A stretch of 64,000 bases of DNA from Candidatus Poribacteria bacterium (GTDB taxonomy: Bacteria; Poribacteria; WGA-4E; WGA-3G), in contig OZ244048.1 of the NCBI GenBank assembly GCA_965215265.1, forward strand, positions 864,001 through 928,000. Reading direction: 5' to 3'. Under the pieces are notes generated by a model that was not told the origin of the DNA, ran no database searches, and was given only the letters and a program-made list of their open reading frames with translations. The translations under genes were made by a program, and so were the position numbers. Shown in pieces: positions 1-64,000 of the stretch (positions are counted from its first letter, which is position 1; the number at the start of each line of letters is the position of its first letter).

Positions 1-418
1 GGCGGAGATATGCCGTTGTTAAATTGACATACCCTTCGACAATATCCGGTGCCATGTCAATCACTTTTTTAAAGCTCGCTTCGGCTTCTACATATTTCCC
101 TGCATGCAGATACGCTTGACCAAGATTGTTGTAAGCAGACAGCTCTTTGGTAAAGAAGAGTGTCCGATTTTTATTCCGGATGGCACGCTGATACGCCGCA
201 ATTGCCTGCTCAGCCTCGCCATTGCGCATCAAAAAAGACGCTTTCCTATAAAGGTCGTTGAATTCGGTTTGGTGGTGCCAAATCCACAGAAACAGCAATG
301 TCACACCCAAGCAAAACGTCATGCAAATAATTCTGAACGTCTTATTCGTTGGAGCCAGTTCCTCAGGGCTAGTTTCTGTCGACGCGTTTTCTTGAGTCTC
401 ATTTTTTTCAGGGGACAT
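1..418 (-). CDS. Membrane-anchored TPR protein (partial, runs off window start)
   Basis: Not in the ORF track. My translation from ATG at 418 is MSPEKNETQ...IICMTFCLGVTLLFLWIW (TM)...EAEQAIAAYQRAI...SAYNNLGQAYLHAGKYVEAEASFKKVIDMAPDIVEGYVNL, a clear TPR pattern that stays open to base 1. Confidence 0.85.
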   Translation of the reverse strand, partial: MSPEKNETQENASTETSPEELAPTNKTFRIICMTFCLGVTLLFLWIWHHQTEFNDLYRKASFLMRNGEAEQAIAAYQRAIRNKNRTLFFTKELSAYNNLGQAYLHAGKYVEAEASFKKVIDMAPDIVEGYVNLTTAYLR

Positions 419-493
419 AAAATTATCTACCCTCACGTCAAAACGAATAGTTTTGAAAATTGAATTGATATGAAAAATACGAAGTATTCACCT

Positions 494-615
494 TTTCGTA
501 TATCTCCGTACCATCAAGGGTTTTTGTCTACAGGAGCCCAATGACGCTCTATACCCTTGATGGGGCTGAAATATACAAAAAAACATCAGCCGTGATGGGG
601 CTGCAGTATACAAAC
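494..615. repeat. R1 repeat cluster (4 partial units, two in each orientation)
   Basis: TTCGTATATCTCCGTACCATCAAGGG and TTTGTCTACAGGAGCCC on +; CCCTTGATGGGGCTGAAATATACAAAA and GATGGGGCTGCAGTATACAAA are reverse copies. Confidence 0.8.
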
Positions 616-636
616 TTACACGAATGGAGGCAAGTT

Positions 637-1692
637 ATGAAAACTTACGGTTTTGGGATTATCGGGTGCGGAATGATTTCAGATTTTCACTCCGCCGCGA
701 TAGCTGAATTAGCGCGTGGACACCTCGTTGCTGTCAGTTCCAGAAGTGCCGATAACGCAAAACGGCTCACTGACAGATACAATGTTGACAGCTACGCCGA
801 TTACAACGAAATGCTCAAACGGGACGACCTGGATGTTGTGTGTATCTGTACGCCCAGTGGTGCACATTTAGAACCTGCAGTCGCTGCAGCTAAAGCAGGC
901 AAACATGTTATCGTTGAAAAACCCCTTGAAATTACCTTACAACGCTGCGATGGGATTATCGAAGCGTGTGATGAAGCAGGCGTCCGACTGTGTGCTATTT
1001 TCAATTCTCGCTTTACCGAAAGCACACAACTCGTCAAATCCACTATTGAAAGTGGACGCTTCGGTAAGTTAACGTTAGGCGATGCTTATATCAAATGGTA
1101 CCGTTCGCAAGAGTATTACGACAGCGGCGGTTGGCGCGGTACGTGGCATTTGGATGGTGGTGGTGCACTCATGAACCAATCCATTCACGCTATTGACCTG
1201 CTTCAGTATTTCATGGGTCCCGTCAAAGCTGTACAAGCTTTTACCGATACATTAGCACACGAACGCATTGAAGTTGAAGATGCCGCCGTTGCCGTGCTCC
1301 GCTTTGAAAACGGTGCTTTGGGAGTCATTGAAGGCACAACCGCGACATACCCCGGCATGCTTAAGAAAACTGAAATCTCCGGCACAAACGGCACCGTTAT
1401 CCTTGAGGAAGAAGATATTGTCAAATGGGAATTTGACCCCGAACTTCCCGAAGATGCTGAGATTCGGAAAAACTTTGCACAAAAAACAGATACCGGCGGC
1501 GGTGCCTCCGACCCGCGTGCTATTAACCATGCAAACCACCGACGACAGATGGAAAACCTCATTAATGGGTTGGAAACCCACGCATCGCATCTCGTTGATG
1601 GACGTGAAGGTCGGAAAGCTGTAGAGATTATCCTCGCTATCTATCAATCGAGCCGGGAAGGTCGGATTGTCTCCTTACCTTTATCAACATAA
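637..1692 (+). CDS. Gfo/Idh/MocA family oxidoreductase
   Basis: GIIGCGMI Rossmann motif, KHVIVEKP, GGGALMNQSIH. Start moved to ATG 637 (GGAGG upstream) because the 541-636 extension is repeat DNA. Confidence 0.92.
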   Translation: MKTYGFGIIGCGMISDFHSAAIAELARGHLVAVSSRSADNAKRLTDRYNVDSYADYNEMLKRDDLDVVCICTPSGAHLEPAVAAAKAGKHVIVEKPLEITLQRCDGIIEACDEAGVRLCAIFNSRFTESTQLVKSTIESGRFGKLTLGDAYIKWYRSQEYYDSGGWRGTWHLDGGGALMNQSIHAIDLLQYFMGPVKAVQAFTDTLAHERIEVEDAAVAVLRFENGALGVIEGTTATYPGMLKKTEISGTNGTVILEEEDIVKWEFDPELPEDAEIRKNFAQKTDTGGGASDPRAINHANHRRQMENLINGLETHASHLVDGREGRKAVEIILAIYQSSREGRIVSLPLST

Positions 1693-1732
1693 CGCGCCTA
1701 ATACCAACGGAGACGATTCCTCCTATGTTTCA

Positions 1733-1790
1733 GGATTCCCTCTCCTCTCCGTGCTCAGGCAGGAGAAGAAGTGGGAATCCCTTTTTTTTG
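1733..1790 (+). terminator. Possible bidirectional terminator or hairpin between convergent genes
   Basis: GGATTCCC...GGGAATCC stem followed by a T run. Confidence 0.4.
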
Positions 1791-1935
1791 TATATCTCCG
1801 TACCGTCAACGCTTATGTCGTGAATACCTGTGTGTAAATCTCGTCGGAGCCCTTCGATGTTTTGATTATTTTTGTCTATCTTGGTACCGTCAACGATTAT
1901 GTCGTGAGGACTCGTGTGTTGGCAGGTTCGGTATG
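1783..1935 (+). repeat. R1 repeat cluster (2 tandem units)
   Basis: TTTTGTATATCTCCGTACCGTCAACG...GTGTAAATCTCGTCGGAGCCC, then TTTGTCTATCTTGGTACCGTCAACG...CGTGTGTTGGCAGGTTCGG. Confidence 0.85.
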
Positions 1936-2012
1936 GTGCCCACCCACCCAATTCCTTTCTAGGTTATGATTCATATATCCACAAATTGTGCAAAGGTGAT
2001 TGTCTAATATTA

Positions 2013-2996
2013 TTACGAATAATCAAACACGATTTTAATCGCCTCATCCTTTTTATTCAACGACATCTCAAATCCACGCTGTGCCTCAGTAAACGGTAAA
2101 TGATGCGTAATAATCGGGGAGACATCAAAGCGGCCTTGCAAGATCATATCCCTCGCTAACGGAAAATCGTTCTGCGCCTCTGGACCGACAGAGCCGATGA
2201 ATCGGAGGTTCTTCCGGAAAAAATCTGCAAAATCGAAGTTATAAACCTCATCATCCGGCACACCAAAAGCGAGAAGGGTACCTTCCTTTTTCAAAAGTTG
2301 GAGGCACTGGTTAATCGTTTCCGTCTGATGTCCAACTACCTCAATAACTAGGTCTGCCATTCTGCCATCCGTAAGTTCCGCTACCACTGCGACCGGGTCT
2401 TCTTGAGCAGCATTAATTGTGTGTGTGGCGCGCATCTGCTTAGATACATCAAGCCGGAAATCAACCAGATCTGTCGTAATCACCGCTCTCGCCCCGAGGT
2501 TGCTCAACATGTGCGTAAAGAGCAGTCCCATCGGACCTTGCCCAATAACCACCGTTACTTGGTTCAACAGGTTCCCCAATTTCCGACATGCCCAGACAAC
2601 AGTGCCAAGCGGCTGAGCCATCAATAGGCAGTCTTTACGTACACTCGTTACTGTTTCTTGCGAAAACGATAAGGGGATTATGGCATTCTCATGCGATAAG
2701 AAATATTCAGAAAGTCCTCCGATATCGCTTGGGAGCGCGAGCACCTCATCGCCCGGCTTAAAACGTTCCGATTTACTCTCAACCACAACCCCTATGGCTT
2801 CATGGATGGAGAGCCCCGCACGGAGCGGATAAGCTTCTTGTGGGGATTCAAGCACGAACCACGGCATATCGCTTCCGCAGATAGCACTATGAACGGTTTG
2901 AATCATCACCATGCCATCTGGATAATCCGCTAAGTCCGGTTTTTCTATCTCAATAATTTCAATCTGACGTGGTGCAACAATTTGTCCAACTTTCAT
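2013..2996 (-). CDS. Zinc-binding (MDR) dehydrogenase
   Basis: SAICGSD, IHEAIG and VIGQGPMG motifs of medium-chain dehydrogenases. Confidence 0.9.
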   Translation of the reverse strand: MKVGQIVAPRQIEIIEIEKPDLADYPDGMVMIQTVHSAICGSDMPWFVLESPQEAYPLRAGLSIHEAIGVVVESKSERFKPGDEVLALPSDIGGLSEYFLSHENAIIPLSFSQETVTSVRKDCLLMAQPLGTVVWACRKLGNLLNQVTVVIGQGPMGLLFTHMLSNLGARAVITTDLVDFRLDVSKQMRATHTINAAQEDPVAVVAELTDGRMADLVIEVVGHQTETINQCLQLLKKEGTLLAFGVPDDEVYNFDFADFFRKNLRFIGSVGPEAQNDFPLARDMILQGRFDVSPIITHHLPFTEAQRGFEMSLNKKDEAIKIVFDYS

Positions 2997-2997
2997 A

Positions 2998-3212
2998 CTT
3001 TCGTATATCTCCGTACCCTCAACGTCTGTCCTTTTGAAGGCTCGTGTGTAAATCTCGTTTTTTTGTATATTTCAGCCCCATCAAGGGGTTATGTATTGTT
3101 AAATCCGATATAAATCTCGTCGGAGGTTAACTCGGTATAGCATAAAGCGATAAGCCAAAACGGCAGTGGCGAGGCTCACCAATCCTGCCTGCAGGAATCT
3201 ATAGACAAAAAA
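2998..3212. repeat. R1 repeat cluster (2 nested units plus an inverted end and R2 remnant)
   Basis: TTCGTATATCTCCGTACC...GTAAATCTCGT|TTTTTTGTATATTTCAGCCCCATCAAGG...AAATCTCGTCGGAGGTTAACTCGGTATAG. Confidence 0.85.
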
Positions 3213-3225
3213 GGAACTCCGGTTA

Positions 3226-4197
3226 TCAGAGTGACCGGACAGCCTCTAAGACTTGCGAGTGTATTTTTCCGTTCGTCGCGACGATACCCCGGTTTTCAAC
3301 CATCCGTCTGCCAGCACCAAAATTCAGGAGCGCGCCGTTTGCATCGGTTACCATGCCCCCTGCCTCTTCTACAATAATGAGCCCCGCGGCGTGGTCCCAG
3401 ATGCATTCCCGGTAATCTGGAGACGCAGGATTTGGTAACCGGAGATAGAGCGAAATATCGCCTCGGGCGAGCAGAGCGTACTTCGCTTGGCTGTCCATCT
3501 GAATCGGGGGCACAGTCATCTTGAGTCGATCTGCGATTTCTGCATGTCTATCGCTGTCACCGTGTGTGGATTCAAAACTCTCTGCTAACCGGTCTGCCTC
3601 GTCTCCAACGTGCGCTTCTCCTAAGAAATTGCCGGCGAGTGAATACATCGCGGTCCCTTCGCCACGAACCGCCACAAAGAGGCAGCCGCGTTCCGATTCC
3701 GGCGCATTCAACCGTTGCGGTAGATTCGGACATGCTAAGATACCGAGCGCGACTTCACCATTAACAATTTCGGCTAACGCAATCGCGTACTGGTCGTGGC
3801 GGAGGAAGCCTTTGGTACCATCAATCGGATCGAGTGTCCAAAAGTTTTTCCCCACGCAATCCGTGCCTCGATTAATCCATTCGCAGAGTACTTCAGGCGA
3901 TGCGGAAGAGCATCCTGACTGCACCTGACGGGAGTTAACGTAGTGGACAACACGTTTCAAAAGGTCCGGATTGGCTTTTAGCGATGCCGCATCCTCTTCT
4001 GCAACAATAGCAGTTCCTGGAAACGCATCGCCAATCGCCTTGCAAATAAGTGCCTGCGCCCCGAAATCTGCTACCGTGACCGGGCTCCGATCGGCTTTTT
4101 GAAGAGAATCTGTAGAGACTAATTCAGTTTCAACCTGTTGACAGAGTTGGACAGCTTTTAGTACCGCGGCAACCGCGAGTTGTTTCTTAGATGGCAT
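3226..4197 (-). CDS. 3'(2'),5'-bisphosphate nucleotidase, HAL2-like (inositol monophosphatase superfamily)
   Basis: SPVTVADFGAQ, WTLDPIDGTKGF, MDSQAKY and IWDHAAG motifs. Confidence 0.9.
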   Translation of the reverse strand: MPSKKQLAVAAVLKAVQLCQQVETELVSTDSLQKADRSPVTVADFGAQALICKAIGDAFPGTAIVAEEDAASLKANPDLLKRVVHYVNSRQVQSGCSSASPEVLCEWINRGTDCVGKNFWTLDPIDGTKGFLRHDQYAIALAEIVNGEVALGILACPNLPQRLNAPESERGCLFVAVRGEGTAMYSLAGNFLGEAHVGDEADRLAESFESTHGDSDRHAEIADRLKMTVPPIQMDSQAKYALLARGDISLYLRLPNPASPDYRECIWDHAAGLIIVEEAGGMVTDANGALLNFGAGRRMVENRGIVATNGKIHSQVLEAVRSL

Positions 4198-4202
4198 TTT
4201 CC

Positions 4203-4282
4203 TTTTTTGTATCTTTCAGCCCCATCAAGGGTTATGTATTGTTAAATCCGATGTAAATCTCGTCGGAGGTTAACTCGGTATA
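4203..4282 (+). repeat. R1 unit, near-identical to the copy at 3062-3140
   Basis: TTTTGTATCTTTCAGCCCCATCAAGGGTTATGTATTGTTAAATCCGATGTAAATCTCGTCGGAGGTTAACTCGGTATAG. Confidence 0.9.
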
Positions 4283-4358
4283 GTCTTTTAAAATCAAAAC
4301 ATCAGTCAGCTCAGCCGATCTATAGATCGCCTTTGATGTTTAGATTGATAATAAAAAT

Positions 4359-5003
4359 TTAAAAAAGTGTCATTCTCGGCAGTTCACCTGCCTCAAGTTG
4401 TTTCCGCCGTGCCTCGGCGATATCGTCAATCACAATTTGCCGCGTCACCCTAAAATTCTCTCCTTCTTGACGCATGACATAAGCCGGGTTAAACGTTGCC
4501 ATAGCAAATGGGGCATACAGCGTATCTGTAAACCAGATACCGCGTTCTTCTGTAATCCGGAACTGCCGATGAATCAGTACTTTCGCCGCAGGGCTTCCCA
4601 TGCATAAAATTACCGAGGGATGGAGGAGGTACAGCTCACCATCAAGCCATTTGGAACAGGCCTTGATTTCTGATGCCTTCGGCGGACGGTTTTTTAGCAC
4701 ACCGCCCCTGAGCCCTGCTGCACGGCATTTAATGATATTGGTTATCCAGAGTTCACTGCGCGTTAATCCATTGATGATCAGCACTTCATCCAGAAAATCA
4801 CCAGCTGGCCCCGAAAACGGAACCGTCGTCTGATTATCTGCCGCAGAAGGCCCCTCTGCAACGATGACCAACTTCGCCTCAGTATCTCCATAACCAAAAA
4901 CGACGTTTGCCCGCGTCTCTGACAACGTGCAATCCGTACAAACGCTTGCCCGTATTTTGAGCGTATTCATCGCTTGATGACGTTCGATGCTGGAATCTGT
5001 CAT
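4359..5003 (-). CDS. Uracil-DNA glycosylase, family 4 ([4Fe-4S] type)
   Basis: CTDCTL, VFGYG, AEGP, PFSGPAG, ITNIIKCR and NRPP motifs. The usual TxHP motif reads TFNP. Confidence 0.85.
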   Translation of the reverse strand: MTDSSIERHQAMNTLKIRASVCTDCTLSETRANVVFGYGDTEAKLVIVAEGPSAADNQTTVPFSGPAGDFLDEVLIINGLTRSELWITNIIKCRAAGLRGGVLKNRPPKASEIKACSKWLDGELYLLHPSVILCMGSPAAKVLIHRQFRITEERGIWFTDTLYAPFAMATFNPAYVMRQEGENFRVTRQIVIDDIAEARRKQLEAGELPRMTLF

Positions 5004-5027
5004 AGTCCGTCTGCTGTTCTATTCTAC

Positions 5028-7601
5028 TTATAAACTACCACCGGATGTTTTCGAGAACCGGATGTTGGCATGAACGAGTTTCTCTGTTCTCCCGAATGTG
5101 ATTCGGCAAATAGGCTTATCCCAACTGTATCGATAATCGCTTCCATAAGCAGACACACCTATCGGCAGATAATCCGCTGGTACATGAATGAAACAGGTCC
5201 CTTCTGCCTGCCGGATCGGTTTGCAAACCAGGAGATAACTTTCACTTTGCGAATCCCACCCTGCAGAGAGAATTTCAACACTTCCTTGGGTATAGTGCAT
5301 ATCTGTCGCAAGCAATTGCGGCGTAGGAAAGGCTTCCCGTAATGAGAGGAGTTTAGCAGAACGCGGTGAGATGTTCAACAACGTGAGGCTGCTAGAAACG
5401 GTGCCCAAGTATTGTCGCATCCAAAAATCATGTACGAGGTAGTCTTTTGATTCCGGCAAACCCAAGGCATCCAAGTCAAAGTAAGCATCATCCTCTTTGT
5501 CGTCCCAATTAAAGATAGCGACGAGGTGGTTTGCCAAGGTTGATTCTCTTATGTTATACGGACCGGATTGCGCGTCCATTTTGAGATGCCAAACACGCGG
5601 GAAAGGGTTCTCATAAAGATCTACAGGGGTGGCCGCTTTACCAAGCAGCGGGAAGAGTTTTGCTAACAGTTCAGCACGGTGCGGTTTGAGAGTTGCGACG
5701 GCATCTCCACAGAAGAGCGCGCCACCGCTTAAGGCTGCCGCAGTCATTTCGAGAATCGCTTCATTGATCGGACGCGGCTCGTCCACCGCAAGTTCGCCAA
5801 AGACGTGACTCCATAACACATTATGCTCACTGAGATGCACCGCGTGACGACTAATTCGGTGCTTAGTCCCCCGCTGACGATGCCAAAAGTGGCTCCCATC
5901 TGTCGGCATGGTGCCTTTCTCGCCACCGACGAGCGGGAAATTCAACGGAAAACCCCCGATGCAGGGCGCAGTAATTACATTGTACCCCGCAACCAGCACT
6001 GCTTTATCAGAAACGCCGCTATCTCGCACAGCATCTTTTACTAACTGGAGCGCTAACCGATAGAGCTGAATAGAGGTGAGCGAACTATCATGCCATCTCA
6101 AATTCCGCGCGGATGAGAGAACCGTGGTGTACCCCGAAAAATCGGCTTTTATCAAATCGTACTTCCATTCGCTGATTATCTGTTTAATCTGTTGACGAAT
6201 ATACGCTTGTGCATCCGGGTGTGAAACGTCTAATAAACCACCCTCTTTTTCACCAGGCATCACCCTACGTACCAAAACTGGGGATGCTGATGCCTTCCGG
6301 GGCCGACCTCGTTTTGAATTGGATAAGAAGTTCTCCCTGCTTTGCAGGGATGAATTCTTACCGCGCGATGAGCGACGGGAGGGAGGAGCAACTTCTTGTA
6401 GGAATAAGCGTGGGTGCTTTTGAAACAATTCAGACTTAACTGCTTCACAAAACAGGTTAATTCGGAGGCTTGTCTTGAAGCCTTTGCTCCGAATTTCGTT
6501 CACCACAGCAGACATGCCGTCTGGAAAATCTTCAGCATTGAGGACCCACGTACCATCGAAGTTGCGGGTACCCTCGATAGCATCCAGATGAATGTAATCT
6601 ATACCGCCAGGGGCACCCGGCTGAAAGAGCGGATTTTGGACAATCAGGTCGGTTTGCTCCAAGATGGATTTCGCAGTCAGATAAGGTTTATCTGGTGCCG
6701 CACCACGTTTCGTGCCCCTTCCAACTTGCGACGCAAGACTCCAGCCACTGATAATCTGTGCAGTCCTTTGTGCCTTATTCTGTGCCGCTAATAGTGCCGT
6801 ATAGTGCTCATAACTTGAGGTAGCATCCTTTGAAAAATTAAGGTAAGCTGACTCCGACGTTATTTCTTCGCCCTGACGACACGAGCGGCCCTCACACTTA
6901 TGATAGAGTGACCACAAGTTAACGCTGGAAACGTCATCAGCCTTTTGGTAACCCACTTGAACGTGGGGCCACCACTGTTCCGTCGTCAGGAAACCAAAGA
7001 CGAAAGCACGTTTGCTCTCCGTATCGTGAAGCACGCCGTTATGACAAAGATCAATGGCATCCTCTTCACTAAGTTGAAAACCGTCATAGAGTTTTTGAAA
7101 TCCACCAGGAACTGTCGGGAGCATATTGAGAAAAATATAATAATTCGATGGGGGTCCTCCTAATTGCAATCCTCCATTCTTCGCTGAAAGCCCTAACAGC
7201 GTTAAACTGTCTAATTCAATCGATGCCTCTTTTAAATTTTCAACTCCCACTTTCAGTTCGATATGCGGTTCGGACAGAGAGCAGCTCACATAGATATTTA
7301 AGCGGATACCTTTTCCTTTCGCTTCGTGAGAAAATCGTACCTGTTGGACGTGTTTATCCGTGGCATCAGGACCAGACGGAACGACATCTGTCATAAATTC
7401 GCACGTCCCAGTGTCCTCTGTTGTGACAACCGAACCATCACCGAGGGTGAGCTTCGTGTATCCGTTCTTGATAATCGTGTACCCTGTTCCATCAATGTAA
7501 TCCCATGTCCCTTTTGAAAGATTGAACTCAATCCGAAATTCCTTGTGGTTTATCACAGCAAGGTTGCCCTGCCGTGAGACTGCTAAATCACTTGCTTTCA
7601 T
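5028..7601 (-). CDS. Alpha-galactosidase-like glycoside hydrolase (GH36/GH27 clan), possibly divergent
   Basis: FPDGM..VVNEIRSKGFK, LDVSHPDAQAYI, YDLIKADF, and a C-terminal VAIFNW...YLVHDFW beta domain. Confidence 0.65.
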   Translation of the reverse strand: MKASDLAVSRQGNLAVINHKEFRIEFNLSKGTWDYIDGTGYTIIKNGYTKLTLGDGSVVTTEDTGTCEFMTDVVPSGPDATDKHVQQVRFSHEAKGKGIRLNIYVSCSLSEPHIELKVGVENLKEASIELDSLTLLGLSAKNGGLQLGGPPSNYYIFLNMLPTVPGGFQKLYDGFQLSEEDAIDLCHNGVLHDTESKRAFVFGFLTTEQWWPHVQVGYQKADDVSSVNLWSLYHKCEGRSCRQGEEITSESAYLNFSKDATSSYEHYTALLAAQNKAQRTAQIISGWSLASQVGRGTKRGAAPDKPYLTAKSILEQTDLIVQNPLFQPGAPGGIDYIHLDAIEGTRNFDGTWVLNAEDFPDGMSAVVNEIRSKGFKTSLRINLFCEAVKSELFQKHPRLFLQEVAPPSRRSSRGKNSSLQSRENFLSNSKRGRPRKASASPVLVRRVMPGEKEGGLLDVSHPDAQAYIRQQIKQIISEWKYDLIKADFSGYTTVLSSARNLRWHDSSLTSIQLYRLALQLVKDAVRDSGVSDKAVLVAGYNVITAPCIGGFPLNFPLVGGEKGTMPTDGSHFWHRQRGTKHRISRHAVHLSEHNVLWSHVFGELAVDEPRPINEAILEMTAAALSGGALFCGDAVATLKPHRAELLAKLFPLLGKAATPVDLYENPFPRVWHLKMDAQSGPYNIRESTLANHLVAIFNWDDKEDDAYFDLDALGLPESKDYLVHDFWMRQYLGTVSSSLTLLNISPRSAKLLSLREAFPTPQLLATDMHYTQGSVEILSAGWDSQSESYLLVCKPIRQAEGTCFIHVPADYLPIGVSAYGSDYRYSWDKPICRITFGRTEKLVHANIRFSKTSGGSL
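6324..6360. repeat. R2-like hairpin inside the glycoside hydrolase CDS
   Basis: TCCCTGC-TTT-GCAGGGA stem. The 16-mer TCCCTGCTTTGCAGGG recurs in the intergenic hairpin at 57491-57506. Confidence 0.7.
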
Positions 7602-7688
7602 ACATGGTTCCTTCCATGGCGTTCATACTTTAGCAATATAGAGTTGTCTTCGCTATCCATCAAATTTCCTATACACATATTGGCTTTA

Positions 7689-7790
7689 TTCGTATATCTC
7701 CGTACCGTCAACGTTTATGTCGTGATTACTCGTGTGTTGGCAGGTTCGGTTTTCTTTATCTCTCCTTATAGGAGAGATAAAGAACCTAAC
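7689..7790 (+). repeat. R1 unit fused to an R2-type hairpin
   Basis: First ~65 bp nearly identical to 60616-60682, followed by the palindrome TTCTTTATCTCTCCT-TAT-AGGAGAGATAAAGAA. Confidence 0.85.
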
Positions 7791-7813
7791 AGACAACAGT
7801 GTCTGTGCGAAGT

Positions 7814-8551
7814 TCAAACTGCCCAGCAGTGAATCAGGAGCGTGGGTTCCTTACCGGTCTGCCGCAGTGAAAAGGTATCATGTGGACTGAGGAAAATCAC
7901 ATCATGTGGTTGGAGTTTTGAAGTCTCTGAAATTAAAGTCACGTCGGCGCACCCATCTTTTAAAACATAAATCGATTCTCTGGCCAACGGTTCGTGGGTA
8001 AACTCGCCACCTATACCAAGTTGAATGTAATCTAATGACAAATGGACAGAACCTTTTTCGGGAGAGACGACACTCCGCCAAGAGGAAGCAGAACCTGAAT
8101 CCGGAAATTTTCCAAAAACCGGACCGCTTCGTGCCATATTAATCACTTGCACATTGCTCCGATGCCCCTGCTGCGGTGTCGGAATCTCATTCGGCGTATC
8201 CCGTTCACCCCGGTACAGTGCCATATCCGGAGGGGCTTGAAAACTGATTAACCGTGCCATCTGCTCTGTCGTGTTGACCGTGCCATGGATTTCACCTGCT
8301 GGCACAAAAATCACATCCTCTGCACTAATTGGCGTATAGACGTTTCCTTGCCGAATTGCGCCACCGCCTTCCAACACCACAATTGCATCTTCTGAAACAT
8401 CGTGATAGTGCTGTGTGAACTCTTGGCCAGGGGCGTGATGCCCATGGTTCAACGTCAACTGTTTAGAACCCATATCCGGGTGCACAACCCGCCAGTTTTT
8501 TCCTTTGCCCATTTGAAACGGCATTCCGCTCTGAAGATTCAGAATTTGCAT
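7814..8551 (-). CDS. Bicupin domain protein
   Basis: HYHDVSEDAIVVLEG and IFVPAGEIH cupin motifs, plus a second degenerate cupin. Confidence 0.8.
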   Translation of the reverse strand: MQILNLQSGMPFQMGKGKNWRVVHPDMGSKQLTLNHGHHAPGQEFTQHYHDVSEDAIVVLEGGGAIRQGNVYTPISAEDVIFVPAGEIHGTVNTTEQMARLISFQAPPDMALYRGERDTPNEIPTPQQGHRSNVQVINMARSGPVFGKFPDSGSASSWRSVVSPEKGSVHLSLDYIQLGIGGEFTHEPLARESIYVLKDGCADVTLISETSKLQPHDVIFLSPHDTFSLRQTGKEPTLLIHCWAV

Positions 8552-9255
8552 GTTTCATCCTTTTTGATTGCACCCCGGCTGTGGAAGCGCGATGCGAACT
8601 CAGCGACGCGATAAAACGATAAAACCGTATCCCCGTAACGTTCCTGCCGATAGCAGTCTAACGTCCCCACCGTCCCTGGAAGACAAGTCTGCCTTGAATG
8701 TTCGACAGCCAACGTACCGTTGGCGTGAAGCAATTCTGCCGATGCAAGTCGTGCTAAACATGCAGAATATAGCCCCGCGTTATACGGCGGATCGAAATAG
8801 ATAAATTCAAATCCAGTAGCAGGACTCGCCACCCATTGGGGAAGGGAAGTTCTCCCCGCAAACGGGGAGGAATCCCCTTTCCTTTTACCTGCCACCCACT
8901 GGGTTGTCTGAACCCGTCGGTTACCAAGTAAGATGAGTGCCTTTTCGATATCGCACTGCAGAAGTTTCACTTGTGAATGCTCACGAGTCAAGCTGCAAAC
9001 TTGAAGGTTGCGTTCAATAATGCGTGTACACCTACGATCGCTTTCAACAAACGTCACATGTTTAGCACCGCGGCTCAACGCCTCAATCCCGATGCTCCCC
9101 GTACCAGCACAAAGGTCGAGAAAGTGGGCTCCAACCATCTGTTCCCGGAAAATGCTAAAAATAGATTCTTTGACTCTATCGGCAGTTGGTCTCACCGTTC
9201 TGCCCTTCGGTGCGATTAAGTGCTTTCTTCTAAATTTACCTGCGATAACCCGCAT
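8539..9255 (-). CDS. rsmD: 16S rRNA m2G966 methyltransferase with an internal repeat-derived insertion
   Basis: MRVIAGKFR, RPTADRVKESIF, LDLCAGTGSIGIEALSRGA, DPPY and YGDT motifs. Confidence 0.92.
   Translation of the reverse strand: MRVIAGKFRRKHLIAPKGRTVRPTADRVKESIFSIFREQMVGAHFLDLCAGTGSIGIEALSRGAKHVTFVESDRRCTRIIERNLQVCSLTREHSQVKLLQCDIEKALILLGNRRVQTTQWVAGKRKGDSSPFAGRTSLPQWVASPATGFEFIYFDPPYNAGLYSACLARLASAELLHANGTLAVEHSRQTCLPGTVGTLDCYRQERYGDTVLSFYRVAEFASRFHSRGAIKKDETCKF
8825..8903 (-). repeat. R2 element in frame within rsmD
   Basis: Minus strand CCCAGTGGGTGGCAGGTAAAAGG...CTCCCCG-TTTG-CGGGGAG...CCCAATGGGTGGCGAG matches R2 copies at 51674, 58752 and 60686. Confidence 0.85.
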
Positions 9256-9299
9256 GTTTTCACCATGATGCCCCCCTGCAGCTCACATTGTACAGGACA

Positions 9300-10622
9300 C
9301 TATAACGTGCGTGTCGGGAATAACTCTTCAATAACGGAACCGTCGTTCACGACCCGGATTGGCCGTCCGGAACGTGAGTAGTTTTCCTCATCACCGTTGA
9401 TGCCTAACGCGAAACAGAGCGATGCAAACAGATCTGGCACACCTACAGGTGCAGTCAAGACCTCTACACCCTCTTCGTTCGTGCTCCCGACAACCTGTCC
9501 ACCCCGAATGCCGCCGCCTGCAATAACCGCAGACCAGCCGTTTGTGTGATGGTCCCGTCCGTCGTTCATGTTAATGCGCGGTGTCCGTCCGAATTCACCC
9601 AGCCATAAAACGACAGTCTCGTCAAGCAGATGCCGTTCAGCTAAATCCTTAAGAAGCATTGCAAACGCCGGATCGACGACGCTCAGCAGTTCTTTAGTCC
9701 TATCAAAGTTGTTTTCGTGCGTATCCCATCCGTCCAGACTGACCTCCACAAAACTCACCCCAACTTCAATCAACCGGCGGGCCATCAGGCAGCCTTGTCC
9801 AAACTTGTTCATGCCGTACGCCTCACGGATAGCGATAGGTTCCTCGGTGAGTTGGAACGCACGGATGTTCGCCGAGTTTATCAACTCATCTGCCTTTTTA
9901 TAAATTGCTTCGTGGGCTTCTGTGCTACGTCCAGTACGCTTCGAGATGAAATCCTTCTCAATCGCGTTTAGCATCCGCAAACGTTCCCGAAACCGATGCG
10001 TATCCATCTGCGGTGGGTAACTGAGATCTTCAACCGGTTGCATCGGGTCATTCACCACAAACGGGTCGTGCGTAGCACCCAGGAAACCGCCAGAGTATGT
10101 CGGGGAATTGATATTAACACACTGAGGGAGATTAGAACCGCTATCCTCCAGGTAGTAAGAGGTCAGTGAGCCTAAAGTCGGGTGCCGCACCGCGCCGCCA
10201 GGCGCATAACCGGTGTGGAGCAGATACCGCGCACGTTCATGATTCCCTTCACGAGAAGACATCGAGCGAATGATAGCGTAATGATGCGCTTGCTCAGCAA
10301 CAAGCGGCAGATGTTCGGAAACTTGTATCCCTTCAACACTTGTCGGAATCGCTGCGAATGGACCGCCATTTTTGCTCCCTGGTTTTGGGTCAAACGTATC
10401 TAATTGGCTGGCACCGCCGCTCATAAAAAGTACGATGCAGTGTTTCGCCCGCCTCAGCGCCGCCTCAGGCTGCCCAGAAGCACTTGAACCGAAGTGTTGC
10501 ATCGCAACAAGACCAAGAAAACTGCTGAAACCTTTCTTGAAAAATACTCGACGTGAAATTTCTTTATGCCATAATTCCGGGGTATCATATTCAGGAATCC
10601 ACAATTCTGATTTCATCTTCAT
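9300..10622 (-). CDS. DUF1501 family protein (Tat-like signal)
   Basis: SRRVFF, FMSGGASQLDTFDPKP, GQGCLMARRLIEVGV, GWDTH, GEFGRTP and GRDH motifs. Confidence 0.9.
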   Translation of the reverse strand: MKMKSELWIPEYDTPELWHKEISRRVFFKKGFSSFLGLVAMQHFGSSASGQPEAALRRAKHCIVLFMSGGASQLDTFDPKPGSKNGGPFAAIPTSVEGIQVSEHLPLVAEQAHHYAIIRSMSSREGNHERARYLLHTGYAPGGAVRHPTLGSLTSYYLEDSGSNLPQCVNINSPTYSGGFLGATHDPFVVNDPMQPVEDLSYPPQMDTHRFRERLRMLNAIEKDFISKRTGRSTEAHEAIYKKADELINSANIRAFQLTEEPIAIREAYGMNKFGQGCLMARRLIEVGVSFVEVSLDGWDTHENNFDRTKELLSVVDPAFAMLLKDLAERHLLDETVVLWLGEFGRTPRINMNDGRDHHTNGWSAVIAGGGIRGGQVVGSTNEEGVEVLTAPVGVPDLFASLCFALGINGDEENYSRSGRPIRVVNDGSVIEELFPTRTL

Positions 10623-10640
10623 CCTCCTTAAAACCTATAC

Positions 10641-10860
10641 TACCAAATTATGTCGAGCATTGAGTTTTAAGGCATAACCTTAAAATATCACTTCCGTCTT
10701 GTTTTATGGTCTTCGCTTCTCAACAAAAGGGGCCAGCTTCCGTTTCCACTCCAGATGAAGAAGTGAAAAATAATAACGTTATTAAGTCGGGTAGGTGCAG
10801 TTTAGAACCATCCTGGATCCTTCATGCGGAACGGTATGGACCCATCAAATTAATTTGGTA
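10641..10860. mobile_element. Putative 220-bp MITE
   Basis: Perfect 10-bp terminal inverted repeats TACCAAATTA (10641-10650) and TAATTTGGTA (10851-10860) around a non-coding interior. Confidence 0.45.
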
Positions 10861-10964
10861 TCAGATAATATAATAACATATCTGTGTTTTAAAATCAATG
10901 TTTTGTCTGAATTAAAACAGCCTGCAGAAGCAAAGTTCACGCCTATATTCACGTGCGGTAAAAC

Positions 10965-11735
10965 TCAAATATTTGAATGTGACTGACATCCATCAACGTT
11001 GAGACACGCACCCGTGACAAGGCTTGCGCGCGCTGAGGCGAGGAACACCACGACATCGGCGATCTCCTCCGGTTTACCGAACCGCCCCAACGGCATATCG
11101 CTTTTTACAAACGCAGCCATCGCCTCCGGATCTGCCGCCATCCGCCGCGCCCAACCTCCACCGGGAAAGAGGATAGAACCAGGGGCGATGCTATTCACCC
11201 GAATATTGTCTGGTGCCAACTCCTTAGCAAGCGATTTCGCCATGCTAATTTCAGCAGCTTTCGCAGCGTTATAGGTAATATGACCGCCACCTTCGCGCCC
11301 ATAGATTGACGCTATCATCAAAATCACACCGCTCCCCTGTCTCTGCATCACAGGGATCGCATGTTGGTTTATCCGTGCCGCCGAAACGAGATTCAAATCA
11401 AGCACTTCATGCCACTCCGTATCTGAAATCTCTGCCAAGGCTGTCTTGCGGCTGCCACCAACATTATTAACGACCACATCCAGGCCGCCATATTTTTCGA
11501 TTGTCTCTGCCATAAAGGTGCTAACTTCTGAGTTGTCTGTCACATCTGCCGGCTTCGCGAACACTTCAGCACCTTTTTCTGTCAGTTCAGTCGTTACCTT
11601 TTCGAGTGTCTCGGGGGTTCTACCGCATATACTGAGCCGTGCTCCCTCATCAGCAAATCCGTGTGCAATTGCACGCCCGATACCGCGACTGGCACCTGTC
11701 ACAACCACGACTTTATCCCTCAATCCTAAGTTCAT
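10965..11735 (-). CDS. Short-chain dehydrogenase/reductase
   Basis: TGASRGIG, NNVG, YNAAK and NIRVNSIAPG motifs. Start placed at MNLGL. Confidence 0.92.
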   Translation of the reverse strand: MNLGLRDKVVVVTGASRGIGRAIAHGFADEGARLSICGRTPETLEKVTTELTEKGAEVFAKPADVTDNSEVSTFMAETIEKYGGLDVVVNNVGGSRKTALAEISDTEWHEVLDLNLVSAARINQHAIPVMQRQGSGVILMIASIYGREGGGHITYNAAKAAEISMAKSLAKELAPDNIRVNSIAPGSILFPGGGWARRMAADPEAMAAFVKSDMPLGRFGKPEEIADVVVFLASARASLVTGACLNVDGCQSHSNI

Positions 11736-11883
11736 GCTCTTCCTCTTTTCAACGATTTTCTTCGCCGGAATCATGTCTTCCGGCTTACAGATAAACTACT
11801 CTATATTATAACACACACCCATCCAAAATTCCAACGCTAAATTTCATATTGAGACTTCATCCGAATTCTGCTATCATATAAAC

Positions 11884-11997
11884 ATGCGAAAACTGAACAT
11901 GAGAACCGATAATAGAGCCATCTCGGAATACTACGCCACGCTGCAGCAATACACTATCCTTGAGGCAACTTACGAAGGTGCGGTTAGTAGACAATAG
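11884..11997 (+). pseudogene. Possible N-terminal remnant of an N6-adenine methyltransferase / Type ISP-IIG-like RM gene
   Basis: MRKLNMRTDNRAISEYYATLQQYTILEATYEGAVSRQ* resembles, from memory, the N-terminus of such fused RM proteins. It stops after 37 aa. Confidence 0.4.
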
Positions 11998-12100
11998 CAC
12001 ATCCTACGGTATTGTGGGATTAATCGGATAGGTTGTGTCGGTGAGTATGGAAACAGGACATCTCATTGATAATTTGCCGGAATTAAAATAGAAAATAGAC

Positions 12101-12129
12101 TTGACAATCCGCACCAGCTGTGGTAAAAT
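12101..12129 (+). promoter_or_regulatory. Sigma70-type promoter for ferredoxin-gmk
   Basis: TTGACA-17 bp-TAAAAT with an extended TG. Confidence 0.7.
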
Positions 12130-12215
12130 ATACTAAAGTTGATACAGTATACAACTAAAAAGTGTGTTAATTGCCAGCATAAAAACAGATAAAACAACAA
12201 GGGGGAAAACAACCG

Positions 12216-12674
12216 ATGGCGTACTATATCACCGATGAATGTATCGGATGTATGGCGTGCCTCACCAATTGTCCGGTTGATGCGATTACCGGTGACCGGA
12301 ATATGTTGCACATTATCGATCCAGACATCTGTATCGATTGTAGCGCGTGCGGGATGGTCTGTCCAGTTGAGGCAATCCGCGACCAGTTCGGGGAAGTCTG
12401 TAAATTCATCCGTCGCCCGACCCATCGCCCGATCGCAGTCATCTATGAAGAGCTCTGCTCCGGATGCGATTTCTGCGTCCATATCTGTCCATGGGACTGC
12501 CTTGAACTCAAGGATCCAGAAACCGGTGAACATGCCGAAAGTTTCTTTGGGATTTGCGAACTGGTCAAACCCAAGGATTGTGTCGGATGTAAATTGTGCG
12601 AAGAGGTCTGTATCAAAGATGCCATTCGCATTGAATCCCCGGTCTTGATAGAACTTGAAGACGCGGCAGGGTAA
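12216..12674 (+). CDS. Polyferredoxin (four [4Fe-4S] motifs)
   Basis: CIGCMACLTNCP, CIDCSACGMVCP, CSGCDFCVHICP and CVGCKLCEEVC. Confidence 0.9.
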   Translation: MAYYITDECIGCMACLTNCPVDAITGDRNMLHIIDPDICIDCSACGMVCPVEAIRDQFGEVCKFIRRPTHRPIAVIYEELCSGCDFCVHICPWDCLELKDPETGEHAESFFGICELVKPKDCVGCKLCEEVCIKDAIRIESPVLIELEDAAG

Positions 12675-12699
12675 CGTGTGAGAGGAGGAAAGGTGCTGA

Positions 12700-13344
12700 G
12701 TGGCGCACACACGTTTCTATAATCCCAGTTTAGTCGTCGTTATCTCCGGCCCCTCTGGCTCAGGGAAAAGCACCGTGATTGACGCGCTTTGCAAAACCGA
12801 TCCAACCCTCAGGTTCGCAGTTTCCGCAACGACTCGAAAGCCGCGCCCCGACGAAGTCGAAGGCACCGATTATCATTTTCTCTCAAAAACAGAATTTAAG
12901 CAGCGGATCCAGCAAGGCGAATTCCTCGAATGGGCAGAATACGGCGGCAATCTCTACGGAACCCCCAAAACTGAAATCGCAGCCGCACACAATGCCGGAC
13001 AAGACACTGTTTTAGAAATTGAGATTAAAGGTGCGTTACAAATCCGGGCACAAAACCTCGCACCAGCACGCAGTCTGCTGCTCTTCATTTTACCACCATC
13101 CTTTGCCGTGCTAGAGAAACGACTCCGCCGAAGAAACACAGAATCTGAGACTGAACTCGCGCGACGTTTGAACATAGCAAAATCTGAACTCACCCAAATA
13201 CAACATTACGATTACTGTATCATCAATCCCGACAGCGGCGTAGCGGAGGCAGTGCAGCAAATACAAACTGTTATCACTGCAGAGCGCAGTCGCATCGATA
13301 CAGAACTAACCAAAATCGTCATCCAAAAGTTCGGCATTACCTGA
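12700..13344 (+). CDS. gmk: Guanylate kinase
   Basis: SGPSGSGKST, SATTRKPRPDEVEGTDYHF, FLEWAEYGGNLYGT and FILPPS motifs. Confidence 0.96.
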   Translation: MAHTRFYNPSLVVVISGPSGSGKSTVIDALCKTDPTLRFAVSATTRKPRPDEVEGTDYHFLSKTEFKQRIQQGEFLEWAEYGGNLYGTPKTEIAAAHNAGQDTVLEIEIKGALQIRAQNLAPARSLLLFILPPSFAVLEKRLRRRNTESETELARRLNIAKSELTQIQHYDYCIINPDSGVAEAVQQIQTVITAERSRIDTELTKIVIQKFGIT

Positions 13345-13568
13345 TAAGAGACCAAAGAAAAGGGTTGTAGTAGCGGACTCTATCGCCCGGACTTGTCAGA
13401 ACAATCTCCGGAGCAAGATTCCCCTTAGACGAAAAGTGTACCGTTACTATGACACCATCTTATTTAACGAATACATCAAATGAAATTAGATAGGATTGTC
13501 AAGGATTTGCATCCATACTAAAATTTCTGGGAAATTGAAAGATTACTCACCGGTCATCATAGGAAAAA

Positions 13569-14345
13569 ATGAATTATCCGCCCTCTGAATTTCTCAAAAC
13601 TGATTTTGGACATCAAGAATACGATCGGTGGTGTCTAAAGCATGCAAGACACCATTTCTTCGAGTCACCGGAATTTGTAAAAGAGCACTTCCATTTCTAT
13701 GAGAAGGTGTTAGGGCTATCTAAAGATGACAAGATATTGGATGCAGGTTGCGGAATTGGAAGTTATTCGCGTGAATTTGCACGGCGTGGTTATCACGTTG
13801 TCGGCATGGACATGTCGTTCAACTTCCTTTCTGAAGCGGAAAGAATCACGCAGCGCGAAAATTTAGAAATTGAATTTGTTTTGGGGGACTATAATGAACT
13901 GCACTTTGAAGAAATGTTTTCTGTTATTTTCTTTGAGGGGTCATTTTTCTATCCATCCAAGGAACGTTTGATGTCGCTCTTAAACCGACTCTATAAAGCC
14001 CTTACGCTTAATGGCAGGCTTTATTTTGTGCATCCAAATCAATTAATCAGAGAAAAGCAATTTCCGATGGTTAATTGGAGCGAAATTGAGAAAAACGTAT
14101 TTGTGCTACAAAGGGGGGAGTACAACAAAGATGATGGCCTGGAGAGGCACGTTTGGCTAAAAATAGATCTAAAGACGCATAAACATTACAAGTGCCGGTT
14201 TGTTCTTAAGCATCTCTCGCCTGATGAACTCAAAAACTGTTTTGTAGAGGCAGAATTTGCCGATTTCCATTTCTATAGAAAACGTCAGATAGAAGCCTTC
14301 CACCCAGGGAATGATGATGGGTTTTCCGTAGTGGCGCAAAAGTGA
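13569..14345 (+). CDS. Class I SAM-dependent methyltransferase
   Basis: ILDAGCGIG and VVGMDMS motifs. Visibly more AT-rich than its neighbours. Confidence 0.85.
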   Translation: MNYPPSEFLKTDFGHQEYDRWCLKHARHHFFESPEFVKEHFHFYEKVLGLSKDDKILDAGCGIGSYSREFARRGYHVVGMDMSFNFLSEAERITQRENLEIEFVLGDYNELHFEEMFSVIFFEGSFFYPSKERLMSLLNRLYKALTLNGRLYFVHPNQLIREKQFPMVNWSEIEKNVFVLQRGEYNKDDGLERHVWLKIDLKTHKHYKCRFVLKHLSPDELKNCFVEAEFADFHFYRKRQIEAFHPGNDDGFSVVAQK

Positions 14346-14466
14346 TAGCAATAGTCTACAAAATTGAAACGTTTTTAATTTGATTTTTCGTTGATTATAT
14401 TGTATAACTTTATGACAGTGCTAAGTTCACGTTGTGAAACCCGTATTTGAGCCTTACGACTAAAAA

Positions 14467-15729
14467 ATGGAATTCAGAAACCGTACCATTATCCTTGGAG
14501 TTACCGGCGGTATAGCTATTCATAAATCGCTGGATCTGGCAAGCCAGTGGGTTAAGCAAGGCGCGTCTGTTCATACCGTAATGACAGAAAACGCCACGCG
14601 CCTCATACAACCCCTGCAATTCCAGGTTATCTCCCGGAATCCGGTGCTATGCAATTTATTTGACGCAAGCACAGACTGGAAACCACCGCACATAGACCTC
14701 GCAGATCGCGCATCTCTGCTCGCAATTGTACCGGCAACCGCGAACATCATCGGTAAATTGGCAAACGGTATCGCCGATGACGCACTCTCTACCGTTGCTG
14801 TATCGGTTCACTGTCCGATCCTCCTTGCACCTGCCATGAACGGCTATATGTATTACAACCCGCTCGTACAGCGGAACATTGAGACGTTGAAAGCGTATGG
14901 TATTCACTTTGTTGAACCTGCCAAGGGCGAGTTAGCGTGTGGCTACAAAGGCACAGGACGTTTGAATACTGTAGAGGAGATCCTCCAACGCGCCGCAGAT
15001 ATCCTCTCCATCAAGCATCACACAGATATGGAAATTCCGGACGCTGAAACTGTGGTGTTGCCGTCTGACAAAGTCCGTGATTTGCAAGATGCAAGGGTTC
15101 TCGTCACTGCCGGCGCAACGCGCGAGTACATTGACCCGGTCCGCTTTATTACCAACCGTTCCAGCGGAAAAATGGGATACGCTATTGCTGAAGTAGCGAG
15201 AGCCCGAGGCGCAGATGTTCTCCTTATTCATGGACACGCCACGGTTTCTCCGCCCTCCGGCATCAAGACCCGGCACGTCAGCACAACGCTGGAGATGCAC
15301 GAGGCGGTGCTGCACGCTTTCGACGACGTTGATATTGTCATCATGGCAGCCGCGCCTGCCGATTATCGTCCACGCCAACTTGCCGAACATAAAATCAAGA
15401 AGACCTCCGCGCCTTTATCACTTACATTGGAAAGGAATCCAGACATCGCTGAAGCACTCGGTAAACGGAAAATAGACCAAATTCTCGTCTGCTTCGCGGC
15501 AGAGACGCAGGAGCTCCTCGCCAACGCAAAAAAGAAACTCATTCGCAAAAACTGTGAGCTCGTGGTGGCGAACGATATTCTTGCCGAAGGTGCCGGTTTT
15601 GAAACAGATACTAACATTGTGACATTACTAACTCCGGATGGCACGTGCGAACAACTTCCGCGCTGCGCTAAACGAGACGTGGCGGATGCAATCTTAAATC
15701 GCGTAGTTTCCCTAAGAAAAAATAGATAA
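14467..15729 (+). CDS. coaBC: Phosphopantothenoylcysteine decarboxylase/ligase
   Basis: [40 protein letters not shown] and [24 protein letters not shown] motifs. Confidence 0.96.
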
Positions 15730-15762
15730 TAGCGAAGCCTTATCGTTTTTATAGACAAAAAC

Positions 15763-16599
15763 ATGACACTCCAGCAACAGGTACGCGACTTTTTCACCGT
15801 AAACCGCATCCATCCTAAAAAACAATTGGGGCAACACTTCTTGATTAATCCGGATGTCCTCACACGCATCCCGGAAACTGCGGAGCTCATAGATACCGAT
15901 GTTGTGATAGAAATCGGTGCCGGCCTGGGCTGCCTCACCGCTGTGCTTCTGAATCGTGCGAAGCAGGTAATCGCTATTGAAGTCGACGCGCTATTATATG
16001 CAGCATTAGCTGCTCAATTTGAAAACGAATCGGTCATCCAGCTTCTACACGCCGACATTCTCAAACTGGAGTTCGATTCGCTGTTAGCTGCACACAACAG
16101 AACCAAGGTTATCGCCAACCTACCCTACAATATTACCACACCTATTCTGTGGAAATTATTAGCACATCACAAGCAGCTGAGTCAGTGCGTGCTAATGATG
16201 CAAAAGGAAGTAGCCGAACGGATAGTCGCTCCACCTGGGGGTAAGGCGTACGGTGCCTTAACGATTGGGACAAGTTATTACGCCGAGGCAGTGTTAGTAG
16301 ACATTCTATCACCCAATAACTTTTATCCGCCCCCTAAAGTCGATTCAGCTCTCTTAAAACTAACAATGCGCGAGAAACCCAAGGTTGAAGTACACAACGA
16401 GGAATTTTTCTTTAAGGTAGTCCGTACCGCGTTTCGGATGCGCCGGAAAATGTTAAAAAATGCATTGATGAGAGGGCACTTCGCATCCGCGGAGGCGTTA
16501 AGTGCCGCTTTTGAAGCACTCAATATAGAACCGCAGCGGCGTGCAGAGACATTACACATTACCGAATTCGCAGCACTCGCGAATCTGTTAGCGCGATAA
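15763..16599 (+). CDS. rsmA: 16S rRNA dimethyladenosine transferase (KsgA)
   Basis: KKQLGQHFL, EIGAGLG, IANLPYNITTP, MQKEVAERI and PPPKVDSA motifs. Confidence 0.96.
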   Translation: MTLQQQVRDFFTVNRIHPKKQLGQHFLINPDVLTRIPETAELIDTDVVIEIGAGLGCLTAVLLNRAKQVIAIEVDALLYAALAAQFENESVIQLLHADILKLEFDSLLAAHNRTKVIANLPYNITTPILWKLLAHHKQLSQCVLMMQKEVAERIVAPPGGKAYGALTIGTSYYAEAVLVDILSPNNFYPPPKVDSALLKLTMREKPKVEVHNEEFFFKVVRTAFRMRRKMLKNALMRGHFASAEALSAAFEALNIEPQRRAETLHITEFAALANLLAR

Positions 16600-16742
16600 T
16601 TGCTGGACGATACCAGATGACAAGGATTTGTGTTATTTTTAATTTGACTTTTTTTCAATAAATGTTATATTAAAAAAGAGTGTTTTATGAGAAATCTCCA
16701 TAGCGCATTAGTTTTCCGCAGCGTGCAACAATTTTTATTTTT

Positions 16743-16770
16743 TGAAACCGAATGGAGACAGTTTGCGTTA
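16743..16770 (+). promoter_or_regulatory. Possible ECF-type autoregulatory promoter
   Basis: TGAAAC-N17-CGTTA directly upstream of the ECF sigma gene. Confidence 0.4.
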
Positions 16771-16819
16771 CAAATATAGTCGACTGAAAGAATCCTTATG
16801 AATAAAGGAGCAGATCGTT

Positions 16820-17428
16820 ATGGCGCGCCAGACATCTAGTGATTTATCCGCCGCTGAAGATACCCATCTCGCTGCACAAGCCAAACAAGGTAATGAAGTC
16901 GCGTTTAATCAATTATTTGATAAGCACTATAACTGGGTTTATAGCAAAGCTTACCGGATGCTCGGGAACCGCGAAGATACCGAGGAGGTAGTCATGGATA
17001 TATTCCTCAAGGTTTGGCAGAAGCTAGACAAGTGGGATACAAAGCAAGGAAGTTTCCAGACATGGCTTAATACTGTCGCTCGCAACACTATTATTGATGC
17101 AATACGTAAGCGAGACCGGATTCCAAAACCTGTCATCGGTTCGAATGAAGACGAACTTCCACTGAACGATTACGAGGATACACGCCCAGGGCCAGATCGG
17201 CAGCTTGTAGCACAAGAGGCACAAGATATTTTAGAGAATGCCCTGCTACAAGTGACTAAACCGAATCATCGGATTGCGTGGATGTTACGACACCTTGAAG
17301 GGTACAGTATTGCGGAGATTGCCAGGATTCTTAATCGGAAAGAAGGAACTGTCAAAATTTGGATTTTCCGTTGCACCAATGAATTACGGCAAATTCTGAT
17401 TAACAAAGGAATTCAATGGATATATTAA
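16820..17428 (+). CDS. ECF RNA polymerase sigma factor
   Basis: AFNQLFDKH, DTEEVVMDIFLKVW, FQTWLNTVARN and EGYSIAEIARIL..KEGTVK motifs. Confidence 0.93.
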   Translation: MARQTSSDLSAAEDTHLAAQAKQGNEVAFNQLFDKHYNWVYSKAYRMLGNREDTEEVVMDIFLKVWQKLDKWDTKQGSFQTWLNTVARNTIIDAIRKRDRIPKPVIGSNEDELPLNDYEDTRPGPDRQLVAQEAQDILENALLQVTKPNHRIAWMLRHLEGYSIAEIARILNRKEGTVKIWIFRCTNELRQILINKGIQWIY

Positions 17429-17442
17429 TTGGAGGATTACCT

Positions 17443-18117
17443 ATGCGCTTTTGGAAACGATTTATCTCTAATTCCGTGCCTGCAGATGAATCGAAAAAGG
17501 CAGCTATGTTGGAAGCATATACGTGCTGGCTGAAAAACGAAAAGTTATCACGTAAACAAAAACGGCTCCTGAAGGAACTTCCTAACGCCACAGATATTCA
17601 GGCATTGAAACAGCTGGTTGACTTCACTCACTATCGATTTGAGGAGAGAGCCAGCATTAAGCCGAGTCCAGGGGCGAAGGAGCGTGCACGCGCACATCTC
17701 ATGAACAAAATCCGAGGTGAAACCGCGCAGCCTGACCTCACGCCAATAGATGGGTTGAATGTACAACCCAGTTATAGCCCACAAGCTATCGGTAATGAAA
17801 CTACAGATGTACTGCCTATGGCAACCTCTGTACCCAACGAGGATGAACTCAGACGCTGGAACAGTGAGCAACCGTTTGACTTAAACGATCAGGACGAATC
17901 TTCTATGCTGCCACCATACGACACGATTCGCACTTTGTCCCGGTTGCATCTCCGTTTTGAGTTAAAGGATGATGACGTGTACCTCGCGGATTTAGGCAGC
18001 TCCAACGCACCGTACTTGGACGGTGAGCCTGTCGAAAACAGCACAATTATTGACGAAAATGCAACCGTTCAGTGTGGCAAAATTACCTTGAAGATTGTGA
18101 ATATTGATCGTTCATAG
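17443..18117 (+). CDS. Putative anti-sigma or regulator with C-terminal FHA-like domain
   Basis: GGAGG RBS. The C-terminal LSRLHLRF...YLADLGSSNAPYLDG matches the second half of an FHA domain. Confidence 0.6.
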   Translation: MRFWKRFISNSVPADESKKAAMLEAYTCWLKNEKLSRKQKRLLKELPNATDIQALKQLVDFTHYRFEERASIKPSPGAKERARAHLMNKIRGETAQPDLTPIDGLNVQPSYSPQAIGNETTDVLPMATSVPNEDELRRWNSEQPFDLNDQDESSMLPPYDTIRTLSRLHLRFELKDDDVYLADLGSSNAPYLDGEPVENSTIIDENATVQCGKITLKIVNIDRS

Positions 18118-18135
18118 CTAAGACTAAGAAGACTC

Positions 18136-18175
18136 GTAGGCGGTGTATTAAGGGCAGGCCCCTTAATGCGCCTAC
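18136..18175. repeat. REP-like palindrome (GTAG type)
   Basis: GTAGGCG-GTGT-ATTAAGGG-CAGGC-CCCTTAAT-G-CGCCTAC. Confidence 0.6.
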
Positions 18176-18193
18176 CTGTCTTAAATAATCGTT

Positions 18194-19249
18194 ATGCATT
18201 ATACCGCTTCCCCGGCAGTTTATCATTTTCAACGTGCCGCACACTGTTATCAGCAGATGCGCTATGTTGAAGCAATTCAACACTATCTTGATGGATTAAA
18301 ACTCGACGCGGACCGGCATTATATCTATGCCGACCTCGCTAAAACATACGAGATGCTGGGGAAGTGGGATAGTGCGCTAGCATGCATAGAAACTGCGCTC
18401 CAGTTATCTCCGGATTCGCAGGCTGCGCACCGGCGCAAAGAACGGCTCCTTGAGGAGAAACAGTGCTATGAAACACTGATTTCCCACAGTGGGATCTTGC
18501 AAAACCTTGAATTCCCTCCCCCGGAATTTCTTTCGCGGTTGCAAAAAGAAAGAACGTCAGGACGGGGGACCCAGCACCATTCCCAATGGTCTGTAGCTCT
18601 AGACCGTTTTAACCTCACCTGCGATGCTGCTATGAATGGACAGACCGTCTGGTATATTTCTAGGTTGATTCAACAAATTGACACAGAAATCGGTGGTGTG
18701 TTGAAATGTTATCCTTCTGAACCCGTTTCTGTCCGCATCATTAACAAAAATAGGACTACCGTTTCGCGGCTTTCCATGCCGCAGTGGGCAAGCGGTTGCT
18801 TCGACGGGCAGATTCAAATCACATATTATGCACTTGCCGAACCTGTCCTCGGGGTTTTATACTCCCTCCTCCGGCACGAGTGGGTGCATCTATTGATTCA
18901 TCAGAAGACATGTTTCCGATGCCCGATATGGCTGGATGAAGGACTCGCACAATGCCTCGCACGGCCAATGCTTAAATACGAACAAGATCATGTGAAACAG
19001 TACTCTCAGAACGGCTACCTACTTCCCCCGGACGAACTGAGCCAACCCTTCAGTCAAATGCCTACCAAAAAACGTAAGCTAGCCTACCTTCAATCGAGGA
19101 CCATTGTGGGATATCTCATTCAGCAATTCGGCTTTGCGGCAATCCGCCGGTTGCTTTCTCAAATTGGGAACGGCGTCCATGTTGAGACGGCAATTGATCA
19201 GACGTTTGCAATGTCATTGGCAGAGATTCAGAAGGTAGCCGTCTCATAG
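18194..19249 (+). CDS. TPR protein with peptidase MA-like (gluzincin) domain
   Basis: N-terminal TPRs, HEWVH zinc motif, PIWLDEGLAQ and AYLQS. Confidence 0.8.
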   Translation: MHYTASPAVYHFQRAAHCYQQMRYVEAIQHYLDGLKLDADRHYIYADLAKTYEMLGKWDSALACIETALQLSPDSQAAHRRKERLLEEKQCYETLISHSGILQNLEFPPPEFLSRLQKERTSGRGTQHHSQWSVALDRFNLTCDAAMNGQTVWYISRLIQQIDTEIGGVLKCYPSEPVSVRIINKNRTTVSRLSMPQWASGCFDGQIQITYYALAEPVLGVLYSLLRHEWVHLLIHQKTCFRCPIWLDEGLAQCLARPMLKYEQDHVKQYSQNGYLLPPDELSQPFSQMPTKKRKLAYLQSRTIVGYLIQQFGFAAIRRLLSQIGNGVHVETAIDQTFAMSLAEIQKVAVS

Positions 19250-19340
19250 ATTTTCAAAAAATCCATTGCAGCAAAAACGGATTGTGTTTTTGTCAGGGCA
19301 AGGCCCGCGAACACACCGAGGCTGAGAACACTGCACAACT

Positions 19341-19802
19341 ATGTCGAAATTGGATATCAGTATCCTCATTATTGTTGGGTTAGCGGGGCTGAGTTGTTAT
19401 CGCATGGGATTTACCCGAAGCGTCTGGGGCATAGTTTCTCTCGGTGCCGGTTTCTGGAGTGCAAACCTTTTCTGGCGAAAACTAGCACCCTATATCCACC
19501 GATTTGTGGATAATCCAAACGCGGCGAAATGGCTTAGCATTGTCGCCGTTGTTATTATCACTGCCATCCTCGTGGATATGCTGTTTGAAAGGCTCCGGTG
19601 CGTTTTTGAAACCGGCATTTTAGGATGGCTAAATAAGTTGTTCGGACTCGGTTTCGGCATCGTTTCTAGTGGAATTTTAATTGCCTTCGCGCTCATTCTT
19701 CTCGACATGTATGCCGGCGATTGGTTTAGAACGGAAATTGTGAACTCTCATTTCGCACCCCAACTCATGGATATCGCCCGTCACCTTTGGAAGTATCATT
19801 GA
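19341..19802 (+). CDS. CvpA (colicin V production) family membrane protein
   Basis: LDISILII..GFTRS, LGWLNKLFGLGFG and NSHFAP patterns with four hydrophobic segments. Confidence 0.8.
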   Translation: MSKLDISILIIVGLAGLSCYRMGFTRSVWGIVSLGAGFWSANLFWRKLAPYIHRFVDNPNAAKWLSIVAVVIITAILVDMLFERLRCVFETGILGWLNKLFGLGFGIVSSGILIAFALILLDMYAGDWFRTEIVNSHFAPQLMDIARHLWKYH

Positions 19803-19870
19803 CAAAAAAACGCCTAACAGATACTGTAAAAATGTTGCCTTAAACTTCTATATACCTTGAAAAAATATAC

Positions 19871-20500
19871 ATGAATAAAGCTATAGAAAAGGTTACCGCA
19901 TTTATAACCCGCGAAAGAAATGGGCTCAAGGAGTTACTCGTATTTAAGCATCCGACAACAGGTATCCAAATTCCTGCGGGAACCGTTGAAGAGGGTGAAG
20001 GGCTCGAAACAGCCGTAAGGAGGGAAGTCGAGGAAGAAACGGGTTTGCAGATTGTAAACGTCGAAAAATATCTTGGCTATGTTGAAAATGAACTAAAAGA
20101 TACAGAAAGAATAATAGCGAAGACAGCCAAGGTTTATATTGAAGCCAGCTTAAACGCGACATCCTACGAGGAAAAATTAACCAGAGAACTTACTGTCGAT
20201 TACCATGCCATCTCCGAGGATTTCACACGCATTTCATACATCGAATACAACAAATTCCCCCAACCCGCCTCCATCCTCTATAACATTACAGGATGGGTCC
20301 AGAGTCAAAATCTAAGTGCCCAAAAAACAAGACATTTTTTCCAGCTAAGTACACAAGAGAAGACAAAGGATGCATGGCAACTAAAAAGCGATAAAGATCA
20401 TATTTTCGAGCCTTACTGGACACCGCTTAAACCCAAACCTCAAGTTGTGGAACCGCAATCCAAATGGTTGGATTTTGTCTACAAGAGGATTTCTACGTAA
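19871..20500 (+). CDS. NUDIX hydrolase
   Basis: PAGTVEEGEGLETAVRREVEEETGL Nudix box. Confidence 0.9.
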   Translation: MNKAIEKVTAFITRERNGLKELLVFKHPTTGIQIPAGTVEEGEGLETAVRREVEEETGLQIVNVEKYLGYVENELKDTERIIAKTAKVYIEASLNATSYEEKLTRELTVDYHAISEDFTRISYIEYNKFPQPASILYNITGWVQSQNLSAQKTRHFFQLSTQEKTKDAWQLKSDKDHIFEPYWTPLKPKPQVVEPQSKWLDFVYKRIST

Positions 20501-20572
20501 AAATTCTTTAATTTAGTACGGTATTATTTGCTCAACGGTGAGCAAACGGATAATTTTAATAGGAGGAAGCAA

Positions 20573-21475
20573 ATGCAACGAACCGTTTTTTTAGGCGAAC
20601 ATGAAGTCACTTTTCCAGGACCCACTTTAGGCGAACTTCGGGATTGTAATGCTGTGGTGGATTCTGCAGCTGGATTGCACCAACAGATAGAGTCCGACGG
20701 ATATTTGCTCGTTCGCGGTTTAATTGACAGGCAAAAGGTTGCCGCTGCACGTCGTGCGATTCTTGAATACGCCGATGGAAATGGAAAGGATAACGTTTTC
20801 AAGCCGGGAACCGACATCATGGATGCCTTTGCAGGTAAGGGAAGCCCTGGTCGGACTATGGGTGCGCCCGCCGTTACGCATCATCCGGATGTCCTCGCTG
20901 TCTTAGAAGGCGACGAACTTTTCCACTTCTTTCGCAACTTTTTTGGCGGTGATACCCGAACGTTTGATTACAAATGGCTCCGGTTTATCCGCCCTACTGT
21001 TTGGTCTGGACCTCATTTTGATGTTGTTTATATGGGGAGAGGTTCAAAACAGTTGCACACCTGTTGGGTCCCATTCGGCGATGTACCTGCCACGATGGGG
21101 ACACTCGCAGTCCTCGTTGGTTCACACAGTTTACCCAGTTTTGCAAGAATTCGCGATACTTACGGTAAAACCGATGTAGATAAGGATGGGACACCAGGGC
21201 ATTTCGGCAGGGATCCGATGGAAATTAGCGAAAAGTATGGCGGAGAATGGCAAACAGCGGATTTTGAGATGGGCGATGTTATCATCTTTACAATGCACAC
21301 GATGCACACCTCTACCAAGAATCTTTCGGATAGATGGCGTATCAGCTGCGACATCCGTTTTCAGCCGGCGGCAGACGCTATCGACGAACGGTGGATAGGC
21401 AAAAATCCCATTTCGCACACAGGAAGCCAGAAAATTTCGTTTGAAGAAGCGAAAAAGCAGTGGGGACTTGAGTAA
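20573..21475 (+). CDS. Phytanoyl-CoA dioxygenase (PhyH) family protein
   Basis: DGYLLVRG, HFDVVYMGRG, CWVPFGD, GDVIIF..HTMH and RISCDIRFQ motifs. AGGAGG RBS before ATG 20573. Confidence 0.88.
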   Translation: MQRTVFLGEHEVTFPGPTLGELRDCNAVVDSAAGLHQQIESDGYLLVRGLIDRQKVAAARRAILEYADGNGKDNVFKPGTDIMDAFAGKGSPGRTMGAPAVTHHPDVLAVLEGDELFHFFRNFFGGDTRTFDYKWLRFIRPTVWSGPHFDVVYMGRGSKQLHTCWVPFGDVPATMGTLAVLVGSHSLPSFARIRDTYGKTDVDKDGTPGHFGRDPMEISEKYGGEWQTADFEMGDVIIFTMHTMHTSTKNLSDRWRISCDIRFQPAADAIDERWIGKNPISHTGSQKISFEEAKKQWGLE

Positions 21476-21567
21476 AAGGGAGTAGAAATAGTTCGTATTT
21501 TTCACAGCGAACTCGCGGTTTGTTGCCAATAGGCAGATGGTGTATATTGCTAAATGCAAAACCGGAT

Positions 21568-22743
21568 TTAGCAGAACAACGCCCGCCGAATCTGCCGAAC
21601 TGCCTGACGAATCCTATCTTCGTTCTCTACCAGCGCAATCCGTACATAGCCTTCACCGTTGTGTCCAAAACCTGCTCCGGGGGAGACGCAAACCTCTGCA
21701 TCATTGAGGAGTTTCATTGCAAAGTCCATAGAGTTGAGATGTTTCCATGGATGCGGAATCGGTGCCCAGAGGAACATGGATGCCTTTGGATTCGGCACTG
21801 TCCAGCCGATCCGGTTTAAGGCACTAACCATCACATCGCGGCGCTGCTGGTAAACCGCAGCGTTTTCTTGGACGACATCCGCTGGTGTACGAAGTGCCAT
21901 AATAGAAGCCACTTGGATCGGCGCGAAAATACCGTAATCGTAATACCCTTTAATCCGGGCGAGTGCACCAATAATTTCACGATTCCCTACAGCGAAACCA
22001 CATCGCCAGCCTGCCATGTTGTAGGATTTAGAGAGTGAGAAAAACTCAACGCCGACATCCTTCGCACCACGTGCTTGTAGAAAACTGGGTGCCTTATACC
22101 CATCAAAAACGATATCCGCGTACGCCAAATCGTGGATGACTATCATATCCTGCCGTTTGGCGAAATCCACTACCTCTTCAAAGAACGCCAATTCCGCAAC
22201 TGCTCCAGTTGGGTTATGCGGGAAACTCAATATCAATACCTTCGGCCTCGGCCAAATATCACGGGTAATTTCATCCAGAGTCGGAACGAAATGATTTTCC
22301 TCTGTTAAGGGGATGCTGACAACGCTCCCACCCGCGAGGACAACACTGTAGGTATGAATAGGGAATGTCGGATTTGGCACCATCGCCAGGTCGCCTTCGT
22401 CAAGCAACGCGAGTGCCAGATGCCCCAACCCCTCCTTCGTTCCGATTACTGCAATGGCCTCCGTATCCGGATCTATATCCACACCGAACCGCCGTTCATA
22501 ATGCCAACTCACTTCCCGTCGAAGATTGAAAATGCCGCGCGATGCAGAATAGCGATGATTCCGTAATTCTTGTGCTGCCTCACACAGCTTATCCACGACA
22601 GGTTGTGGGGTCCGTTGATTCGGATTCCCCATGCCCAAATCGATAATATCTATGCCTTGCTGCCGACGTTCGTGCGTTAATTGCTTAAGTTTACCAAACA
22701 TATATGGCGGCAGTCGATTCAAGCGTTTTGAAAATATGTTCAT
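21568..22743 (-). CDS. Class I/II PLP aminotransferase (AlaC / LL-DAP aminotransferase-like)
   Basis: DIIDLGMGNP, GTKEG, FPHNPT, HDLAY and SLSKSYNMAGWRCGF motifs. Confidence 0.9.
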   Translation of the reverse strand: MNIFSKRLNRLPPYMFGKLKQLTHERRQQGIDIIDLGMGNPNQRTPQPVVDKLCEAAQELRNHRYSASRGIFNLRREVSWHYERRFGVDIDPDTEAIAVIGTKEGLGHLALALLDEGDLAMVPNPTFPIHTYSVVLAGGSVVSIPLTEENHFVPTLDEITRDIWPRPKVLILSFPHNPTGAVAELAFFEEVVDFAKRQDMIVIHDLAYADIVFDGYKAPSFLQARGAKDVGVEFFSLSKSYNMAGWRCGFAVGNREIIGALARIKGYYDYGIFAPIQVASIMALRTPADVVQENAAVYQQRRDVMVSALNRIGWTVPNPKASMFLWAPIPHPWKHLNSMDFAMKLLNDAEVCVSPGAGFGHNGEGYVRIALVENEDRIRQAVRQIRRALFC

Positions 22744-22795
22744 CTTTTTCTATGCTTTGCACGCGCTAAGTTATTTTTTTTCACACACAATGATT

Positions 22796-23575
22796 TTAAA
22801 TGCGCGTAACTCTTTTTTTTGCCTCTGCAGCCGCGTTGTGTGCTTGCCGGGTCGGTTCTGGCAAACGATAACCACCGCCACAAGCAAAACAGAAAGCTAT
22901 TGCCGAATTCAAACCGATGCGATGCCCGATTGAGACGTAGACTACCCGAATTTTTGATCGGGTACGGACAGCGGCACCGATAACCTCGCCCTGATTTTTG
23001 ATAGAATTTCCACCGTTCCCGATTGCCCGGCGACTAGTGTCATATAGATATTCATAAGCGCCGCGTTCCGCGTCAGGTTCTTCGTGTCGTCCCCACAAGC
23101 GGGATTTCGCACACCCAATCGTCGGTTTGTCCAAAATTAGCCCTAGGTGCGATGCAATGCCAAACCGCCGGGGATGCGCAATGCCGTGTCCATCAACGAT
23201 AACAAGGTCCGGCTCCGTTTGCAACTGTGAAAAAGCCGCTAAGAGCGCAGGCACCTCCCGAAATGACAGCAACCCCGGGATATAAGGAAAACGAACAGGG
23301 CTTTCAACAACCACCCGTTCTACTTCCTCCAATGCGGGAAAACTGAGGACCACCACAGAGGCGAGAGCTAGCTCCTTTGAGATAGGATTTTTCACGTCCG
23401 AAGAATCAGCACGTTTGCCTTTACGTACTAGATTCCGCAGTCCAATGTCCACACCGGCCACAGTCGCAATTGTTGAAAACCGGTCTGTCTGAATCACCTG
23501 TGTGCACAAGTTGTTTTGGAGGTGCCGCGCTTGTTCAGGGGTAACGTCCCATGAATGTAGAACGTGGTATTGCAT
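22796..23575 (-). CDS. nfi: Endonuclease V (with two extra loop insertions)
   Basis: VAGVD, FPYIPGLLSFRE, VDGHGIAHPRRFGIASHLG, IGCAKSRL, VSIGH and YRLPEPTRQAH motifs. Confidence 0.95.
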   Translation of the reverse strand: MQYHVLHSWDVTPEQARHLQNNLCTQVIQTDRFSTIATVAGVDIGLRNLVRKGKRADSSDVKNPISKELALASVVVLSFPALEEVERVVVESPVRFPYIPGLLSFREVPALLAAFSQLQTEPDLVIVDGHGIAHPRRFGIASHLGLILDKPTIGCAKSRLWGRHEEPDAERGAYEYLYDTSRRAIGNGGNSIKNQGEVIGAAVRTRSKIRVVYVSIGHRIGLNSAIAFCFACGGGYRLPEPTRQAHNAAAEAKKRVTRI

Positions 23576-23633
23576 CACTGCCGCTGTTCGTTTTTACGGA
23601 TGCGTTTCTAATAACATGATACCAGAAACTGCA

Positions 23634-23798
23634 TCACTTGTCAAATCTTTTTTCCGTCGCCTTTTCAATATCGACGGTTCTAGGCTTTGAGATACGCTGG
23701 ATGCCTGCAAAAAAGGCGTTCAGCATCAAATAACCACTACCGATGCCTATGAGGGCACCCAAGCCACCTATAATCAACTCAATTCCGTTAAACATCAT
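23634..23798 (-). CDS. Small (54 aa) single-pass membrane protein
   Basis: Below the ORF-track cutoff. AGGAGG RBS, then MMFNGIELIIGGLGALIGIGSGYLMLNAFFAGIQRISKPRTVDIEKATEKRFDK*. Confidence 0.7.
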   Translation of the reverse strand: MMFNGIELIIGGLGALIGIGSGYLMLNAFFAGIQRISKPRTVDIEKATEKRFDK

Positions 23799-23975
23799 GT
23801 ATGCCTCCTATTGTCTCAATCTGCTGATTTCTACCGTACACCGTAGGTGGGTACATCAAATCGTCCTTGCCGGGCGGCAGATTAACACCTTCTGCCGCAA
23901 GTGTTAATCAAAATAAACGATGACTCCGTGAACTGGTTTCAGATCTGCTCACTTATACAATGATATTATTAGATT

Positions 23976-23992
23976 AGCAAGAATTGTGCCAA
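23976..23992 (-). promoter_or_regulatory. Sigma54 (-24/-12) promoter
   Basis: Minus strand TTGGCAC-AATTC-TTGCT is an exact TGGCAC-N5-TTGC match upstream of the small membrane protein gene. Confidence 0.65.
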
Positions 23993-24192
23993 CGGTGAAC
24001 AAGATAAATAGAACGTGAGATAGGGCTGGTGTATCTCATTGGACACAAAAAGACTGGTAATTTGAGGATGAGGTGTGGTAAAATAGAAACATACATCAAA
24101 CGACATGTTGCATCGTAATTCACGAAACTACGCGCTATCTTAAAAACAGACGTTCATTTTAATTTTACGGTAAAGTCATTAGGAGCAAGTAG

Positions 24193-24768
24193 ATGTTATA
24201 TTTGGACTCGCTAGACAATTACACGCAAAACAGCACACAAAATCATTTCGCCATTTGCCATGAGGACGTTAAAGGGATTCGCACCATCCGGGAACTTACA
24301 CCCTCTGTGGAATTATTAAAAAAATGGGATGCGCAGCTAATTGAGTGGGAAGACTTCCGAGGCGCGTTCAAAACCGAGCTCCGGCAAGAGTACAATAAAG
24401 GGGATGACAGCCGACTCAAGGGGCTCGCGAAATACTCTATTGAAAACGAGGTAATCCTCTATTCCCCTGAACCACCCGGCGAACAGACGTATCGGGCAAT
24501 TTTAGCAGAAGTGCTTAACGCCATCTGGGAGAACACGGGAGTCACTATCCGAGCCATCGACTATGCGTCAAACAGCTCGCTCGCTCCCGCACACCGTCAA
24601 CAGATGGAAAAGATTGCACACACCTGCGAGCATTATGAGCAGTTAGAATCTACTGAACGCCGCAAGTCCTGCCTGCAATGTAAGTATTTAGATATAACCC
24701 TCTATACATGCGAAAAATTAGTCAAGCCGGTTATACAGTACGAATGGAGCGAACCACGCCCCCTTTAG
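24193..24768 (+). CDS. DUF488-like protein with C-terminal Cys cluster
   Basis: ELTPSVELLKKW...WEDFRGAFKTEL resembles DUF488/YeaO. C-terminus CEH...CLQCKY...CEK. Confidence 0.5.
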   Translation: MLYLDSLDNYTQNSTQNHFAICHEDVKGIRTIRELTPSVELLKKWDAQLIEWEDFRGAFKTELRQEYNKGDDSRLKGLAKYSIENEVILYSPEPPGEQTYRAILAEVLNAIWENTGVTIRAIDYASNSSLAPAHRQQMEKIAHTCEHYEQLESTERRKSCLQCKYLDITLYTCEKLVKPVIQYEWSEPRPL

Positions 24769-24790
24769 TCATAGCGATAGTGGACTCAAC

Positions 24791-25534
24791 CTACATATCC
24801 CCTCGTCGTATTTGTGCCAATAATTCAGCAATAACGGACGGCACGAGGTTGGCAATAGAATCGCCCCCTTCAAGTTGACGGCGTACTGCCGTTGATGACA
24901 TGTCCGCATAAATCTCCGGCAACATGATAGATGAAATGTACTGTGCATAAGGACGGACCGCCGGCTGCGCCTTAAAACTCGCTATTGTCTCCACATCCGC
25001 TTCAGCGCGATTCGCCACAATGAAACGGCACCCCGAAAACAGTTGCCGCAATTCGCCATCAAAGTCGGTGTAATACTTCGGCTCAAAAATCCGGAGGAGC
25101 GTGTCATATCCTACAAGAAAATGGAACTCAGTTTGCGTCGGATACAGAATACTTAAGGCGGTAATTTTGTCAATGTACCTGCCGTGACTTGAAGCACCCA
25201 CAGAAAATCCAGGTTTGTCTGCCGCATACCGTCTGAGCATAACGAGCCGCGCAGCCAGTGGCAAACCGAATACCTCTTTGTCTACATTCGCCTTTGCCAG
25301 CAGCAGCAGCAGCTCATCTAAGTGAAACTGCGAAATTACCTGCTCCATGAATGCTGTATGTGCGACAGTCAACGGATTGAAGGCACCTGAAAAAATGCCT
25401 AGCTTCTGACCGGGTTGGCGAATTGATGGATTTGAACGGTGAACTAACTCTATGCACGGAGATGCCGTAGGGTCCAATCGGCAGAAGAGCTTCTCAAACC
25501 TTTCATAGTCAGCGGCGTTAAGACCTTTCATCAT
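24791..25534 (-). CDS. NadD-like nucleotidyltransferase
   Basis: GIFSGAFNPLTVAH, FLVGYDT, IVANR and MSSTAVR motifs. Confidence 0.8.
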   Translation of the reverse strand: MMKGLNAADYERFEKLFCRLDPTASPCIELVHRSNPSIRQPGQKLGIFSGAFNPLTVAHTAFMEQVISQFHLDELLLLLAKANVDKEVFGLPLAARLVMLRRYAADKPGFSVGASSHGRYIDKITALSILYPTQTEFHFLVGYDTLLRIFEPKYYTDFDGELRQLFSGCRFIVANRAEADVETIASFKAQPAVRPYAQYISSIMLPEIYADMSSTAVRRQLEGGDSIANLVPSVIAELLAQIRRGDM

Positions 25535-26399
25535 CTTCTGATTTTTTCGCGGCTTGCCAGATTTTCTCAAGTTCTTCAAGATTATAGTCTTTAAAGGATT
25601 TGCCGCCGCTTTCTAATTCAGACTCCATCCATTTAAAGCGCGTCGTAAACTTGCGGTTTGCTTTCCGTAACGCCTCTTCTGCCTGAACGTCGACAAACCG
25701 ACACAGATTAACGACAGCAAACAGCAAATCGCCGAGTTCCATCTCTACCTCGCCCGGTTCATCAGTTTTGAGACTCCCCTTGACTTCTCGGATTTCTTCA
25801 TCAACCTTTGAGATAACGTCAGTAAGTTCATCCCAATCAAACCCGACACCTGCCGCGCGTCGTTGTAATTTCTGTGCCTTGTACAGCGCTGGCATCGCAT
25901 CTGGAACACCATCAAGAACAGAGCGTCTATCTTCATAACCGCGCTCTTGCCGTTTAATCTCCTCCCAATTTTTGATAACCGTCTCTGCATCATCTACCTC
26001 AGTATTCCCAAACACATGCGGATGCCGACGAATCAGTTTCTCAGTGATGGCTTCAATCACATCGTAAACATTAAAGTGCTCGCTTTCATACGCAATCTGT
26101 GCTTGGAGCATTACATTCAGGAGCAAATCGCCGAGCTCCTCTTTAAGTTTTGCTGGCACTTTGGCATCAATCGCTTCTACAACCTCGTAACTTTCCTCGA
26201 TGAGCGTCGGTTTTAACGTCTCATGCGTCTGCTCCCGGTCCCACGGGCAACCGTTTTCGCTCCGCAACGCCGCGATGATGTCAATAAGGACTTCAAATTT
26301 TTTGGAAGCTGGAGTACTATCAGACGGCCCGCCGTAAATACTGTCTAAATTGCGTAGGAGGTTTCTGATACTGTCGGAATCGAAAGGTTCTTTTTTCAT
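25518..26399 (-). CDS. mazG: Nucleoside triphosphate pyrophosphohydrolase
   Basis: LRSENGCPWDREQT, EELGDLL, KLIRRHPHVFG, GFDW and ELGDLLF motifs. Confidence 0.96.
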   Translation of the reverse strand: MKKEPFDSDSIRNLLRNLDSIYGGPSDSTPASKKFEVLIDIIAALRSENGCPWDREQTHETLKPTLIEESYEVVEAIDAKVPAKLKEELGDLLLNVMLQAQIAYESEHFNVYDVIEAITEKLIRRHPHVFGNTEVDDAETVIKNWEEIKRQERGYEDRRSVLDGVPDAMPALYKAQKLQRRAAGVGFDWDELTDVISKVDEEIREVKGSLKTDEPGEVEMELGDLLFAVVNLCRFVDVQAEEALRKANRKFTTRFKWMESELESGGKSFKDYNLEELEKIWQAAKKSEDDERS

Positions 26400-26433
26400 A
26401 CAGTTTTCCTTAATCCCAAATTAAGAGGTAAAT

Positions 26434-27132
26434 TCAGGCAATTCCATTATCCTGCAGGGCTTCTAATTGAATAATGAGCTGCCCGAGTTGCATCCGCAGG
26501 AGCAACGTATAGATTTGTAGAAGTAGTGCAACCTGTGCCTCTGTTGGTAATTCGCTGGCGTGAATCATTGAGAAGAATTTGTCTGCACGTTCGCGAACTT
26601 GTGCAGCTTGTTCAATATTAATGTCTTCAGCCTCTGTTGTACTCTCCTTGATGAACTGCCAGATCCGGTCCTGAATCTCCAACATATAATTTTTAGACAT
26701 GACGGTGCGCGCACGCTTCGCAGAATCCACCCAGATCGTATTTGCCTTCCAATTCAACATAAAAGCGATACCGTTGATAATCACATCGCGAAGGTTATCC
26801 TCACCGGATATAAGTTCCTCAAACTTCGTAATTCCCTCAGCCTCTGCAGAGAAAGTACGCACGCGAGTATACTCCTTCAGATTACTGAGCATCAGTTCGT
26901 TTTCAGTGATGAGATTCCACAATTCTGCACTTGTTGAAAGCAGCACTTCCACCTGATTACGAACTGTGTACGGCAGCTCCGCGCGGATGCAGTAGTAGTG
27001 GACACTGTGGAGCCGACTCCGAAATTGATGCAGGTTTTCCGTTGACTGAATTTCTAGTGAGAGAGCAATCTTTGGGAGTAGTTCTTTTTGAATCTGGTTT
27101 AAAAGTTCATCAATAGGGCGTTCAGCATTCAT
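26434..27132 (-). CDS. Hypothetical helical protein
   Basis: Long ORF upstream of mazG on the same strand. Start at MNAERP assumed; no motif recognised. Confidence 0.65.
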   Translation of the reverse strand: MNAERPIDELLNQIQKELLPKIALSLEIQSTENLHQFRSRLHSVHYYCIRAELPYTVRNQVEVLLSTSAELWNLITENELMLSNLKEYTRVRTFSAEAEGITKFEELISGEDNLRDVIINGIAFMLNWKANTIWVDSAKRARTVMSKNYMLEIQDRIWQFIKESTTEAEDINIEQAAQVRERADKFFSMIHASELPTEAQVALLLQIYTLLLRMQLGQLIIQLEALQDNGIA

Positions 27133-27351
27133 ACCTATTATCCTAACAGATTTTCTTAGGAATGTCAAACGTTTTTTACCCGTGGTGCCAACATTACAAC
27201 CCTTTATAGCAGTGCAGTGCAATTCCTGACTCTCAATGCCGGTAGAACGATTTACCAAGCACGATGCCCTTCTTCTGTTGCATTGGCACGCCTTGTTTAT
27301 AGAAACGTATTGCCTACCATCTCCTGCAATTTGGCACCCAAACGAAAAAAC

Positions 27352-27381
27352 TTGACATCCATGGACAATTTATGCTAAAAT
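27352..27381 (+). promoter_or_regulatory. Sigma70-type promoter (probably leaderless transcript)
   Basis: TTGACA-18 bp-TAAAAT with an extended TG. The ATG lies 7 nt downstream. Confidence 0.6.
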
Positions 27382-27387
27382 TAAGGC

Positions 27388-27936
27388 ATGATGAAGATGA
27401 AATTGACTGCTTATCTGCTAATCATTGTGCTGTTAAGTGCTATTGTCACAGTTGCGAAGGAGCAAGCCCCAAAAGTAGGCGATGAGGCACCCGATTTTAC
27501 ACTTGAAGATGTAGAAGAGAACGCGCACACCCTAAAAAAGTATCGCGATAACGTCGTTTTTCTGATTATGGGCAACCGGAAGATTCGGAAGGAAGATAAT
27601 AGATGGGCGGAGGCGTTCCAAAAGGATTATCAGAAAAACAAGCGAGTTATTGCCTATATTGTCGCCGATTTGCGGAGTGTCCCAGGCTTCATACCCAAAT
27701 CCTTTATCCGCAACCAACTCAGGAAAAATCCGCCTCCCGTAACCTTCCTTCTTGATTGGAAGGGGCGCGTGCACCAACGCTACCAGACAGCCAAGGATAA
27801 ACCGAATCTCTATCTAATTTCGCCTGACGGGACCATCGTCTTCCATCAAAAAGTCAATTTCAAACCGAAAATTTATGCCGAACTCAAAAAACAGATCGAC
27901 GCGCTTTTAGTGCACGCAGACCGAGACGCACAGTGA
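27388..27936 (+). CDS. Secreted redoxin / thioredoxin-like fold protein
   Basis: Signal peptide, KVGDEAPDFTLED and YLISPDGTIVF. No CxxC motif. Confidence 0.75.
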   Translation: MMKMKLTAYLLIIVLLSAIVTVAKEQAPKVGDEAPDFTLEDVEENAHTLKKYRDNVVFLIMGNRKIRKEDNRWAEAFQKDYQKNKRVIAYIVADLRSVPGFIPKSFIRNQLRKNPPPVTFLLDWKGRVHQRYQTAKDKPNLYLISPDGTIVFHQKVNFKPKIYAELKKQIDALLVHADRDAQ

Positions 27937-28006
27937 GCAGATTTATATCGCTCAGCACTGCTGCCTTCTGATAAATATTATGCCTTCAACCGGGACGGAG
28001 AAAACC

Positions 28007-28237
28007 ATGATTCAACGTGCTAAGATAGCAGTCTATCTGTCTAATCCACTGTTTTCCTTTATTGGCGGCGTGTTTCTCGAAGGGTTGGGCTTATGTGCAC
28101 TCGCGCTCGCCGGAAAAAACCTTTTCCTTTTTCAACTGTTCGTGTTTGCGGTAGCAATTGGCGGATTCGCCACCGCCTTGTGTGGGGTAGTCAATAGGAA
28201 AGTGGGGCTTTCAGTGGCAATCCTCCGTCGTGTCTAG
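28007..28237 (+). CDS. Small membrane protein
   Basis: GGAG RBS and two hydrophobic segments. Confidence 0.5.
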   Translation: MIQRAKIAVYLSNPLFSFIGGVFLEGLGLCALALAGKNLFLFQLFVFAVAIGGFATALCGVVNRKVGLSVAILRRV

Positions 28238-28730
28238 GGTGCTAACCCAAAAGTCTCACAAAATAACGGTTGCTAGAGACACCCTCGGCACACCTCTCAA
28301 TTCGCAGGAGACGTGACTCATTTTACCACATCTCCTACTTAAGAAAAAAAACGAAAGTGAACATACATTCCCCCTTTTGAATCCAAAACAGGGATAAACC
28401 TGAAGCAGCCTGAATCGCCTTAGGGCTTCTCGTTTTTCGAGTGAAGGGCAACGCGAGACAGATTTGCCATTGAAATCTGAAAATTGCCCTTTTGAAATAG
28501 AATTTTTTATAATCATACACCCTAAATTATCTTTTGTCACATTAAAAATTGAGAAAAAAAGCGTTTTTTTTCGGAGAAATCATCATTTTTCAACATTTTA
28601 TGCTAAAAAAATACGAATAAGGGTTACGCGTTTTTTAGTCTATAGGGACTAAAGAATCCCCCGGATAACCGACGCTGTGCTGCAAGACGGAACACTACTA
28701 CCCTCTCCACCTGCAAATTCTATTCACGCG

Positions 28731-29981
28731 CTACGTATGCCGAATTGCCTCAATTGGAGCGAGTTTGGCGGCATTGCTGGCAGGATAGTAACCGAAGAAG
28801 ATTCCGACAGCTGCACCCGCGCCAACAGCAATCATTACGGCGTTTAATGTTATCACAGAGGGCGGCCAGACATCCGGCAGGAATTTATCGGCTCCCCATG
28901 ACAACCCTTGACCAAGGAGTGCGCCTAATGCTATGCCGCAGAGACTGCCGAGCAGGCATAAAACGACAGATTCGGTGAGAAACTGCAGGCGGATGTCAAA
29001 CGCTTTCGCACCCACAGCTTTCCGGAGCCCGATTTCTGGAATGCGTTCGCTGACTGAAACCAGCATAATGTTGAGAATGCCGATACCGGCTACAATCAAC
29101 GACACTGAAGCGATAACAACCAATATCATCTCTACGATGAAAATAGCGGTTTTGGCATCTGCGATGCCCTTCTTAGCTGACCACGTTCGGAAAAAGGTCT
29201 CGTCTCCGCCGTGGTTGCGCATAATAATGGTTTTTACCTCTTCCAGGGCTTGCTCTACCACCAGTGGACTTTTCGCGCGCGCCATGATAGCCCCAACGTT
29301 TTTGCGCCCCCAGAACCGTGTTTGGGCTGTCGTAATCGGAATGAAAATCATGTTATCGTCACTCCTACCGGCCTCCAGCCCATCGCCTCGGCTCTCCATA
29401 ACACCGACGACGTTAAAGCGGGAGTTGTTAATGCTGATTTCTTGACCGACCGGATTCGAGCCTTGAAATTGCTCCTTCCATACTTTTGCACCGATGACAC
29501 AGACTTTACTCCAGAACCCCATATCTGAATCTGCGATAAACCGGCCCACTTCCGTTGGCCATCGGCGCAGCTCTTGATATTCAACCGTTGTTGCCCTCAT
29601 GTAGGTCTGCTTATGTTTCCCCTCCACTTCAAGGTCTATATAATAACTGGTTTCCACTGTTGCAACTTCAACGGAGGGACATTCATTCTGAATATCGCGT
29701 AAATCTTGCATCTCCAAGCGATGGGGACTCGTGTTGCGCTGCCATCTGCCGTTGCGCTCTACCCACCCCGGGCGATAAACGCCGAACATACTGGGCCCAC
29801 CGATTTTCTCAACCTCGCTCATGATAAGTTTTTCCGCACCCGCGCCAAAAGACATCATTGCAATCACACCGGCAATCCCAATGGTAATGCCTAAGAGTGT
29901 TAGAATCGTTCTGAGTTTACTACTTCGGAATACCGAAAAAGCGGATATCAAATTTTCTAATATCTTCATTTTCAACCTCAA
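28731..29981 (-). CDS. ABC transporter permease (MacB/FtsX family)
   Basis: LRTILTLLGITIG, GIGILNIMLVSVSERIPEIGLRKAVGA and FGYYPA..AAKLAPIEAIR motifs. Confidence 0.93.
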   Translation of the reverse strand: MRLKMKILENLISAFSVFRSSKLRTILTLLGITIGIAGVIAMMSFGAGAEKLIMSEVEKIGGPSMFGVYRPGWVERNGRWQRNTSPHRLEMQDLRDIQNECPSVEVATVETSYYIDLEVEGKHKQTYMRATTVEYQELRRWPTEVGRFIADSDMGFWSKVCVIGAKVWKEQFQGSNPVGQEISINNSRFNVVGVMESRGDGLEAGRSDDNMIFIPITTAQTRFWGRKNVGAIMARAKSPLVVEQALEEVKTIIMRNHGGDETFFRTWSAKKGIADAKTAIFIVEMILVVIASVSLIVAGIGILNIMLVSVSERIPEIGLRKAVGAKAFDIRLQFLTESVVLCLLGSLCGIALGALLGQGLSWGADKFLPDVWPPSVITLNAVMIAVGAGAAVGIFFGYYPASNAAKLAPIEAIRHT

Positions 29982-30504
29982 TTTCCTACCCTATCCTGAG
30001 CAGGCGACAACATGGATCGGAAAAAAACGGGTCTCTAAAATTTTCGTTGTATAAATTCACAAATTGTGCTATATTTAACCATGCGGTTTTTACGGATTCA
30101 GCACGGCTGACAGGTGCTATTTCTATAGAATACCATGAAATCTTTTCTGTGTGCAATGTTTTTTTTATCGGTAATCCCGGTTCTTTACTCTATGGAAAAA
30201 CTATTCCCGGACGAGGACACCCGCGGTGCTACAGACAGCAACTTGATAGACATGTGAAGGCGACACCTATAAAGACTGCAAGGCACAGTGGCAAAAACAG
30301 TAGATATGGCATGTGAAAACGTTAGAACTGTTCAATCCCGAACGTGTGCATTCACTGCAGGACTACAATACAACGGATTTTCTCTCTTCAACTGCCAACG
30401 TAGCAGATGTTGGAGACCCAGCAGGGGTGCTTCCGTCTCTGCATCAGTTTCACCCAGGTGCAACAATCTGTCAATTTCTGTCAATTAAGTAAGGAGTTTG
30501 GGGC

Positions 30505-32298
30505 GTGTCTATAACAGTTAAACAGAGCTCGGACAGGATCTTGCATCGTTGGCAAACTACGGAACGTGGTGAGGGCACGTGGATACAATTGCCTGCCACC
30601 GCGTTGCAAACACGGTATCGACTCCATGCCATGGAACACACCTTTAGCGATGTAGACACAGCCGCAGCAATTCAGCTAGCACTTCAGCAGTGGGAAAGGC
30701 AAAACGAGACGGCGTTTCCTCAGTACTATTTAATTGCGCAGCCGCATGCAGATGCACCGTGCTATCATATAACGGACTATGTAAAGCAGTGCGTGGCAGG
30801 GGAACTTGCAATCGGCGAGCGATTGCGTGGAAGAACGGTGCTGCGCCTTCATCAAACAGAGGAAGACGCAGCAGACCTGTTGAGCCACAGCGGCGTTTCG
30901 GCTTTTATTGAACAGATCTTGGTGCGTTACCTAAATAGTTACAAAAAAAAAGAGTTAATCGGGTTTACATGTGAACTGCCCCGGTTTCTCTCAATATGGG
31001 CGAACGATCCGGCAACAGTGCCGTGGAGTCCGACTCTATCGGCTGATGAGACATCTCCCATTATAGAAAAACAGTCATCCACTTTTTTTTCTGCGTACCT
31101 CCCTCTGGTGTTTTATGAAACTTACGATACGTCTGCGGTCCGGAGCGCGTTTTGGCAAACAGTCACGAAACGTTTCGCCTCGTGCTTCTTAGGAGGTTTG
31201 CGAGATTTCTGCCATCAGCAAGGACTGCGGTTTGCGTTAAGCTTACCGGCAGCTGCGAAAGCGTTGGAGTTTGAGTTGGGAACGATGCTCGCACACGTCG
31301 ACTGCCCGATTCTTGAAACGACAGAATTAGAGACACCGAGACGTTTCGTTGTCGCGAAATGGATTTGTAGTACAGCGCGCCAAGCAGGTATGTTACGGAA
31401 GGGTTCACATAAAGTGGAGCAAACCTTTCAAGATGCGGCCCTCGGCTTTAATTTGTGGTTCTCAACGGACAGAAGACAGAACGATACGAAAGATAGAGAG
31501 CAGAAGCTGTTGACGCACCTGCTAACGATGGGGTATCCAAAGAGACCTCTCCTAATGATCTCGCCAACGCAGAGCATGTGGACGAAACCTGATGAGAAAT
31601 TGTGGAATACTCTAACAAAAGCGTGTGGCTGGCTGTGCGACACAGTGACATATTTGGGGTACGATGTACGGATTGTTTCAGAGCTCGAGTTAAGTGAGGC
31701 AAAGGTGCGGAGGCATCCGCCGCGTCTCTGTTTCGGCACAGCTCCGGAAGATATCTATCGCGTGGTGCTCCTTCCAAGTTGTATCTCACTTCAAGAAGAG
31801 ACGGTGGCTTGTCTACGAGCATTCACGAAAGCGAAAGGCAAAATCATAGCGAATGAACCTACCCCGTATCTGCTCAACGGACGGATTGGCTTAGAACCGT
31901 ATCCACTGGAACAACTCATTTATAGTCGGCGTACAAGCATTCTCCGGGGGCCGTCAAATGAACGGGCGGCCGCACTCAAAAAGTACCTCCGAAAATGGGT
32001 AACGCCCGTTATATCGGTATATGCGAAGCCGGCTAATGAACTCACGCACGCATTACGAGTACATCATCGAGTTGCTGAAGAAAGTCATCTATTTTATCTT
32101 TTTAACACACATACCGAATCGATTGATACGTTGCTTGAAATCAGTGAATTGGCTGAAAACCTGGAGGAGGTTGACTTACAGACAGGTGCAACCAAGGCGG
32201 TCAATTTTTGGGATGCAGATAGAAAGACGTATCTGAACTGCGGGTTTATGCCGAAACAGGCGAAATTTTTCAGGTTGTTGTGTAAAACCGCCGAATGA
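30505..32298 (+). CDS. Hypothetical protein, divergent glycoside hydrolase-like with GATase1-like domain
   Basis: VRSAFWQTV..RF...LRDFCHQQGL, YDVRIVSE..L, YRVVLLP and FYLFN patterns recall GH106/GH2-associated proteins. Confidence 0.5.
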   Translation: MSITVKQSSDRILHRWQTTERGEGTWIQLPATALQTRYRLHAMEHTFSDVDTAAAIQLALQQWERQNETAFPQYYLIAQPHADAPCYHITDYVKQCVAGELAIGERLRGRTVLRLHQTEEDAADLLSHSGVSAFIEQILVRYLNSYKKKELIGFTCELPRFLSIWANDPATVPWSPTLSADETSPIIEKQSSTFFSAYLPLVFYETYDTSAVRSAFWQTVTKRFASCFLGGLRDFCHQQGLRFALSLPAAAKALEFELGTMLAHVDCPILETTELETPRRFVVAKWICSTARQAGMLRKGSHKVEQTFQDAALGFNLWFSTDRRQNDTKDREQKLLTHLLTMGYPKRPLLMISPTQSMWTKPDEKLWNTLTKACGWLCDTVTYLGYDVRIVSELELSEAKVRRHPPRLCFGTAPEDIYRVVLLPSCISLQEETVACLRAFTKAKGKIIANEPTPYLLNGRIGLEPYPLEQLIYSRRTSILRGPSNERAAALKKYLRKWVTPVISVYAKPANELTHALRVHHRVAEESHLFYLFNTHTESIDTLLEISELAENLEEVDLQTGATKAVNFWDADRKTYLNCGFMPKQAKFFRLLCKTAE

Positions 32299-32319
32299 AC
32301 GCCACGAAAGGAGACGAAC

Positions 32320-33879
32320 ATGACTGGAGGCCATATTTTTGTTGAATGTCTAAAGGCACAAGGTATTGAGGTAATTTTCGGGCTGCCGGGCAACCACCTT
32401 GACACGGTTTATGAAGCCTTATATAATAATCAAGAGAACATCCGGCACTATGTAACGCGGCATGAAGGTGGAACCGCTTTTATGGCGGATGGATATGCGC
32501 GTGTGACAGGTGATGTCGGTGTCTGCATGACTGTTCCCGGGCCTGGTTCCAATAATGCCTCTATTGGGATTTGTGAGGCGTACACAGCATGCTCGCCTGT
32601 ATTATGGATAACGGGACAGAACCCATCTTACTTGGCACAGCGGGACGCGCGGAAAAGTTTCCACGGTTTGGATCAGCGCTCGGCCTTTGCGTCCATGACA
32701 AAACAGATTGAAATTGTTCATGAGGTGTCTCAGATTCCGGGTGCAGTGAACCGTGCCTTCAGCGCACTGCGTTCAGGGCGCCCAGGGCCGGTATTGATTG
32801 AATTAGCTACGGATGCATTGCAAGCAGAGGCGAACCTGCCGATTCCGCCACGAAACAACGGTATCCGTACGATGGCAAGTGATGCAGATATTGACGCAGC
32901 CTTGGCGTTAATCAGGCAGGCGGAACGTCCGCTCATTATCTCGGGGAGTGGTGTTAACCACAGTGGTGCGACCGGGGAAGTACTTGAATTCGCACGGCGG
33001 CTTAATTCACCGATAGTCATGACCGGCATGGGTAAAGGTTCTGTTCCGGAGGATTCGCCCTATGTCATCGGGGTTTTTCGTGATAGTACAGGGCAGGCAG
33101 CGATGGCATACGCGGACCTGATAGTTGCTATCGGTACGCGCTTCACCTACCGGGATACGGGCAATTGGACGCTCAATATCCCGCAGCCTCTTCTGCATAT
33201 TGAAGCGGATGTGAACGAAATTAATAAGGAATACGCGGCAACTGTTGGCATCGGTGCCGATGCGAAGTTGGTTTTGCAACAGTTGAACGCAGCGCTAGAG
33301 TCCGAGAAACGCACTGATGGATGGGGCGAGGGCGTGCAGCAACTGCGGCACCAATTCACTTCAATAGAACGTCCGCGGATTCTCCAAGAGATGCGAGATG
33401 TGCTGCCGCGTGACGCGATCTTATCGGTGGATGTGAACGTCACCGGGTATGGCGCACTGCCACATTTCCCGCTGTACCATGCACGGAGTTATATCTTTTC
33501 TGGCATTTCTGTTGCAATGGGCATCGGATTGACAGGTGCCATCGGCGCGCAGGTAGCGTATCCGAAGCGCAAGGTTGTCGCCCTCAGCGGGGATGGCGGC
33601 TTCTTAATGACGAGTCCAGATCTCGCAACAGCTGTGATGTATAACCTGCCCGTTGTTACGATTGTGATGAATGATGACCAGTACACCTCCATTGAACGTG
33701 GGCAGCTGCAGCGTTTCGGGAAGCGAATCGGCGTTGAATTGGTTAATCCCGATTTCGTGCAGTTTGCCGAATCGTTCGGGGCCGTCGGCTTGCGTGTCGA
33801 AACTCCGGGCGATTTTAAACCAGTACTTGAAAAAGCACTGGCTCTGGATAAACCGGTTGTCATTGAAGTGATTAAATAA
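32320..33879 (+). CDS. Thiamine pyrophosphate-binding enzyme (acetolactate synthase-like)
   Basis: IFGLPG, RHEGGTAFMADGYAR, GRPGPV and GDGGF...ND motifs. Confidence 0.92.
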   Translation: MTGGHIFVECLKAQGIEVIFGLPGNHLDTVYEALYNNQENIRHYVTRHEGGTAFMADGYARVTGDVGVCMTVPGPGSNNASIGICEAYTACSPVLWITGQNPSYLAQRDARKSFHGLDQRSAFASMTKQIEIVHEVSQIPGAVNRAFSALRSGRPGPVLIELATDALQAEANLPIPPRNNGIRTMASDADIDAALALIRQAERPLIISGSGVNHSGATGEVLEFARRLNSPIVMTGMGKGSVPEDSPYVIGVFRDSTGQAAMAYADLIVAIGTRFTYRDTGNWTLNIPQPLLHIEADVNEINKEYAATVGIGADAKLVLQQLNAALESEKRTDGWGEGVQQLRHQFTSIERPRILQEMRDVLPRDAILSVDVNVTGYGALPHFPLYHARSYIFSGISVAMGIGLTGAIGAQVAYPKRKVVALSGDGGFLMTSPDLATAVMYNLPVVTIVMNDDQYTSIERGQLQRFGKRIGVELVNPDFVQFAESFGAVGLRVETPGDFKPVLEKALALDKPVVIEVIK

Positions 33880-33895
33880 AAGGAGAAGAGCGAAC

Positions 33896-35098
33896 ATGCC
33901 GAAAAAAATCGGGGTTTTAACAGGGGGCGGTGATACGAGTGCGCTTAACGCCACCCTCAAAGGTATAGCCTTAAAAGCAGAGGAGCTCGGGTTTGAATTG
34001 GTTGGATTGATGGAAGGATGGAAAGGGGTTCTGAAAGGGGGCCGCCACTTTACCCTCACCCCCGACCTGATTGATGAAAATTACGGTGGAACCCTATTGA
34101 AGAGCTCCCGCACTAACCTCATCTCAATGAATAAACTGGACGAGGCTATAGACAACCTAAAAAAACTAGATATCAGTGGACTGATTCCAATTGGGGGGGA
34201 TGATACGTTAACCGTCGGCACAGCGCTTTCGGAAGCAGTCACAACGGCGTTCGTCACAAAGACTATTGACAACGATGTGGGGCTCAATCCACCAGAGGGC
34301 GATGCTGTCGATTACTCGAAAATGGTGAACTATTTCTGCCCTGGGTTCCCGACCGCGGCGAACCGCATCATCAGCGCAGTTCGCGATTTACGGACAACCA
34401 CTTATTCGCACGACCGGGTTATCGTCGTAGAGGCAATGGGCAGAGATGCCGGATGGCTGACACTCGCAGCTGCTTATGGCCACGCTGATCTTATCGTTGT
34501 GCCAGAGATACCTTATCAACCGGACCGGTTGGCAGAAGCGATACGCGAGAAACACGCAGAGCATGGGAACGTCATTGTTGTTGTATCGGAGGGCATCCGC
34601 AACGATGCAGGCGAGTTGATGATAACCTCTGAAGCAGAGCTGGATGCTTTTGGGCACACCAAACCGGGCGGATGTTCCGAAATTATTGTTGAGGCTATGA
34701 AAAAGCGACTGCCCCATATTTCTAGTTCTGCCTTTCGTGCCTTGATTCTCGGCTATCTCCAGCGTTGTGGAAGCCCAACTCCTCTTGATAGAGAGACTGC
34801 GATTAAAGCCGGCGAACTGGCTGTACGTGCACTCGCGGACGGCATGATTAACGCGGTATCTACCATTAGTCGCACAGATACAGGCATTGAACCGACACTT
34901 TTGCCCTTAGAGCAGGTACTTATACGCGATGATTCCGGGCATGTTATCCGTCGCAGCCTCGACCTCCGGTTTTATGATGCGGAACGTTACCAAATGTCGC
35001 CTGCCGGTGCCGGTTATTTTCGCCCGCTTTTTGGGGGGTTACCGCCTCGTCATTTGTCATTGGAGGAACGTTCAATTCAGATAGACGAGATTGGTTGA
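33896..35098 (+). CDS. 6-phosphofructokinase, probably PPi-dependent
   Basis: GVLTGGGD, GGTLLKSSR, GGDD and KTIDND (the PPi-type signature residues), EAMGR, LGYLQRCG. Confidence 0.88.
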   Translation: MPKKIGVLTGGGDTSALNATLKGIALKAEELGFELVGLMEGWKGVLKGGRHFTLTPDLIDENYGGTLLKSSRTNLISMNKLDEAIDNLKKLDISGLIPIGGDDTLTVGTALSEAVTTAFVTKTIDNDVGLNPPEGDAVDYSKMVNYFCPGFPTAANRIISAVRDLRTTTYSHDRVIVVEAMGRDAGWLTLAAAYGHADLIVVPEIPYQPDRLAEAIREKHAEHGNVIVVVSEGIRNDAGELMITSEAELDAFGHTKPGGCSEIIVEAMKKRLPHISSSAFRALILGYLQRCGSPTPLDRETAIKAGELAVRALADGMINAVSTISRTDTGIEPTLLPLEQVLIRDDSGHVIRRSLDLRFYDAERYQMSPAGAGYFRPLFGGLPPRHLSLEERSIQIDEIG

Positions 35099-35230
35099 AG
35101 GTTCAGCACCTTGGGTTAATTTAAAGTTGCAAGAGCGGCTTTTAATTTTTAAGACCGCTTTTAAACTTTCTGCACTTACTGTGCCCCTGGGGCCATCTCG
35201 CTTGCTATTTCAAAATAGTTGATGCTATTT

Positions 35231-36259
35231 ATGTGCAAAAAACTCCTTATTTTAGTTATTCTCTGCTTAAACGTTCCGTCTTTATTCGCACAAACCTCGG
35301 AACCCGAAAATGCGTTGAAACCCCCAACTCAATCGTACAGCGAAACAGTAGATACGTCCGAACCGCAGCCTTCATCAGATACGTCCGAACCGCAGCCTTC
35401 ATCTTCTGCCGTAGAACCGTGGCATGGAAACCGACGCATACTTAAGGTCGTTAACGATTACCGACTCGCTGTAGACGAAGTTATCACAACCCTTGTAATC
35501 GTTGCAGGAAATGCAAAGGTACACGGTACAGTTACCGGCAATGTGCTTGTCATCGGGGGATGTGTCGAACTCGCCCCTGAGGCAGAGATAAAGGGCGCAG
35601 TCCACGTTATTGGGGGTTCGGCGATTGACAAAAAGGGAGGCGAAGATATATCGTTGGGTGGCACAAGCCCGAATTCAAATCTCTACATCTACAACGGGTG
35701 GCATATTGTCCCTGCAACAGCACATTTACTGATGCATCCGCATACTATCTGGGGAGTGAACAAGCAGTATTCGCGTTGGTTAACTATCGGTAAGTTTGTG
35801 CTTTTCCTATTCATCTATCTATTGTTGGCGTTCATATTTTCAAAGCAGCTCAACGAGCTCGAAAGCATGATGAGCGAGCACCCTATCCGGACCGTGCTAT
35901 ATGGGATGCTGATGTTAGTGCTGATTCCGGTGTCTATTGGCGTGTTAATCTTTTCAATTGTTGGGCTGCCTTGTCTACTATTAGGGTTGGCATTCCTGTT
36001 CCCCGTGGCGATTTACGGGAAGGCCGCGATTTTCTTATTAATAGGGCGGACGCTGCTATCTGGGCGTTTTAAACCGATTGCCGTGATTTTCGGCTATATT
36101 CTGTATTTCATGGCAATCTCAGTGCCGTACATTGACTGGGGAACGTTTTTGGGAGTTAACGCTATCGCAATTGGAGGTTGTGTACGGAGTGTTTTCAGCA
36201 GAAAGCCGCGGCAGTCTCCATTGCGGAATACCTACCTGCATCGTTCTGTTACCCGATAA
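35231..36259 (+). CDS. Membrane protein with bactofilin-like beta repeats
   Basis: Signal peptide, VHGTVTGNVLVIGG / IKGAVHVIGG repeats and a multi-TM C-terminus. Confidence 0.65.
   Translation: MCKKLLILVILCLNVPSLFAQTSEPENALKPPTQSYSETVDTSEPQPSSDTSEPQPSSSAVEPWHGNRRILKVVNDYRLAVDEVITTLVIVAGNAKVHGTVTGNVLVIGGCVELAPEAEIKGAVHVIGGSAIDKKGGEDISLGGTSPNSNLYIYNGWHIVPATAHLLMHPHTIWGVNKQYSRWLTIGKFVLFLFIYLLLAFIFSKQLNELESMMSEHPIRTVLYGMLMLVLIPVSIGVLIFSIVGLPCLLLGLAFLFPVAIYGKAAIFLLIGRTLLSGRFKPIAVIFGYILYFMAISVPYIDWGTFLGVNAIAIGGCVRSVFSRKPRQSPLRNTYLHRSVTR
35350..35403 (+). repeat. 27-bp perfect tandem duplication, in frame (DTSEPQPSS x2)
   Basis: AGATACGTCCGAACCGCAGCCTTCATC occurs twice. Confidence 0.95.
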
Positions 36260-36306
36260 GGTTGGTATTATTCCGTTTGATTTGTTGAGAAAGGCATCGC
36301 GTGCAA

Positions 36307-37308
36307 ATGGAATTCAAGTCTCCTATTTTTTTGCTCCTGCTGAGCTTGTTACCGTTGTTCAGCGGCTATTTATGGTGGGTTGGCCGTGGCGGAAGTTGGG
36401 TTTCGCGTATTCGGATAGCGATGCCAGACTTCGGTACAATTCGGCTACTTCCATCAACGTTGGCGGCGAAGGCGTTGCCTCTATTAAAAGTGATGCGGGT
36501 GGTGGTGCTCGCTCTCCTCATCTGTGCGATTGCACAGCCGCAGCTCTCCCAAAGCCGGGAAGCACGATTTTATGACGGGATTGACATCTTATTGGTGCTT
36601 GACATTTCTGAGAGTATGCGCGCAGAAGACTTTGAGGGGGCAAATCGCATCCAAACTGCAAAATTGGTGATTCATAACTTTCTCGAACATAGAGAAAATG
36701 ACCGGATCGGTCTGGTGATTTTTTCAGGTGAAAGTTTCACGGTTTGTCCGCTCACATTGGATTATGTAGTGCTGAACGAGTTGCTTCGTGAAGTTGAAAT
36801 TGGGCAGCTGCAAGACGGCACTGCCATCGGAGAGGCGATTGCGACAGCAATCCAGCGCTTGCGCGATTCAGACGCGAAAACGAAGCTTGTGATTTTGTTA
36901 ACAGATGGGGAAAATAATGCTGGGACAATAGAACCAGGCACCGCCGCAACCCTCGCCGCAGCCTTTGGTATAAAAGTCTACACGATTGGGATGGGCACGC
37001 AAGGCGGGGCACGGATTCCGTATGAGGATACTACCTTTGGCAAACGCTATCGCGAGGTCTTAACCTATCTTGACGAAGAGACTCTCAGGGAGATTGCGAG
37101 CATCACAGGCGGACGTTATTTTCGTGCCACGGATAAGGTGTCGTTGGCGAATATCTACGCAGAAATCGATAGATTTGAAAAGACGAAGTTTGAAGTCATT
37201 CGTTATGTTGATTACAAAACGTTAGTCCCGTTCTTTCTCATTGCGGCGGCGTTGTTGTTAGGAGTAGAAATTCTGTTGAGTCACACGGTTCTCCGGAAAA
37301 TTCCATAG
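36307..37308 (+). CDS. vWA domain protein (BatA-like)
   Basis: GIDILLVLDISESM MIDAS motif, DRIGLVIF, GTAIGEA, ILLTDGENN and TGGRYFRA. Confidence 0.9.
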   Translation: MEFKSPIFLLLLSLLPLFSGYLWWVGRGGSWVSRIRIAMPDFGTIRLLPSTLAAKALPLLKVMRVVVLALLICAIAQPQLSQSREARFYDGIDILLVLDISESMRAEDFEGANRIQTAKLVIHNFLEHRENDRIGLVIFSGESFTVCPLTLDYVVLNELLREVEIGQLQDGTAIGEAIATAIQRLRDSDAKTKLVILLTDGENNAGTIEPGTAATLAAAFGIKVYTIGMGTQGGARIPYEDTTFGKRYREVLTYLDEETLREIASITGGRYFRATDKVSLANIYAEIDRFEKTKFEVIRYVDYKTLVPFFLIAAALLLGVEILLSHTVLRKIP

Positions 37309-37332
37309 CGAAGGGACGCTCTTGTCCTATTT
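37205..37332 (+). repeat. Direct repeat A, copy 1 (3' end of vWA gene)
   Basis: 128 bp with about 8 mismatches (hand count) to 46653-46780. Confidence 0.95.
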
Positions 37333-37492
37333 ACATGATAATGATTGATGGGGAGTAGGTTGAAGATGCGCTCTGGGCGGTATTCGTCGCGTGTTCATAA
37401 CGTAGAGCTAAATCGCCTTGTCGGAAGCATTATGCCATAAATTGAACTATAAGCCAATACTCTCGCTTTTTTTCCCATTTTTCACGCTGAAC

Positions 37493-37522
37493 TTGACAAA
37501 AACTTCACAAATTGTGTATCAT
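37493..37522 (+). promoter_or_regulatory. Sigma70-type promoter with palindrome CACAAATTGTG in the spacer
   Basis: TTGACA-18 bp-TATCAT. Confidence 0.55.
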
Positions 37523-37733
37523 TAATGTTCTATAAGATGGAAACAACTCACGGAAGAGCACCACGAAAGGAATCGGGAACTGTGACGCAACACCGTTCAG
37601 GAAACACTAAAAAAAACAATCCTAATTGTATCATAAAACACGTGATTTTTTGTGATGTCTTTAGGTTAGCGCCTAGCTTCATAAAAGCCATCTGTCCGTT
37701 CTCGGACAACAACACTGAAAAGGAGAAACTGAA

Positions 37734-38702
37734 ATGATTAAACACCTGCTTTCCAGCCGACGGTTTCACATTGGCATCCTCATCGGCATCCTCATCATCG
37801 CAGGTGTCTCTCTCTACGTAAAGCATGAACGCACACACACAACTGAGAAGACACAGGTGCCTGAGACACAGCAAAGACATGAGGGGGACACTCTTCCACA
37901 CATCGGCATCGGCACACACGAACACCCAAAGTGGATTGGACCGCCACCGCATAAATACTCGCAAGAAGCGCTCGACACCCTGGATACGTTTCAGGAAAAA
38001 CTCAGCATAGGGGTCAAAAGCGGGATTATTTCCCAAGAAGCCGCGGAAAAGCTGCTCCGGCGGCAAAAAGCGGTGCTCGCTACCGAAGGCATGCCGCCTT
38101 TTGAAGCCGCACAATACCTCCTCAATTCCCCAAACATCCCCCAGGCACGAGAATACTTCCAAGAACTCACAGATTTCGCACTCACAGAGAACCCCGACGA
38201 CCCCGAGGTCCTCTTCTTCTGGGCAGGCAGTCAAGACCTTGTCAAGGAAGGCCCCAACCCAGAGGTGGAAGCCGCCTACGAGAAGCTGCTCGCTATGGAC
38301 GGCATCCCGTCCGAACGCCGCTCGCAAATATTAGACTCCTTTGCAGGCACCATCTGGTACTACAAACCCAAAGATGCGGTTCGTTACATTGAAGAGGCAC
38401 GCACCCTGTCAAAAAACTCCTATTACGCTCAACTAGGGAATGTCTATCAACGCCTCGGTCAATACGACAAGGCACTCGATATCTACAGGGATTATTATGC
38501 GAAAACAGGGAGTTTCATTGCCGCAGATCATATCAGGTCCATAGAAGCCGGCACCCCCAACATTCCGGCAATTGAATACCCCGTAGCAGAAACACCTGTC
38601 GCGGAACACCCGGGAGAGCACCGCCCCGCCATGGATGACAGTTTCACACAAGCGGAAGAGAGTTTCACAACCCATGACAGTCAAACCGTGCCACAGCAAT
38701 GA
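37734..38702 (+). CDS. Membrane-anchored TPR-like protein
   Basis: AAGGAG RBS, N-terminal TM segment and YAQLGNVYQRLGQYDKALDIY TPR. Confidence 0.8.
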   Translation: MIKHLLSSRRFHIGILIGILIIAGVSLYVKHERTHTTEKTQVPETQQRHEGDTLPHIGIGTHEHPKWIGPPPHKYSQEALDTLDTFQEKLSIGVKSGIISQEAAEKLLRRQKAVLATEGMPPFEAAQYLLNSPNIPQAREYFQELTDFALTENPDDPEVLFFWAGSQDLVKEGPNPEVEAAYEKLLAMDGIPSERRSQILDSFAGTIWYYKPKDAVRYIEEARTLSKNSYYAQLGNVYQRLGQYDKALDIYRDYYAKTGSFIAADHIRSIEAGTPNIPAIEYPVAETPVAEHPGEHRPAMDDSFTQAEESFTTHDSQTVPQQ

Positions 38703-38704
38703 AA

Positions 38705-38799
38705 GCGGGATTCATGAAAATATAACACCTTGCACAAATTATGCGAGGCATCGTCAACACAAATACAAGAGGCATGTTTTATGAAAAAAGAGAAGGCGA
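38705..38799 (+). repeat. Direct repeat B, copy 1 (upstream region and first codons of the lipoprotein gene, truncated)
   Basis: 95 bp with 4 mismatches to 46800-46894. Ends in ATGAAAAAAGAGAAGGCGA. Confidence 0.95.
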
Positions 38800-38813
38800 G
38801 AAAACAAACCTCC

Positions 38814-39455
38814 TTAAGGTTTGTTGCGGTAATGTGCATCTAACTCTTGTTGGATGTGTTCTCTTTCCACTTTCATTTCCCAGTTTGCAATCCTGCGTGC
38901 TTCTCGGGAAGCCAGGATGTCTCGCGCATCTGCGGCAATCTGCTCGGGTGTCTTTAGCGTGGCATTGGCTTTATAGTTGGCTAAGTCATTGAAAAAGTGC
39001 GCGACTTTGTCGGCAGGCATCGTTTTCAACGCCTCCGCCCGTGCATATTTGAGTTGTTCGTCGGACAGGAGCACATAAGCATCCAGCATGGCTTCAGGTT
39101 TCGCATCCGCAGATGCAGTAGTGGCTCTAGCAAGTGCTTCTGATTTCTTTGCAGCGGCTATCAGCCTTTTATCCAACGCTTTTAGCTGCAGTTCCCATTC
39201 GTATGCATCTTGCGCTGCGCGGTCCTTCTGCACGAGCGCCTTGTCAGCGGGTTTGCGGTTTATTGCTCGACGCCGCACTTCCAATCTGGCTTCAACTGCT
39301 TCTCGCTGCCTTTTTTCGCGGATGCGCTCTTGTCTTTCTTGCCATTCTTTTGCCCGCTGATGTTCGGATACGAACAAGAACGTCGGAATAAATATGACAA
39401 GGAAGACTATAAAGAAGACTATTCCACGCTTGGTAAAGGGGTCGATGATGAACAT
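38814..39455 (-). CDS. Membrane-anchored coiled-coil protein, paralog 1
   Basis: AAGGAG RBS, N-terminal TM segment and charged helical body. Confidence 0.8.
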   Translation of the reverse strand: MFIIDPFTKRGIVFFIVFLVIFIPTFLFVSEHQRAKEWQERQERIREKRQREAVEARLEVRRRAINRKPADKALVQKDRAAQDAYEWELQLKALDKRLIAAAKKSEALARATTASADAKPEAMLDAYVLLSDEQLKYARAEALKTMPADKVAHFFNDLANYKANATLKTPEQIAADARDILASREARRIANWEMKVEREHIQQELDAHYRNKP

Positions 39456-39655
39456 GTTGAATTCTCCTTATTAGATATATCCAGTTGTTATCCGCAGTTC
39501 TTTCTTTTTCTTTAGTGTCCGCGTCCGGACAGAGCGTCGATGGACACAGCGGGGTGTTAGCGGGGTCTTCTTCTGCATGGAGAACCGTGCCGCGTCGCGG
39601 TTGGAAATAGACAGAGACGTTGCCGCTGCCATTTTCAGGCAGTAGAACGATTTGC

Positions 39656-39684
39656 ACGTTATCAAAAATCACACGTCTTGTCAA
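39656..39684 (-). promoter_or_regulatory. Sigma70-type promoter of cassette 1 (identical copy in cassette 2)
   Basis: Minus strand TTGACA-17 bp-TAACGT with an extended TG. Confidence 0.6.
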
Positions 39685-40019
39685 GCAGAAACTGATGGCA
39701 GGCTTGCTTGCCGTTTGCATGATTGGCTGTGGTGATGTCAATCCCCACGAGCCCTATTGGCGGAATTGGCGGCCTATCATTTTCGTCTCAGCACCGGTCG
39801 GCGGCTACCTCCACGTAAATCGGAAGTTTTTACCAAAGGAGATACAGCCCCCCTATGGAAACAGATCGGCTTATTGTTGTGTGCCGGATTCTATTCAATC
39901 TTCGGCACAATCACGGTTTACCAAAAAGTCCTTGTGCCTTATATCTTCGCCCTGTAAAAAAAACTACTGATGAAGACGTTCGGCGCGAACATTCTTTCTC
40001 TCATCATAAAAATAAACCG

Positions 40020-40909
40020 CCTTAAGGTTTGTTGCGGTAATGTGCATCTAACTCTTGTTGGATGTGTTCTCTTTCCACTTTCACTTCCCAGTCTGCAATC
40101 CTGCGTGCTTCTCGGGAAGCCAGGATGTCCCGCGCATCTGCGGCAATCTGCTCGGGTGTCTTTAGCGTGGCATTGGCTTTATAGTTGGCTAAGTCATTGA
40201 AAAAGCGCTCGACTTTGTCGGCAGGCATCGTTTTCAACGCCTCCGCCCGTGCATATTTGAGTTGTTCGTCGGACAGGAGCACATAAGCATCCAGCATGGC
40301 TTCAGGTTTCGCATCCGCAGATGCAGTAGTGGCTCTAGCAAGTGCTTCTGATTTCTTTGCAGCGGCTATCAGCCTTTTATCCAACGCTTTTAGCTGCAGT
40401 TCCCATTCGTATGCATCTTGCGCTGCGCGGTCCTTCCGCACGAGCGCCTTGTCAGCGGGTTTGCGGTTTCTTGCTCGACACCGCACTTCCCATCTGACTT
40501 CGATTGCCTCTCGATGCCTTTCTTCGCGGCGGATGTCCTCTTGTCTTTCTCGCCGTTCTCGCCGTTCTTCTGCCCACTGACGTTCGAAGAACAAGGATGT
40601 CGGAATAAGTACGGCAAGCAAGGCTGTAAAGTAGACTATAAATCCGAGTATCCCACGCTTGGTAAAGAGGTTGATGAACATGTTGAATTCTCCTTATCAG
40701 ATATATCCAGTTGTTGTTATCCCCACTTCTTTCTTTTTCTTTAGTGTCCGCGTCCGGACAGAGCGTCGATGGACACAGCGGGGTGTTCTTCTGCATGGAG
40801 AACCGTGCCGCGTCGCGGTTGGAAATAGACAGAGACGTTGCCGCTGCCATTTTCAGGCAGTAGAACGATTTGCACGTTATCAAAAATCACACGTCTTGTC
40901 AAGCAGAAA
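40020..40909 (-). repeat. Cassette duplication, copy 2
   Basis: Homologous to 38812-39691. Confidence 0.95.
40022..40681 (-). CDS. Membrane-anchored coiled-coil protein, paralog 2
   Basis: C-terminal ~145 aa almost identical to paralog 1; N-terminus diverged. Confidence 0.8.
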   Translation of the reverse strand: MFINLFTKRGILGFIVYFTALLAVLIPTSLFFERQWAEERRERRERQEDIRREERHREAIEVRWEVRCRARNRKPADKALVRKDRAAQDAYEWELQLKALDKRLIAAAKKSEALARATTASADAKPEAMLDAYVLLSDEQLKYARAEALKTMPADKVERFFNDLANYKANATLKTPEQIAADARDILASREARRIADWEVKVEREHIQQELDAHYRNKP

Positions 40910-40961
40910 GAGTGCCTTAAAAATTTGGATTCTTCTAGCAGTATAATAATCGATATAGAAC

Positions 40962-40990
40962 TTGCATTCTCCGTCGACATATTGTATAAT
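40962..40990 (+). promoter_or_regulatory. Sigma70-type promoter upstream of the RM gene
   Basis: TTGCAT-17 bp-TATAAT. Confidence 0.6.
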
Positions 40991-41434
40991 AATTGGGATA
41001 TTTCTCCCACAGCATCGGACACCGGAAAATCAGTGCTTATGAACGGCTGGACAGACACATATCTTCTTAGACAACCACGAAAATCGGTGGCACCTACCGA
41101 TACCCGAGCTCCGTTTGGGACATTTACGCGCGTTGCTGCTGCGAAGTTGCGGCGCTCCCAAATAACGATTTACCCCCCCCCTTAACTATACAGAAGTTAA
41201 GTTCCTTTACCGCGAAAGCAGCACCGAACGCCATCTGCACCCGCACGGCCTCGTGCACATACGCACACCCACTCCCACAACCGCGTTCGTTCCTCACTCT
41301 CTTGCTCCACACAGCCACAGAACTCGACTCCCTAGTCGCTCCTCATATTCTCCGAAACCCGTTAACGCCACCACTTCAACACGGGAACGCGCCACAAACA
41401 ACCCATACCCCCTCTTTGAAAATAGGAGCCTGAT

Positions 41435-44400
41435 ATGACACAACTGACGCAATCCTACTTTACCCCCCACAGTGCTAATAGCCAAAACAATCCTGACTTC
41501 CAAAACGTCTTGGACTACATCCGCGAAGCCGCTCAATCTGAGTCTCACAAAGGCGAACTTTTCGAACGCCTGATGCTCACATACTTCAGCGAGGACCCGG
41601 ACTATAAGCAACAATTCTCCGAAGTCTGGCGCTGGAAAGACTGGGCAGCCCGCCGCACAGACTTCGATAGAAACGATATCGGCATAGACATCGTCGCAAA
41701 GCAACGGGAGGGCGGCTATTGTGCTATCCAATGTAAGTGTTATGCCGAAACCACCCGACTCTCAAAACCACACATAGATTCTTTTCTCGCCGCCTCGGCA
41801 AGCGAGCTCTTCACTTCACGGATTATTGTCAATACCGGGGGCGGGTGGGGAAAGAACGCCCTCCGCACCATAGAACCGATAAAGGACAAGCTCCGCATCC
41901 TGAACTTCCGCGAACTTGAAAGCAGTCACTTCAAGTGGCCAGACTTACGCCTGGAGGCACCCGAGCAGCTCACCTACCAACAGAGACGGTTCAACCTGAA
42001 GCCGCATCAAAAAGCGGCGCTGGAGAAAGTGATGGCAGGTTTCAAACAAGCCGCCCGGGGCAAGTTGATTATGGCGTGCGGCACGGGCAAAACCTTCACC
42101 GCCCTCCGAATCGCAGAGCAGCTGGCCGGCATCGGCGGGAGGGTCCTCTATCTGGTGCCGTCTATCGGGCTCCTCTCACAAGTGATGCGCGAGTGGTCAG
42201 AACAGCGCGGCATCCCGCATAGCTACATCGGCATCTGCTCCGATACCCGTGCCGGGAATACAGCCGAAGATGCGTCCATTCTGGAACTCAAAATCCCTGT
42301 CACCACAAACCCTTCAGCCATCTCCCACACCTTGAAAACCCTGGATACGGATAAAATGAGCGTTGTCTTCTGCACCTATCACTCACTCCCACTTGTAGAG
42401 CAAGCCCAGGGAGCCGGTGGGGCACCGCCGTTTGATATTATCTTCTGTGACGAGGCACACAGAACAACCGGGGTGGAGCAGCCAGACGGGCAGCTCTCCC
42501 CTTTCGTTCTGGTACACGATGAGACTCGCATCCGTGCTACCAAACGACTCTATATGACAGCCACCCCAAAGATTTACACCGAAGCGGTGAAAACCAAAGT
42601 CGCAAACTATAAACGAGACGTGTTCTCTATGGACGACACCGAGAAATACGGACGTGAATTCTACCATCTCCCGTTTTCCAAAGCGGTTGAGATAGGAGAG
42701 CTCGCCGACTACAAGGTCGTTGTGCTCGGTGTAGCGGAAGGGGGTGTCAATGCCGCTTTGAGGGGTGAGACTGGCCCCGTCAGCAATGAGCTGAACGTTA
42801 ACGATGCCACAAAGATTGTGGGCTGCTGGCGTGCGCTACAAAACCCAGAGAACAAGGTGCTCGGCGAAGACTCAATCAAACCGCTAAAACGCGTCATCGC
42901 CTTCACCGACACCATTAGAGCATCAAAGGCACTGGTTAAAAACTGGAATTCAGTTATTGAGCGTGCGGTTGAACACTTACCGGAAGAACAATACCTAGAG
43001 GATTTCCGGTGCGAAACGCAGCACGTGGATGGAACGGAGCACGCCTTGAACCGGAAAGCGTGCCTGGATTGGTTAAAAGGGAGTGAAGAGGGCACTTGCC
43101 GCATACTCTCCAACGTGCGCTGCCTCTCCGAAGGCATTGATGTGCCGGCACTCGATGCGGTAATCTTTATCACTCCACGCAACTCGCAGATTGATATCGT
43201 TCAGGCAGTCGGGCGCGTGATGAGGAAAGCGAAGGATAAGGAGTTCGGTTACATCGTGCTGCCCGTGGCTATCCCAGCAAGTCAGGACGCCGCCGCCGCG
43301 CTAGATGACAATCAACGATTCGCCAACGTCTGGGGCGTGCTGCGTGCCCTCCGTTCGCACGACGATAGATTGGACGCTGAAATCAATAGCATAGATCTGA
43401 ACAAAAGACTCCCTGACAGGCTCATCTTCGGCAAGAGTGGAGAGAGTGAGGCTGGAGCCAGTGTGCCGCGTGCCGACTCAGATGTGCAGCAGCTGCTAAT
43501 GCCGATGGATATTCCTATCAGTGCAATCCTCCCAAAAATTGTAGAGAAATGCGGCGATAAGAAATACTGGGAAAATTGGGCAAAGGATGTCGCCGTTATT
43601 TTCGGCAGGCTTGTTGGGCGTATAGAAAACCTGTTGGAGAATCCCGCAAATACGGCACTTCGTGAATGGTTCGATGCCTTCCATACAGAGTTGAAACACT
43701 CAATAAACGACACAATCACGCGGAGCCATGCCATAGATATGATGGCACAGCACATCTTGACACGCCCTGTTTTTGAAGCACTCTTTGAGCATTACGACTT
43801 CGCCGCCAGCAACCCTGTCTCGAGGGCCCTGAACGCCCTTCAAGCCGATTTCTCAGAATTCGGACTGGAGGACGAAACACGCGATTTAGCCCGTTTCTAC
43901 GAAAGCGTCCAACTCCGTGCACGCGGTATAGACAACAGCGAAGGCAAACAACGCGTTCTGTTGGAACTTTACGAGAAATTCTTCGCCACCGCTCTGGAGA
44001 AAGACGCACAACGCCTCGGTATCGTCTACACACCGATTGAAGTTGTGGACTTCATTCTGCACAGTGCCGAGGAGGTGTTGCGAGATGAATTTGGACGATG
44101 CCTCAGCGATGAAGGAGTGCATCTGCTGGATGCGTTTACGGGCACCGGCATCTTTCCCGTCCGACTGTTACAATCTGGGCTTATCCACCCGTCTGACCTG
44201 GGGCGCAAGTTCCGCGAGGAACTCCACGCCAATGAAATCGTGCTGCTCGCCTACTACATCGCCGCCGTGAATATAGAAGAAGCGTTCCGCGGAAGACGCG
44301 GAGAAGACAGCCCCTACGAACCCTTTAAGGGCATCGTGCTGACAGATACATTCAACCTGAACAAACAAGAAAGCGCGACACTTTTCCCCAAGGAATGGCT

Positions 44401-46255
44401 GCCTGACAACAACGAACGTGCCGAACGGCAACAGAAACTCCCGATCCAGGTTATCGTCGGCAATCCACCCTGGTCAATGGGACAGCGGAGTGCCGCAGAC
44501 AACAACCCTAACGTCGATTATCCTAAACTTAAAGAACGCATTAAAGAAACCTATGCTGAATATGCTTTAGGAAACAATAAGAATAGTCTATACGACACAT
44601 ACAAGTTAGCAATCCGCTGGGCATCTGATAGGCTGGATGAAGGCGTTATCGCCTTCGTCACCAACGGCTCATGGATTGATGGGAACGTTGATTCGGGTGT
44701 CCGCGCCTGTTTCGCAGAAGAGTTTAGTTCCATCCACGTCCTAAACCTGCGAGGGAATGCAAGAACATCCGGGGAACGGAGACGTGCCGAAGGAGATAAC
44801 GTGTTCGGTCAAGGCTCACGGGCCCCTGTCGCTATTACAATCCTTGTCAAAAACCCAAACGCCTCCCATGACGGCTGCCGCATCCACTACCGTGACATCG
44901 GCGACTATCTCACCCGTGAGGAAAAACTGGACGCACTCCGCGAGGCGGTATCTATAAAAGGGTTCAACGACTGGCAGATAATTACGTCTAATGCCCACCA
45001 CGATTGGATTGAGCAGCGCAGTGAAGCGTTTAGTAAATTTTATCCGATGGGGACAAAGCAGGCAAAAGCAGGAAAAGCAGACGATGCGATATTTAGGCTG
45101 TATTCGCGAGGATACGGCACAGGCAGAGATGTTTACATTTACAATTTCTCCTACGATGCTTGTGCCAAGAACGCCAAGCGAATGACACAGGAGTATCTCA
45201 ATGCCATTGCCGAACTTGATGAAAATCCTGAACTTACGGTGGATGAAGTAACCCTACTGCACAACTCACATATTAAGTGGGGCGGAGATCTTAAGAAGAA
45301 ACTGGAACGAAGAAAAATTGCCGAGTTTAAGGAAAGCTACATCCGGAAAGTCATGTATCGCCCTTTCGTTGCCACGAATTGTTACGCCGATTATACATTT
45401 GCACAAGAAAACATGGGACAAATTTTCTTGAACATTTCCAACGAAAACCGAGTGATATGCGTCCCTGGTATTGGAACTAAAAAACCATTTTCTGCCCTTA
45501 TGACAGATACGATGCCAGATCTCGGTTTAAACAGTGCATCACAATGCTTCCCGCGGTGGCAATATCCCGAACCGTCCGATAAACCAGACGCGTCTGACTC
45601 ATTTCTCCGTGCTGACGATTCACCCAAACGGATTGACAATATCTCAGACACCGCATTGCACGCGTTTCGGAACCACTATAGCGACAACTCAATCACGAAA
45701 GACGACATCTTCGACTACGTTTACGGGCTCCTCCACGCACCCAGTTATCGAGAACAATTTGCCAACGACTTGTCCAAGATGTTACCACGCATCCCATTCG
45801 CACCTGAATTCCGCACTTTTGCAAAAGCAGGAAACCGCCTTGCCGAACTCCACCTCAATTACGAGACAGGCGAACGATACCCAGACCTAACAGTTGAACC
45901 CCGGACACCTTCCTTATTTTGGGAAGAAAAACCGGCGCATTTTCTATTAGGGGCGCGAGCCATGCGTTTCACTGATAAAGAAATGAAAACGACACTTATC
46001 ATCAATGAACACGTCCAATTATCTGGGATCCCGGAAGAAGCGCATCGTTACGTGGTCAACGGCAGAACACCCTTGGAATGGTTTATCGACCGTTACAAAA
46101 CCCAGAAAGACAAGGAGAGTGGCATTGTCAACGACCCGAACGGCTGGTTTGAGCATCCGCGGGATCTTATCACAGCGATAGAGCGTATCGTCTATGTAAG
46201 CGTAGAATCGGCGAAAATGATTGAGAGTTTGCCCACGCGGCTAACCGACGAATAA
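41435..46255 (+). CDS. Type ISP restriction-modification enzyme (LlaGI/LlaBIII-like)
   Basis: Mrr-like nuclease (KGELFE, DIGID, AIQCK), SF2 helicase (MACGTGKT, DEAHRT, LSEGIDVPALD, QAVGRVMRK), N6-MTase (LDAFTGTG, GNPPW) and C-terminal TRD (YRPF, DDIFDYVYGLLH, LPRIP). Confidence 0.95.
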   Translation: MTQLTQSYFTPHSANSQNNPDFQNVLDYIREAAQSESHKGELFERLMLTYFSEDPDYKQQFSEVWRWKDWAARRTDFDRNDIGIDIVAKQREGGYCAIQCKCYAETTRLSKPHIDSFLAASASELFTSRIIVNTGGGWGKNALRTIEPIKDKLRILNFRELESSHFKWPDLRLEAPEQLTYQQRRFNLKPHQKAALEKVMAGFKQAARGKLIMACGTGKTFTALRIAEQLAGIGGRVLYLVPSIGLLSQVMREWSEQRGIPHSYIGICSDTRAGNTAEDASILELKIPVTTNPSAISHTLKTLDTDKMSVVFCTYHSLPLVEQAQGAGGAPPFDIIFCDEAHRTTGVEQPDGQLSPFVLVHDETRIRATKRLYMTATPKIYTEAVKTKVANYKRDVFSMDDTEKYGREFYHLPFSKAVEIGELADYKVVVLGVAEGGVNAALRGETGPVSNELNVNDATKIVGCWRALQNPENKVLGEDSIKPLKRVIAFTDTIRASKALVKNWNSVIERAVEHLPEEQYLEDFRCETQHVDGTEHALNRKACLDWLKGSEEGTCRILSNVRCLSEGIDVPALDAVIFITPRNSQIDIVQAVGRVMRKAKDKEFGYIVLPVAIPASQDAAAALDDNQRFANVWGVLRALRSHDDRLDAEINSIDLNKRLPDRLIFGKSGESEAGASVPRADSDVQQLLMPMDIPISAILPKIVEKCGDKKYWENWAKDVAVIFGRLVGRIENLLENPANTALREWFDAFHTELKHSINDTITRSHAIDMMAQHILTRPVFEALFEHYDFAASNPVSRALNALQADFSEFGLEDETRDLARFYESVQLRARGIDNSEGKQRVLLELYEKFFATALEKDAQRLGIVYTPIEVVDFILHSAEEVLRDEFGRCLSDEGVHLLDAFTGTGIFPVRLLQSGLIHPSDLGRKFREELHANEIVLLAYYIAAVNIEEAFRGRRGEDSPYEPFKGIVLTDTFNLNKQESATLFPKEWLPDNNERAERQQKLPIQVIVGNPPWSMGQRSAADNNPNVDYPKLKERIKETYAEYALGNNKNSLYDTYKLAIRWASDRLDEGVIAFVTNGSWIDGNVDSGVRACFAEEFSSIHVLNLRGNARTSGERRRAEGDNVFGQGSRAPVAITILVKNPNASHDGCRIHYRDIGDYLTREEKLDALREAVSIKGFNDWQIITSNAHHDWIEQRSEAFSKFYPMGTKQAKAGKADDAIFRLYSRGYGTGRDVYIYNFSYDACAKNAKRMTQEYLNAIAELDENPELTVDEVTLLHNSHIKWGGDLKKKLERRKIAEFKESYIRKVMYRPFVATNCYADYTFAQENMGQIFLNISNENRVICVPGIGTKKPFSALMTDTMPDLGLNSASQCFPRWQYPEPSDKPDASDSFLRADDSPKRIDNISDTALHAFRNHYSDNSITKDDIFDYVYGLLHAPSYREQFANDLSKMLPRIPFAPEFRTFAKAGNRLAELHLNYETGERYPDLTVEPRTPSLFWEEKPAHFLLGARAMRFTDKEMKTTLIINEHVQLSGIPEEAHRYVVNGRTPLEWFIDRYKTQKDKESGIVNDPNGWFEHPRDLITAIERIVYVSVESAKMIESLPTRLTDE

Positions 46256-46519
46256 GTGAACTATCTACTAATTAGGGATTATTTCTCTCTTCAATAGTTT
46301 TTTTTAATGAAACTTGCGATAATTACTTTACTGCTTTTAACCCTCATTAATGTGAAAAAGCACTTTGATAAATAAAGGGTTTACCGCTTGTTTAAAAGTG
46401 TGAAATCTGCTATGATATACGGAGTTAAAAAGGGAGGCTGGAGCCCTTTTGGTAAAAAGCGGCGTTGCTTTTCACAGACGACTGCCAATGACTTGCCGCA
46501 GCAAAAGAGAGAAAAGCGA

Positions 46520-46630
46520 GAGATTTAGAGAAGAAGCGTATACCGTGAATAAAATCGGAAAAAGCGAGAAGAACTTGCCAGGGAACCATTACCGGAAGAG
46601 CAATACCGAACTGTTGTCATTGCCCCCTGT
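46520..46630 (+). pseudogene. Possible MT-A70-like methyltransferase fragment
   Basis: NRKKREELAREPLPEEQYRTVVIAP resembles the LP..KY.TIVIDPPW start of MT-A70 domains. It is preceded by an in-frame stop and truncated. Confidence 0.35.
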
Positions 46631-46652
46631 GTCCCGAATTTGAGAGCTCTGC

Positions 46653-46780
46653 ATGTCGATTACAAAACGTTAGTCCCGTCCTTTCTCATTGCGGCGGCGT
46701 TGTTGTTAGGGGTGGAAATTCTGTTGAGTCACACGGTTCTCCGGAAAATTCCGTAGCGAACGGACGCTTTTATCCTATTT
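46653..46780 (+). repeat. Direct repeat A, copy 2 (orphan vWA 3' end)
   Basis: Encodes VDYKTLVPSFLIAAALLLGVEILLSHTVLRKIP*. Confidence 0.95.
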
Positions 46781-46799
46781 GCGCGATACCGAAATGAGG

Positions 46800-46894
46800 G
46801 CGGGATTCATGAAAATATAACGCCTTGCACAAATTATACAAGGTATCGTCAACACAAATACAAGAGGCATGTTTTATGAAAAAAGAGAAGGCGA
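46800..46894 (+). repeat. Direct repeat B, copy 2
   Basis: Continues into the intact lipoprotein gene. Confidence 0.95.
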
Positions 46895-47535
46895 TGCAAA
46901 TTGCTACTGTTTTTATTTTCTGTAGTTCGATCGCCGGTTGTATTAACACATTGGAAAATTCGCTCACTGCACCTCCACACTTTAGGAAAGTCTGGTGGGG
47001 CAGTACGAAAGCATCGGTGCTAACAAAAGAAAAAGGAAAGCGAATCCACGTGAACACCGGCGGGTCATTGGTGTACAAAACCCGGTACGGTTCTGTTCCT
47101 ACCCTGCTCGTCTATTGCTTTGGCAGCCATAACGGGATTTATCGCCTGCGTGCAGCGGGATATCTAACGGCACAGCCTGCGGTGATAGCCGACCCGGATA
47201 GTGTGTTCCGTCGAAATTTCCTTGAGGAACTGGGGGAACCGAGCGAAACCTTTGCAGACGGCGGCATGGTTTGGAAAGATGCCGAGACTGTCATTTACAC
47301 CAATTCCTACGAGGTAGCATCTACTAATAGCAACTTTCTTGCAAGGAGCAGCCCGGGGTTAATTATTCCAATACCACGACGGCAGCGCCAGGTCGGCTGG
47401 TATCTCATAGCAGGTTACATTGATAGGAGATTCTACGACGGATTACAAGAATTCAAGACGGAGGAGGCACTTCAGGCAGAATTGTCCTATTATGAAGAAA
47501 TTTTCTTTGGAATGTTCCTCAATTTGCAACGGTAG
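46876..47535 (+). CDS. Putative lipoprotein
   Basis: MKKEKA...IFCSSIAGC lipobox and FRKVWWG motif. Confidence 0.7.
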   Translation: MKKEKAMQIATVFIFCSSIAGCINTLENSLTAPPHFRKVWWGSTKASVLTKEKGKRIHVNTGGSLVYKTRYGSVPTLLVYCFGSHNGIYRLRAAGYLTAQPAVIADPDSVFRRNFLEELGEPSETFADGGMVWKDAETVIYTNSYEVASTNSNFLARSSPGLIIPIPRRQRQVGWYLIAGYIDRRFYDGLQEFKTEEALQAELSYYEEIFFGMFLNLQR

Positions 47536-47626
47536 CCTAAATTGAATCTAAACATCAGGAGCCTCCGACGAGATTTACACACGAGCTATCAGAGCAGGAG
47601 CGTTGATGGTACGGAGATATATAAAA
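47536..47626 (-). repeat. R1 unit (reverse)
   Basis: CTCCGACGAGATTTACACACG...CGTTGATGGTACGGAGATATATAAAA. Confidence 0.85.
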
Positions 47627-47726
47627 GAATGTAGCAACACTCTCTATTTTCTGTAAAAAGTAGAACCAGGGATTGTATCATAACAGTGAAATCATAAGAT
47701 TCTTGAAAGGACAAAGAGGAGTCAAG

Positions 47727-48488
47727 ATGAAAAATATTATTGCTTGTAATTTAGGGAGTTATAGACAGTTTCGCGAGGCTGCCTATCCACATTTGGCGGA
47801 AATCGGTCTAACGAATGTAGAGATCGGTGTGCCGGCGGTTGAGGCTGTGGATGAGGTCACTGCGGATTTGGAAGCACACGGATTAACTGCGACGAGCCTT
47901 TTGGGGCGTTGTGATGTCCAGTCTGAGACGGTTGTTTCGGATTTCCAAGGGACGTTGGATATCGCGAAGAAAATGGATGTCAAAATTATCTTTGTCAGTG
48001 TTCACGCAGGCGATGCCGACCGGGGAACGGTGTATGAGCGGCTGCGCGCAATCGGTGAAAATGCGGCACCCTTAGGGATTAAGGTTTGTCTGGAGACACA
48101 CCCCGATATGGCACACAACGGGGATATCGCCCTTGAGACGATGGAAGCTGTCGGACATCCGAACATCTGTGTCAATTTTGACACCGGCAATGTCTATTAT
48201 TATAACCACAACGTGACGGCTGTTTCGGAGGTTCAGAAGGTTCTCCCGCATGTCGGGGCGGTTCATCTGAAGGATACGAACGGGGGATATCGGACATGGC
48301 ATTTCCCGACACTTGGCGAAGGTGTCGTCGATTTCAAAGCAGTTTTCCAGACGTTGAACGATGTAGGTTTCTACGGGCCCTTCACGATGGAATTGGAAGG
48401 AATTGAAGGCGAAAAACTTGATGAAGCGGGTGTGAAAGCACGTGTCGCGGGTTCGCTGGAACACCTGAAAAATATCGGAGTGATATAA
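47727..48488 (+). CDS. Sugar phosphate isomerase/epimerase (xylose isomerase-like TIM barrel)
   Basis: CLETH, NFDTGN, VHLKD, LGEGVVDF and FTMELE motifs. Confidence 0.9.
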   Translation: MKNIIACNLGSYRQFREAAYPHLAEIGLTNVEIGVPAVEAVDEVTADLEAHGLTATSLLGRCDVQSETVVSDFQGTLDIAKKMDVKIIFVSVHAGDADRGTVYERLRAIGENAAPLGIKVCLETHPDMAHNGDIALETMEAVGHPNICVNFDTGNVYYYNHNVTAVSEVQKVLPHVGAVHLKDTNGGYRTWHFPTLGEGVVDFKAVFQTLNDVGFYGPFTMELEGIEGEKLDEAGVKARVAGSLEHLKNIGVI

Positions 48489-48874
48489 TGCACACGCGGC
48501 TATGTATTATCAGACTGGATGAAGGTGAACGGGTTGAAGATACGCTCGGGGCGGTATTGGATACACCTGATATGACGACGATGGGTCCTTTCACAGTATC
48601 CAAGGAACATCCTACCGAACTTCACTATCACGATTACGATGAATATTGGTATTTTACCGAAGGGACAACGACGGTGACGCTGCGAACGGCTGATGGGCAG
48701 TGCGAATCCTATCGCGTCGGTACCGGCGATTTGGTCGTCACGCCGAAGGGCGTTGAGCACGGGCATATCCCGGACGATGTCGTCAAAGGGGTGCAGTGGG
48801 TGAGTGTAATTCATCCGGAGGCACGACGAGGGCATTTGCATCGAGAATTCGCATCCATAGACAGCCGCGGCTAA
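48488..48874 (+). CDS. Cupin domain protein
   Basis: HYHDYDEYW and TPKGVEH motifs; start overlaps the upstream stop. Confidence 0.85.
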   Translation: MHTRLCIIRLDEGERVEDTLGAVLDTPDMTTMGPFTVSKEHPTELHYHDYDEYWYFTEGTTTVTLRTADGQCESYRVGTGDLVVTPKGVEHGHIPDDVVKGVQWVSVIHPEARRGHLHREFASIDSRG

Positions 48875-48888
48875 AGGAAGGGGAAACC

Positions 48889-49800
48889 ATGTCAACACAA
48901 ATACATCCGTTACCGCGGAGACGATTGGGACGAACCGAATTAGAAGTCACATGTCTCGGAATGGGCGGTGCAGGCCTCGGCAGGGGCGATGTCACCGACG
49001 ATGAAGCAGTCGAGGCAGTACACCGAGCCATTGACTTAGGAATTAACTACTTGGACACCGCGCCGCTTTACGGTGAAAGTGAGCGTCGGGTCGGGCTTGC
49101 ACTTGCTGGTGGCTGGCGCGAAAAAATCTATCTCGCCACGAAAACCGGCACGCACCCCGAATGGCGTGGCGACTTTAGTGCCGCCGGCACGCGCCGCAGT
49201 GTCGAAAATAGTTTGCAGTTGCTAGGGACTGACGCTCTAGATGTCTGCCTTGTGCATGACCCAGATAGCATGGACCCGGTTCTAGCTAAAGGTGGTGCGT
49301 TGGATGAACTACAAAAGATGCGCGAAGAAGGGTTGATAAAGTTTATCGGCTTGGGCGTGCGGCAACACGAATTCCATAAAATTGCCATCGAAACCGGGGT
49401 CGTCGATGTGATTCTAACCTACTTGGATTATACACTTCTGAGTCAAACTGCCAACGACTGGTTGCTACCGCTTGCTGCTGAAAATGACATCGGCATCATT
49501 AACGGGAGCCCCGTTGCGATGGGCTTGCTTTCAGGACTAGAGCCAGATGTGTCGGCCAGCAGGATGCATTTAGGCACCTCAGATGCCGAGAAAGCACATC
49601 AACTCTGGCAGTGGGCAGCTGAAAACAATTTAAGTCTGCTGAACCTCGCTCTCCAATTTTGCCTCCGGCAGCCGCGTATTGCGATGAACTTGACGGGTGC
49701 TAAAAATGCTGCGGAGGTAGCGGAGAACTTCGCCGCTGCAACCACGCCGGTTCCTGATGCAGTGTGGGAAGCGTTGGTGGCATTTGGCATGGCTGTGTAG
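48889..49800 (+). CDS. Aldo/keto reductase
   Basis: RRLGRT, GINYLDTAPLYGESE, LATK and SLQLLGTD motifs. Confidence 0.92.
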   Translation: MSTQIHPLPRRRLGRTELEVTCLGMGGAGLGRGDVTDDEAVEAVHRAIDLGINYLDTAPLYGESERRVGLALAGGWREKIYLATKTGTHPEWRGDFSAAGTRRSVENSLQLLGTDALDVCLVHDPDSMDPVLAKGGALDELQKMREEGLIKFIGLGVRQHEFHKIAIETGVVDVILTYLDYTLLSQTANDWLLPLAAENDIGIINGSPVAMGLLSGLEPDVSASRMHLGTSDAEKAHQLWQWAAENNLSLLNLALQFCLRQPRIAMNLTGAKNAAEVAENFAAATTPVPDAVWEALVAFGMAV

Positions 49801-49845
49801 TCAGATGTGTGAGCTGCTTTCTAACAACGAAGGGGTGGGAATAAG

Positions 49846-50595
49846 ATGAAATTTAAGGGGAGAGTTGCGTTAGTCACAGGGGCGAGTCGTGGCATTGGTA
49901 GGGCAACCGCCCTCAAATTGGCAAGTGAAGGCGCGACCGTCGCTGTGCATTACGCACGTGCTTCGTCTAAGGCGGAAGCGGTGTGTGAGGAGATTCGGAA
50001 GCTCGGGCAGAACGCACTCGTCGTTCAAGCCGATATAGTGGATAGAGCAGCGGTTAATAGACTCGTTGAACGAGTAACCGAAGAACTTGGGGAAATTGAT
50101 TTGCTGGTGAACAATGCCGGGGATGTCGGGGATATGGCGTTTTCTGAGTTGACACCGGAGCATTGGGATGAGGTTATCGCCGTTAATCTCACCGGTCCGT
50201 TTAATGTGCTGTGGGCAGTCAAGCCGGGTATGATAGCACGGCAGTTCGGGCGCATCGTTAACGTTTCATCTATTGCAGCGTTGGCAGTCCGTCCGGATCA
50301 GCTGCCGTATGCAGCCGCGAAGGCCGGAGTTATCTCGTTAACGAAGTCGTGTTGTGGCCCGCTTGCGCAGCACAACATCCGTATCAATTCGGTTGCCCCA
50401 GGTGCCATCGGTACTGATATGTTAAGCGAAGTCTCGCCGGAAATGGTTGAGCAACTCCGTTCTACCACACCCCTCGGCAGGCTCGGTGAACCTGAGGAGA
50501 TGGCGAATGTGATAACGTTCCTACTCAGTGAGGAATCAAGTTACATGACAGGTTCGACGGTGATAGCAAGTGGTGGACGGATTCTGATGCCGTAG
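49846..50595 (+). CDS. FabG-like SDR
   Basis: TGASRGIG, NNAG and YAAAK motifs. Confidence 0.92.
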   Translation: MKFKGRVALVTGASRGIGRATALKLASEGATVAVHYARASSKAEAVCEEIRKLGQNALVVQADIVDRAAVNRLVERVTEELGEIDLLVNNAGDVGDMAFSELTPEHWDEVIAVNLTGPFNVLWAVKPGMIARQFGRIVNVSSIAALAVRPDQLPYAAAKAGVISLTKSCCGPLAQHNIRINSVAPGAIGTDMLSEVSPEMVEQLRSTTPLGRLGEPEEMANVITFLLSEESSYMTGSTVIASGGRILMP

Positions 50596-50735
50596 CCTAA
50601 AATCGCAGGTAGGGCAAGTTTGCGTTCCCATTTCCACCTGTTTATTGCGTGCCGTGCGTGTTCAATCACCGAACACCACACATTCCGACTGAAGCTTCCC
50701 CATTCCGCTGACCGTGTGAATCTCCCTAGGTTATA

Positions 50736-50819
50736 CTATACCTAAGAAGTCTCTGACGAGATTTACACACGCACTTCCAAAATCATAGACGTTGATGGCA
50801 CGGAGATATACGAAAAAAA
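50736..50819 (-). repeat. R1 unit (reverse, full length)
   Basis: CTATACCTAAGAAGTCTCTGACGAGATTTACAC...CGTTGATGGCACGGAGATATACGAAAAAAA. Confidence 0.85.
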
Positions 50820-50912
50820 CTTATGGGTAAAAGTTCCAAGCGCCTATACCCCTATGACGCTTCGATCGGTGTGAGGTTGCATAATCAATAGCTCTATCTG
50901 TACGAAATCAGG

Positions 50913-51659
50913 CTACAAATTTTGGAGGCACTGTCTGATGTAAGGGATATCGTCTGCCCACAATCCGTCAATCTGCACGTCCACAGCCCATGCCACATCT
51001 TTCGAGGTTCGGATGAAACCTGCTTCAACAACGATGCCGTTTTCTTTGAGTTGATGAATCTTTTGCCGAATAGAGTTGGTGAAAGGTTTAAAATGGTTCA
51101 GTCTGCTCCAGCCTAAGATGATACGGTCTGCGTTAATCGTGTTCGCTGCGTTGACAAAATTTTCCATCGGATTGATGTGGATTGCGCTCGTCTGAAGTTT
51201 AGGTTCTAACTTTTTTGCTTGAACGAGGAGCTGCTTGCGCCAGGAAAAGGTAAGTATTCCGGCCTCATCGATGACTTCAAACTTGCGGATTCGCTCAACG
51301 ATGATAGCCATAAGTTCTTGTGCGTTACTCTTGGGTTCAATGAAGCACGGTATCTGGTTTTCGCGTGTGAATTGGAGTGCGTCATCCAAGTGTGCGACGG
51401 GTTCGTCAGAGTTCTCCGATGTTAATTGTTGCACGTCTTCCCACATCAATTCGCTGAGCGGTGTGTTGCATCCAGTCGCTTTAAGAACACTATCTCGGTT
51501 GAAATCGATGTGAATTAGCACCGGTTCTTTATCACGGGTGAGGCAGACATCGCACTCATAAGCGTCTGCCCCGTCGGCTAATGCTTGTTTAAAAGCGGCG
51601 AGCGTGTTTTCGGGTGCACGCGCCATTCCGCCTCGATGTGCTAGGATTTGGAAAGTCAT
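50913..51659 (-). CDS. Glycerophosphodiester phosphodiesterase
   Basis: AHRGG..APENTLAAF, ECDV and IEPK motifs. The start is MTFQIL; the upstream extension is R2 DNA. Confidence 0.9.
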   Translation of the reverse strand: MTFQILAHRGGMARAPENTLAAFKQALADGADAYECDVCLTRDKEPVLIHIDFNRDSVLKATGCNTPLSELMWEDVQQLTSENSDEPVAHLDDALQFTRENQIPCFIEPKSNAQELMAIIVERIRKFEVIDEAGILTFSWRKQLLVQAKKLEPKLQTSAIHINPMENFVNAANTINADRIILGWSRLNHFKPFTNSIRQKIHQLKENGIVVEAGFIRTSKDVAWAVDVQIDGLWADDIPYIRQCLQNL

Positions 51660-51673
51660 TGCTTGTCCTTCAC

Positions 51674-51738
51674 CCCAATGGGTGGCAGGTAAAAGGTTAT
51701 CTTCTCTCATGGACAGAGAAAGATACCTATCCTGCCAC
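51674..51738 (+). repeat. R2 hairpin element (intergenic)
   Basis: CCCAATGGGTGGCAGGTAAAAGGTTATCTTCTCTCATGGACAGAGAAAGATACCTATCCTGCCAC. Confidence 0.88.
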
Positions 51739-51753
51739 TTCTGCGAGGGCAGT

Positions 51754-52494
51754 TCACTTTTTCTGCCAAGTTCCCTTCTTATACCACATCCGCTCAAAGT
51801 TGTCCTGCGGTGAGAACCCTAAGATGCGTTTGGTTTTGATATTTGAGAATTGCTGGTGTGGCAAATCCGCGCAAATGTTAAAAACTTCACAGCGTGATGG
51901 GAGTTCTTCTAACGGAATCTCTAGCCCGAGTCGAAACGCCTCACCCGCGTCGTGCCATGTAACTGAAAACGGATCCAAATCGGTGCCTTCTGCATCGTCA
52001 TCATTCTCACGGAAACTGAGGAAGAGGTAGCAGAGGACATAGATGTCGTAATGTTCGGTGAAGACTTTGCAAATTTCCTGTCCGAGTCCCTTTGTAATTG
52101 GATAGAGCCCTGTGCTGGTGTGGGGTGGGACATCCGGGTTAATCTCATAATCGTAGGTTGTGTACGTATCGCCTTGGACGGTAAAGTGGGGTCCGGTGTT
52201 AATGACGCGTCGGATGCCATGTTCAACGGCGGCGCGCATGGTGTTATAGCATCCACGCGTGCTCACATCAAAAGCGAGCTGCCGGTCTTGGCGTAAGACA
52301 GAGCAGTTGATAATCGCGTCCATACCTTCTGCAGCACGCATGACAGCATCTAACGAACCGACATCAATGTGCATCGATTCGTGTTCGGTGTCAATATCGT
52401 TGATGTCTGTTACGCGTAAAGTGTAGTCTGGCTCAAGTGCCTTAACGACGTGTGGGCCGAGGTATCCGTTTCCGCCTAAAATGAGAACCTTCAT
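51754..52494 (-). CDS. NAD-dependent epimerase/dehydratase (uronate dehydrogenase-like)
   Basis: MKVLILGGNGYLG and YPITK motifs; AGGAGG RBS. Confidence 0.85.
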   Translation of the reverse strand: MKVLILGGNGYLGPHVVKALEPDYTLRVTDINDIDTEHESMHIDVGSLDAVMRAAEGMDAIINCSVLRQDRQLAFDVSTRGCYNTMRAAVEHGIRRVINTGPHFTVQGDTYTTYDYEINPDVPPHTSTGLYPITKGLGQEICKVFTEHYDIYVLCYLFLSFRENDDDAEGTDLDPFSVTWHDAGEAFRLGLEIPLEELPSRCEVFNICADLPHQQFSNIKTKRILGFSPQDNFERMWYKKGTWQKK

Positions 52495-52594
52495 TTTTTC
52501 GCCTCCTACTCTGGAGTTTTCCAAATTACCGGGGATTGTAGATAAAACTGTCATTAGCAAACTCCTGCGGGGTATACAAAAGGGACAGCCGCTT

Positions 52595-53299
52595 TTATGC
52601 TGGAACAAATTGTGGGTTGAATTTGAGATGCGTTTTAGCTCTGCCGATCGAAAAACGGGAGCCTGGGAACTCCGACTGTATGTGAAAGATACCCCATCGC
52701 GATGGTGTTTCAAGCGCGCCTTTGAACGCAGCGACTGCATCCTTTATTTCAAGCCACATTGAATCCAGTTCGGCTGTGGCTGATTCTTCAGCGGTAGTGA
52801 GGTTGCCGAGTCGTAGGCAGGTTATGTTCAGCTTGGCTTCGCGCGCGAATTCTCTGCAGGTGAATTCGCCGAGGTGTTTTGAGAGAACAAAACTATCCAC
52901 AGTAGGCCACGGACGCCAGTTTTCGGTGACTGTCCAGTCTTCACCGTGTTGCTCAAACAGACAGAGGGTGCTGGCATAAATGACGTGCTTCACGTCTTCA
53001 GCGGCGGCGGCCATGAGTAAGTTATAGGTGCGGCGTGTCTGATAATCGATTGCGAAGTTTTCGGGCTGTTCGGCTTCTGCCAACAACGTCGGTGGCACTT
53101 GGGCCACGTGGATAATCGCGTGCATGCCTTTCACTAACTCGTTCGTTGATTCATCGTGTCCGAGTTGACTTTGCACAAAGTCGAAATCAGGAGATTCGAT
53201 GTCGTGGAGCTCTGTTAAGCGGATAGTATGCCCCTCAGATAAAGAGGTTGCCAATTGTTGTGCTAAATCGGAGCTCGCTGAAGTAATCAAGACATTCAT
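52595..53299 (-). CDS. NAD-dependent epimerase family protein (degenerate Rossmann motif)
   Basis: MNVLITSASS, VIYAST, LSKHLGE and CLRLG motifs; GGAGG RBS. Confidence 0.75.
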   Translation of the reverse strand: MNVLITSASSDLAQQLATSLSEGHTIRLTELHDIESPDFDFVQSQLGHDESTNELVKGMHAIIHVAQVPPTLLAEAEQPENFAIDYQTRRTYNLLMAAAAEDVKHVIYASTLCLFEQHGEDWTVTENWRPWPTVDSFVLSKHLGEFTCREFAREAKLNITCLRLGNLTTAEESATAELDSMWLEIKDAVAAFKGALETPSRWGIFHIQSEFPGSRFSIGRAKTHLKFNPQFVPA

Positions 53300-53434
53300 A
53301 AAAATAGCCTCCCAATGGAACTGGTGAAAATGTCCCCCGGTTCGCGAATGAATAACAAGCAGAGATGGTAAGCAAACGTTCCGGGAAAATAACCGATGGG
53401 AAAAAGACAGCAAAGAGCGATCCGGTAATCGTCT

Positions 53435-53848
53435 TTAGGCCGGGAGTGCATGTCGAATTTTATCGGCGATGTTGCCAATGGAAGCCAAATCCCCATTGCT
53501 CGGTTTCCACGGCAGCCGCAAAGCATCGTCTTCCCAACGCGGAATCAGGTGGAGATGGAAATGGAACACCGTTTGAAATCCTGCTGCTTCGTTGGACTGA
53601 AAGAGGTTAAGCCCATCCGGATTTAAAGCCTCCCGCATCGCGGTAGCGAGTTGTATAGCAGCCTCCATAATTTGACTGCCGACTGCCGTGGGCATATCAA
53701 AGATATTTCGATAGTGTGATTTCGGTATAACGAGGAGGTGCCCTGGGTTTGCGGGAGCGATGTCCATAAACGCCAAAACAGCCTCATTTTCATAAACCTT
53801 GGTTGCAGGAATCTGCCCTGCAACAATCGCACAAAAGATACAATCCAT
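53435..53848 (-). CDS. HIT family hydrolase
   Basis: CIFC, GHLLVIPK and QTVFHFHLHLIPR motifs. Confidence 0.95.
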   Translation of the reverse strand: MDCIFCAIVAGQIPATKVYENEAVLAFMDIAPANPGHLLVIPKSHYRNIFDMPTAVGSQIMEAAIQLATAMREALNPDGLNLFQSNEAAGFQTVFHFHLHLIPRWEDDALRLPWKPSNGDLASIGNIADKIRHALPA

Positions 53849-54018
53849 TGATTCACTTCCTCAATATGAAGACTTCCAATTTAGTTTAGCATAAATGCAC
53901 AGATGATGTCAATTCTTTTGATTTTTTGAGACTAACTATGGTAAAATAATACGGAACGCGGTTCTCTTGATACTGCTGGGGCGTAATAAGGGGCAGGAAG
54001 GATTGCGCGTTTACCTGA

Positions 54019-56176
<2,158 letters not shown>

Positions 56177-56177
56177 C

Positions 56178-56500
56178 TTTTTGTATATCTCCGTTTTTGT
56201 CTACAGGAGCCCTACAACGCCTGATGTTTTGTTAATCATTGTGTACATCTCGTCTTTTTGTATATGTTAGCACAGCTTTTTGTATATCTCCGTACCATAA
56301 AGGTTTATGTTTTGTTAATCACTTTATAAATCTCGTTTTTTTCGTATCTTTTAGCACGTCAACGTCTGATGTTTTGCTATCCGTTGTACAAATCTCGTCG
56401 GAGGGGTTCTCTGTTTTGTGTTGTACATCAGAAGTCTCTGGCGAGTTTTGTGCGGGGTTGTTCATTACATCTGATGTAATGTGCTGAGATATACGAAAAA
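56178..56500. repeat. Largest R1 cluster (5 units on +, 1 inverted)
   Basis: Unit heads near 56180, 56196, 56257, 56279 and 56341, and a reverse head near 56497. Confidence 0.85.
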
Positions 56501-56533
56501 TTCTTTCCTGTGCTGTATACTATGCTTTGACAG

Positions 56534-57457
56534 TTAGCGTCGACAAATTTTCAAGGTTTCTTCAAGGTTCTGGATTCCAGCTGTGGTGCCTATGGCGGTG
56601 ACGCAGGCGGCCCCGGTTGCGGAAGCCAGTTCGGCTGTAGCATTCAACTCCCAGCCCATGACCGTTCCCGCGAGGAACCCGGCGACATACGCATCACCGG
56701 CACCGGTGGCATCAATGACGTTCACGTTGTAGGCCGGTACAAAGATTTCTTCGTCAGCGGTTCGGACATAACTCCCTTGCTCTCCAATTTTAATAGCAAC
56801 GGTATGGATGCCGTAACGCAGCAAGGATGCGGCGATATTAGAGGGTTCTGTCTTTCCAGTCAGATGTTGTGCTTCAGCGAGACTCGGCAGAAAAATATCA
56901 ACGTAAGACAAGCACGGTTCCAGGATTTCGAGCCATTTTCCAGTTGCATCCCAGGCCGTATCCAGAGAAGTGGTAATGCCATGTGCCTTAGATTTGCGGA
57001 GGACATTTGCCATCGGCTGTCCATCAAAGTTCGGCATGACGAGGGCACCGCCAATGTGCAGAATTTTAGTATTTTTAATGATGTCCCATGCTAGGTTATC
57101 TTCAGAAAGTTCTGCGTTTGCACCGATGTAATGACAAAAACTCCGTTCCCCATCAGATGCGATGGCGACGAACGTAAAAGAGGTGTTAACATGTGCATCC
57201 CGGGACATGCCGGTTGTGTCAACGCCGTTCTCTTGCAGCGTGCGCAACACGAGGTTTCCGAAGTCGTCTCTGCCAATATTCCCCATTGCTCCAACGGAGA
57301 TGCCGAGGCGTGCCAGTGCGATAGCGGTGTTGTTGGCACAACCCCCGGCATGGGTTTCAAGTTCGTCAAAGAGTATTAATTTCCCCTTGTCGGGAAACTG
57401 GTTGATAGTTCTTCCAAGTACATCTACTACGAAAATTCCCAAAGAGAGTACATCCAT
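56534..57457 (-). CDS. PfkB family carbohydrate kinase
   Basis: GGCANNTAIALARLG, DGERSF and DATGAGDAY motifs. Confidence 0.93.
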   Translation of the reverse strand: MDVLSLGIFVVDVLGRTINQFPDKGKLILFDELETHAGGCANNTAIALARLGISVGAMGNIGRDDFGNLVLRTLQENGVDTTGMSRDAHVNTSFTFVAIASDGERSFCHYIGANAELSEDNLAWDIIKNTKILHIGGALVMPNFDGQPMANVLRKSKAHGITTSLDTAWDATGKWLEILEPCLSYVDIFLPSLAEAQHLTGKTEPSNIAASLLRYGIHTVAIKIGEQGSYVRTADEEIFVPAYNVNVIDATGAGDAYVAGFLAGTVMGWELNATAELASATGAACVTAIGTTAGIQNLEETLKICRR

Positions 57458-57458
57458 T

Positions 57459-57740
57459 CTTTTGTATACCTCAGTGGCACTGCCGACTCTTCCCTGCTTT
57501 GCAGGGCAAAGTCAGCAGTGCCAATCTATGGATAAATCTCGTCGGAGCCGTTCGCGGTTTAGATTCAATACATCGAAGGGCTCCGACGAGGCTTGTAAAG
57601 GGTTTAGCATAGCAGCAACCTTTATTGGGCTAAAAGATACTAAAAATCTCGTCGGAGATTGCTTAGGTATAGTCTTTTGAAGTCAAAACCTAAGCGGCTT
57701 TTCGTATACTGGAGCCCTACTGTGCTGAAATATACGAAAG
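57459..57740. repeat. R1/R2 mosaic cluster
   Basis: An R1 unit interrupted by the hairpin TGGCACTG...CCCTGC-TTT-GCAGGG...CAGTGCCA (57475-57523), inverted R1 units, and AAATCTCGTCGGAG twice. Confidence 0.8.
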
Positions 57741-59654
57741 CACTAAAGTTTCATCTGTTTGTCTCACATGCCCGTTCGCATAGATATCTCCAAAAGGTTG
57801 CGATGTCCAGCCGATTGACACCGGGGCTTCTTGATTCGTGAGATATTGCAACACGCCTTCCTTTTGTAGAATTCGTGCGAACTGCTTTTGGATGCCAAAG
57901 AGTCCTTGGAGAGCCGGTATCTGTTTTTGCGTTTTAGTTAGCTGATACGCATTCTCAAGTTCCGTTGGAAGAGACTGTGGCGTGAAAAATGTCTCTATAA
58001 TATATGTTCTCGGATGCCACGGTTCCAAGGCGACCTGGCGCAACTGAGATGTGGAGGATTGAATAAATGCTTCGTTTGATGCCGCAGTTAAAGGGGTGAT
58101 TAGGACAGGTTTATCAAACGCAATTGATGTTTCGGTATGCCTGGTTGCCCTAATCGCAATGTAACGTTGCAAATGTGCTCGATGGCGTTCTGGATAGATG
58201 GATAAAATGGAGAATGAGTCTGCGGCGATACTGTTCGGCAAAATCGTTTGCGCGATGCCGATTGCCCCGATGGAAAGGAGTCCAAAGAGTCCGCCGGCTA
58301 TCCAGTAGCGGCGCGCGCGCCTTTGTGGCCGCCCTAAATAGAATAAGATGCCGCCCAAACTAAGCAGGTACGCAGGTAAGACGATAGCGAGCTGTTTAAT
58401 GAGCGGCACCTGTGTTGGCATTTTTAATAGAAACTGTTCATAAATCTTCTGTTCGTGTTCGCGGTGTAGTGCATACCGGTCAGCGAAGTGTCGAGGTGAT
58501 TTTCCGGCCGTTTTGAGTAATTGATTCCAAAAAACTTCCGCTGTTTTCTGTGCTGAGAACGGTGGCGCGTTATAATCGAAAGCCAGACATAGAATCTGTC
58601 CACTGCCAAAATTCCGTTTTGCTATGTAGATGTCTTCAGCAGTTCCCATCACAACTTGACATCCGACGTTGGGTTGAAAGCGGATTTTTTGTATTGCACC
58701 GAGGTCGGATTGCTCGTCTAAGCTCTTTGCGTTTAAAAAGTGCTTGTTCAGCCCAGTGGGTGGCAGGTAAAAGGTTATCTTCTCTGTCCTCGAGGATAGA
58801 GAAAGATACCTATCCTGCCACTCAGCAACGGTTTCCACGCCGTTCAGTCGAACGGGGAGGAAGGGTTCAATGAAACTCTTCTGCAGGTAGCGGAAATTGC
58901 TGCCGCCGGACAGTATGAGGGTGCCGCCGTTTTGTACCCAATCCAAGAGTGCTGTCTGCTGTTGTTTGGAGATGTTTCTCTCGGTTAACGCCGTCTCACG
59001 AATGACTATCGTATCAACGGCATTATAGCCTATCCACTGTGTCGGCATTGTGCGTGCATTCGGAAGGTAATCGACGTGTATTTGCGCCCCGGTGCCATAG
59101 ATCTGTTGTTTATCTATAAATTGCTGTAATCTGTCACCGTTTGGTGCGAGTGCCAGTACGAAATAGTCTTGGCGAGCGATCGGTGTTGAGGGTATTATTT
59201 GAGTTTTGGCTAGAACGGTTTTAGGCGGCGTAGTTGGATGGCGTTTTGTGGGATTCTCAGCATGCACGAGTTGAACGACCAGTTTTGCCGCGACTTTGGG
59301 GCAGTAGACGTAGAGCTGCCTCCGCCGCCGATGGAAAGGTGCCGCATGCGTTTGGAGCAGTGCATCGGAAAAAGCGTTGCGCACCTCTACACGGAGCTCT
59401 CCGACAAACGGTTCATTCTGACTGCGGACAGTGATATCCAGGGGTGCCCAGGTAGCAGCTTTGTACTTTCCGTTGAACCCGAACGTCACGTTCTCAAACT
59501 CCATCGCTCTTAAAGTTACCGGGGCCTGAATCAGGATTAACAAGCTCAGCAAGGCAAGTGCCTGCAAGCTCCTCACTGTGTGGGTAGCGAAATGCTTTGC
59601 ATAATAGGTGAATAGGTTTTTCACGCTCTGATAAGGTGAGCAGGATTTAAACAT
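57717..59654 (-). CDS. Hypothetical membrane protein with GATase1-like domain (start uncertain)
   Basis: GFNGKYK...W.PL, W.GYNAVD, ALLDWVQNGGTLILSGG, RNFGSGQI and two TM segments. Confidence 0.7.
   Translation of the reverse strand: MFKSCSPYQSVKNLFTYYAKHFATHTVRSLQALALLSLLILIQAPVTLRAMEFENVTFGFNGKYKAATWAPLDITVRSQNEPFVGELRVEVRNAFSDALLQTHAAPFHRRRRQLYVYCPKVAAKLVVQLVHAENPTKRHPTTPPKTVLAKTQIIPSTPIARQDYFVLALAPNGDRLQQFIDKQQIYGTGAQIHVDYLPNARTMPTQWIGYNAVDTIVIRETALTERNISKQQQTALLDWVQNGGTLILSGGSNFRYLQKSFIEPFLPVRLNGVETVAEWQDRYLSLSSRTEKITFYLPPTGLNKHFLNAKSLDEQSDLGAIQKIRFQPNVGCQVVMGTAEDIYIAKRNFGSGQILCLAFDYNAPPFSAQKTAEVFWNQLLKTAGKSPRHFADRYALHREHEQKIYEQFLLKMPTQVPLIKQLAIVLPAYLLSLGGILFYLGRPQRRARRYWIAGGLFGLLSIGAIGIAQTILPNSIAADSFSILSIYPERHRAHLQRYIAIRATRHTETSIAFDKPVLITPLTAASNEAFIQSSTSQLRQVALEPWHPRTYIIETFFTPQSLPTELENAYQLTKTQKQIPALQGLFGIQKQFARILQKEGVLQYLTNQEAPVSIGWTSQPFGDIYANGHVRQTDETLVLSYISAQ
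58752..58821 (+). repeat. R2 element in frame (antisense) inside CDS 57717-59654
   Basis: CCCAGTGGGTGGCAGGTAAAAGGTTATCTTCTCTGTCCTCGAGGATAGAGAAAGATACCTATCCTGCCAC, translated as WQDRYLSLSSRTEKITFYLPPTG. Confidence 0.88.
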
Positions 59655-60517
59655 AATCGCGTCTCCAATGCTGCATCAAAAGCATGGGTGCTAAACACTC
59701 CATTTCCTAACATAATCATTGATGCGACTCCGCCTCTCGCTTCAACTTGTGCGATTGTCCGTATGACTTGCGGCTCGCGGAGCAGCCCACTTTCGACTGT
59801 AAATTGCTTGGATACCGCTAAGCAAGCGTTAAACATATCGATATGAGCGGCTGTCTCTTGTGATGGCAAAACAATCTTGCTGCTCTGCTCGACGAGTTGT
59901 TTTAAAGTGGTTAATGCTGTATCGGCTGCGCGATTGATGCGCGCCACTTGTTTAGGGTTTGCTAGTACCTCGCTCGTTTGAATAGGACTGAAATAGCGAT
60001 AGTAGATAGGCTGTTCCTCGACGTGCGGCACCCTTTCAGCGACTAACGGTGCTCCTTCTTTTAGCTTAGCAAGGCAGCCGCCGTGGTATTGCGAACAGAC
60101 ATCACCGAGTCCAGTCCGGTTTTCGACTTCGGCGACGTGCGCTATCATAGCGAGTGCTTCATTGGGTTCGCGAAGTCCGAACTGTTCGTTTAGCGCGTAT
60201 GCAGTCGCTAAGGCAGATGCCCCACTGAGCCCGAAGCCGCATCCTAACGGGAGCGGCGAGTGAATCTCCGCTTTTACCGTGTTCGGTTGTGTGGTTCCGG
60301 CGCGTTGACTTAACTTATGGATGACAGCCCGCACGGTGGGAAAATCAATTTCCTGTCCATTAAAAAGGATTTTCGTCTCATCATGCGTAGAAACGGTGAC
60401 GGTAACCCCTTCCTTCACAGTAAAGCCCATACCGAGGGAGTGCATGCGCGTTGGTTCGGCATCTGGAATAATCTTAAAAATGCAAGAGATATTGCCTGGG
60501 GCAAATGCACTCGTCAT
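59621..60517 (-). CDS. GHMP kinase, archaeal-type pantoate kinase-like
   Basis: SAFAPGNISCIF, PLGCGFGLSGASAL, AHVAEVENRTGLGDV.SQ..GG and ASMIMLGNGVF motifs. Confidence 0.8.
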   Translation of the reverse strand: MTSAFAPGNISCIFKIIPDAEPTRMHSLGMGFTVKEGVTVTVSTHDETKILFNGQEIDFPTVRAVIHKLSQRAGTTQPNTVKAEIHSPLPLGCGFGLSGASALATAYALNEQFGLREPNEALAMIAHVAEVENRTGLGDVCSQYHGGCLAKLKEGAPLVAERVPHVEEQPIYYRYFSPIQTSEVLANPKQVARINRAADTALTTLKQLVEQSSKIVLPSQETAAHIDMFNACLAVSKQFTVESGLLREPQVIRTIAQVEARGGVASMIMLGNGVFSTHAFDAALETRLCLNPAHLIRA

Positions 60518-60524
60518 TTTTTCG

Positions 60525-60925
60525 TTTTTTTGTACACTGGAGCCCCAACAAGGCTGATGCATTGTTCAATCCACTATAAATGTCGTCGCCCGCCCACCCA
60601 AATCCTTTGATGTTTTTCGTATATCTCCGTACCGTCAACGCTTATGTCGTGAGCACTCGTGTGTTGGCAGGTTCGGTTTTCTTGTCCCAGTGGGTGGCAG
60701 ATAAAAGGTTATCCCAATGGGTGGCGAGTAAAAGGTTATCTTGTCTCATGGACAGAGAAAGAATACCTATCTCGCCACTTTTCACTCCTTGCAGGAGTGA
60801 AAAGAAAACCTATCCCTCAACCTTATCCTGCCAATCTATAGATTTGTGCTAAGGTTAACATTGCAGCAGCCTTTATCGGGCTCTTGTAGACAAAAGACCT
60901 TTATTGGGCTCCTGTAGACAAAAGA
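60525..60925. repeat. R1/R2 mosaic cluster (4 R1 heads, 2-3 R2 pieces)
   Basis: R1 at 60529 and 60616 on +, and near 60895 and 60923 on -. R2 at 60686-60833, including the palindrome CTTTTCACTCCT-TGC-AGGAGTGAAAAG. Confidence 0.85.
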
Positions 60926-60926
60926 C

Positions 60927-62336
60927 TTATACATTCTGCCGAGGTGGCGCGTACCTCGGATGGAATGCACCTTCTCCGTACTGAGTGCCGCCAATCTTTG
61001 CGGCTTGCCCGCCGCCGGTAACGGAGCATCTAGCCCCGTCCAATTCTGGTAGGACATATCGGCTAAACCATGCGCCCATCTGCTGTCGCATGTCAGCAAT
61101 TCGTGTCTGCTGAGATTTTTCATCAATGAGGTTTTTCCGTTCACCTGAGTCATTTACCAAATCGTAGAGTTCATGGGGGCCATAAGGATAACGGTGCACG
61201 TATTTCCACTCTTGCGTCCGAATCATACGCACGGGCCCGTATTCATCGTAGATGACGATTTTTTGTTTGGCATCGTTCGTCTGTCCGGTTAGTACGGGTA
61301 CAAAACTTCTTCCGGGCGACATATCGTCATTTGGATGGGGGAGGCCGAGATAGTCCAAAAGAGTCGGCATGAAGTCGTATTGACTGACCATGGCGTTGCT
61401 AACGCGTCCCTCTGGAATTACCCCAGGGTGACTAATGATGAATGGTACTTTGACAGAGTTTTCGTACATATTCAAGGGAAAAGTGCCGTTGCCTTTATGC
61501 CAGAAGCCGTGATGTCCGCAGGAATAGCCGTTGTCACTGCTAAACACAATCAATGTTTCCTCGCGGATGCCTGTCTGCTCTAGCCGTTCTATTATGCGTC
61601 CAACATTTAGATCTAGGGCAGTTATGGCTGCGAAGTAGCCTTTCAACGACTCGCGGTTTCCCATGTGAACTGCTGCCCCCTGTACTGCCCAAGCGTGTAA
61701 AGCCTCCTGTGGGCACGTTTTAAACGGACACTCGTCGTAAGAATCAACGATATCCTGCGGATGTCCGGTAAACGGTGTGTGTGGTGCGTTGTAGTTCACA
61801 CTGAGATAGAATGGCCCATCTTGATTCGTGGAGATAAAATCCAATGCATCATCGGTAATGACATCGGTGAGGTAACCCGGTTGCTCCGCCACCTGTCCGT
61901 CCCGGATCATGTTCGCATTGTTATATTGACTCCCGCCGGTAGGGAGACAGAACCAGTGGTTAAAGCCGTGCTGTGGTGACAAGCTGTCTCCGAGGTGCCA
62001 TTTGCCGCTAAGTCCAACGGTATAGTTATTGTCAGCGAGTACATCGGTATAACAGGTTAAGCCTTCAAGGTATCGTGCTGGTTCTGGGGGCATGTTGCCA
62101 TCGCGTATCCAGTCGTGTACGCCGTGTGCTGAGGGGATACGCCCGGTCATGAGACTCGCACGTGCGGGTGAGCAGACAGGGCTTGTGCAGAAGAAATTCT
62201 CAAATCGAGTGCCCTCTGATGCCAACCGGTCGAGATTCGGCGTTCGGACCTCATCGTTGCCGCAACAACCGGCCGCCCACGGTCCCTGATCATCTGTTAA
62301 AATAAATATAACGTTGGGTTGATTTTTCGTCTCCAT
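60927..62336 (-). CDS. Formylglycine-dependent sulfatase
   Basis: PNVIFILTDD, CSPARASLMTG, GKWHLG, SDNG and ELYDL motifs. Start at METKN. Confidence 0.95.
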   Translation of the reverse strand: METKNQPNVIFILTDDQGPWAAGCCGNDEVRTPNLDRLASEGTRFENFFCTSPVCSPARASLMTGRIPSAHGVHDWIRDGNMPPEPARYLEGLTCYTDVLADNNYTVGLSGKWHLGDSLSPQHGFNHWFCLPTGGSQYNNANMIRDGQVAEQPGYLTDVITDDALDFISTNQDGPFYLSVNYNAPHTPFTGHPQDIVDSYDECPFKTCPQEALHAWAVQGAAVHMGNRESLKGYFAAITALDLNVGRIIERLEQTGIREETLIVFSSDNGYSCGHHGFWHKGNGTFPLNMYENSVKVPFIISHPGVIPEGRVSNAMVSQYDFMPTLLDYLGLPHPNDDMSPGRSFVPVLTGQTNDAKQKIVIYDEYGPVRMIRTQEWKYVHRYPYGPHELYDLVNDSGERKNLIDEKSQQTRIADMRQQMGAWFSRYVLPELDGARCSVTGGGQAAKIGGTQYGEGAFHPRYAPPRQNV

Positions 62337-62566
62337 TTTTATATATCTCCGTACCATCATTGCTTAGGTTGTGTCAAATCCGATGTAAATCTCGTCGGAG
62401 ACTCCTTAGGTATAGCCTTTAAAACTAAACATAAACGGCTCTAGCGGCAGTGGCAAAACAACACTCGCCAACAAGATCAGCCTTTAAAACTAAACATAAA
62501 CGGCTCTGGCGAGATTTGTACAGGTTTTAGCATAGCAGCAGCCTTTATGGGGCTCCAGCAGACGAA
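62337..62566. repeat. R1 inverted pair with internal 29-bp direct repeat
   Basis: A full R1 unit on + and a reverse unit ending inside the PhyH stop region. AGCCTTTAAAACTAAACATAAACGGCTCT at 62414-62442 and 62479-62507. Confidence 0.85.
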
Positions 62567-63420
62567 GAAGCTATCGGAAACGCGTTTCCGACGAGCGGTT
62601 GACCGTCTTCCACCTCAATTGTGGGAACAAGGACGTGATTCGGGGATTGTGCCTTGTTGTAACAAACGTCTTTCGCCATGAAAATCATGACGAATGCCCG
62701 ACGTTGGTGTTCGGTGGTGTTCGGTGGCGTCCCGTGAAAGTTTAAGCAGTGATGGAACATGCACTCCCCGGCTTTCAACTCCACGGGTATCCCATGAGTG
62801 ATGTCAAGGCTGCGTCTTTCATCCCAGGGGTTGGGTGGTGGTTCGCGTCCTTCCTTGCGTGCTGCGTCGGTTTCGGCGTTGAACGCGGTTCTCACTGCGA
62901 CAGAGAACCGTGCATCTTTGTGACTCTTGGGCATGACGTGCATGCATCCGCTATCTACGGTGGCATCGTCCAAGGCAAGCCAACAACTCACAATGTTAGA
63001 TGGACTGAGCGGCCAAAAGAAGAAGTCGTGATGAAAACCGAAGTGCCCATTATCGTGGGGTGGCTTAGAAATGACCTGGTCGTGCCAGAGTCGGACTTCA
63101 GGTGTATCCAGAAGTGCGCGAGCGGTCCCTGCGATTAACGGGTGATGAATCGTCTGCTCATAGTAGGTATCTCGCTTCCACATATTTACGTATTGATGAA
63201 TTGCACGCGGATGTCCTGCTCCTCTGTTGAGCCGGTTTTCACGCCGGTCGTGTCCATATTTAAATTCCGGTGACGAGTCGTCGCCGCCGTTATTAAGTTC
63301 CAATTCAACCACGGCATCTAATCCGGAGCGCATCGCTTCAACGCCGTCGCCATCTAAAACTCTTCCAAACTTGAGATAGCCGTTTTCCTGAAAAAAATCG
63401 ATTTGTGCTTGTGTTACCAT
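62545..63420 (-). CDS. Phytanoyl-CoA dioxygenase (PhyH) family protein
   Basis: FQENGYL, HHDFFFW, CWLALDDAT.DSGCM..MPKSH, AGECMFHH..FHG and RRA motifs. Confidence 0.9.
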   Translation of the reverse strand: MVTQAQIDFFQENGYLKFGRVLDGDGVEAMRSGLDAVVELELNNGGDDSSPEFKYGHDRRENRLNRGAGHPRAIHQYVNMWKRDTYYEQTIHHPLIAGTARALLDTPEVRLWHDQVISKPPHDNGHFGFHHDFFFWPLSPSNIVSCWLALDDATVDSGCMHVMPKSHKDARFSVAVRTAFNAETDAARKEGREPPPNPWDERRSLDITHGIPVELKAGECMFHHCLNFHGTPPNTTEHQRRAFVMIFMAKDVCYNKAQSPNHVLVPTIEVEDGQPLVGNAFPIASSSAGAP

Positions 63421-63566
63421 TTTTATATATCTCCGTTTTCTTGTATATTTCAGTCCGTTAAAGGCTGCTGCTTTGATAAGTCCCTTAGAAATCTCGTTTT
63501 TTCGTATATCTCCGTACCATCATCGCCCAATGGGTGGCAGCCTTTAATGGGCTCCTGTATACAAAG
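63421..63566. repeat. R1 cluster (3 nested units on +, 1 inverted) with R2 fragment
   Basis: TTTTATATATCTCCGT|TTTCTTGTATATTTCAG...AAATCTCGT|TTTTTCGTATATCTCCGTACCATC, CCCAATGGGTGGCAG, and GGGCTCCTGTATACAAA. Confidence 0.85.
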
Positions 63567-63570
63567 AACA

Positions 63571-64000
63571 TTAGATTGGAAATTGGTGACTTCCTGCAGT
63601 TAATCCGCCATCAATGACAAAAACAGCGCCTGTGGCAAAGCTCGCTTCATCAGAGGCGAGGAAAAGTGCGGCGTTGGCGATATCAACCGGTTTGCCAATC
63701 CGTCCCAATGGGTACCACGGCGTGATTTCTTCCAAGATGTGCGGATTGCGTTTCAGCATCGGTTCCCAGACTTCGGTTTGCACGGTGCCAGGGCAGATAC
63801 AATTAACGCGGATGTTATCTTTGCCGTGCGACACAGCCATTGAGCGTGTTAAGGCAATAACCCCGCCTTTCGCAGCAGAGTAGGCATGAATTCCTTGCAA
63901 TCCGATCAGCCCATTAACAGAGGCGATATTGATAATGCTCCCACCGCTATGTTGTTGCATCACGGGGATAACTGCCTCAGAACAGTGGTTGGTCCCTTGA
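63571..64000 (-). CDS. SDR family oxidoreductase (partial, start outside window)
   Basis: GSIINIAS, YSAAKGG, IRVNCICPG and IDGGLTA motifs. Confidence 0.9.
   Translation of the reverse strand, partial: QGTNHCSEAVIPVMQQHSGGSIINIASVNGLIGLQGIHAYSAAKGGVIALTRSMAVSHGKDNIRVNCICPGTVQTEVWEPMLKRNPHILEEITPWYPLGRIGKPVDIANAALFLASDEASFATGAVFVIDGGLTAGSHQFPI

Follow-up and report, generated by a model that had tools for sequence, protein, structure and literature searches.

R1, a building block of about 61 bases, has filled intergenic gaps of one sponge-symbiont Poribacteria genome and resembles the small mobile repeats of other bacteria. It probably represents an undescribed family of interspersed DNA repeats, small, non-coding and non-autonomous, comparable in kind with REP/BIME, BOX and MITE. 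The first-pass annotation of the window (the 64,000-nt stretch analysed here) had proposed a genome-wide collection of copies with nhmmer, which in the single-contig 4.83 Mb genome yielded 853 units in 411 clusters of 1-11 units each. Units make up 1.07% of the genome, and 640 of the 853 lie outside ORFs of at least 90 aa, such ORFs covering 86% of the genome. R1 occurs far beyond chance: AAATCTCGTCGGAG is found 110+99 times against ~0 expected, and GTATATCTCCGTACC 89+74 times. The clusters are over-dispersed genome-wide (index 5.1). Public short-read contigs of the species all break at R1 clusters.

Each unit runs from a T-run through a GTATA-type head and a variable core of ~30 nt to AAATCTCG(TCGGAG) and a tail carrying GGTATAG or GATGTTTAGATT, the same anatomy as first described. 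The tight head-to-CTCG distance noted in the window holds genome-wide too, with 511 of 684 near-full units measuring 60-62 nt and 640 measuring 58-63 nt. This constancy had been read as a sign of selection; however, lengths ranging over 56-67 nt would be roughly expected if the units descend from a single 61-nt ancestor. Unit ends are sharp, as identity of at least 92% between loci breaks off at -1/0 of the T-run, and the cores can be grouped into subfamilies that number hundreds of copies.

Units are assembled into composites of at least one tandem unit, a central hairpin and at least one inverted unit. The stem of the central hairpin is the palindromic pair ATCTCGTCGGAG / CTCCGACGAGAT (K/K'), whose arms of 12 nt enclose a centre of 25-50 nt. 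The arms are inverted about this hairpin, and therefore terminal inverted repeats, consisting of the T-run plus GTATA/GTCTA heads, form both outer ends. Heads are of type Y (reverse complement GGTACGGAGATATAC) or type Z (GGGGCTGAAATATAC or GGGCTCCTGTAGAC), and the two arms of a composite usually differ in type. Of the pairs of neighbouring units, 242 are tandem (modal gap -1), 183 convergent (modal gap 39-47 nt) and only 17 head-to-head. Convergent partners are YZ in 108 cases, ZZ in 55 and YY in 4, compared to 31 YY expected (p=1e-7), and the arms of one composite share a mutual identity of only ~65%. The compact composite at 56339-56499 is predicted to fold back (-36.7 kcal/mol, z -4.9), while a longer composite has a folding z of 0.

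With 19 window units as seeds, a covariance model (filters off, E<=1) gave 28 window matches, the 19 seeds included, where about 30 unit heads had been counted by eye. All 28 lie within 493-7752 and 47562-63567, in 12 clusters; nhmmer found 22 matches in the same window. The model detected none between 7.8 and 47.5 kb, and the reported confinement to 0.5-7.8 and 47.5-63.6 kb is thus borne out by both searches. The window clusters are concentrated near sugar, sulfatase and oxidoreductase genes and keep clear of the 8-47 kb housekeeping stretch. They are as follows.

Cluster 1, 493..616: three truncated units, 493-527 (+), 538-581 (-) and 555-616 (-), heads outward.
Cluster 2, 1785..1934 (+): two Y-type units, 1785-1850 and 1869-1934, the latter ending in GTTGGCAGGTTCGG (R2 repeat junction) and not in AAATCTCG.
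Cluster 3, 2998..3139 (+): Y unit 2998-3059, adjoining the start codon of an ADH-like gene (2013-2996, -), then Z unit 3060-3126 with tail TCGGAG...GGTATAG.
Cluster 4, 4204..4345 (+): one Z unit, 4204-4269, 6 nt from the start of an inositol-monophosphatase-like gene (3226-4197, -), plus a tail hairpin region.
Cluster 5, 7687..7795 (+): Y unit 7687-7752 fused with an R2 palindrome (~7753-7795).
Cluster 6, 47541..47629 (-): one Y unit, 47562-47627, with a GATGTTTAGATT-type tail, ~100 nt upstream of a xylose-isomerase-like gene.
Cluster 7, 50731..50818 (-): one Y unit, 50750-50816, with a GGTATAG tail, between two gene ends.
Cluster 8, 56172..56499, array: head fragment 56178-56193 adjoining the start codon of an ABC-ATPase, tandem units 56194-56259, 56277-56342 and 56343-56404, then the centre and inverted unit 56435-56499.
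Cluster 9, 57459..57760: head fragment 57459-57476 at the start codon of a PfkB gene, K motifs at ~57533 and ~57644, inverted unit 57580-57645, and degenerate units at 57686-57760.
Cluster 10, 60527..60924: units 60527-60592 and 60614-60679, R2 palindromes at ~60686-60810, followed by inverted Z units 60831-60896 and 60898-60924.
Cluster 11, 62336..62568: Y unit 62336-62401 adjoining a sulfatase start codon (~62337), a long centre, then inverted Z unit 62503-62568.
Cluster 12, 63414..63567: head fragment 63420-63437 at the start codon of a PhyH gene, unit 63438-63503, Y head 63493-63526 and inverted Z head 63517-63567.

Comparison of filled and empty sites, as the first-pass annotation had suggested, dates this expansion. 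At each of the 12 window sites a same-genus genome (G025) has no unit and a shorter sequence, and a genome of a second genus (G060) has no unit either; the flanking gene order at R1 sites is kept in relatives without the units. At cluster 1 a clean insertion of ~127 nt stands opposite 5 nt (ATAGT) in G025, with conserved flanks. R1 therefore spread in this lineage after the split from the same-genus species. The model matches 3 of 121 Poribacteria genomes, and in a scan of species genomes the K..K' pattern makes up a family in just one further record. Elsewhere in their genomes, G025 and G060 carry diverged 61-nt units with the same K motif and other cores; K is identical (12/12) across genera, where the genes are only 73-86% identical.

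Copies at separate loci are often 95-100% identical. The median identity to the nearest copy in another cluster is 0.94, and for 16 of 150 units sampled an exact copy exists elsewhere. Identity of at least 95% is reached by 10 of 87 adjacent tandem pairs compared to 5 of 597 random same-type pairs. Furthermore, inner units are closer than outer units to copies elsewhere (0.952 vs 0.919; 63 arms vs 21; p=2e-6).

Among the three candidates first put forward, a non-autonomous mobile element fits, as R1 is intergenic, present in hundreds of near-identical copies, gained within the lineage, sharply bounded and unaccompanied by an enzyme in the window; a structured RNA does not. What looks like recent transposition could also result from gene conversion between copies, and the identity of K across genera could mean host function instead.

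In architecture, R1 resembles BOX of Streptococcus pneumoniae, boxA-(boxB)n-boxC. Its description (PMC3049150) presents BOX as modular, with two end modules and variable tandem internal modules, located in or beside transcription units, affecting neighbouring genes and predicted to fold back when transcribed; TSDs are reported there, and a link to a transposase only proposed. R1 is likewise a modular intergenic composite with two distinct end modules (Y/Z), 1-11 units and near-identical tandem units, and shares with BOX the predicted fold-back, the location near transcription units and a probable effect on neighbouring genes. In contrast to BOX, the repeated module of R1 is the arm itself (head plus core), present on both sides of a central palindrome; the array is polar, the host phylum is different, and no TSD was seen for R1, whereas TSDs are reported for BOX.

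BIMEs pair two repeat types (Y/Z) in opposite orientation, and a REP carries a conserved 5' tetranucleotide. PMC3116915 and PMC3337134 describe REP/BIME and REPIN-RAYT systems of enterobacteria and pseudomonads as hundreds of extragenic copies, with inverted doublets that form hairpins and mostly vertical inheritance within lineages. R1 has in common with these systems the hundreds of extragenic copies, the opposed pairing of two repeat types and a mostly vertical inheritance within the lineage, and it matches REPINs in inverted doublets forming a hairpin (the 183 convergent pairs and the 56339-56499 fold), but its genome is without RAYT or other Y1 transposase. Unlike REPs, which are 20-40 nt palindromes in strict alternation, R1 consists of 61 nt units in same-orientation tandem arrays, and its conserved palindrome is the central K pair. 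Correia/NEMIS elements of Neisseria are MITEs of 150-170 nt with long inverted ends that amount to ~1% of the genome, lie near genes, are co-transcribed with them and can donate expression signals. R1 composites are similar in length (150-170 nt), inverted ends, genome share (~1%) and location near genes; they differ in that no TSD or parent IS was found and in that the arms are ~65% identical and multiply in tandem. An integron attC array was considered because R1 has conserved ends around a variable core, the short end motifs standing at a fixed distance in both. It was rejected: R1 occurs in both orientations within clusters, heads outward, it flanks ordinary metabolic genes that are syntenic in unit-free relatives, and its cores form subfamilies with hundreds of copies.

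As initially stated, the window encodes no cognate enzyme: a scan of 51 window ORFs revealed no transposase, recombinase or RT family. The proposed search for an R1-linked transposase, RAYT, recombinase or RT gene was extended to the whole genome and yielded no cognate transposase. No matches were obtained to PF01797 (Y1/RAYT; a search that detected the family in control genomes), PF01385 (TnpB) or PF00665 (rve), with PF13358 (DDE_3) represented by fragments only and PF01609 (DDE_Tnp_1) by weak matches only. The sole RT is part of a DGR. The transposase-family searches of this genome found no parent IS with R1-matching ends, and R1-like ends are lacking from the multi-copy Rpn-like genes. No TSD was seen in five full-length copy pairs or at the G025 empty site, a 1-2 nt A/T duplication being within possibility.

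It is nevertheless conceivable, although improbable, that an IS200/IS605- or RAYT-type Y1 transposase, since lost from this genome, once mobilised the composites in the form of single-stranded hairpins, as happens with REPINs and palindrome-associated elements, so that R1 would now be a fossil population. In favour of this, the head-to-tail junctions of units are precise, keep to one orientation and show no TSD, and inverted doublets fold back. The R1-bearing relatives are rich in that transposon family (96 PF01385 and 34 PF01797 matches in G025, 57 and 3 in G060), and one G025 R1 array directly adjoins the left-end hairpin of a tnpB-only element. Against it, this genome has no Y1 or TnpB match, yet 16 of the 150 sampled units are identical to one elsewhere; G025 has the most transposases but the fewest R1 units, and no conserved tetranucleotide was seen before the outermost heads, except for remnants of older units. 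None of the 20 tnpA/tnpB (IS605) loci retrieved from G025 and G060 contains the K motif, so that the ends shared with IS200/IS605 copies that mark a derived palindrome-associated element were not found in this set.

Many heads abut genes. A start codon (ORF of at least 80 aa) lies within -2..+3 nt of 76 of 805 heads vs none of 660 tail ends; these heads are 48 Y and 21 Z by type, with GGAG-bearing Y heads enriched, and singleton units are biased towards facing a downstream start (109 vs 27). The R1 head presents GGAG followed by an A-rich spacer, and in five such genes the G025 and G060 orthologues keep ordinary SD leaders. In many genes the head thus appears to have replaced an ancestral Shine-Dalgarno ribosome-binding leader.

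The contacts with start codons, the enriched Y heads and the orientation bias, together with a K identical in three genomes with differing cores, the placement of window clusters near sugar, sulfatase and oxidoreductase genes away from the 8-47 kb housekeeping stretch and the genome-wide over-dispersion, lend some weight to a host function. The cell would then use K and the heads, whether as a nucleoid site or one that binds protein, as a hairpin for processing or stabilising mRNA, as a terminator acting weakly in both directions, or as a portable leader for translation initiation, with copy number rising by recombination and not transposition. We consider this doubtful, slightly more so than the lost transposase, since 118 of 121 Poribacteria genomes manage without R1 and the orthologues in two relatives have ordinary leaders. 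Read off the sequences, GGAG lies ~12 nt from the ATG in R1 heads, longer than the 5-8 nt in the relatives' leaders. Sigma-70-like promoters and intrinsic terminators are not in excess at R1, and a large number of units are directed at gene ends or belong to arrays, of as many as 11 units, although one site would be enough.

The covarying arms first described proved to be a single G:C/C:G pair. For a 6-bp stem, 61.4% of cells are paired across the 19 window units vs 52.5% when shuffled (2 of 500 shuffles reach that), a signal almost wholly from one pair (CG 7, GC 7, GU 3), with two middle pairs unpaired in 13 and 16 of the 19 units. One pair again drives the result in 148 other units (60.2% vs 53.5%; GC 72, CG 50); it shows 77-87% standard pairing, while three of the six pairs are unpaired in 53-81% of units. 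The multi-pair stem did not hold: across 21 subfamilies the match of an arm with its own partner does not surpass that with a foreign one (-1.37 vs -1.39, p=0.53), arms of 4-8 bp occur only in the four largest, and RNAalifold returned 0 consensus pairs. The proposed selection on structure is accordingly not upheld; the first-pass annotation had itself named a loss of covariation under phylogenetic correction as refuting it. Cores and chimeras have the same folding energy (-3.97 vs -3.87 kcal/mol), and the suggested Rfam search gave 0 matches at gathering score (64 kb) and 0 at E<=1 (56100-57800). Despite the covarying pair, the arms of the largest subfamilies and gene-sense cores folding slightly better than chimeras (-4.34 vs -3.98 kcal/mol, p=0.004), a small structured or cis-regulatory RNA, each unit a hairpin with a 17-nt loop, is therefore very unlikely, given no consensus fold, no Rfam match, covariation in one non-robust pair and units of both strands within one composite. 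As it is the K motif ATCTCGTCGGAG and not the core that is conserved across genera, a protein- or recombination-site role is still conceivable for K.

Within the mobile-repeat reading, units or composites may spread from locus to locus through orientation-specific copying of DNA at or beside K and the centre, thereby pushing older units outward. Arms may also lengthen through local tandem duplication, and selection would retain copies whose outward head points to a downstream gene. A tentative and speculative extension is that an unrecognised site-specific DNA enzyme moves R1 at the palindrome ATCTCG^TCGGAG, with entry next to the centre, so that the array would be an ordered record, youngest inside and oldest outside, whose ends imitate ribosome-binding leaders. 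Outer units may look older through adaptation or decay beside genes. If the model of an unrecognised enzyme is true, the leader-mimicking ends would let R1 overwrite the space between Shine-Dalgarno sequence and start codon without silencing the gene.

The host genome (G000) is a single contig of 4,833,177 bases with 48% G+C, and the window corresponds to G000:C1:864001-928000. Repeat finding within the window returned 10-11-copy families of the R1 head and of the whole 65-nt R1 unit, on both strands. An nhmmer profile seeded with 18 window copies gave 781 matches genome-wide, rising to 853 after one iteration, with 684 of these near full length; R1 makes up more than 1% of the closed genome. 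The 14-mer AAATCTCGTCGGAG occurs 209 times in G000, against approximately zero expected. Inside the window, nhmmer placed 22 units, and an unfiltered covariance-model search gave 28 matches at E<=1 (19 of them the model's own seeds). The latter fall into 12 clusters, all within 493-7752 and 47562-63567, with none between. Hence profile search, covariance model and 14-mer count agree with the first-pass annotation that R1 is a real, dispersed repeat occupying two zones of the window around an empty middle. The 853 units group into 411 clusters of 1-11 units each. Counted per 50 kb, clusters show an index of dispersion of 5.1 with 20 of 97 bins empty, and the R1-free middle thus fits the genome-wide over-dispersion.

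Other repeats are also found in the window. Two tandem copies of a ~1.2-kb segment, 97-99% identical, carry ORFs of unknown family, and direct repeats of 92-93% identity bracket a region that includes the gene (41435-46255) for a 1606-aa Type ISP restriction-modification protein.

Coordinates of these repeat pairs
38801-39100 / 40009-40308; 39559-39691 / 40777-40909
37205-37340 / 46653-46788; 38693-38799 / 46788-46894

An R1 unit opens with a T-run and then (C)GTATA or GTCTA; ~10 nt of head follow, then the ~30-nt core, and AAATCTCG closes the unit. The near-constant length reported earlier was borne out, with 511 of the 684 full units measuring 60-62 nt and 640 lying within 58-63 nt. Common descent alone would suffice to account for this, and the selection previously read from the fixed length is not needed in addition. 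CTCG is followed on its 3' side either by the T-run of the next unit, or by TCGGAG and a tail that makes up half of a central hairpin; the GGTATAG and GATGTTTAGATT tail ends described earlier are pieces of these hairpins. Neighbouring units are arranged in tandem (242 pairs, modal gap -1) or tail-to-tail (183 pairs, modal gap 39-47), with only 17 pairs head-to-head. This excess of tandem and tail-to-tail pairs defines a cluster as (unit)n - centre - (inverted unit)m, with the heads pointing outward.

Two head classes can be distinguished, Y (...CTCCGTACC) and Z (...CAGCCCC, ...GGAGCCC or ...GCAGCAC), the letters being BIME terminology. Tail-to-tail partners are YZ in 108 cases, ZZ in 55 and YY in only 4, compared to 31 expected for YY (chi-square p=1e-7). 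Units in tandem mostly share the head class with their neighbour, and the two arms of one composite are only ~65% identical. The compact composite at 56339-56499 can form a long imperfect hairpin (-36.7 kcal/mol, z -4.9; 0/200 shuffles as good), while folding of the long-centre composite at 62336-62568 is unremarkable (z 0.0). A second palindromic repeat, R2 (...TGGCAGGTAAAAGGTTATCTTGTCTC...GAGACAAGA...), is often located within R1 centres or beside them. A diverged R2 counterpart, made of CCCCTGCTTTGCAGGGG modules, is present in G060, a relative from another genus.

R2 copies in the window
7753-7795
51674-51723
58752-58801
60686-60810

Where copies from different clusters match at 92% identity or more, the similarity stops at -1/0 of the T-run on both sides. 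For 150 sampled units, the closest match from a different cluster shows a median identity of 0.94; 16 of these matches are identical and 72 are at least 95% identical. Adjacent tandem units have a median identity of 0.73, compared to 0.74 for random same-class pairs; identity of at least 95% is reached by 10/87 adjacent tandem pairs and 5/597 random pairs. Local duplication thus takes place, yet it cannot account for most arrays. In the 91 arms with at least two full units, the inner unit has the closer copy elsewhere in 63 and the outer unit in 21, with median closest-copy identities of 0.952 for inner and 0.919 for outer units (Wilcoxon p=2e-6). Of 476 heads that appear to be outermost, some 55 have CG(T/C)T just before them, the remnant of a still older unit. 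One composite lies nested inside an older one, precisely between the CTCG and CGAG of the latter. We propose that arrays would grow at the centre, with older units shifting outward and decaying. The polarity could alternatively arise if gene-adjacent units simply diverge faster.

Compensatory changes between two core arms had previously been put forward as a sign of selection on a structure or on two-site protein binding. Covariation was indeed found at columns 26/46, the mutual information peak (G:C 258, C:G 176, G:T 56, A:T 29, A:C 34), with a weaker mutual information signal at 27/45. The remaining stem was not borne out: complementarity at the other proposed pairs is not above expectation, and RNAalifold predicted no pairs. 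Stem pairing amounts to 61.4% of cells in 19 window units versus 52.5% in shuffles, and to 60.2% versus 53.5% in 148 units from elsewhere, whose alignment was fitted to the structure and favours the stem. Three of the six stem pairs are unpaired in 53-81% of these 148 units. Core folding energy is similar to that of chimeric cores (-3.97 vs -3.87 kcal/mol, p=0.14), with a difference on the gene-sense strand (-4.34 vs -3.98 kcal/mol, p=0.004). Arm-to-arm duplexes score better than cross-subfamily chimeras with every copy counted (p=2e-15), but not with each of 21 subfamilies counted once (-1.37 vs -1.39, p=0.53); the four largest subfamilies have arms of 4-8 bp. An Rfam look-up, suggested in the first-pass annotation, returned 0 matches at the gathering score over the 64-kb window and 0 at E<=1 over 56100-57800. 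Long-range pairing of the head CTCCG with the CGGAG of K, the 12-nt stem motif of the central hairpin, was also considered and dropped (67.0% of cells paired vs 60.9% in shuffles, 27/500 of which reach the observed value). We conclude that the R1 core contains one covarying pair, without conserved RNA structure. This pair may be a relic, or else a small site of protein contact.

On a crude ORF map (3802 ORFs of at least 90 aa, covering 86% of G000), 640 of the 853 units lie essentially outside ORFs. For 139 others, more than half of the unit falls within an ORF, mostly an effect of ORF calls that take the first start and so run into the repeats. On the opposite strand the head reads GGTACGGAGATATACAAAAA, often with ATG immediately after. 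The start of an ORF of at least 80 aa lies within -2..+3 nt of 76/805 heads and 0/660 tail ends, the random control (185/4000 positions) being inflated by internal in-frame codons. Head-to-start distances peak at +1 nt (44 cases), and the start-abutting heads comprise 48 Y, 21 Z and 7 unclassed, though Z is commoner overall. Single units located between co-directional genes direct their head toward the downstream start 109 times and toward the upstream end 27 times. Within composites, Y heads face starts in 60 cases and ends in 34, and Z heads in 65 and 88 respectively. No excess of promoters or terminators was found associated with R1. Comparison with displaced Shine-Dalgarno positions is uninformative as the tail-side boundary of singletons is undefined, and GC skew yields no usable origin or terminus for strand bias (48% of genes on the inferred leading strand).

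Window genes with an R1 head at the start
2996, ADH-like
4197, IMPase-like
56176, ABC ATPase
57457, PfkB
63420, PhyH

Orthologues of these five genes in G060 and in the same-genus relative G025 have an unchanged start codon and ordinary leaders, e.g. AAGGAGAGTTT-ATG or GGAGGAACAAG-ATG. This sequence comparison suggests R1 heads now act as the translation-initiation regions of the five window genes. The head GGAG lies ~12 nt from the ATG, a longer spacing than in the relatives' leaders, and hence the A-rich spacer may be as important as GGAG. Y heads hold in-frame ATGs (ATGATGGTACGGAG...), at window 62337-62360 and similar sites, such that first-start ORF calls over-extend genes into R1. The window sulfatase gene most likely starts at ~62337, not 62360.

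Synteny with G025 (genes 73-86% identical to those of G000) and with G060 (same family) is kept across both repeat-rich parts of the window. All 12 R1-bearing gaps are shorter and R1-free in G025; at 496-622 the flanks align, with 127 nt of R1 in G000 compared to ATAGT in G025. The 56.9 kb of syntenic DNA from both relatives yielded one weak partial profile match; elsewhere in the stretch, G060 carries K-bearing elements of its own at three sites. In a sample of 121 Poribacteria genomes, the 14-mer is found 209 times in G000, 61 in G060, 5 in G025 and once or twice in each of 11 further genomes, with covariance model matches in the first three only. Units of both relatives measure 61 nt and retain the T-run as well as ATCTCG(TCGGAG), but differ in heads and cores; G025 contains arrays of near-identical units. 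The R1 family is hence not confined strictly to one species.

A scan for K followed by its complement K', using one genome per species and leaving out G000, returned 32 loci, nine of them on one Poribacteria record. The remaining 23 are single matches in unrelated phyla, the one inspected (L071) being G+C-rich and coding-like. Viral contigs gave no such match, and blastn against plasmids and phages no R1 match. A metagenome scan with the PfkB protein found 5 loci, the best 77% identical and none from the same species. No public RNA run was listed for this region. Contigs from 4 public runs (4 studies) were aligned to window 47000-64000, with long pieces all ending at clusters. None bridges a cluster, so that filled and empty alleles are not visible, the listed joints being chimeras through other copies. 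At 63422, a high-depth contig of public run X7 matches PhyH up to the start codon and continues into an ordinary leader (CATTCCTCC...); a related organism whose site is empty is thus present in that sample.

Profile searches of G000 gave 0 matches to Y1/RAYT, TnpB and rve, and its DDE genes are limited to fragments of IS630-type DDE_3 and weak DDE_Tnp_1 matches. The single RT adjoins an Avd gene and belongs to a diversity-generating retroelement (DGR), itself adjoining a region that recurs in many copies across the genome. A SINE-like retro-element reading of R1, prompted by the A-run end and by head-retaining truncations (110 vs 19), was rejected because the only RT is that of the DGR and the truncation asymmetry partly reflects detection bias. 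The 10-copy R1-bounded cassette encodes a 475-aa N6/N4 DNA methylase rather than a transposase, together with a small ORF preceded by a textbook promoter (TTGACA-17-TATACT).

Loci considered in the search for a mobilising enzyme
G000:C1:1418596-1422237, DGR: FGE-sulfatase-like ORF, Avd gene and 354-aa RT
G000:C1:816900-820100 and ~9 other copies, methylase cassette of ~2.4 kb with R1 composites at its borders
G000:C1:3217892-3221754 and 4187902-4191932, Rpn/YhgA-like genes, three in a tandem run of ~1.23 kb units

Multi-copy genes of G000 belong for the most part to paralogue families (FGE-sulfatase, LRR, WD40, methylases), and the multi-copy ORFs L023, L026, L033, L035, L036 and L038 match nothing in Pfam or NCBIfam. 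Rpn/YhgA-like PD-(D/E)XK genes (PF04754) number 23 in G000, the most among the 121 genomes, compared to 8 in G060 and 0 in G025; many R1-free genomes have 7-10 matches. The genes are partly in tandem, without R1-like ends. The Rpn-like nucleases are at most a tentative lead for the R1 enzyme. TnpB and Y1 matches number 96 and 34 in G025, 57 and 3 in G060, and 0 and 0 in G000; between G000 and G025, IS200/IS605 gene count and R1 abundance run in opposite directions. The K motif is absent from all 20 loci fetched around tnpB/Y1 genes of the two relatives, and the location of one G025 R1 array beside a tnpB element is probably coincidence. The mobilising activity of R1 may have been lost or gone unrecognised, or R1 may have spread via recombination.

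Our verdict is that R1 behaves as do the small mosaic repeats interspersed in other bacterial genomes. BOX elements are closest in build, with distinct ends and tandem inner modules (PMC3049150), and BIME/REPIN doublets are also near (PMC3116915, PMC3337134). R1 is not a REPIN-RAYT member, as G000 contains no RAYT, and cannot be filed as a classical MITE, as neither TSD nor parent IS was found. No description of R1 was found in the literature searched on Poribacteria repeats. We consider R1 a new family of a known kind of repeat, with a mode of movement open to testing.

R1 breaks short-read assemblies at every cluster. It appears to have rewritten the leaders of dozens of genes, thus affecting gene-start calling, and may influence how carbohydrate and sulfatase genes are expressed in this uncultivated sponge-symbiont phylum. 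With G025 and G060 carrying diverged R1 versions and many IS200/IS605 genes, in contrast to G000 with none, R1 offers a natural case for asking how small repeats can be maintained when no transposase is recognisable.
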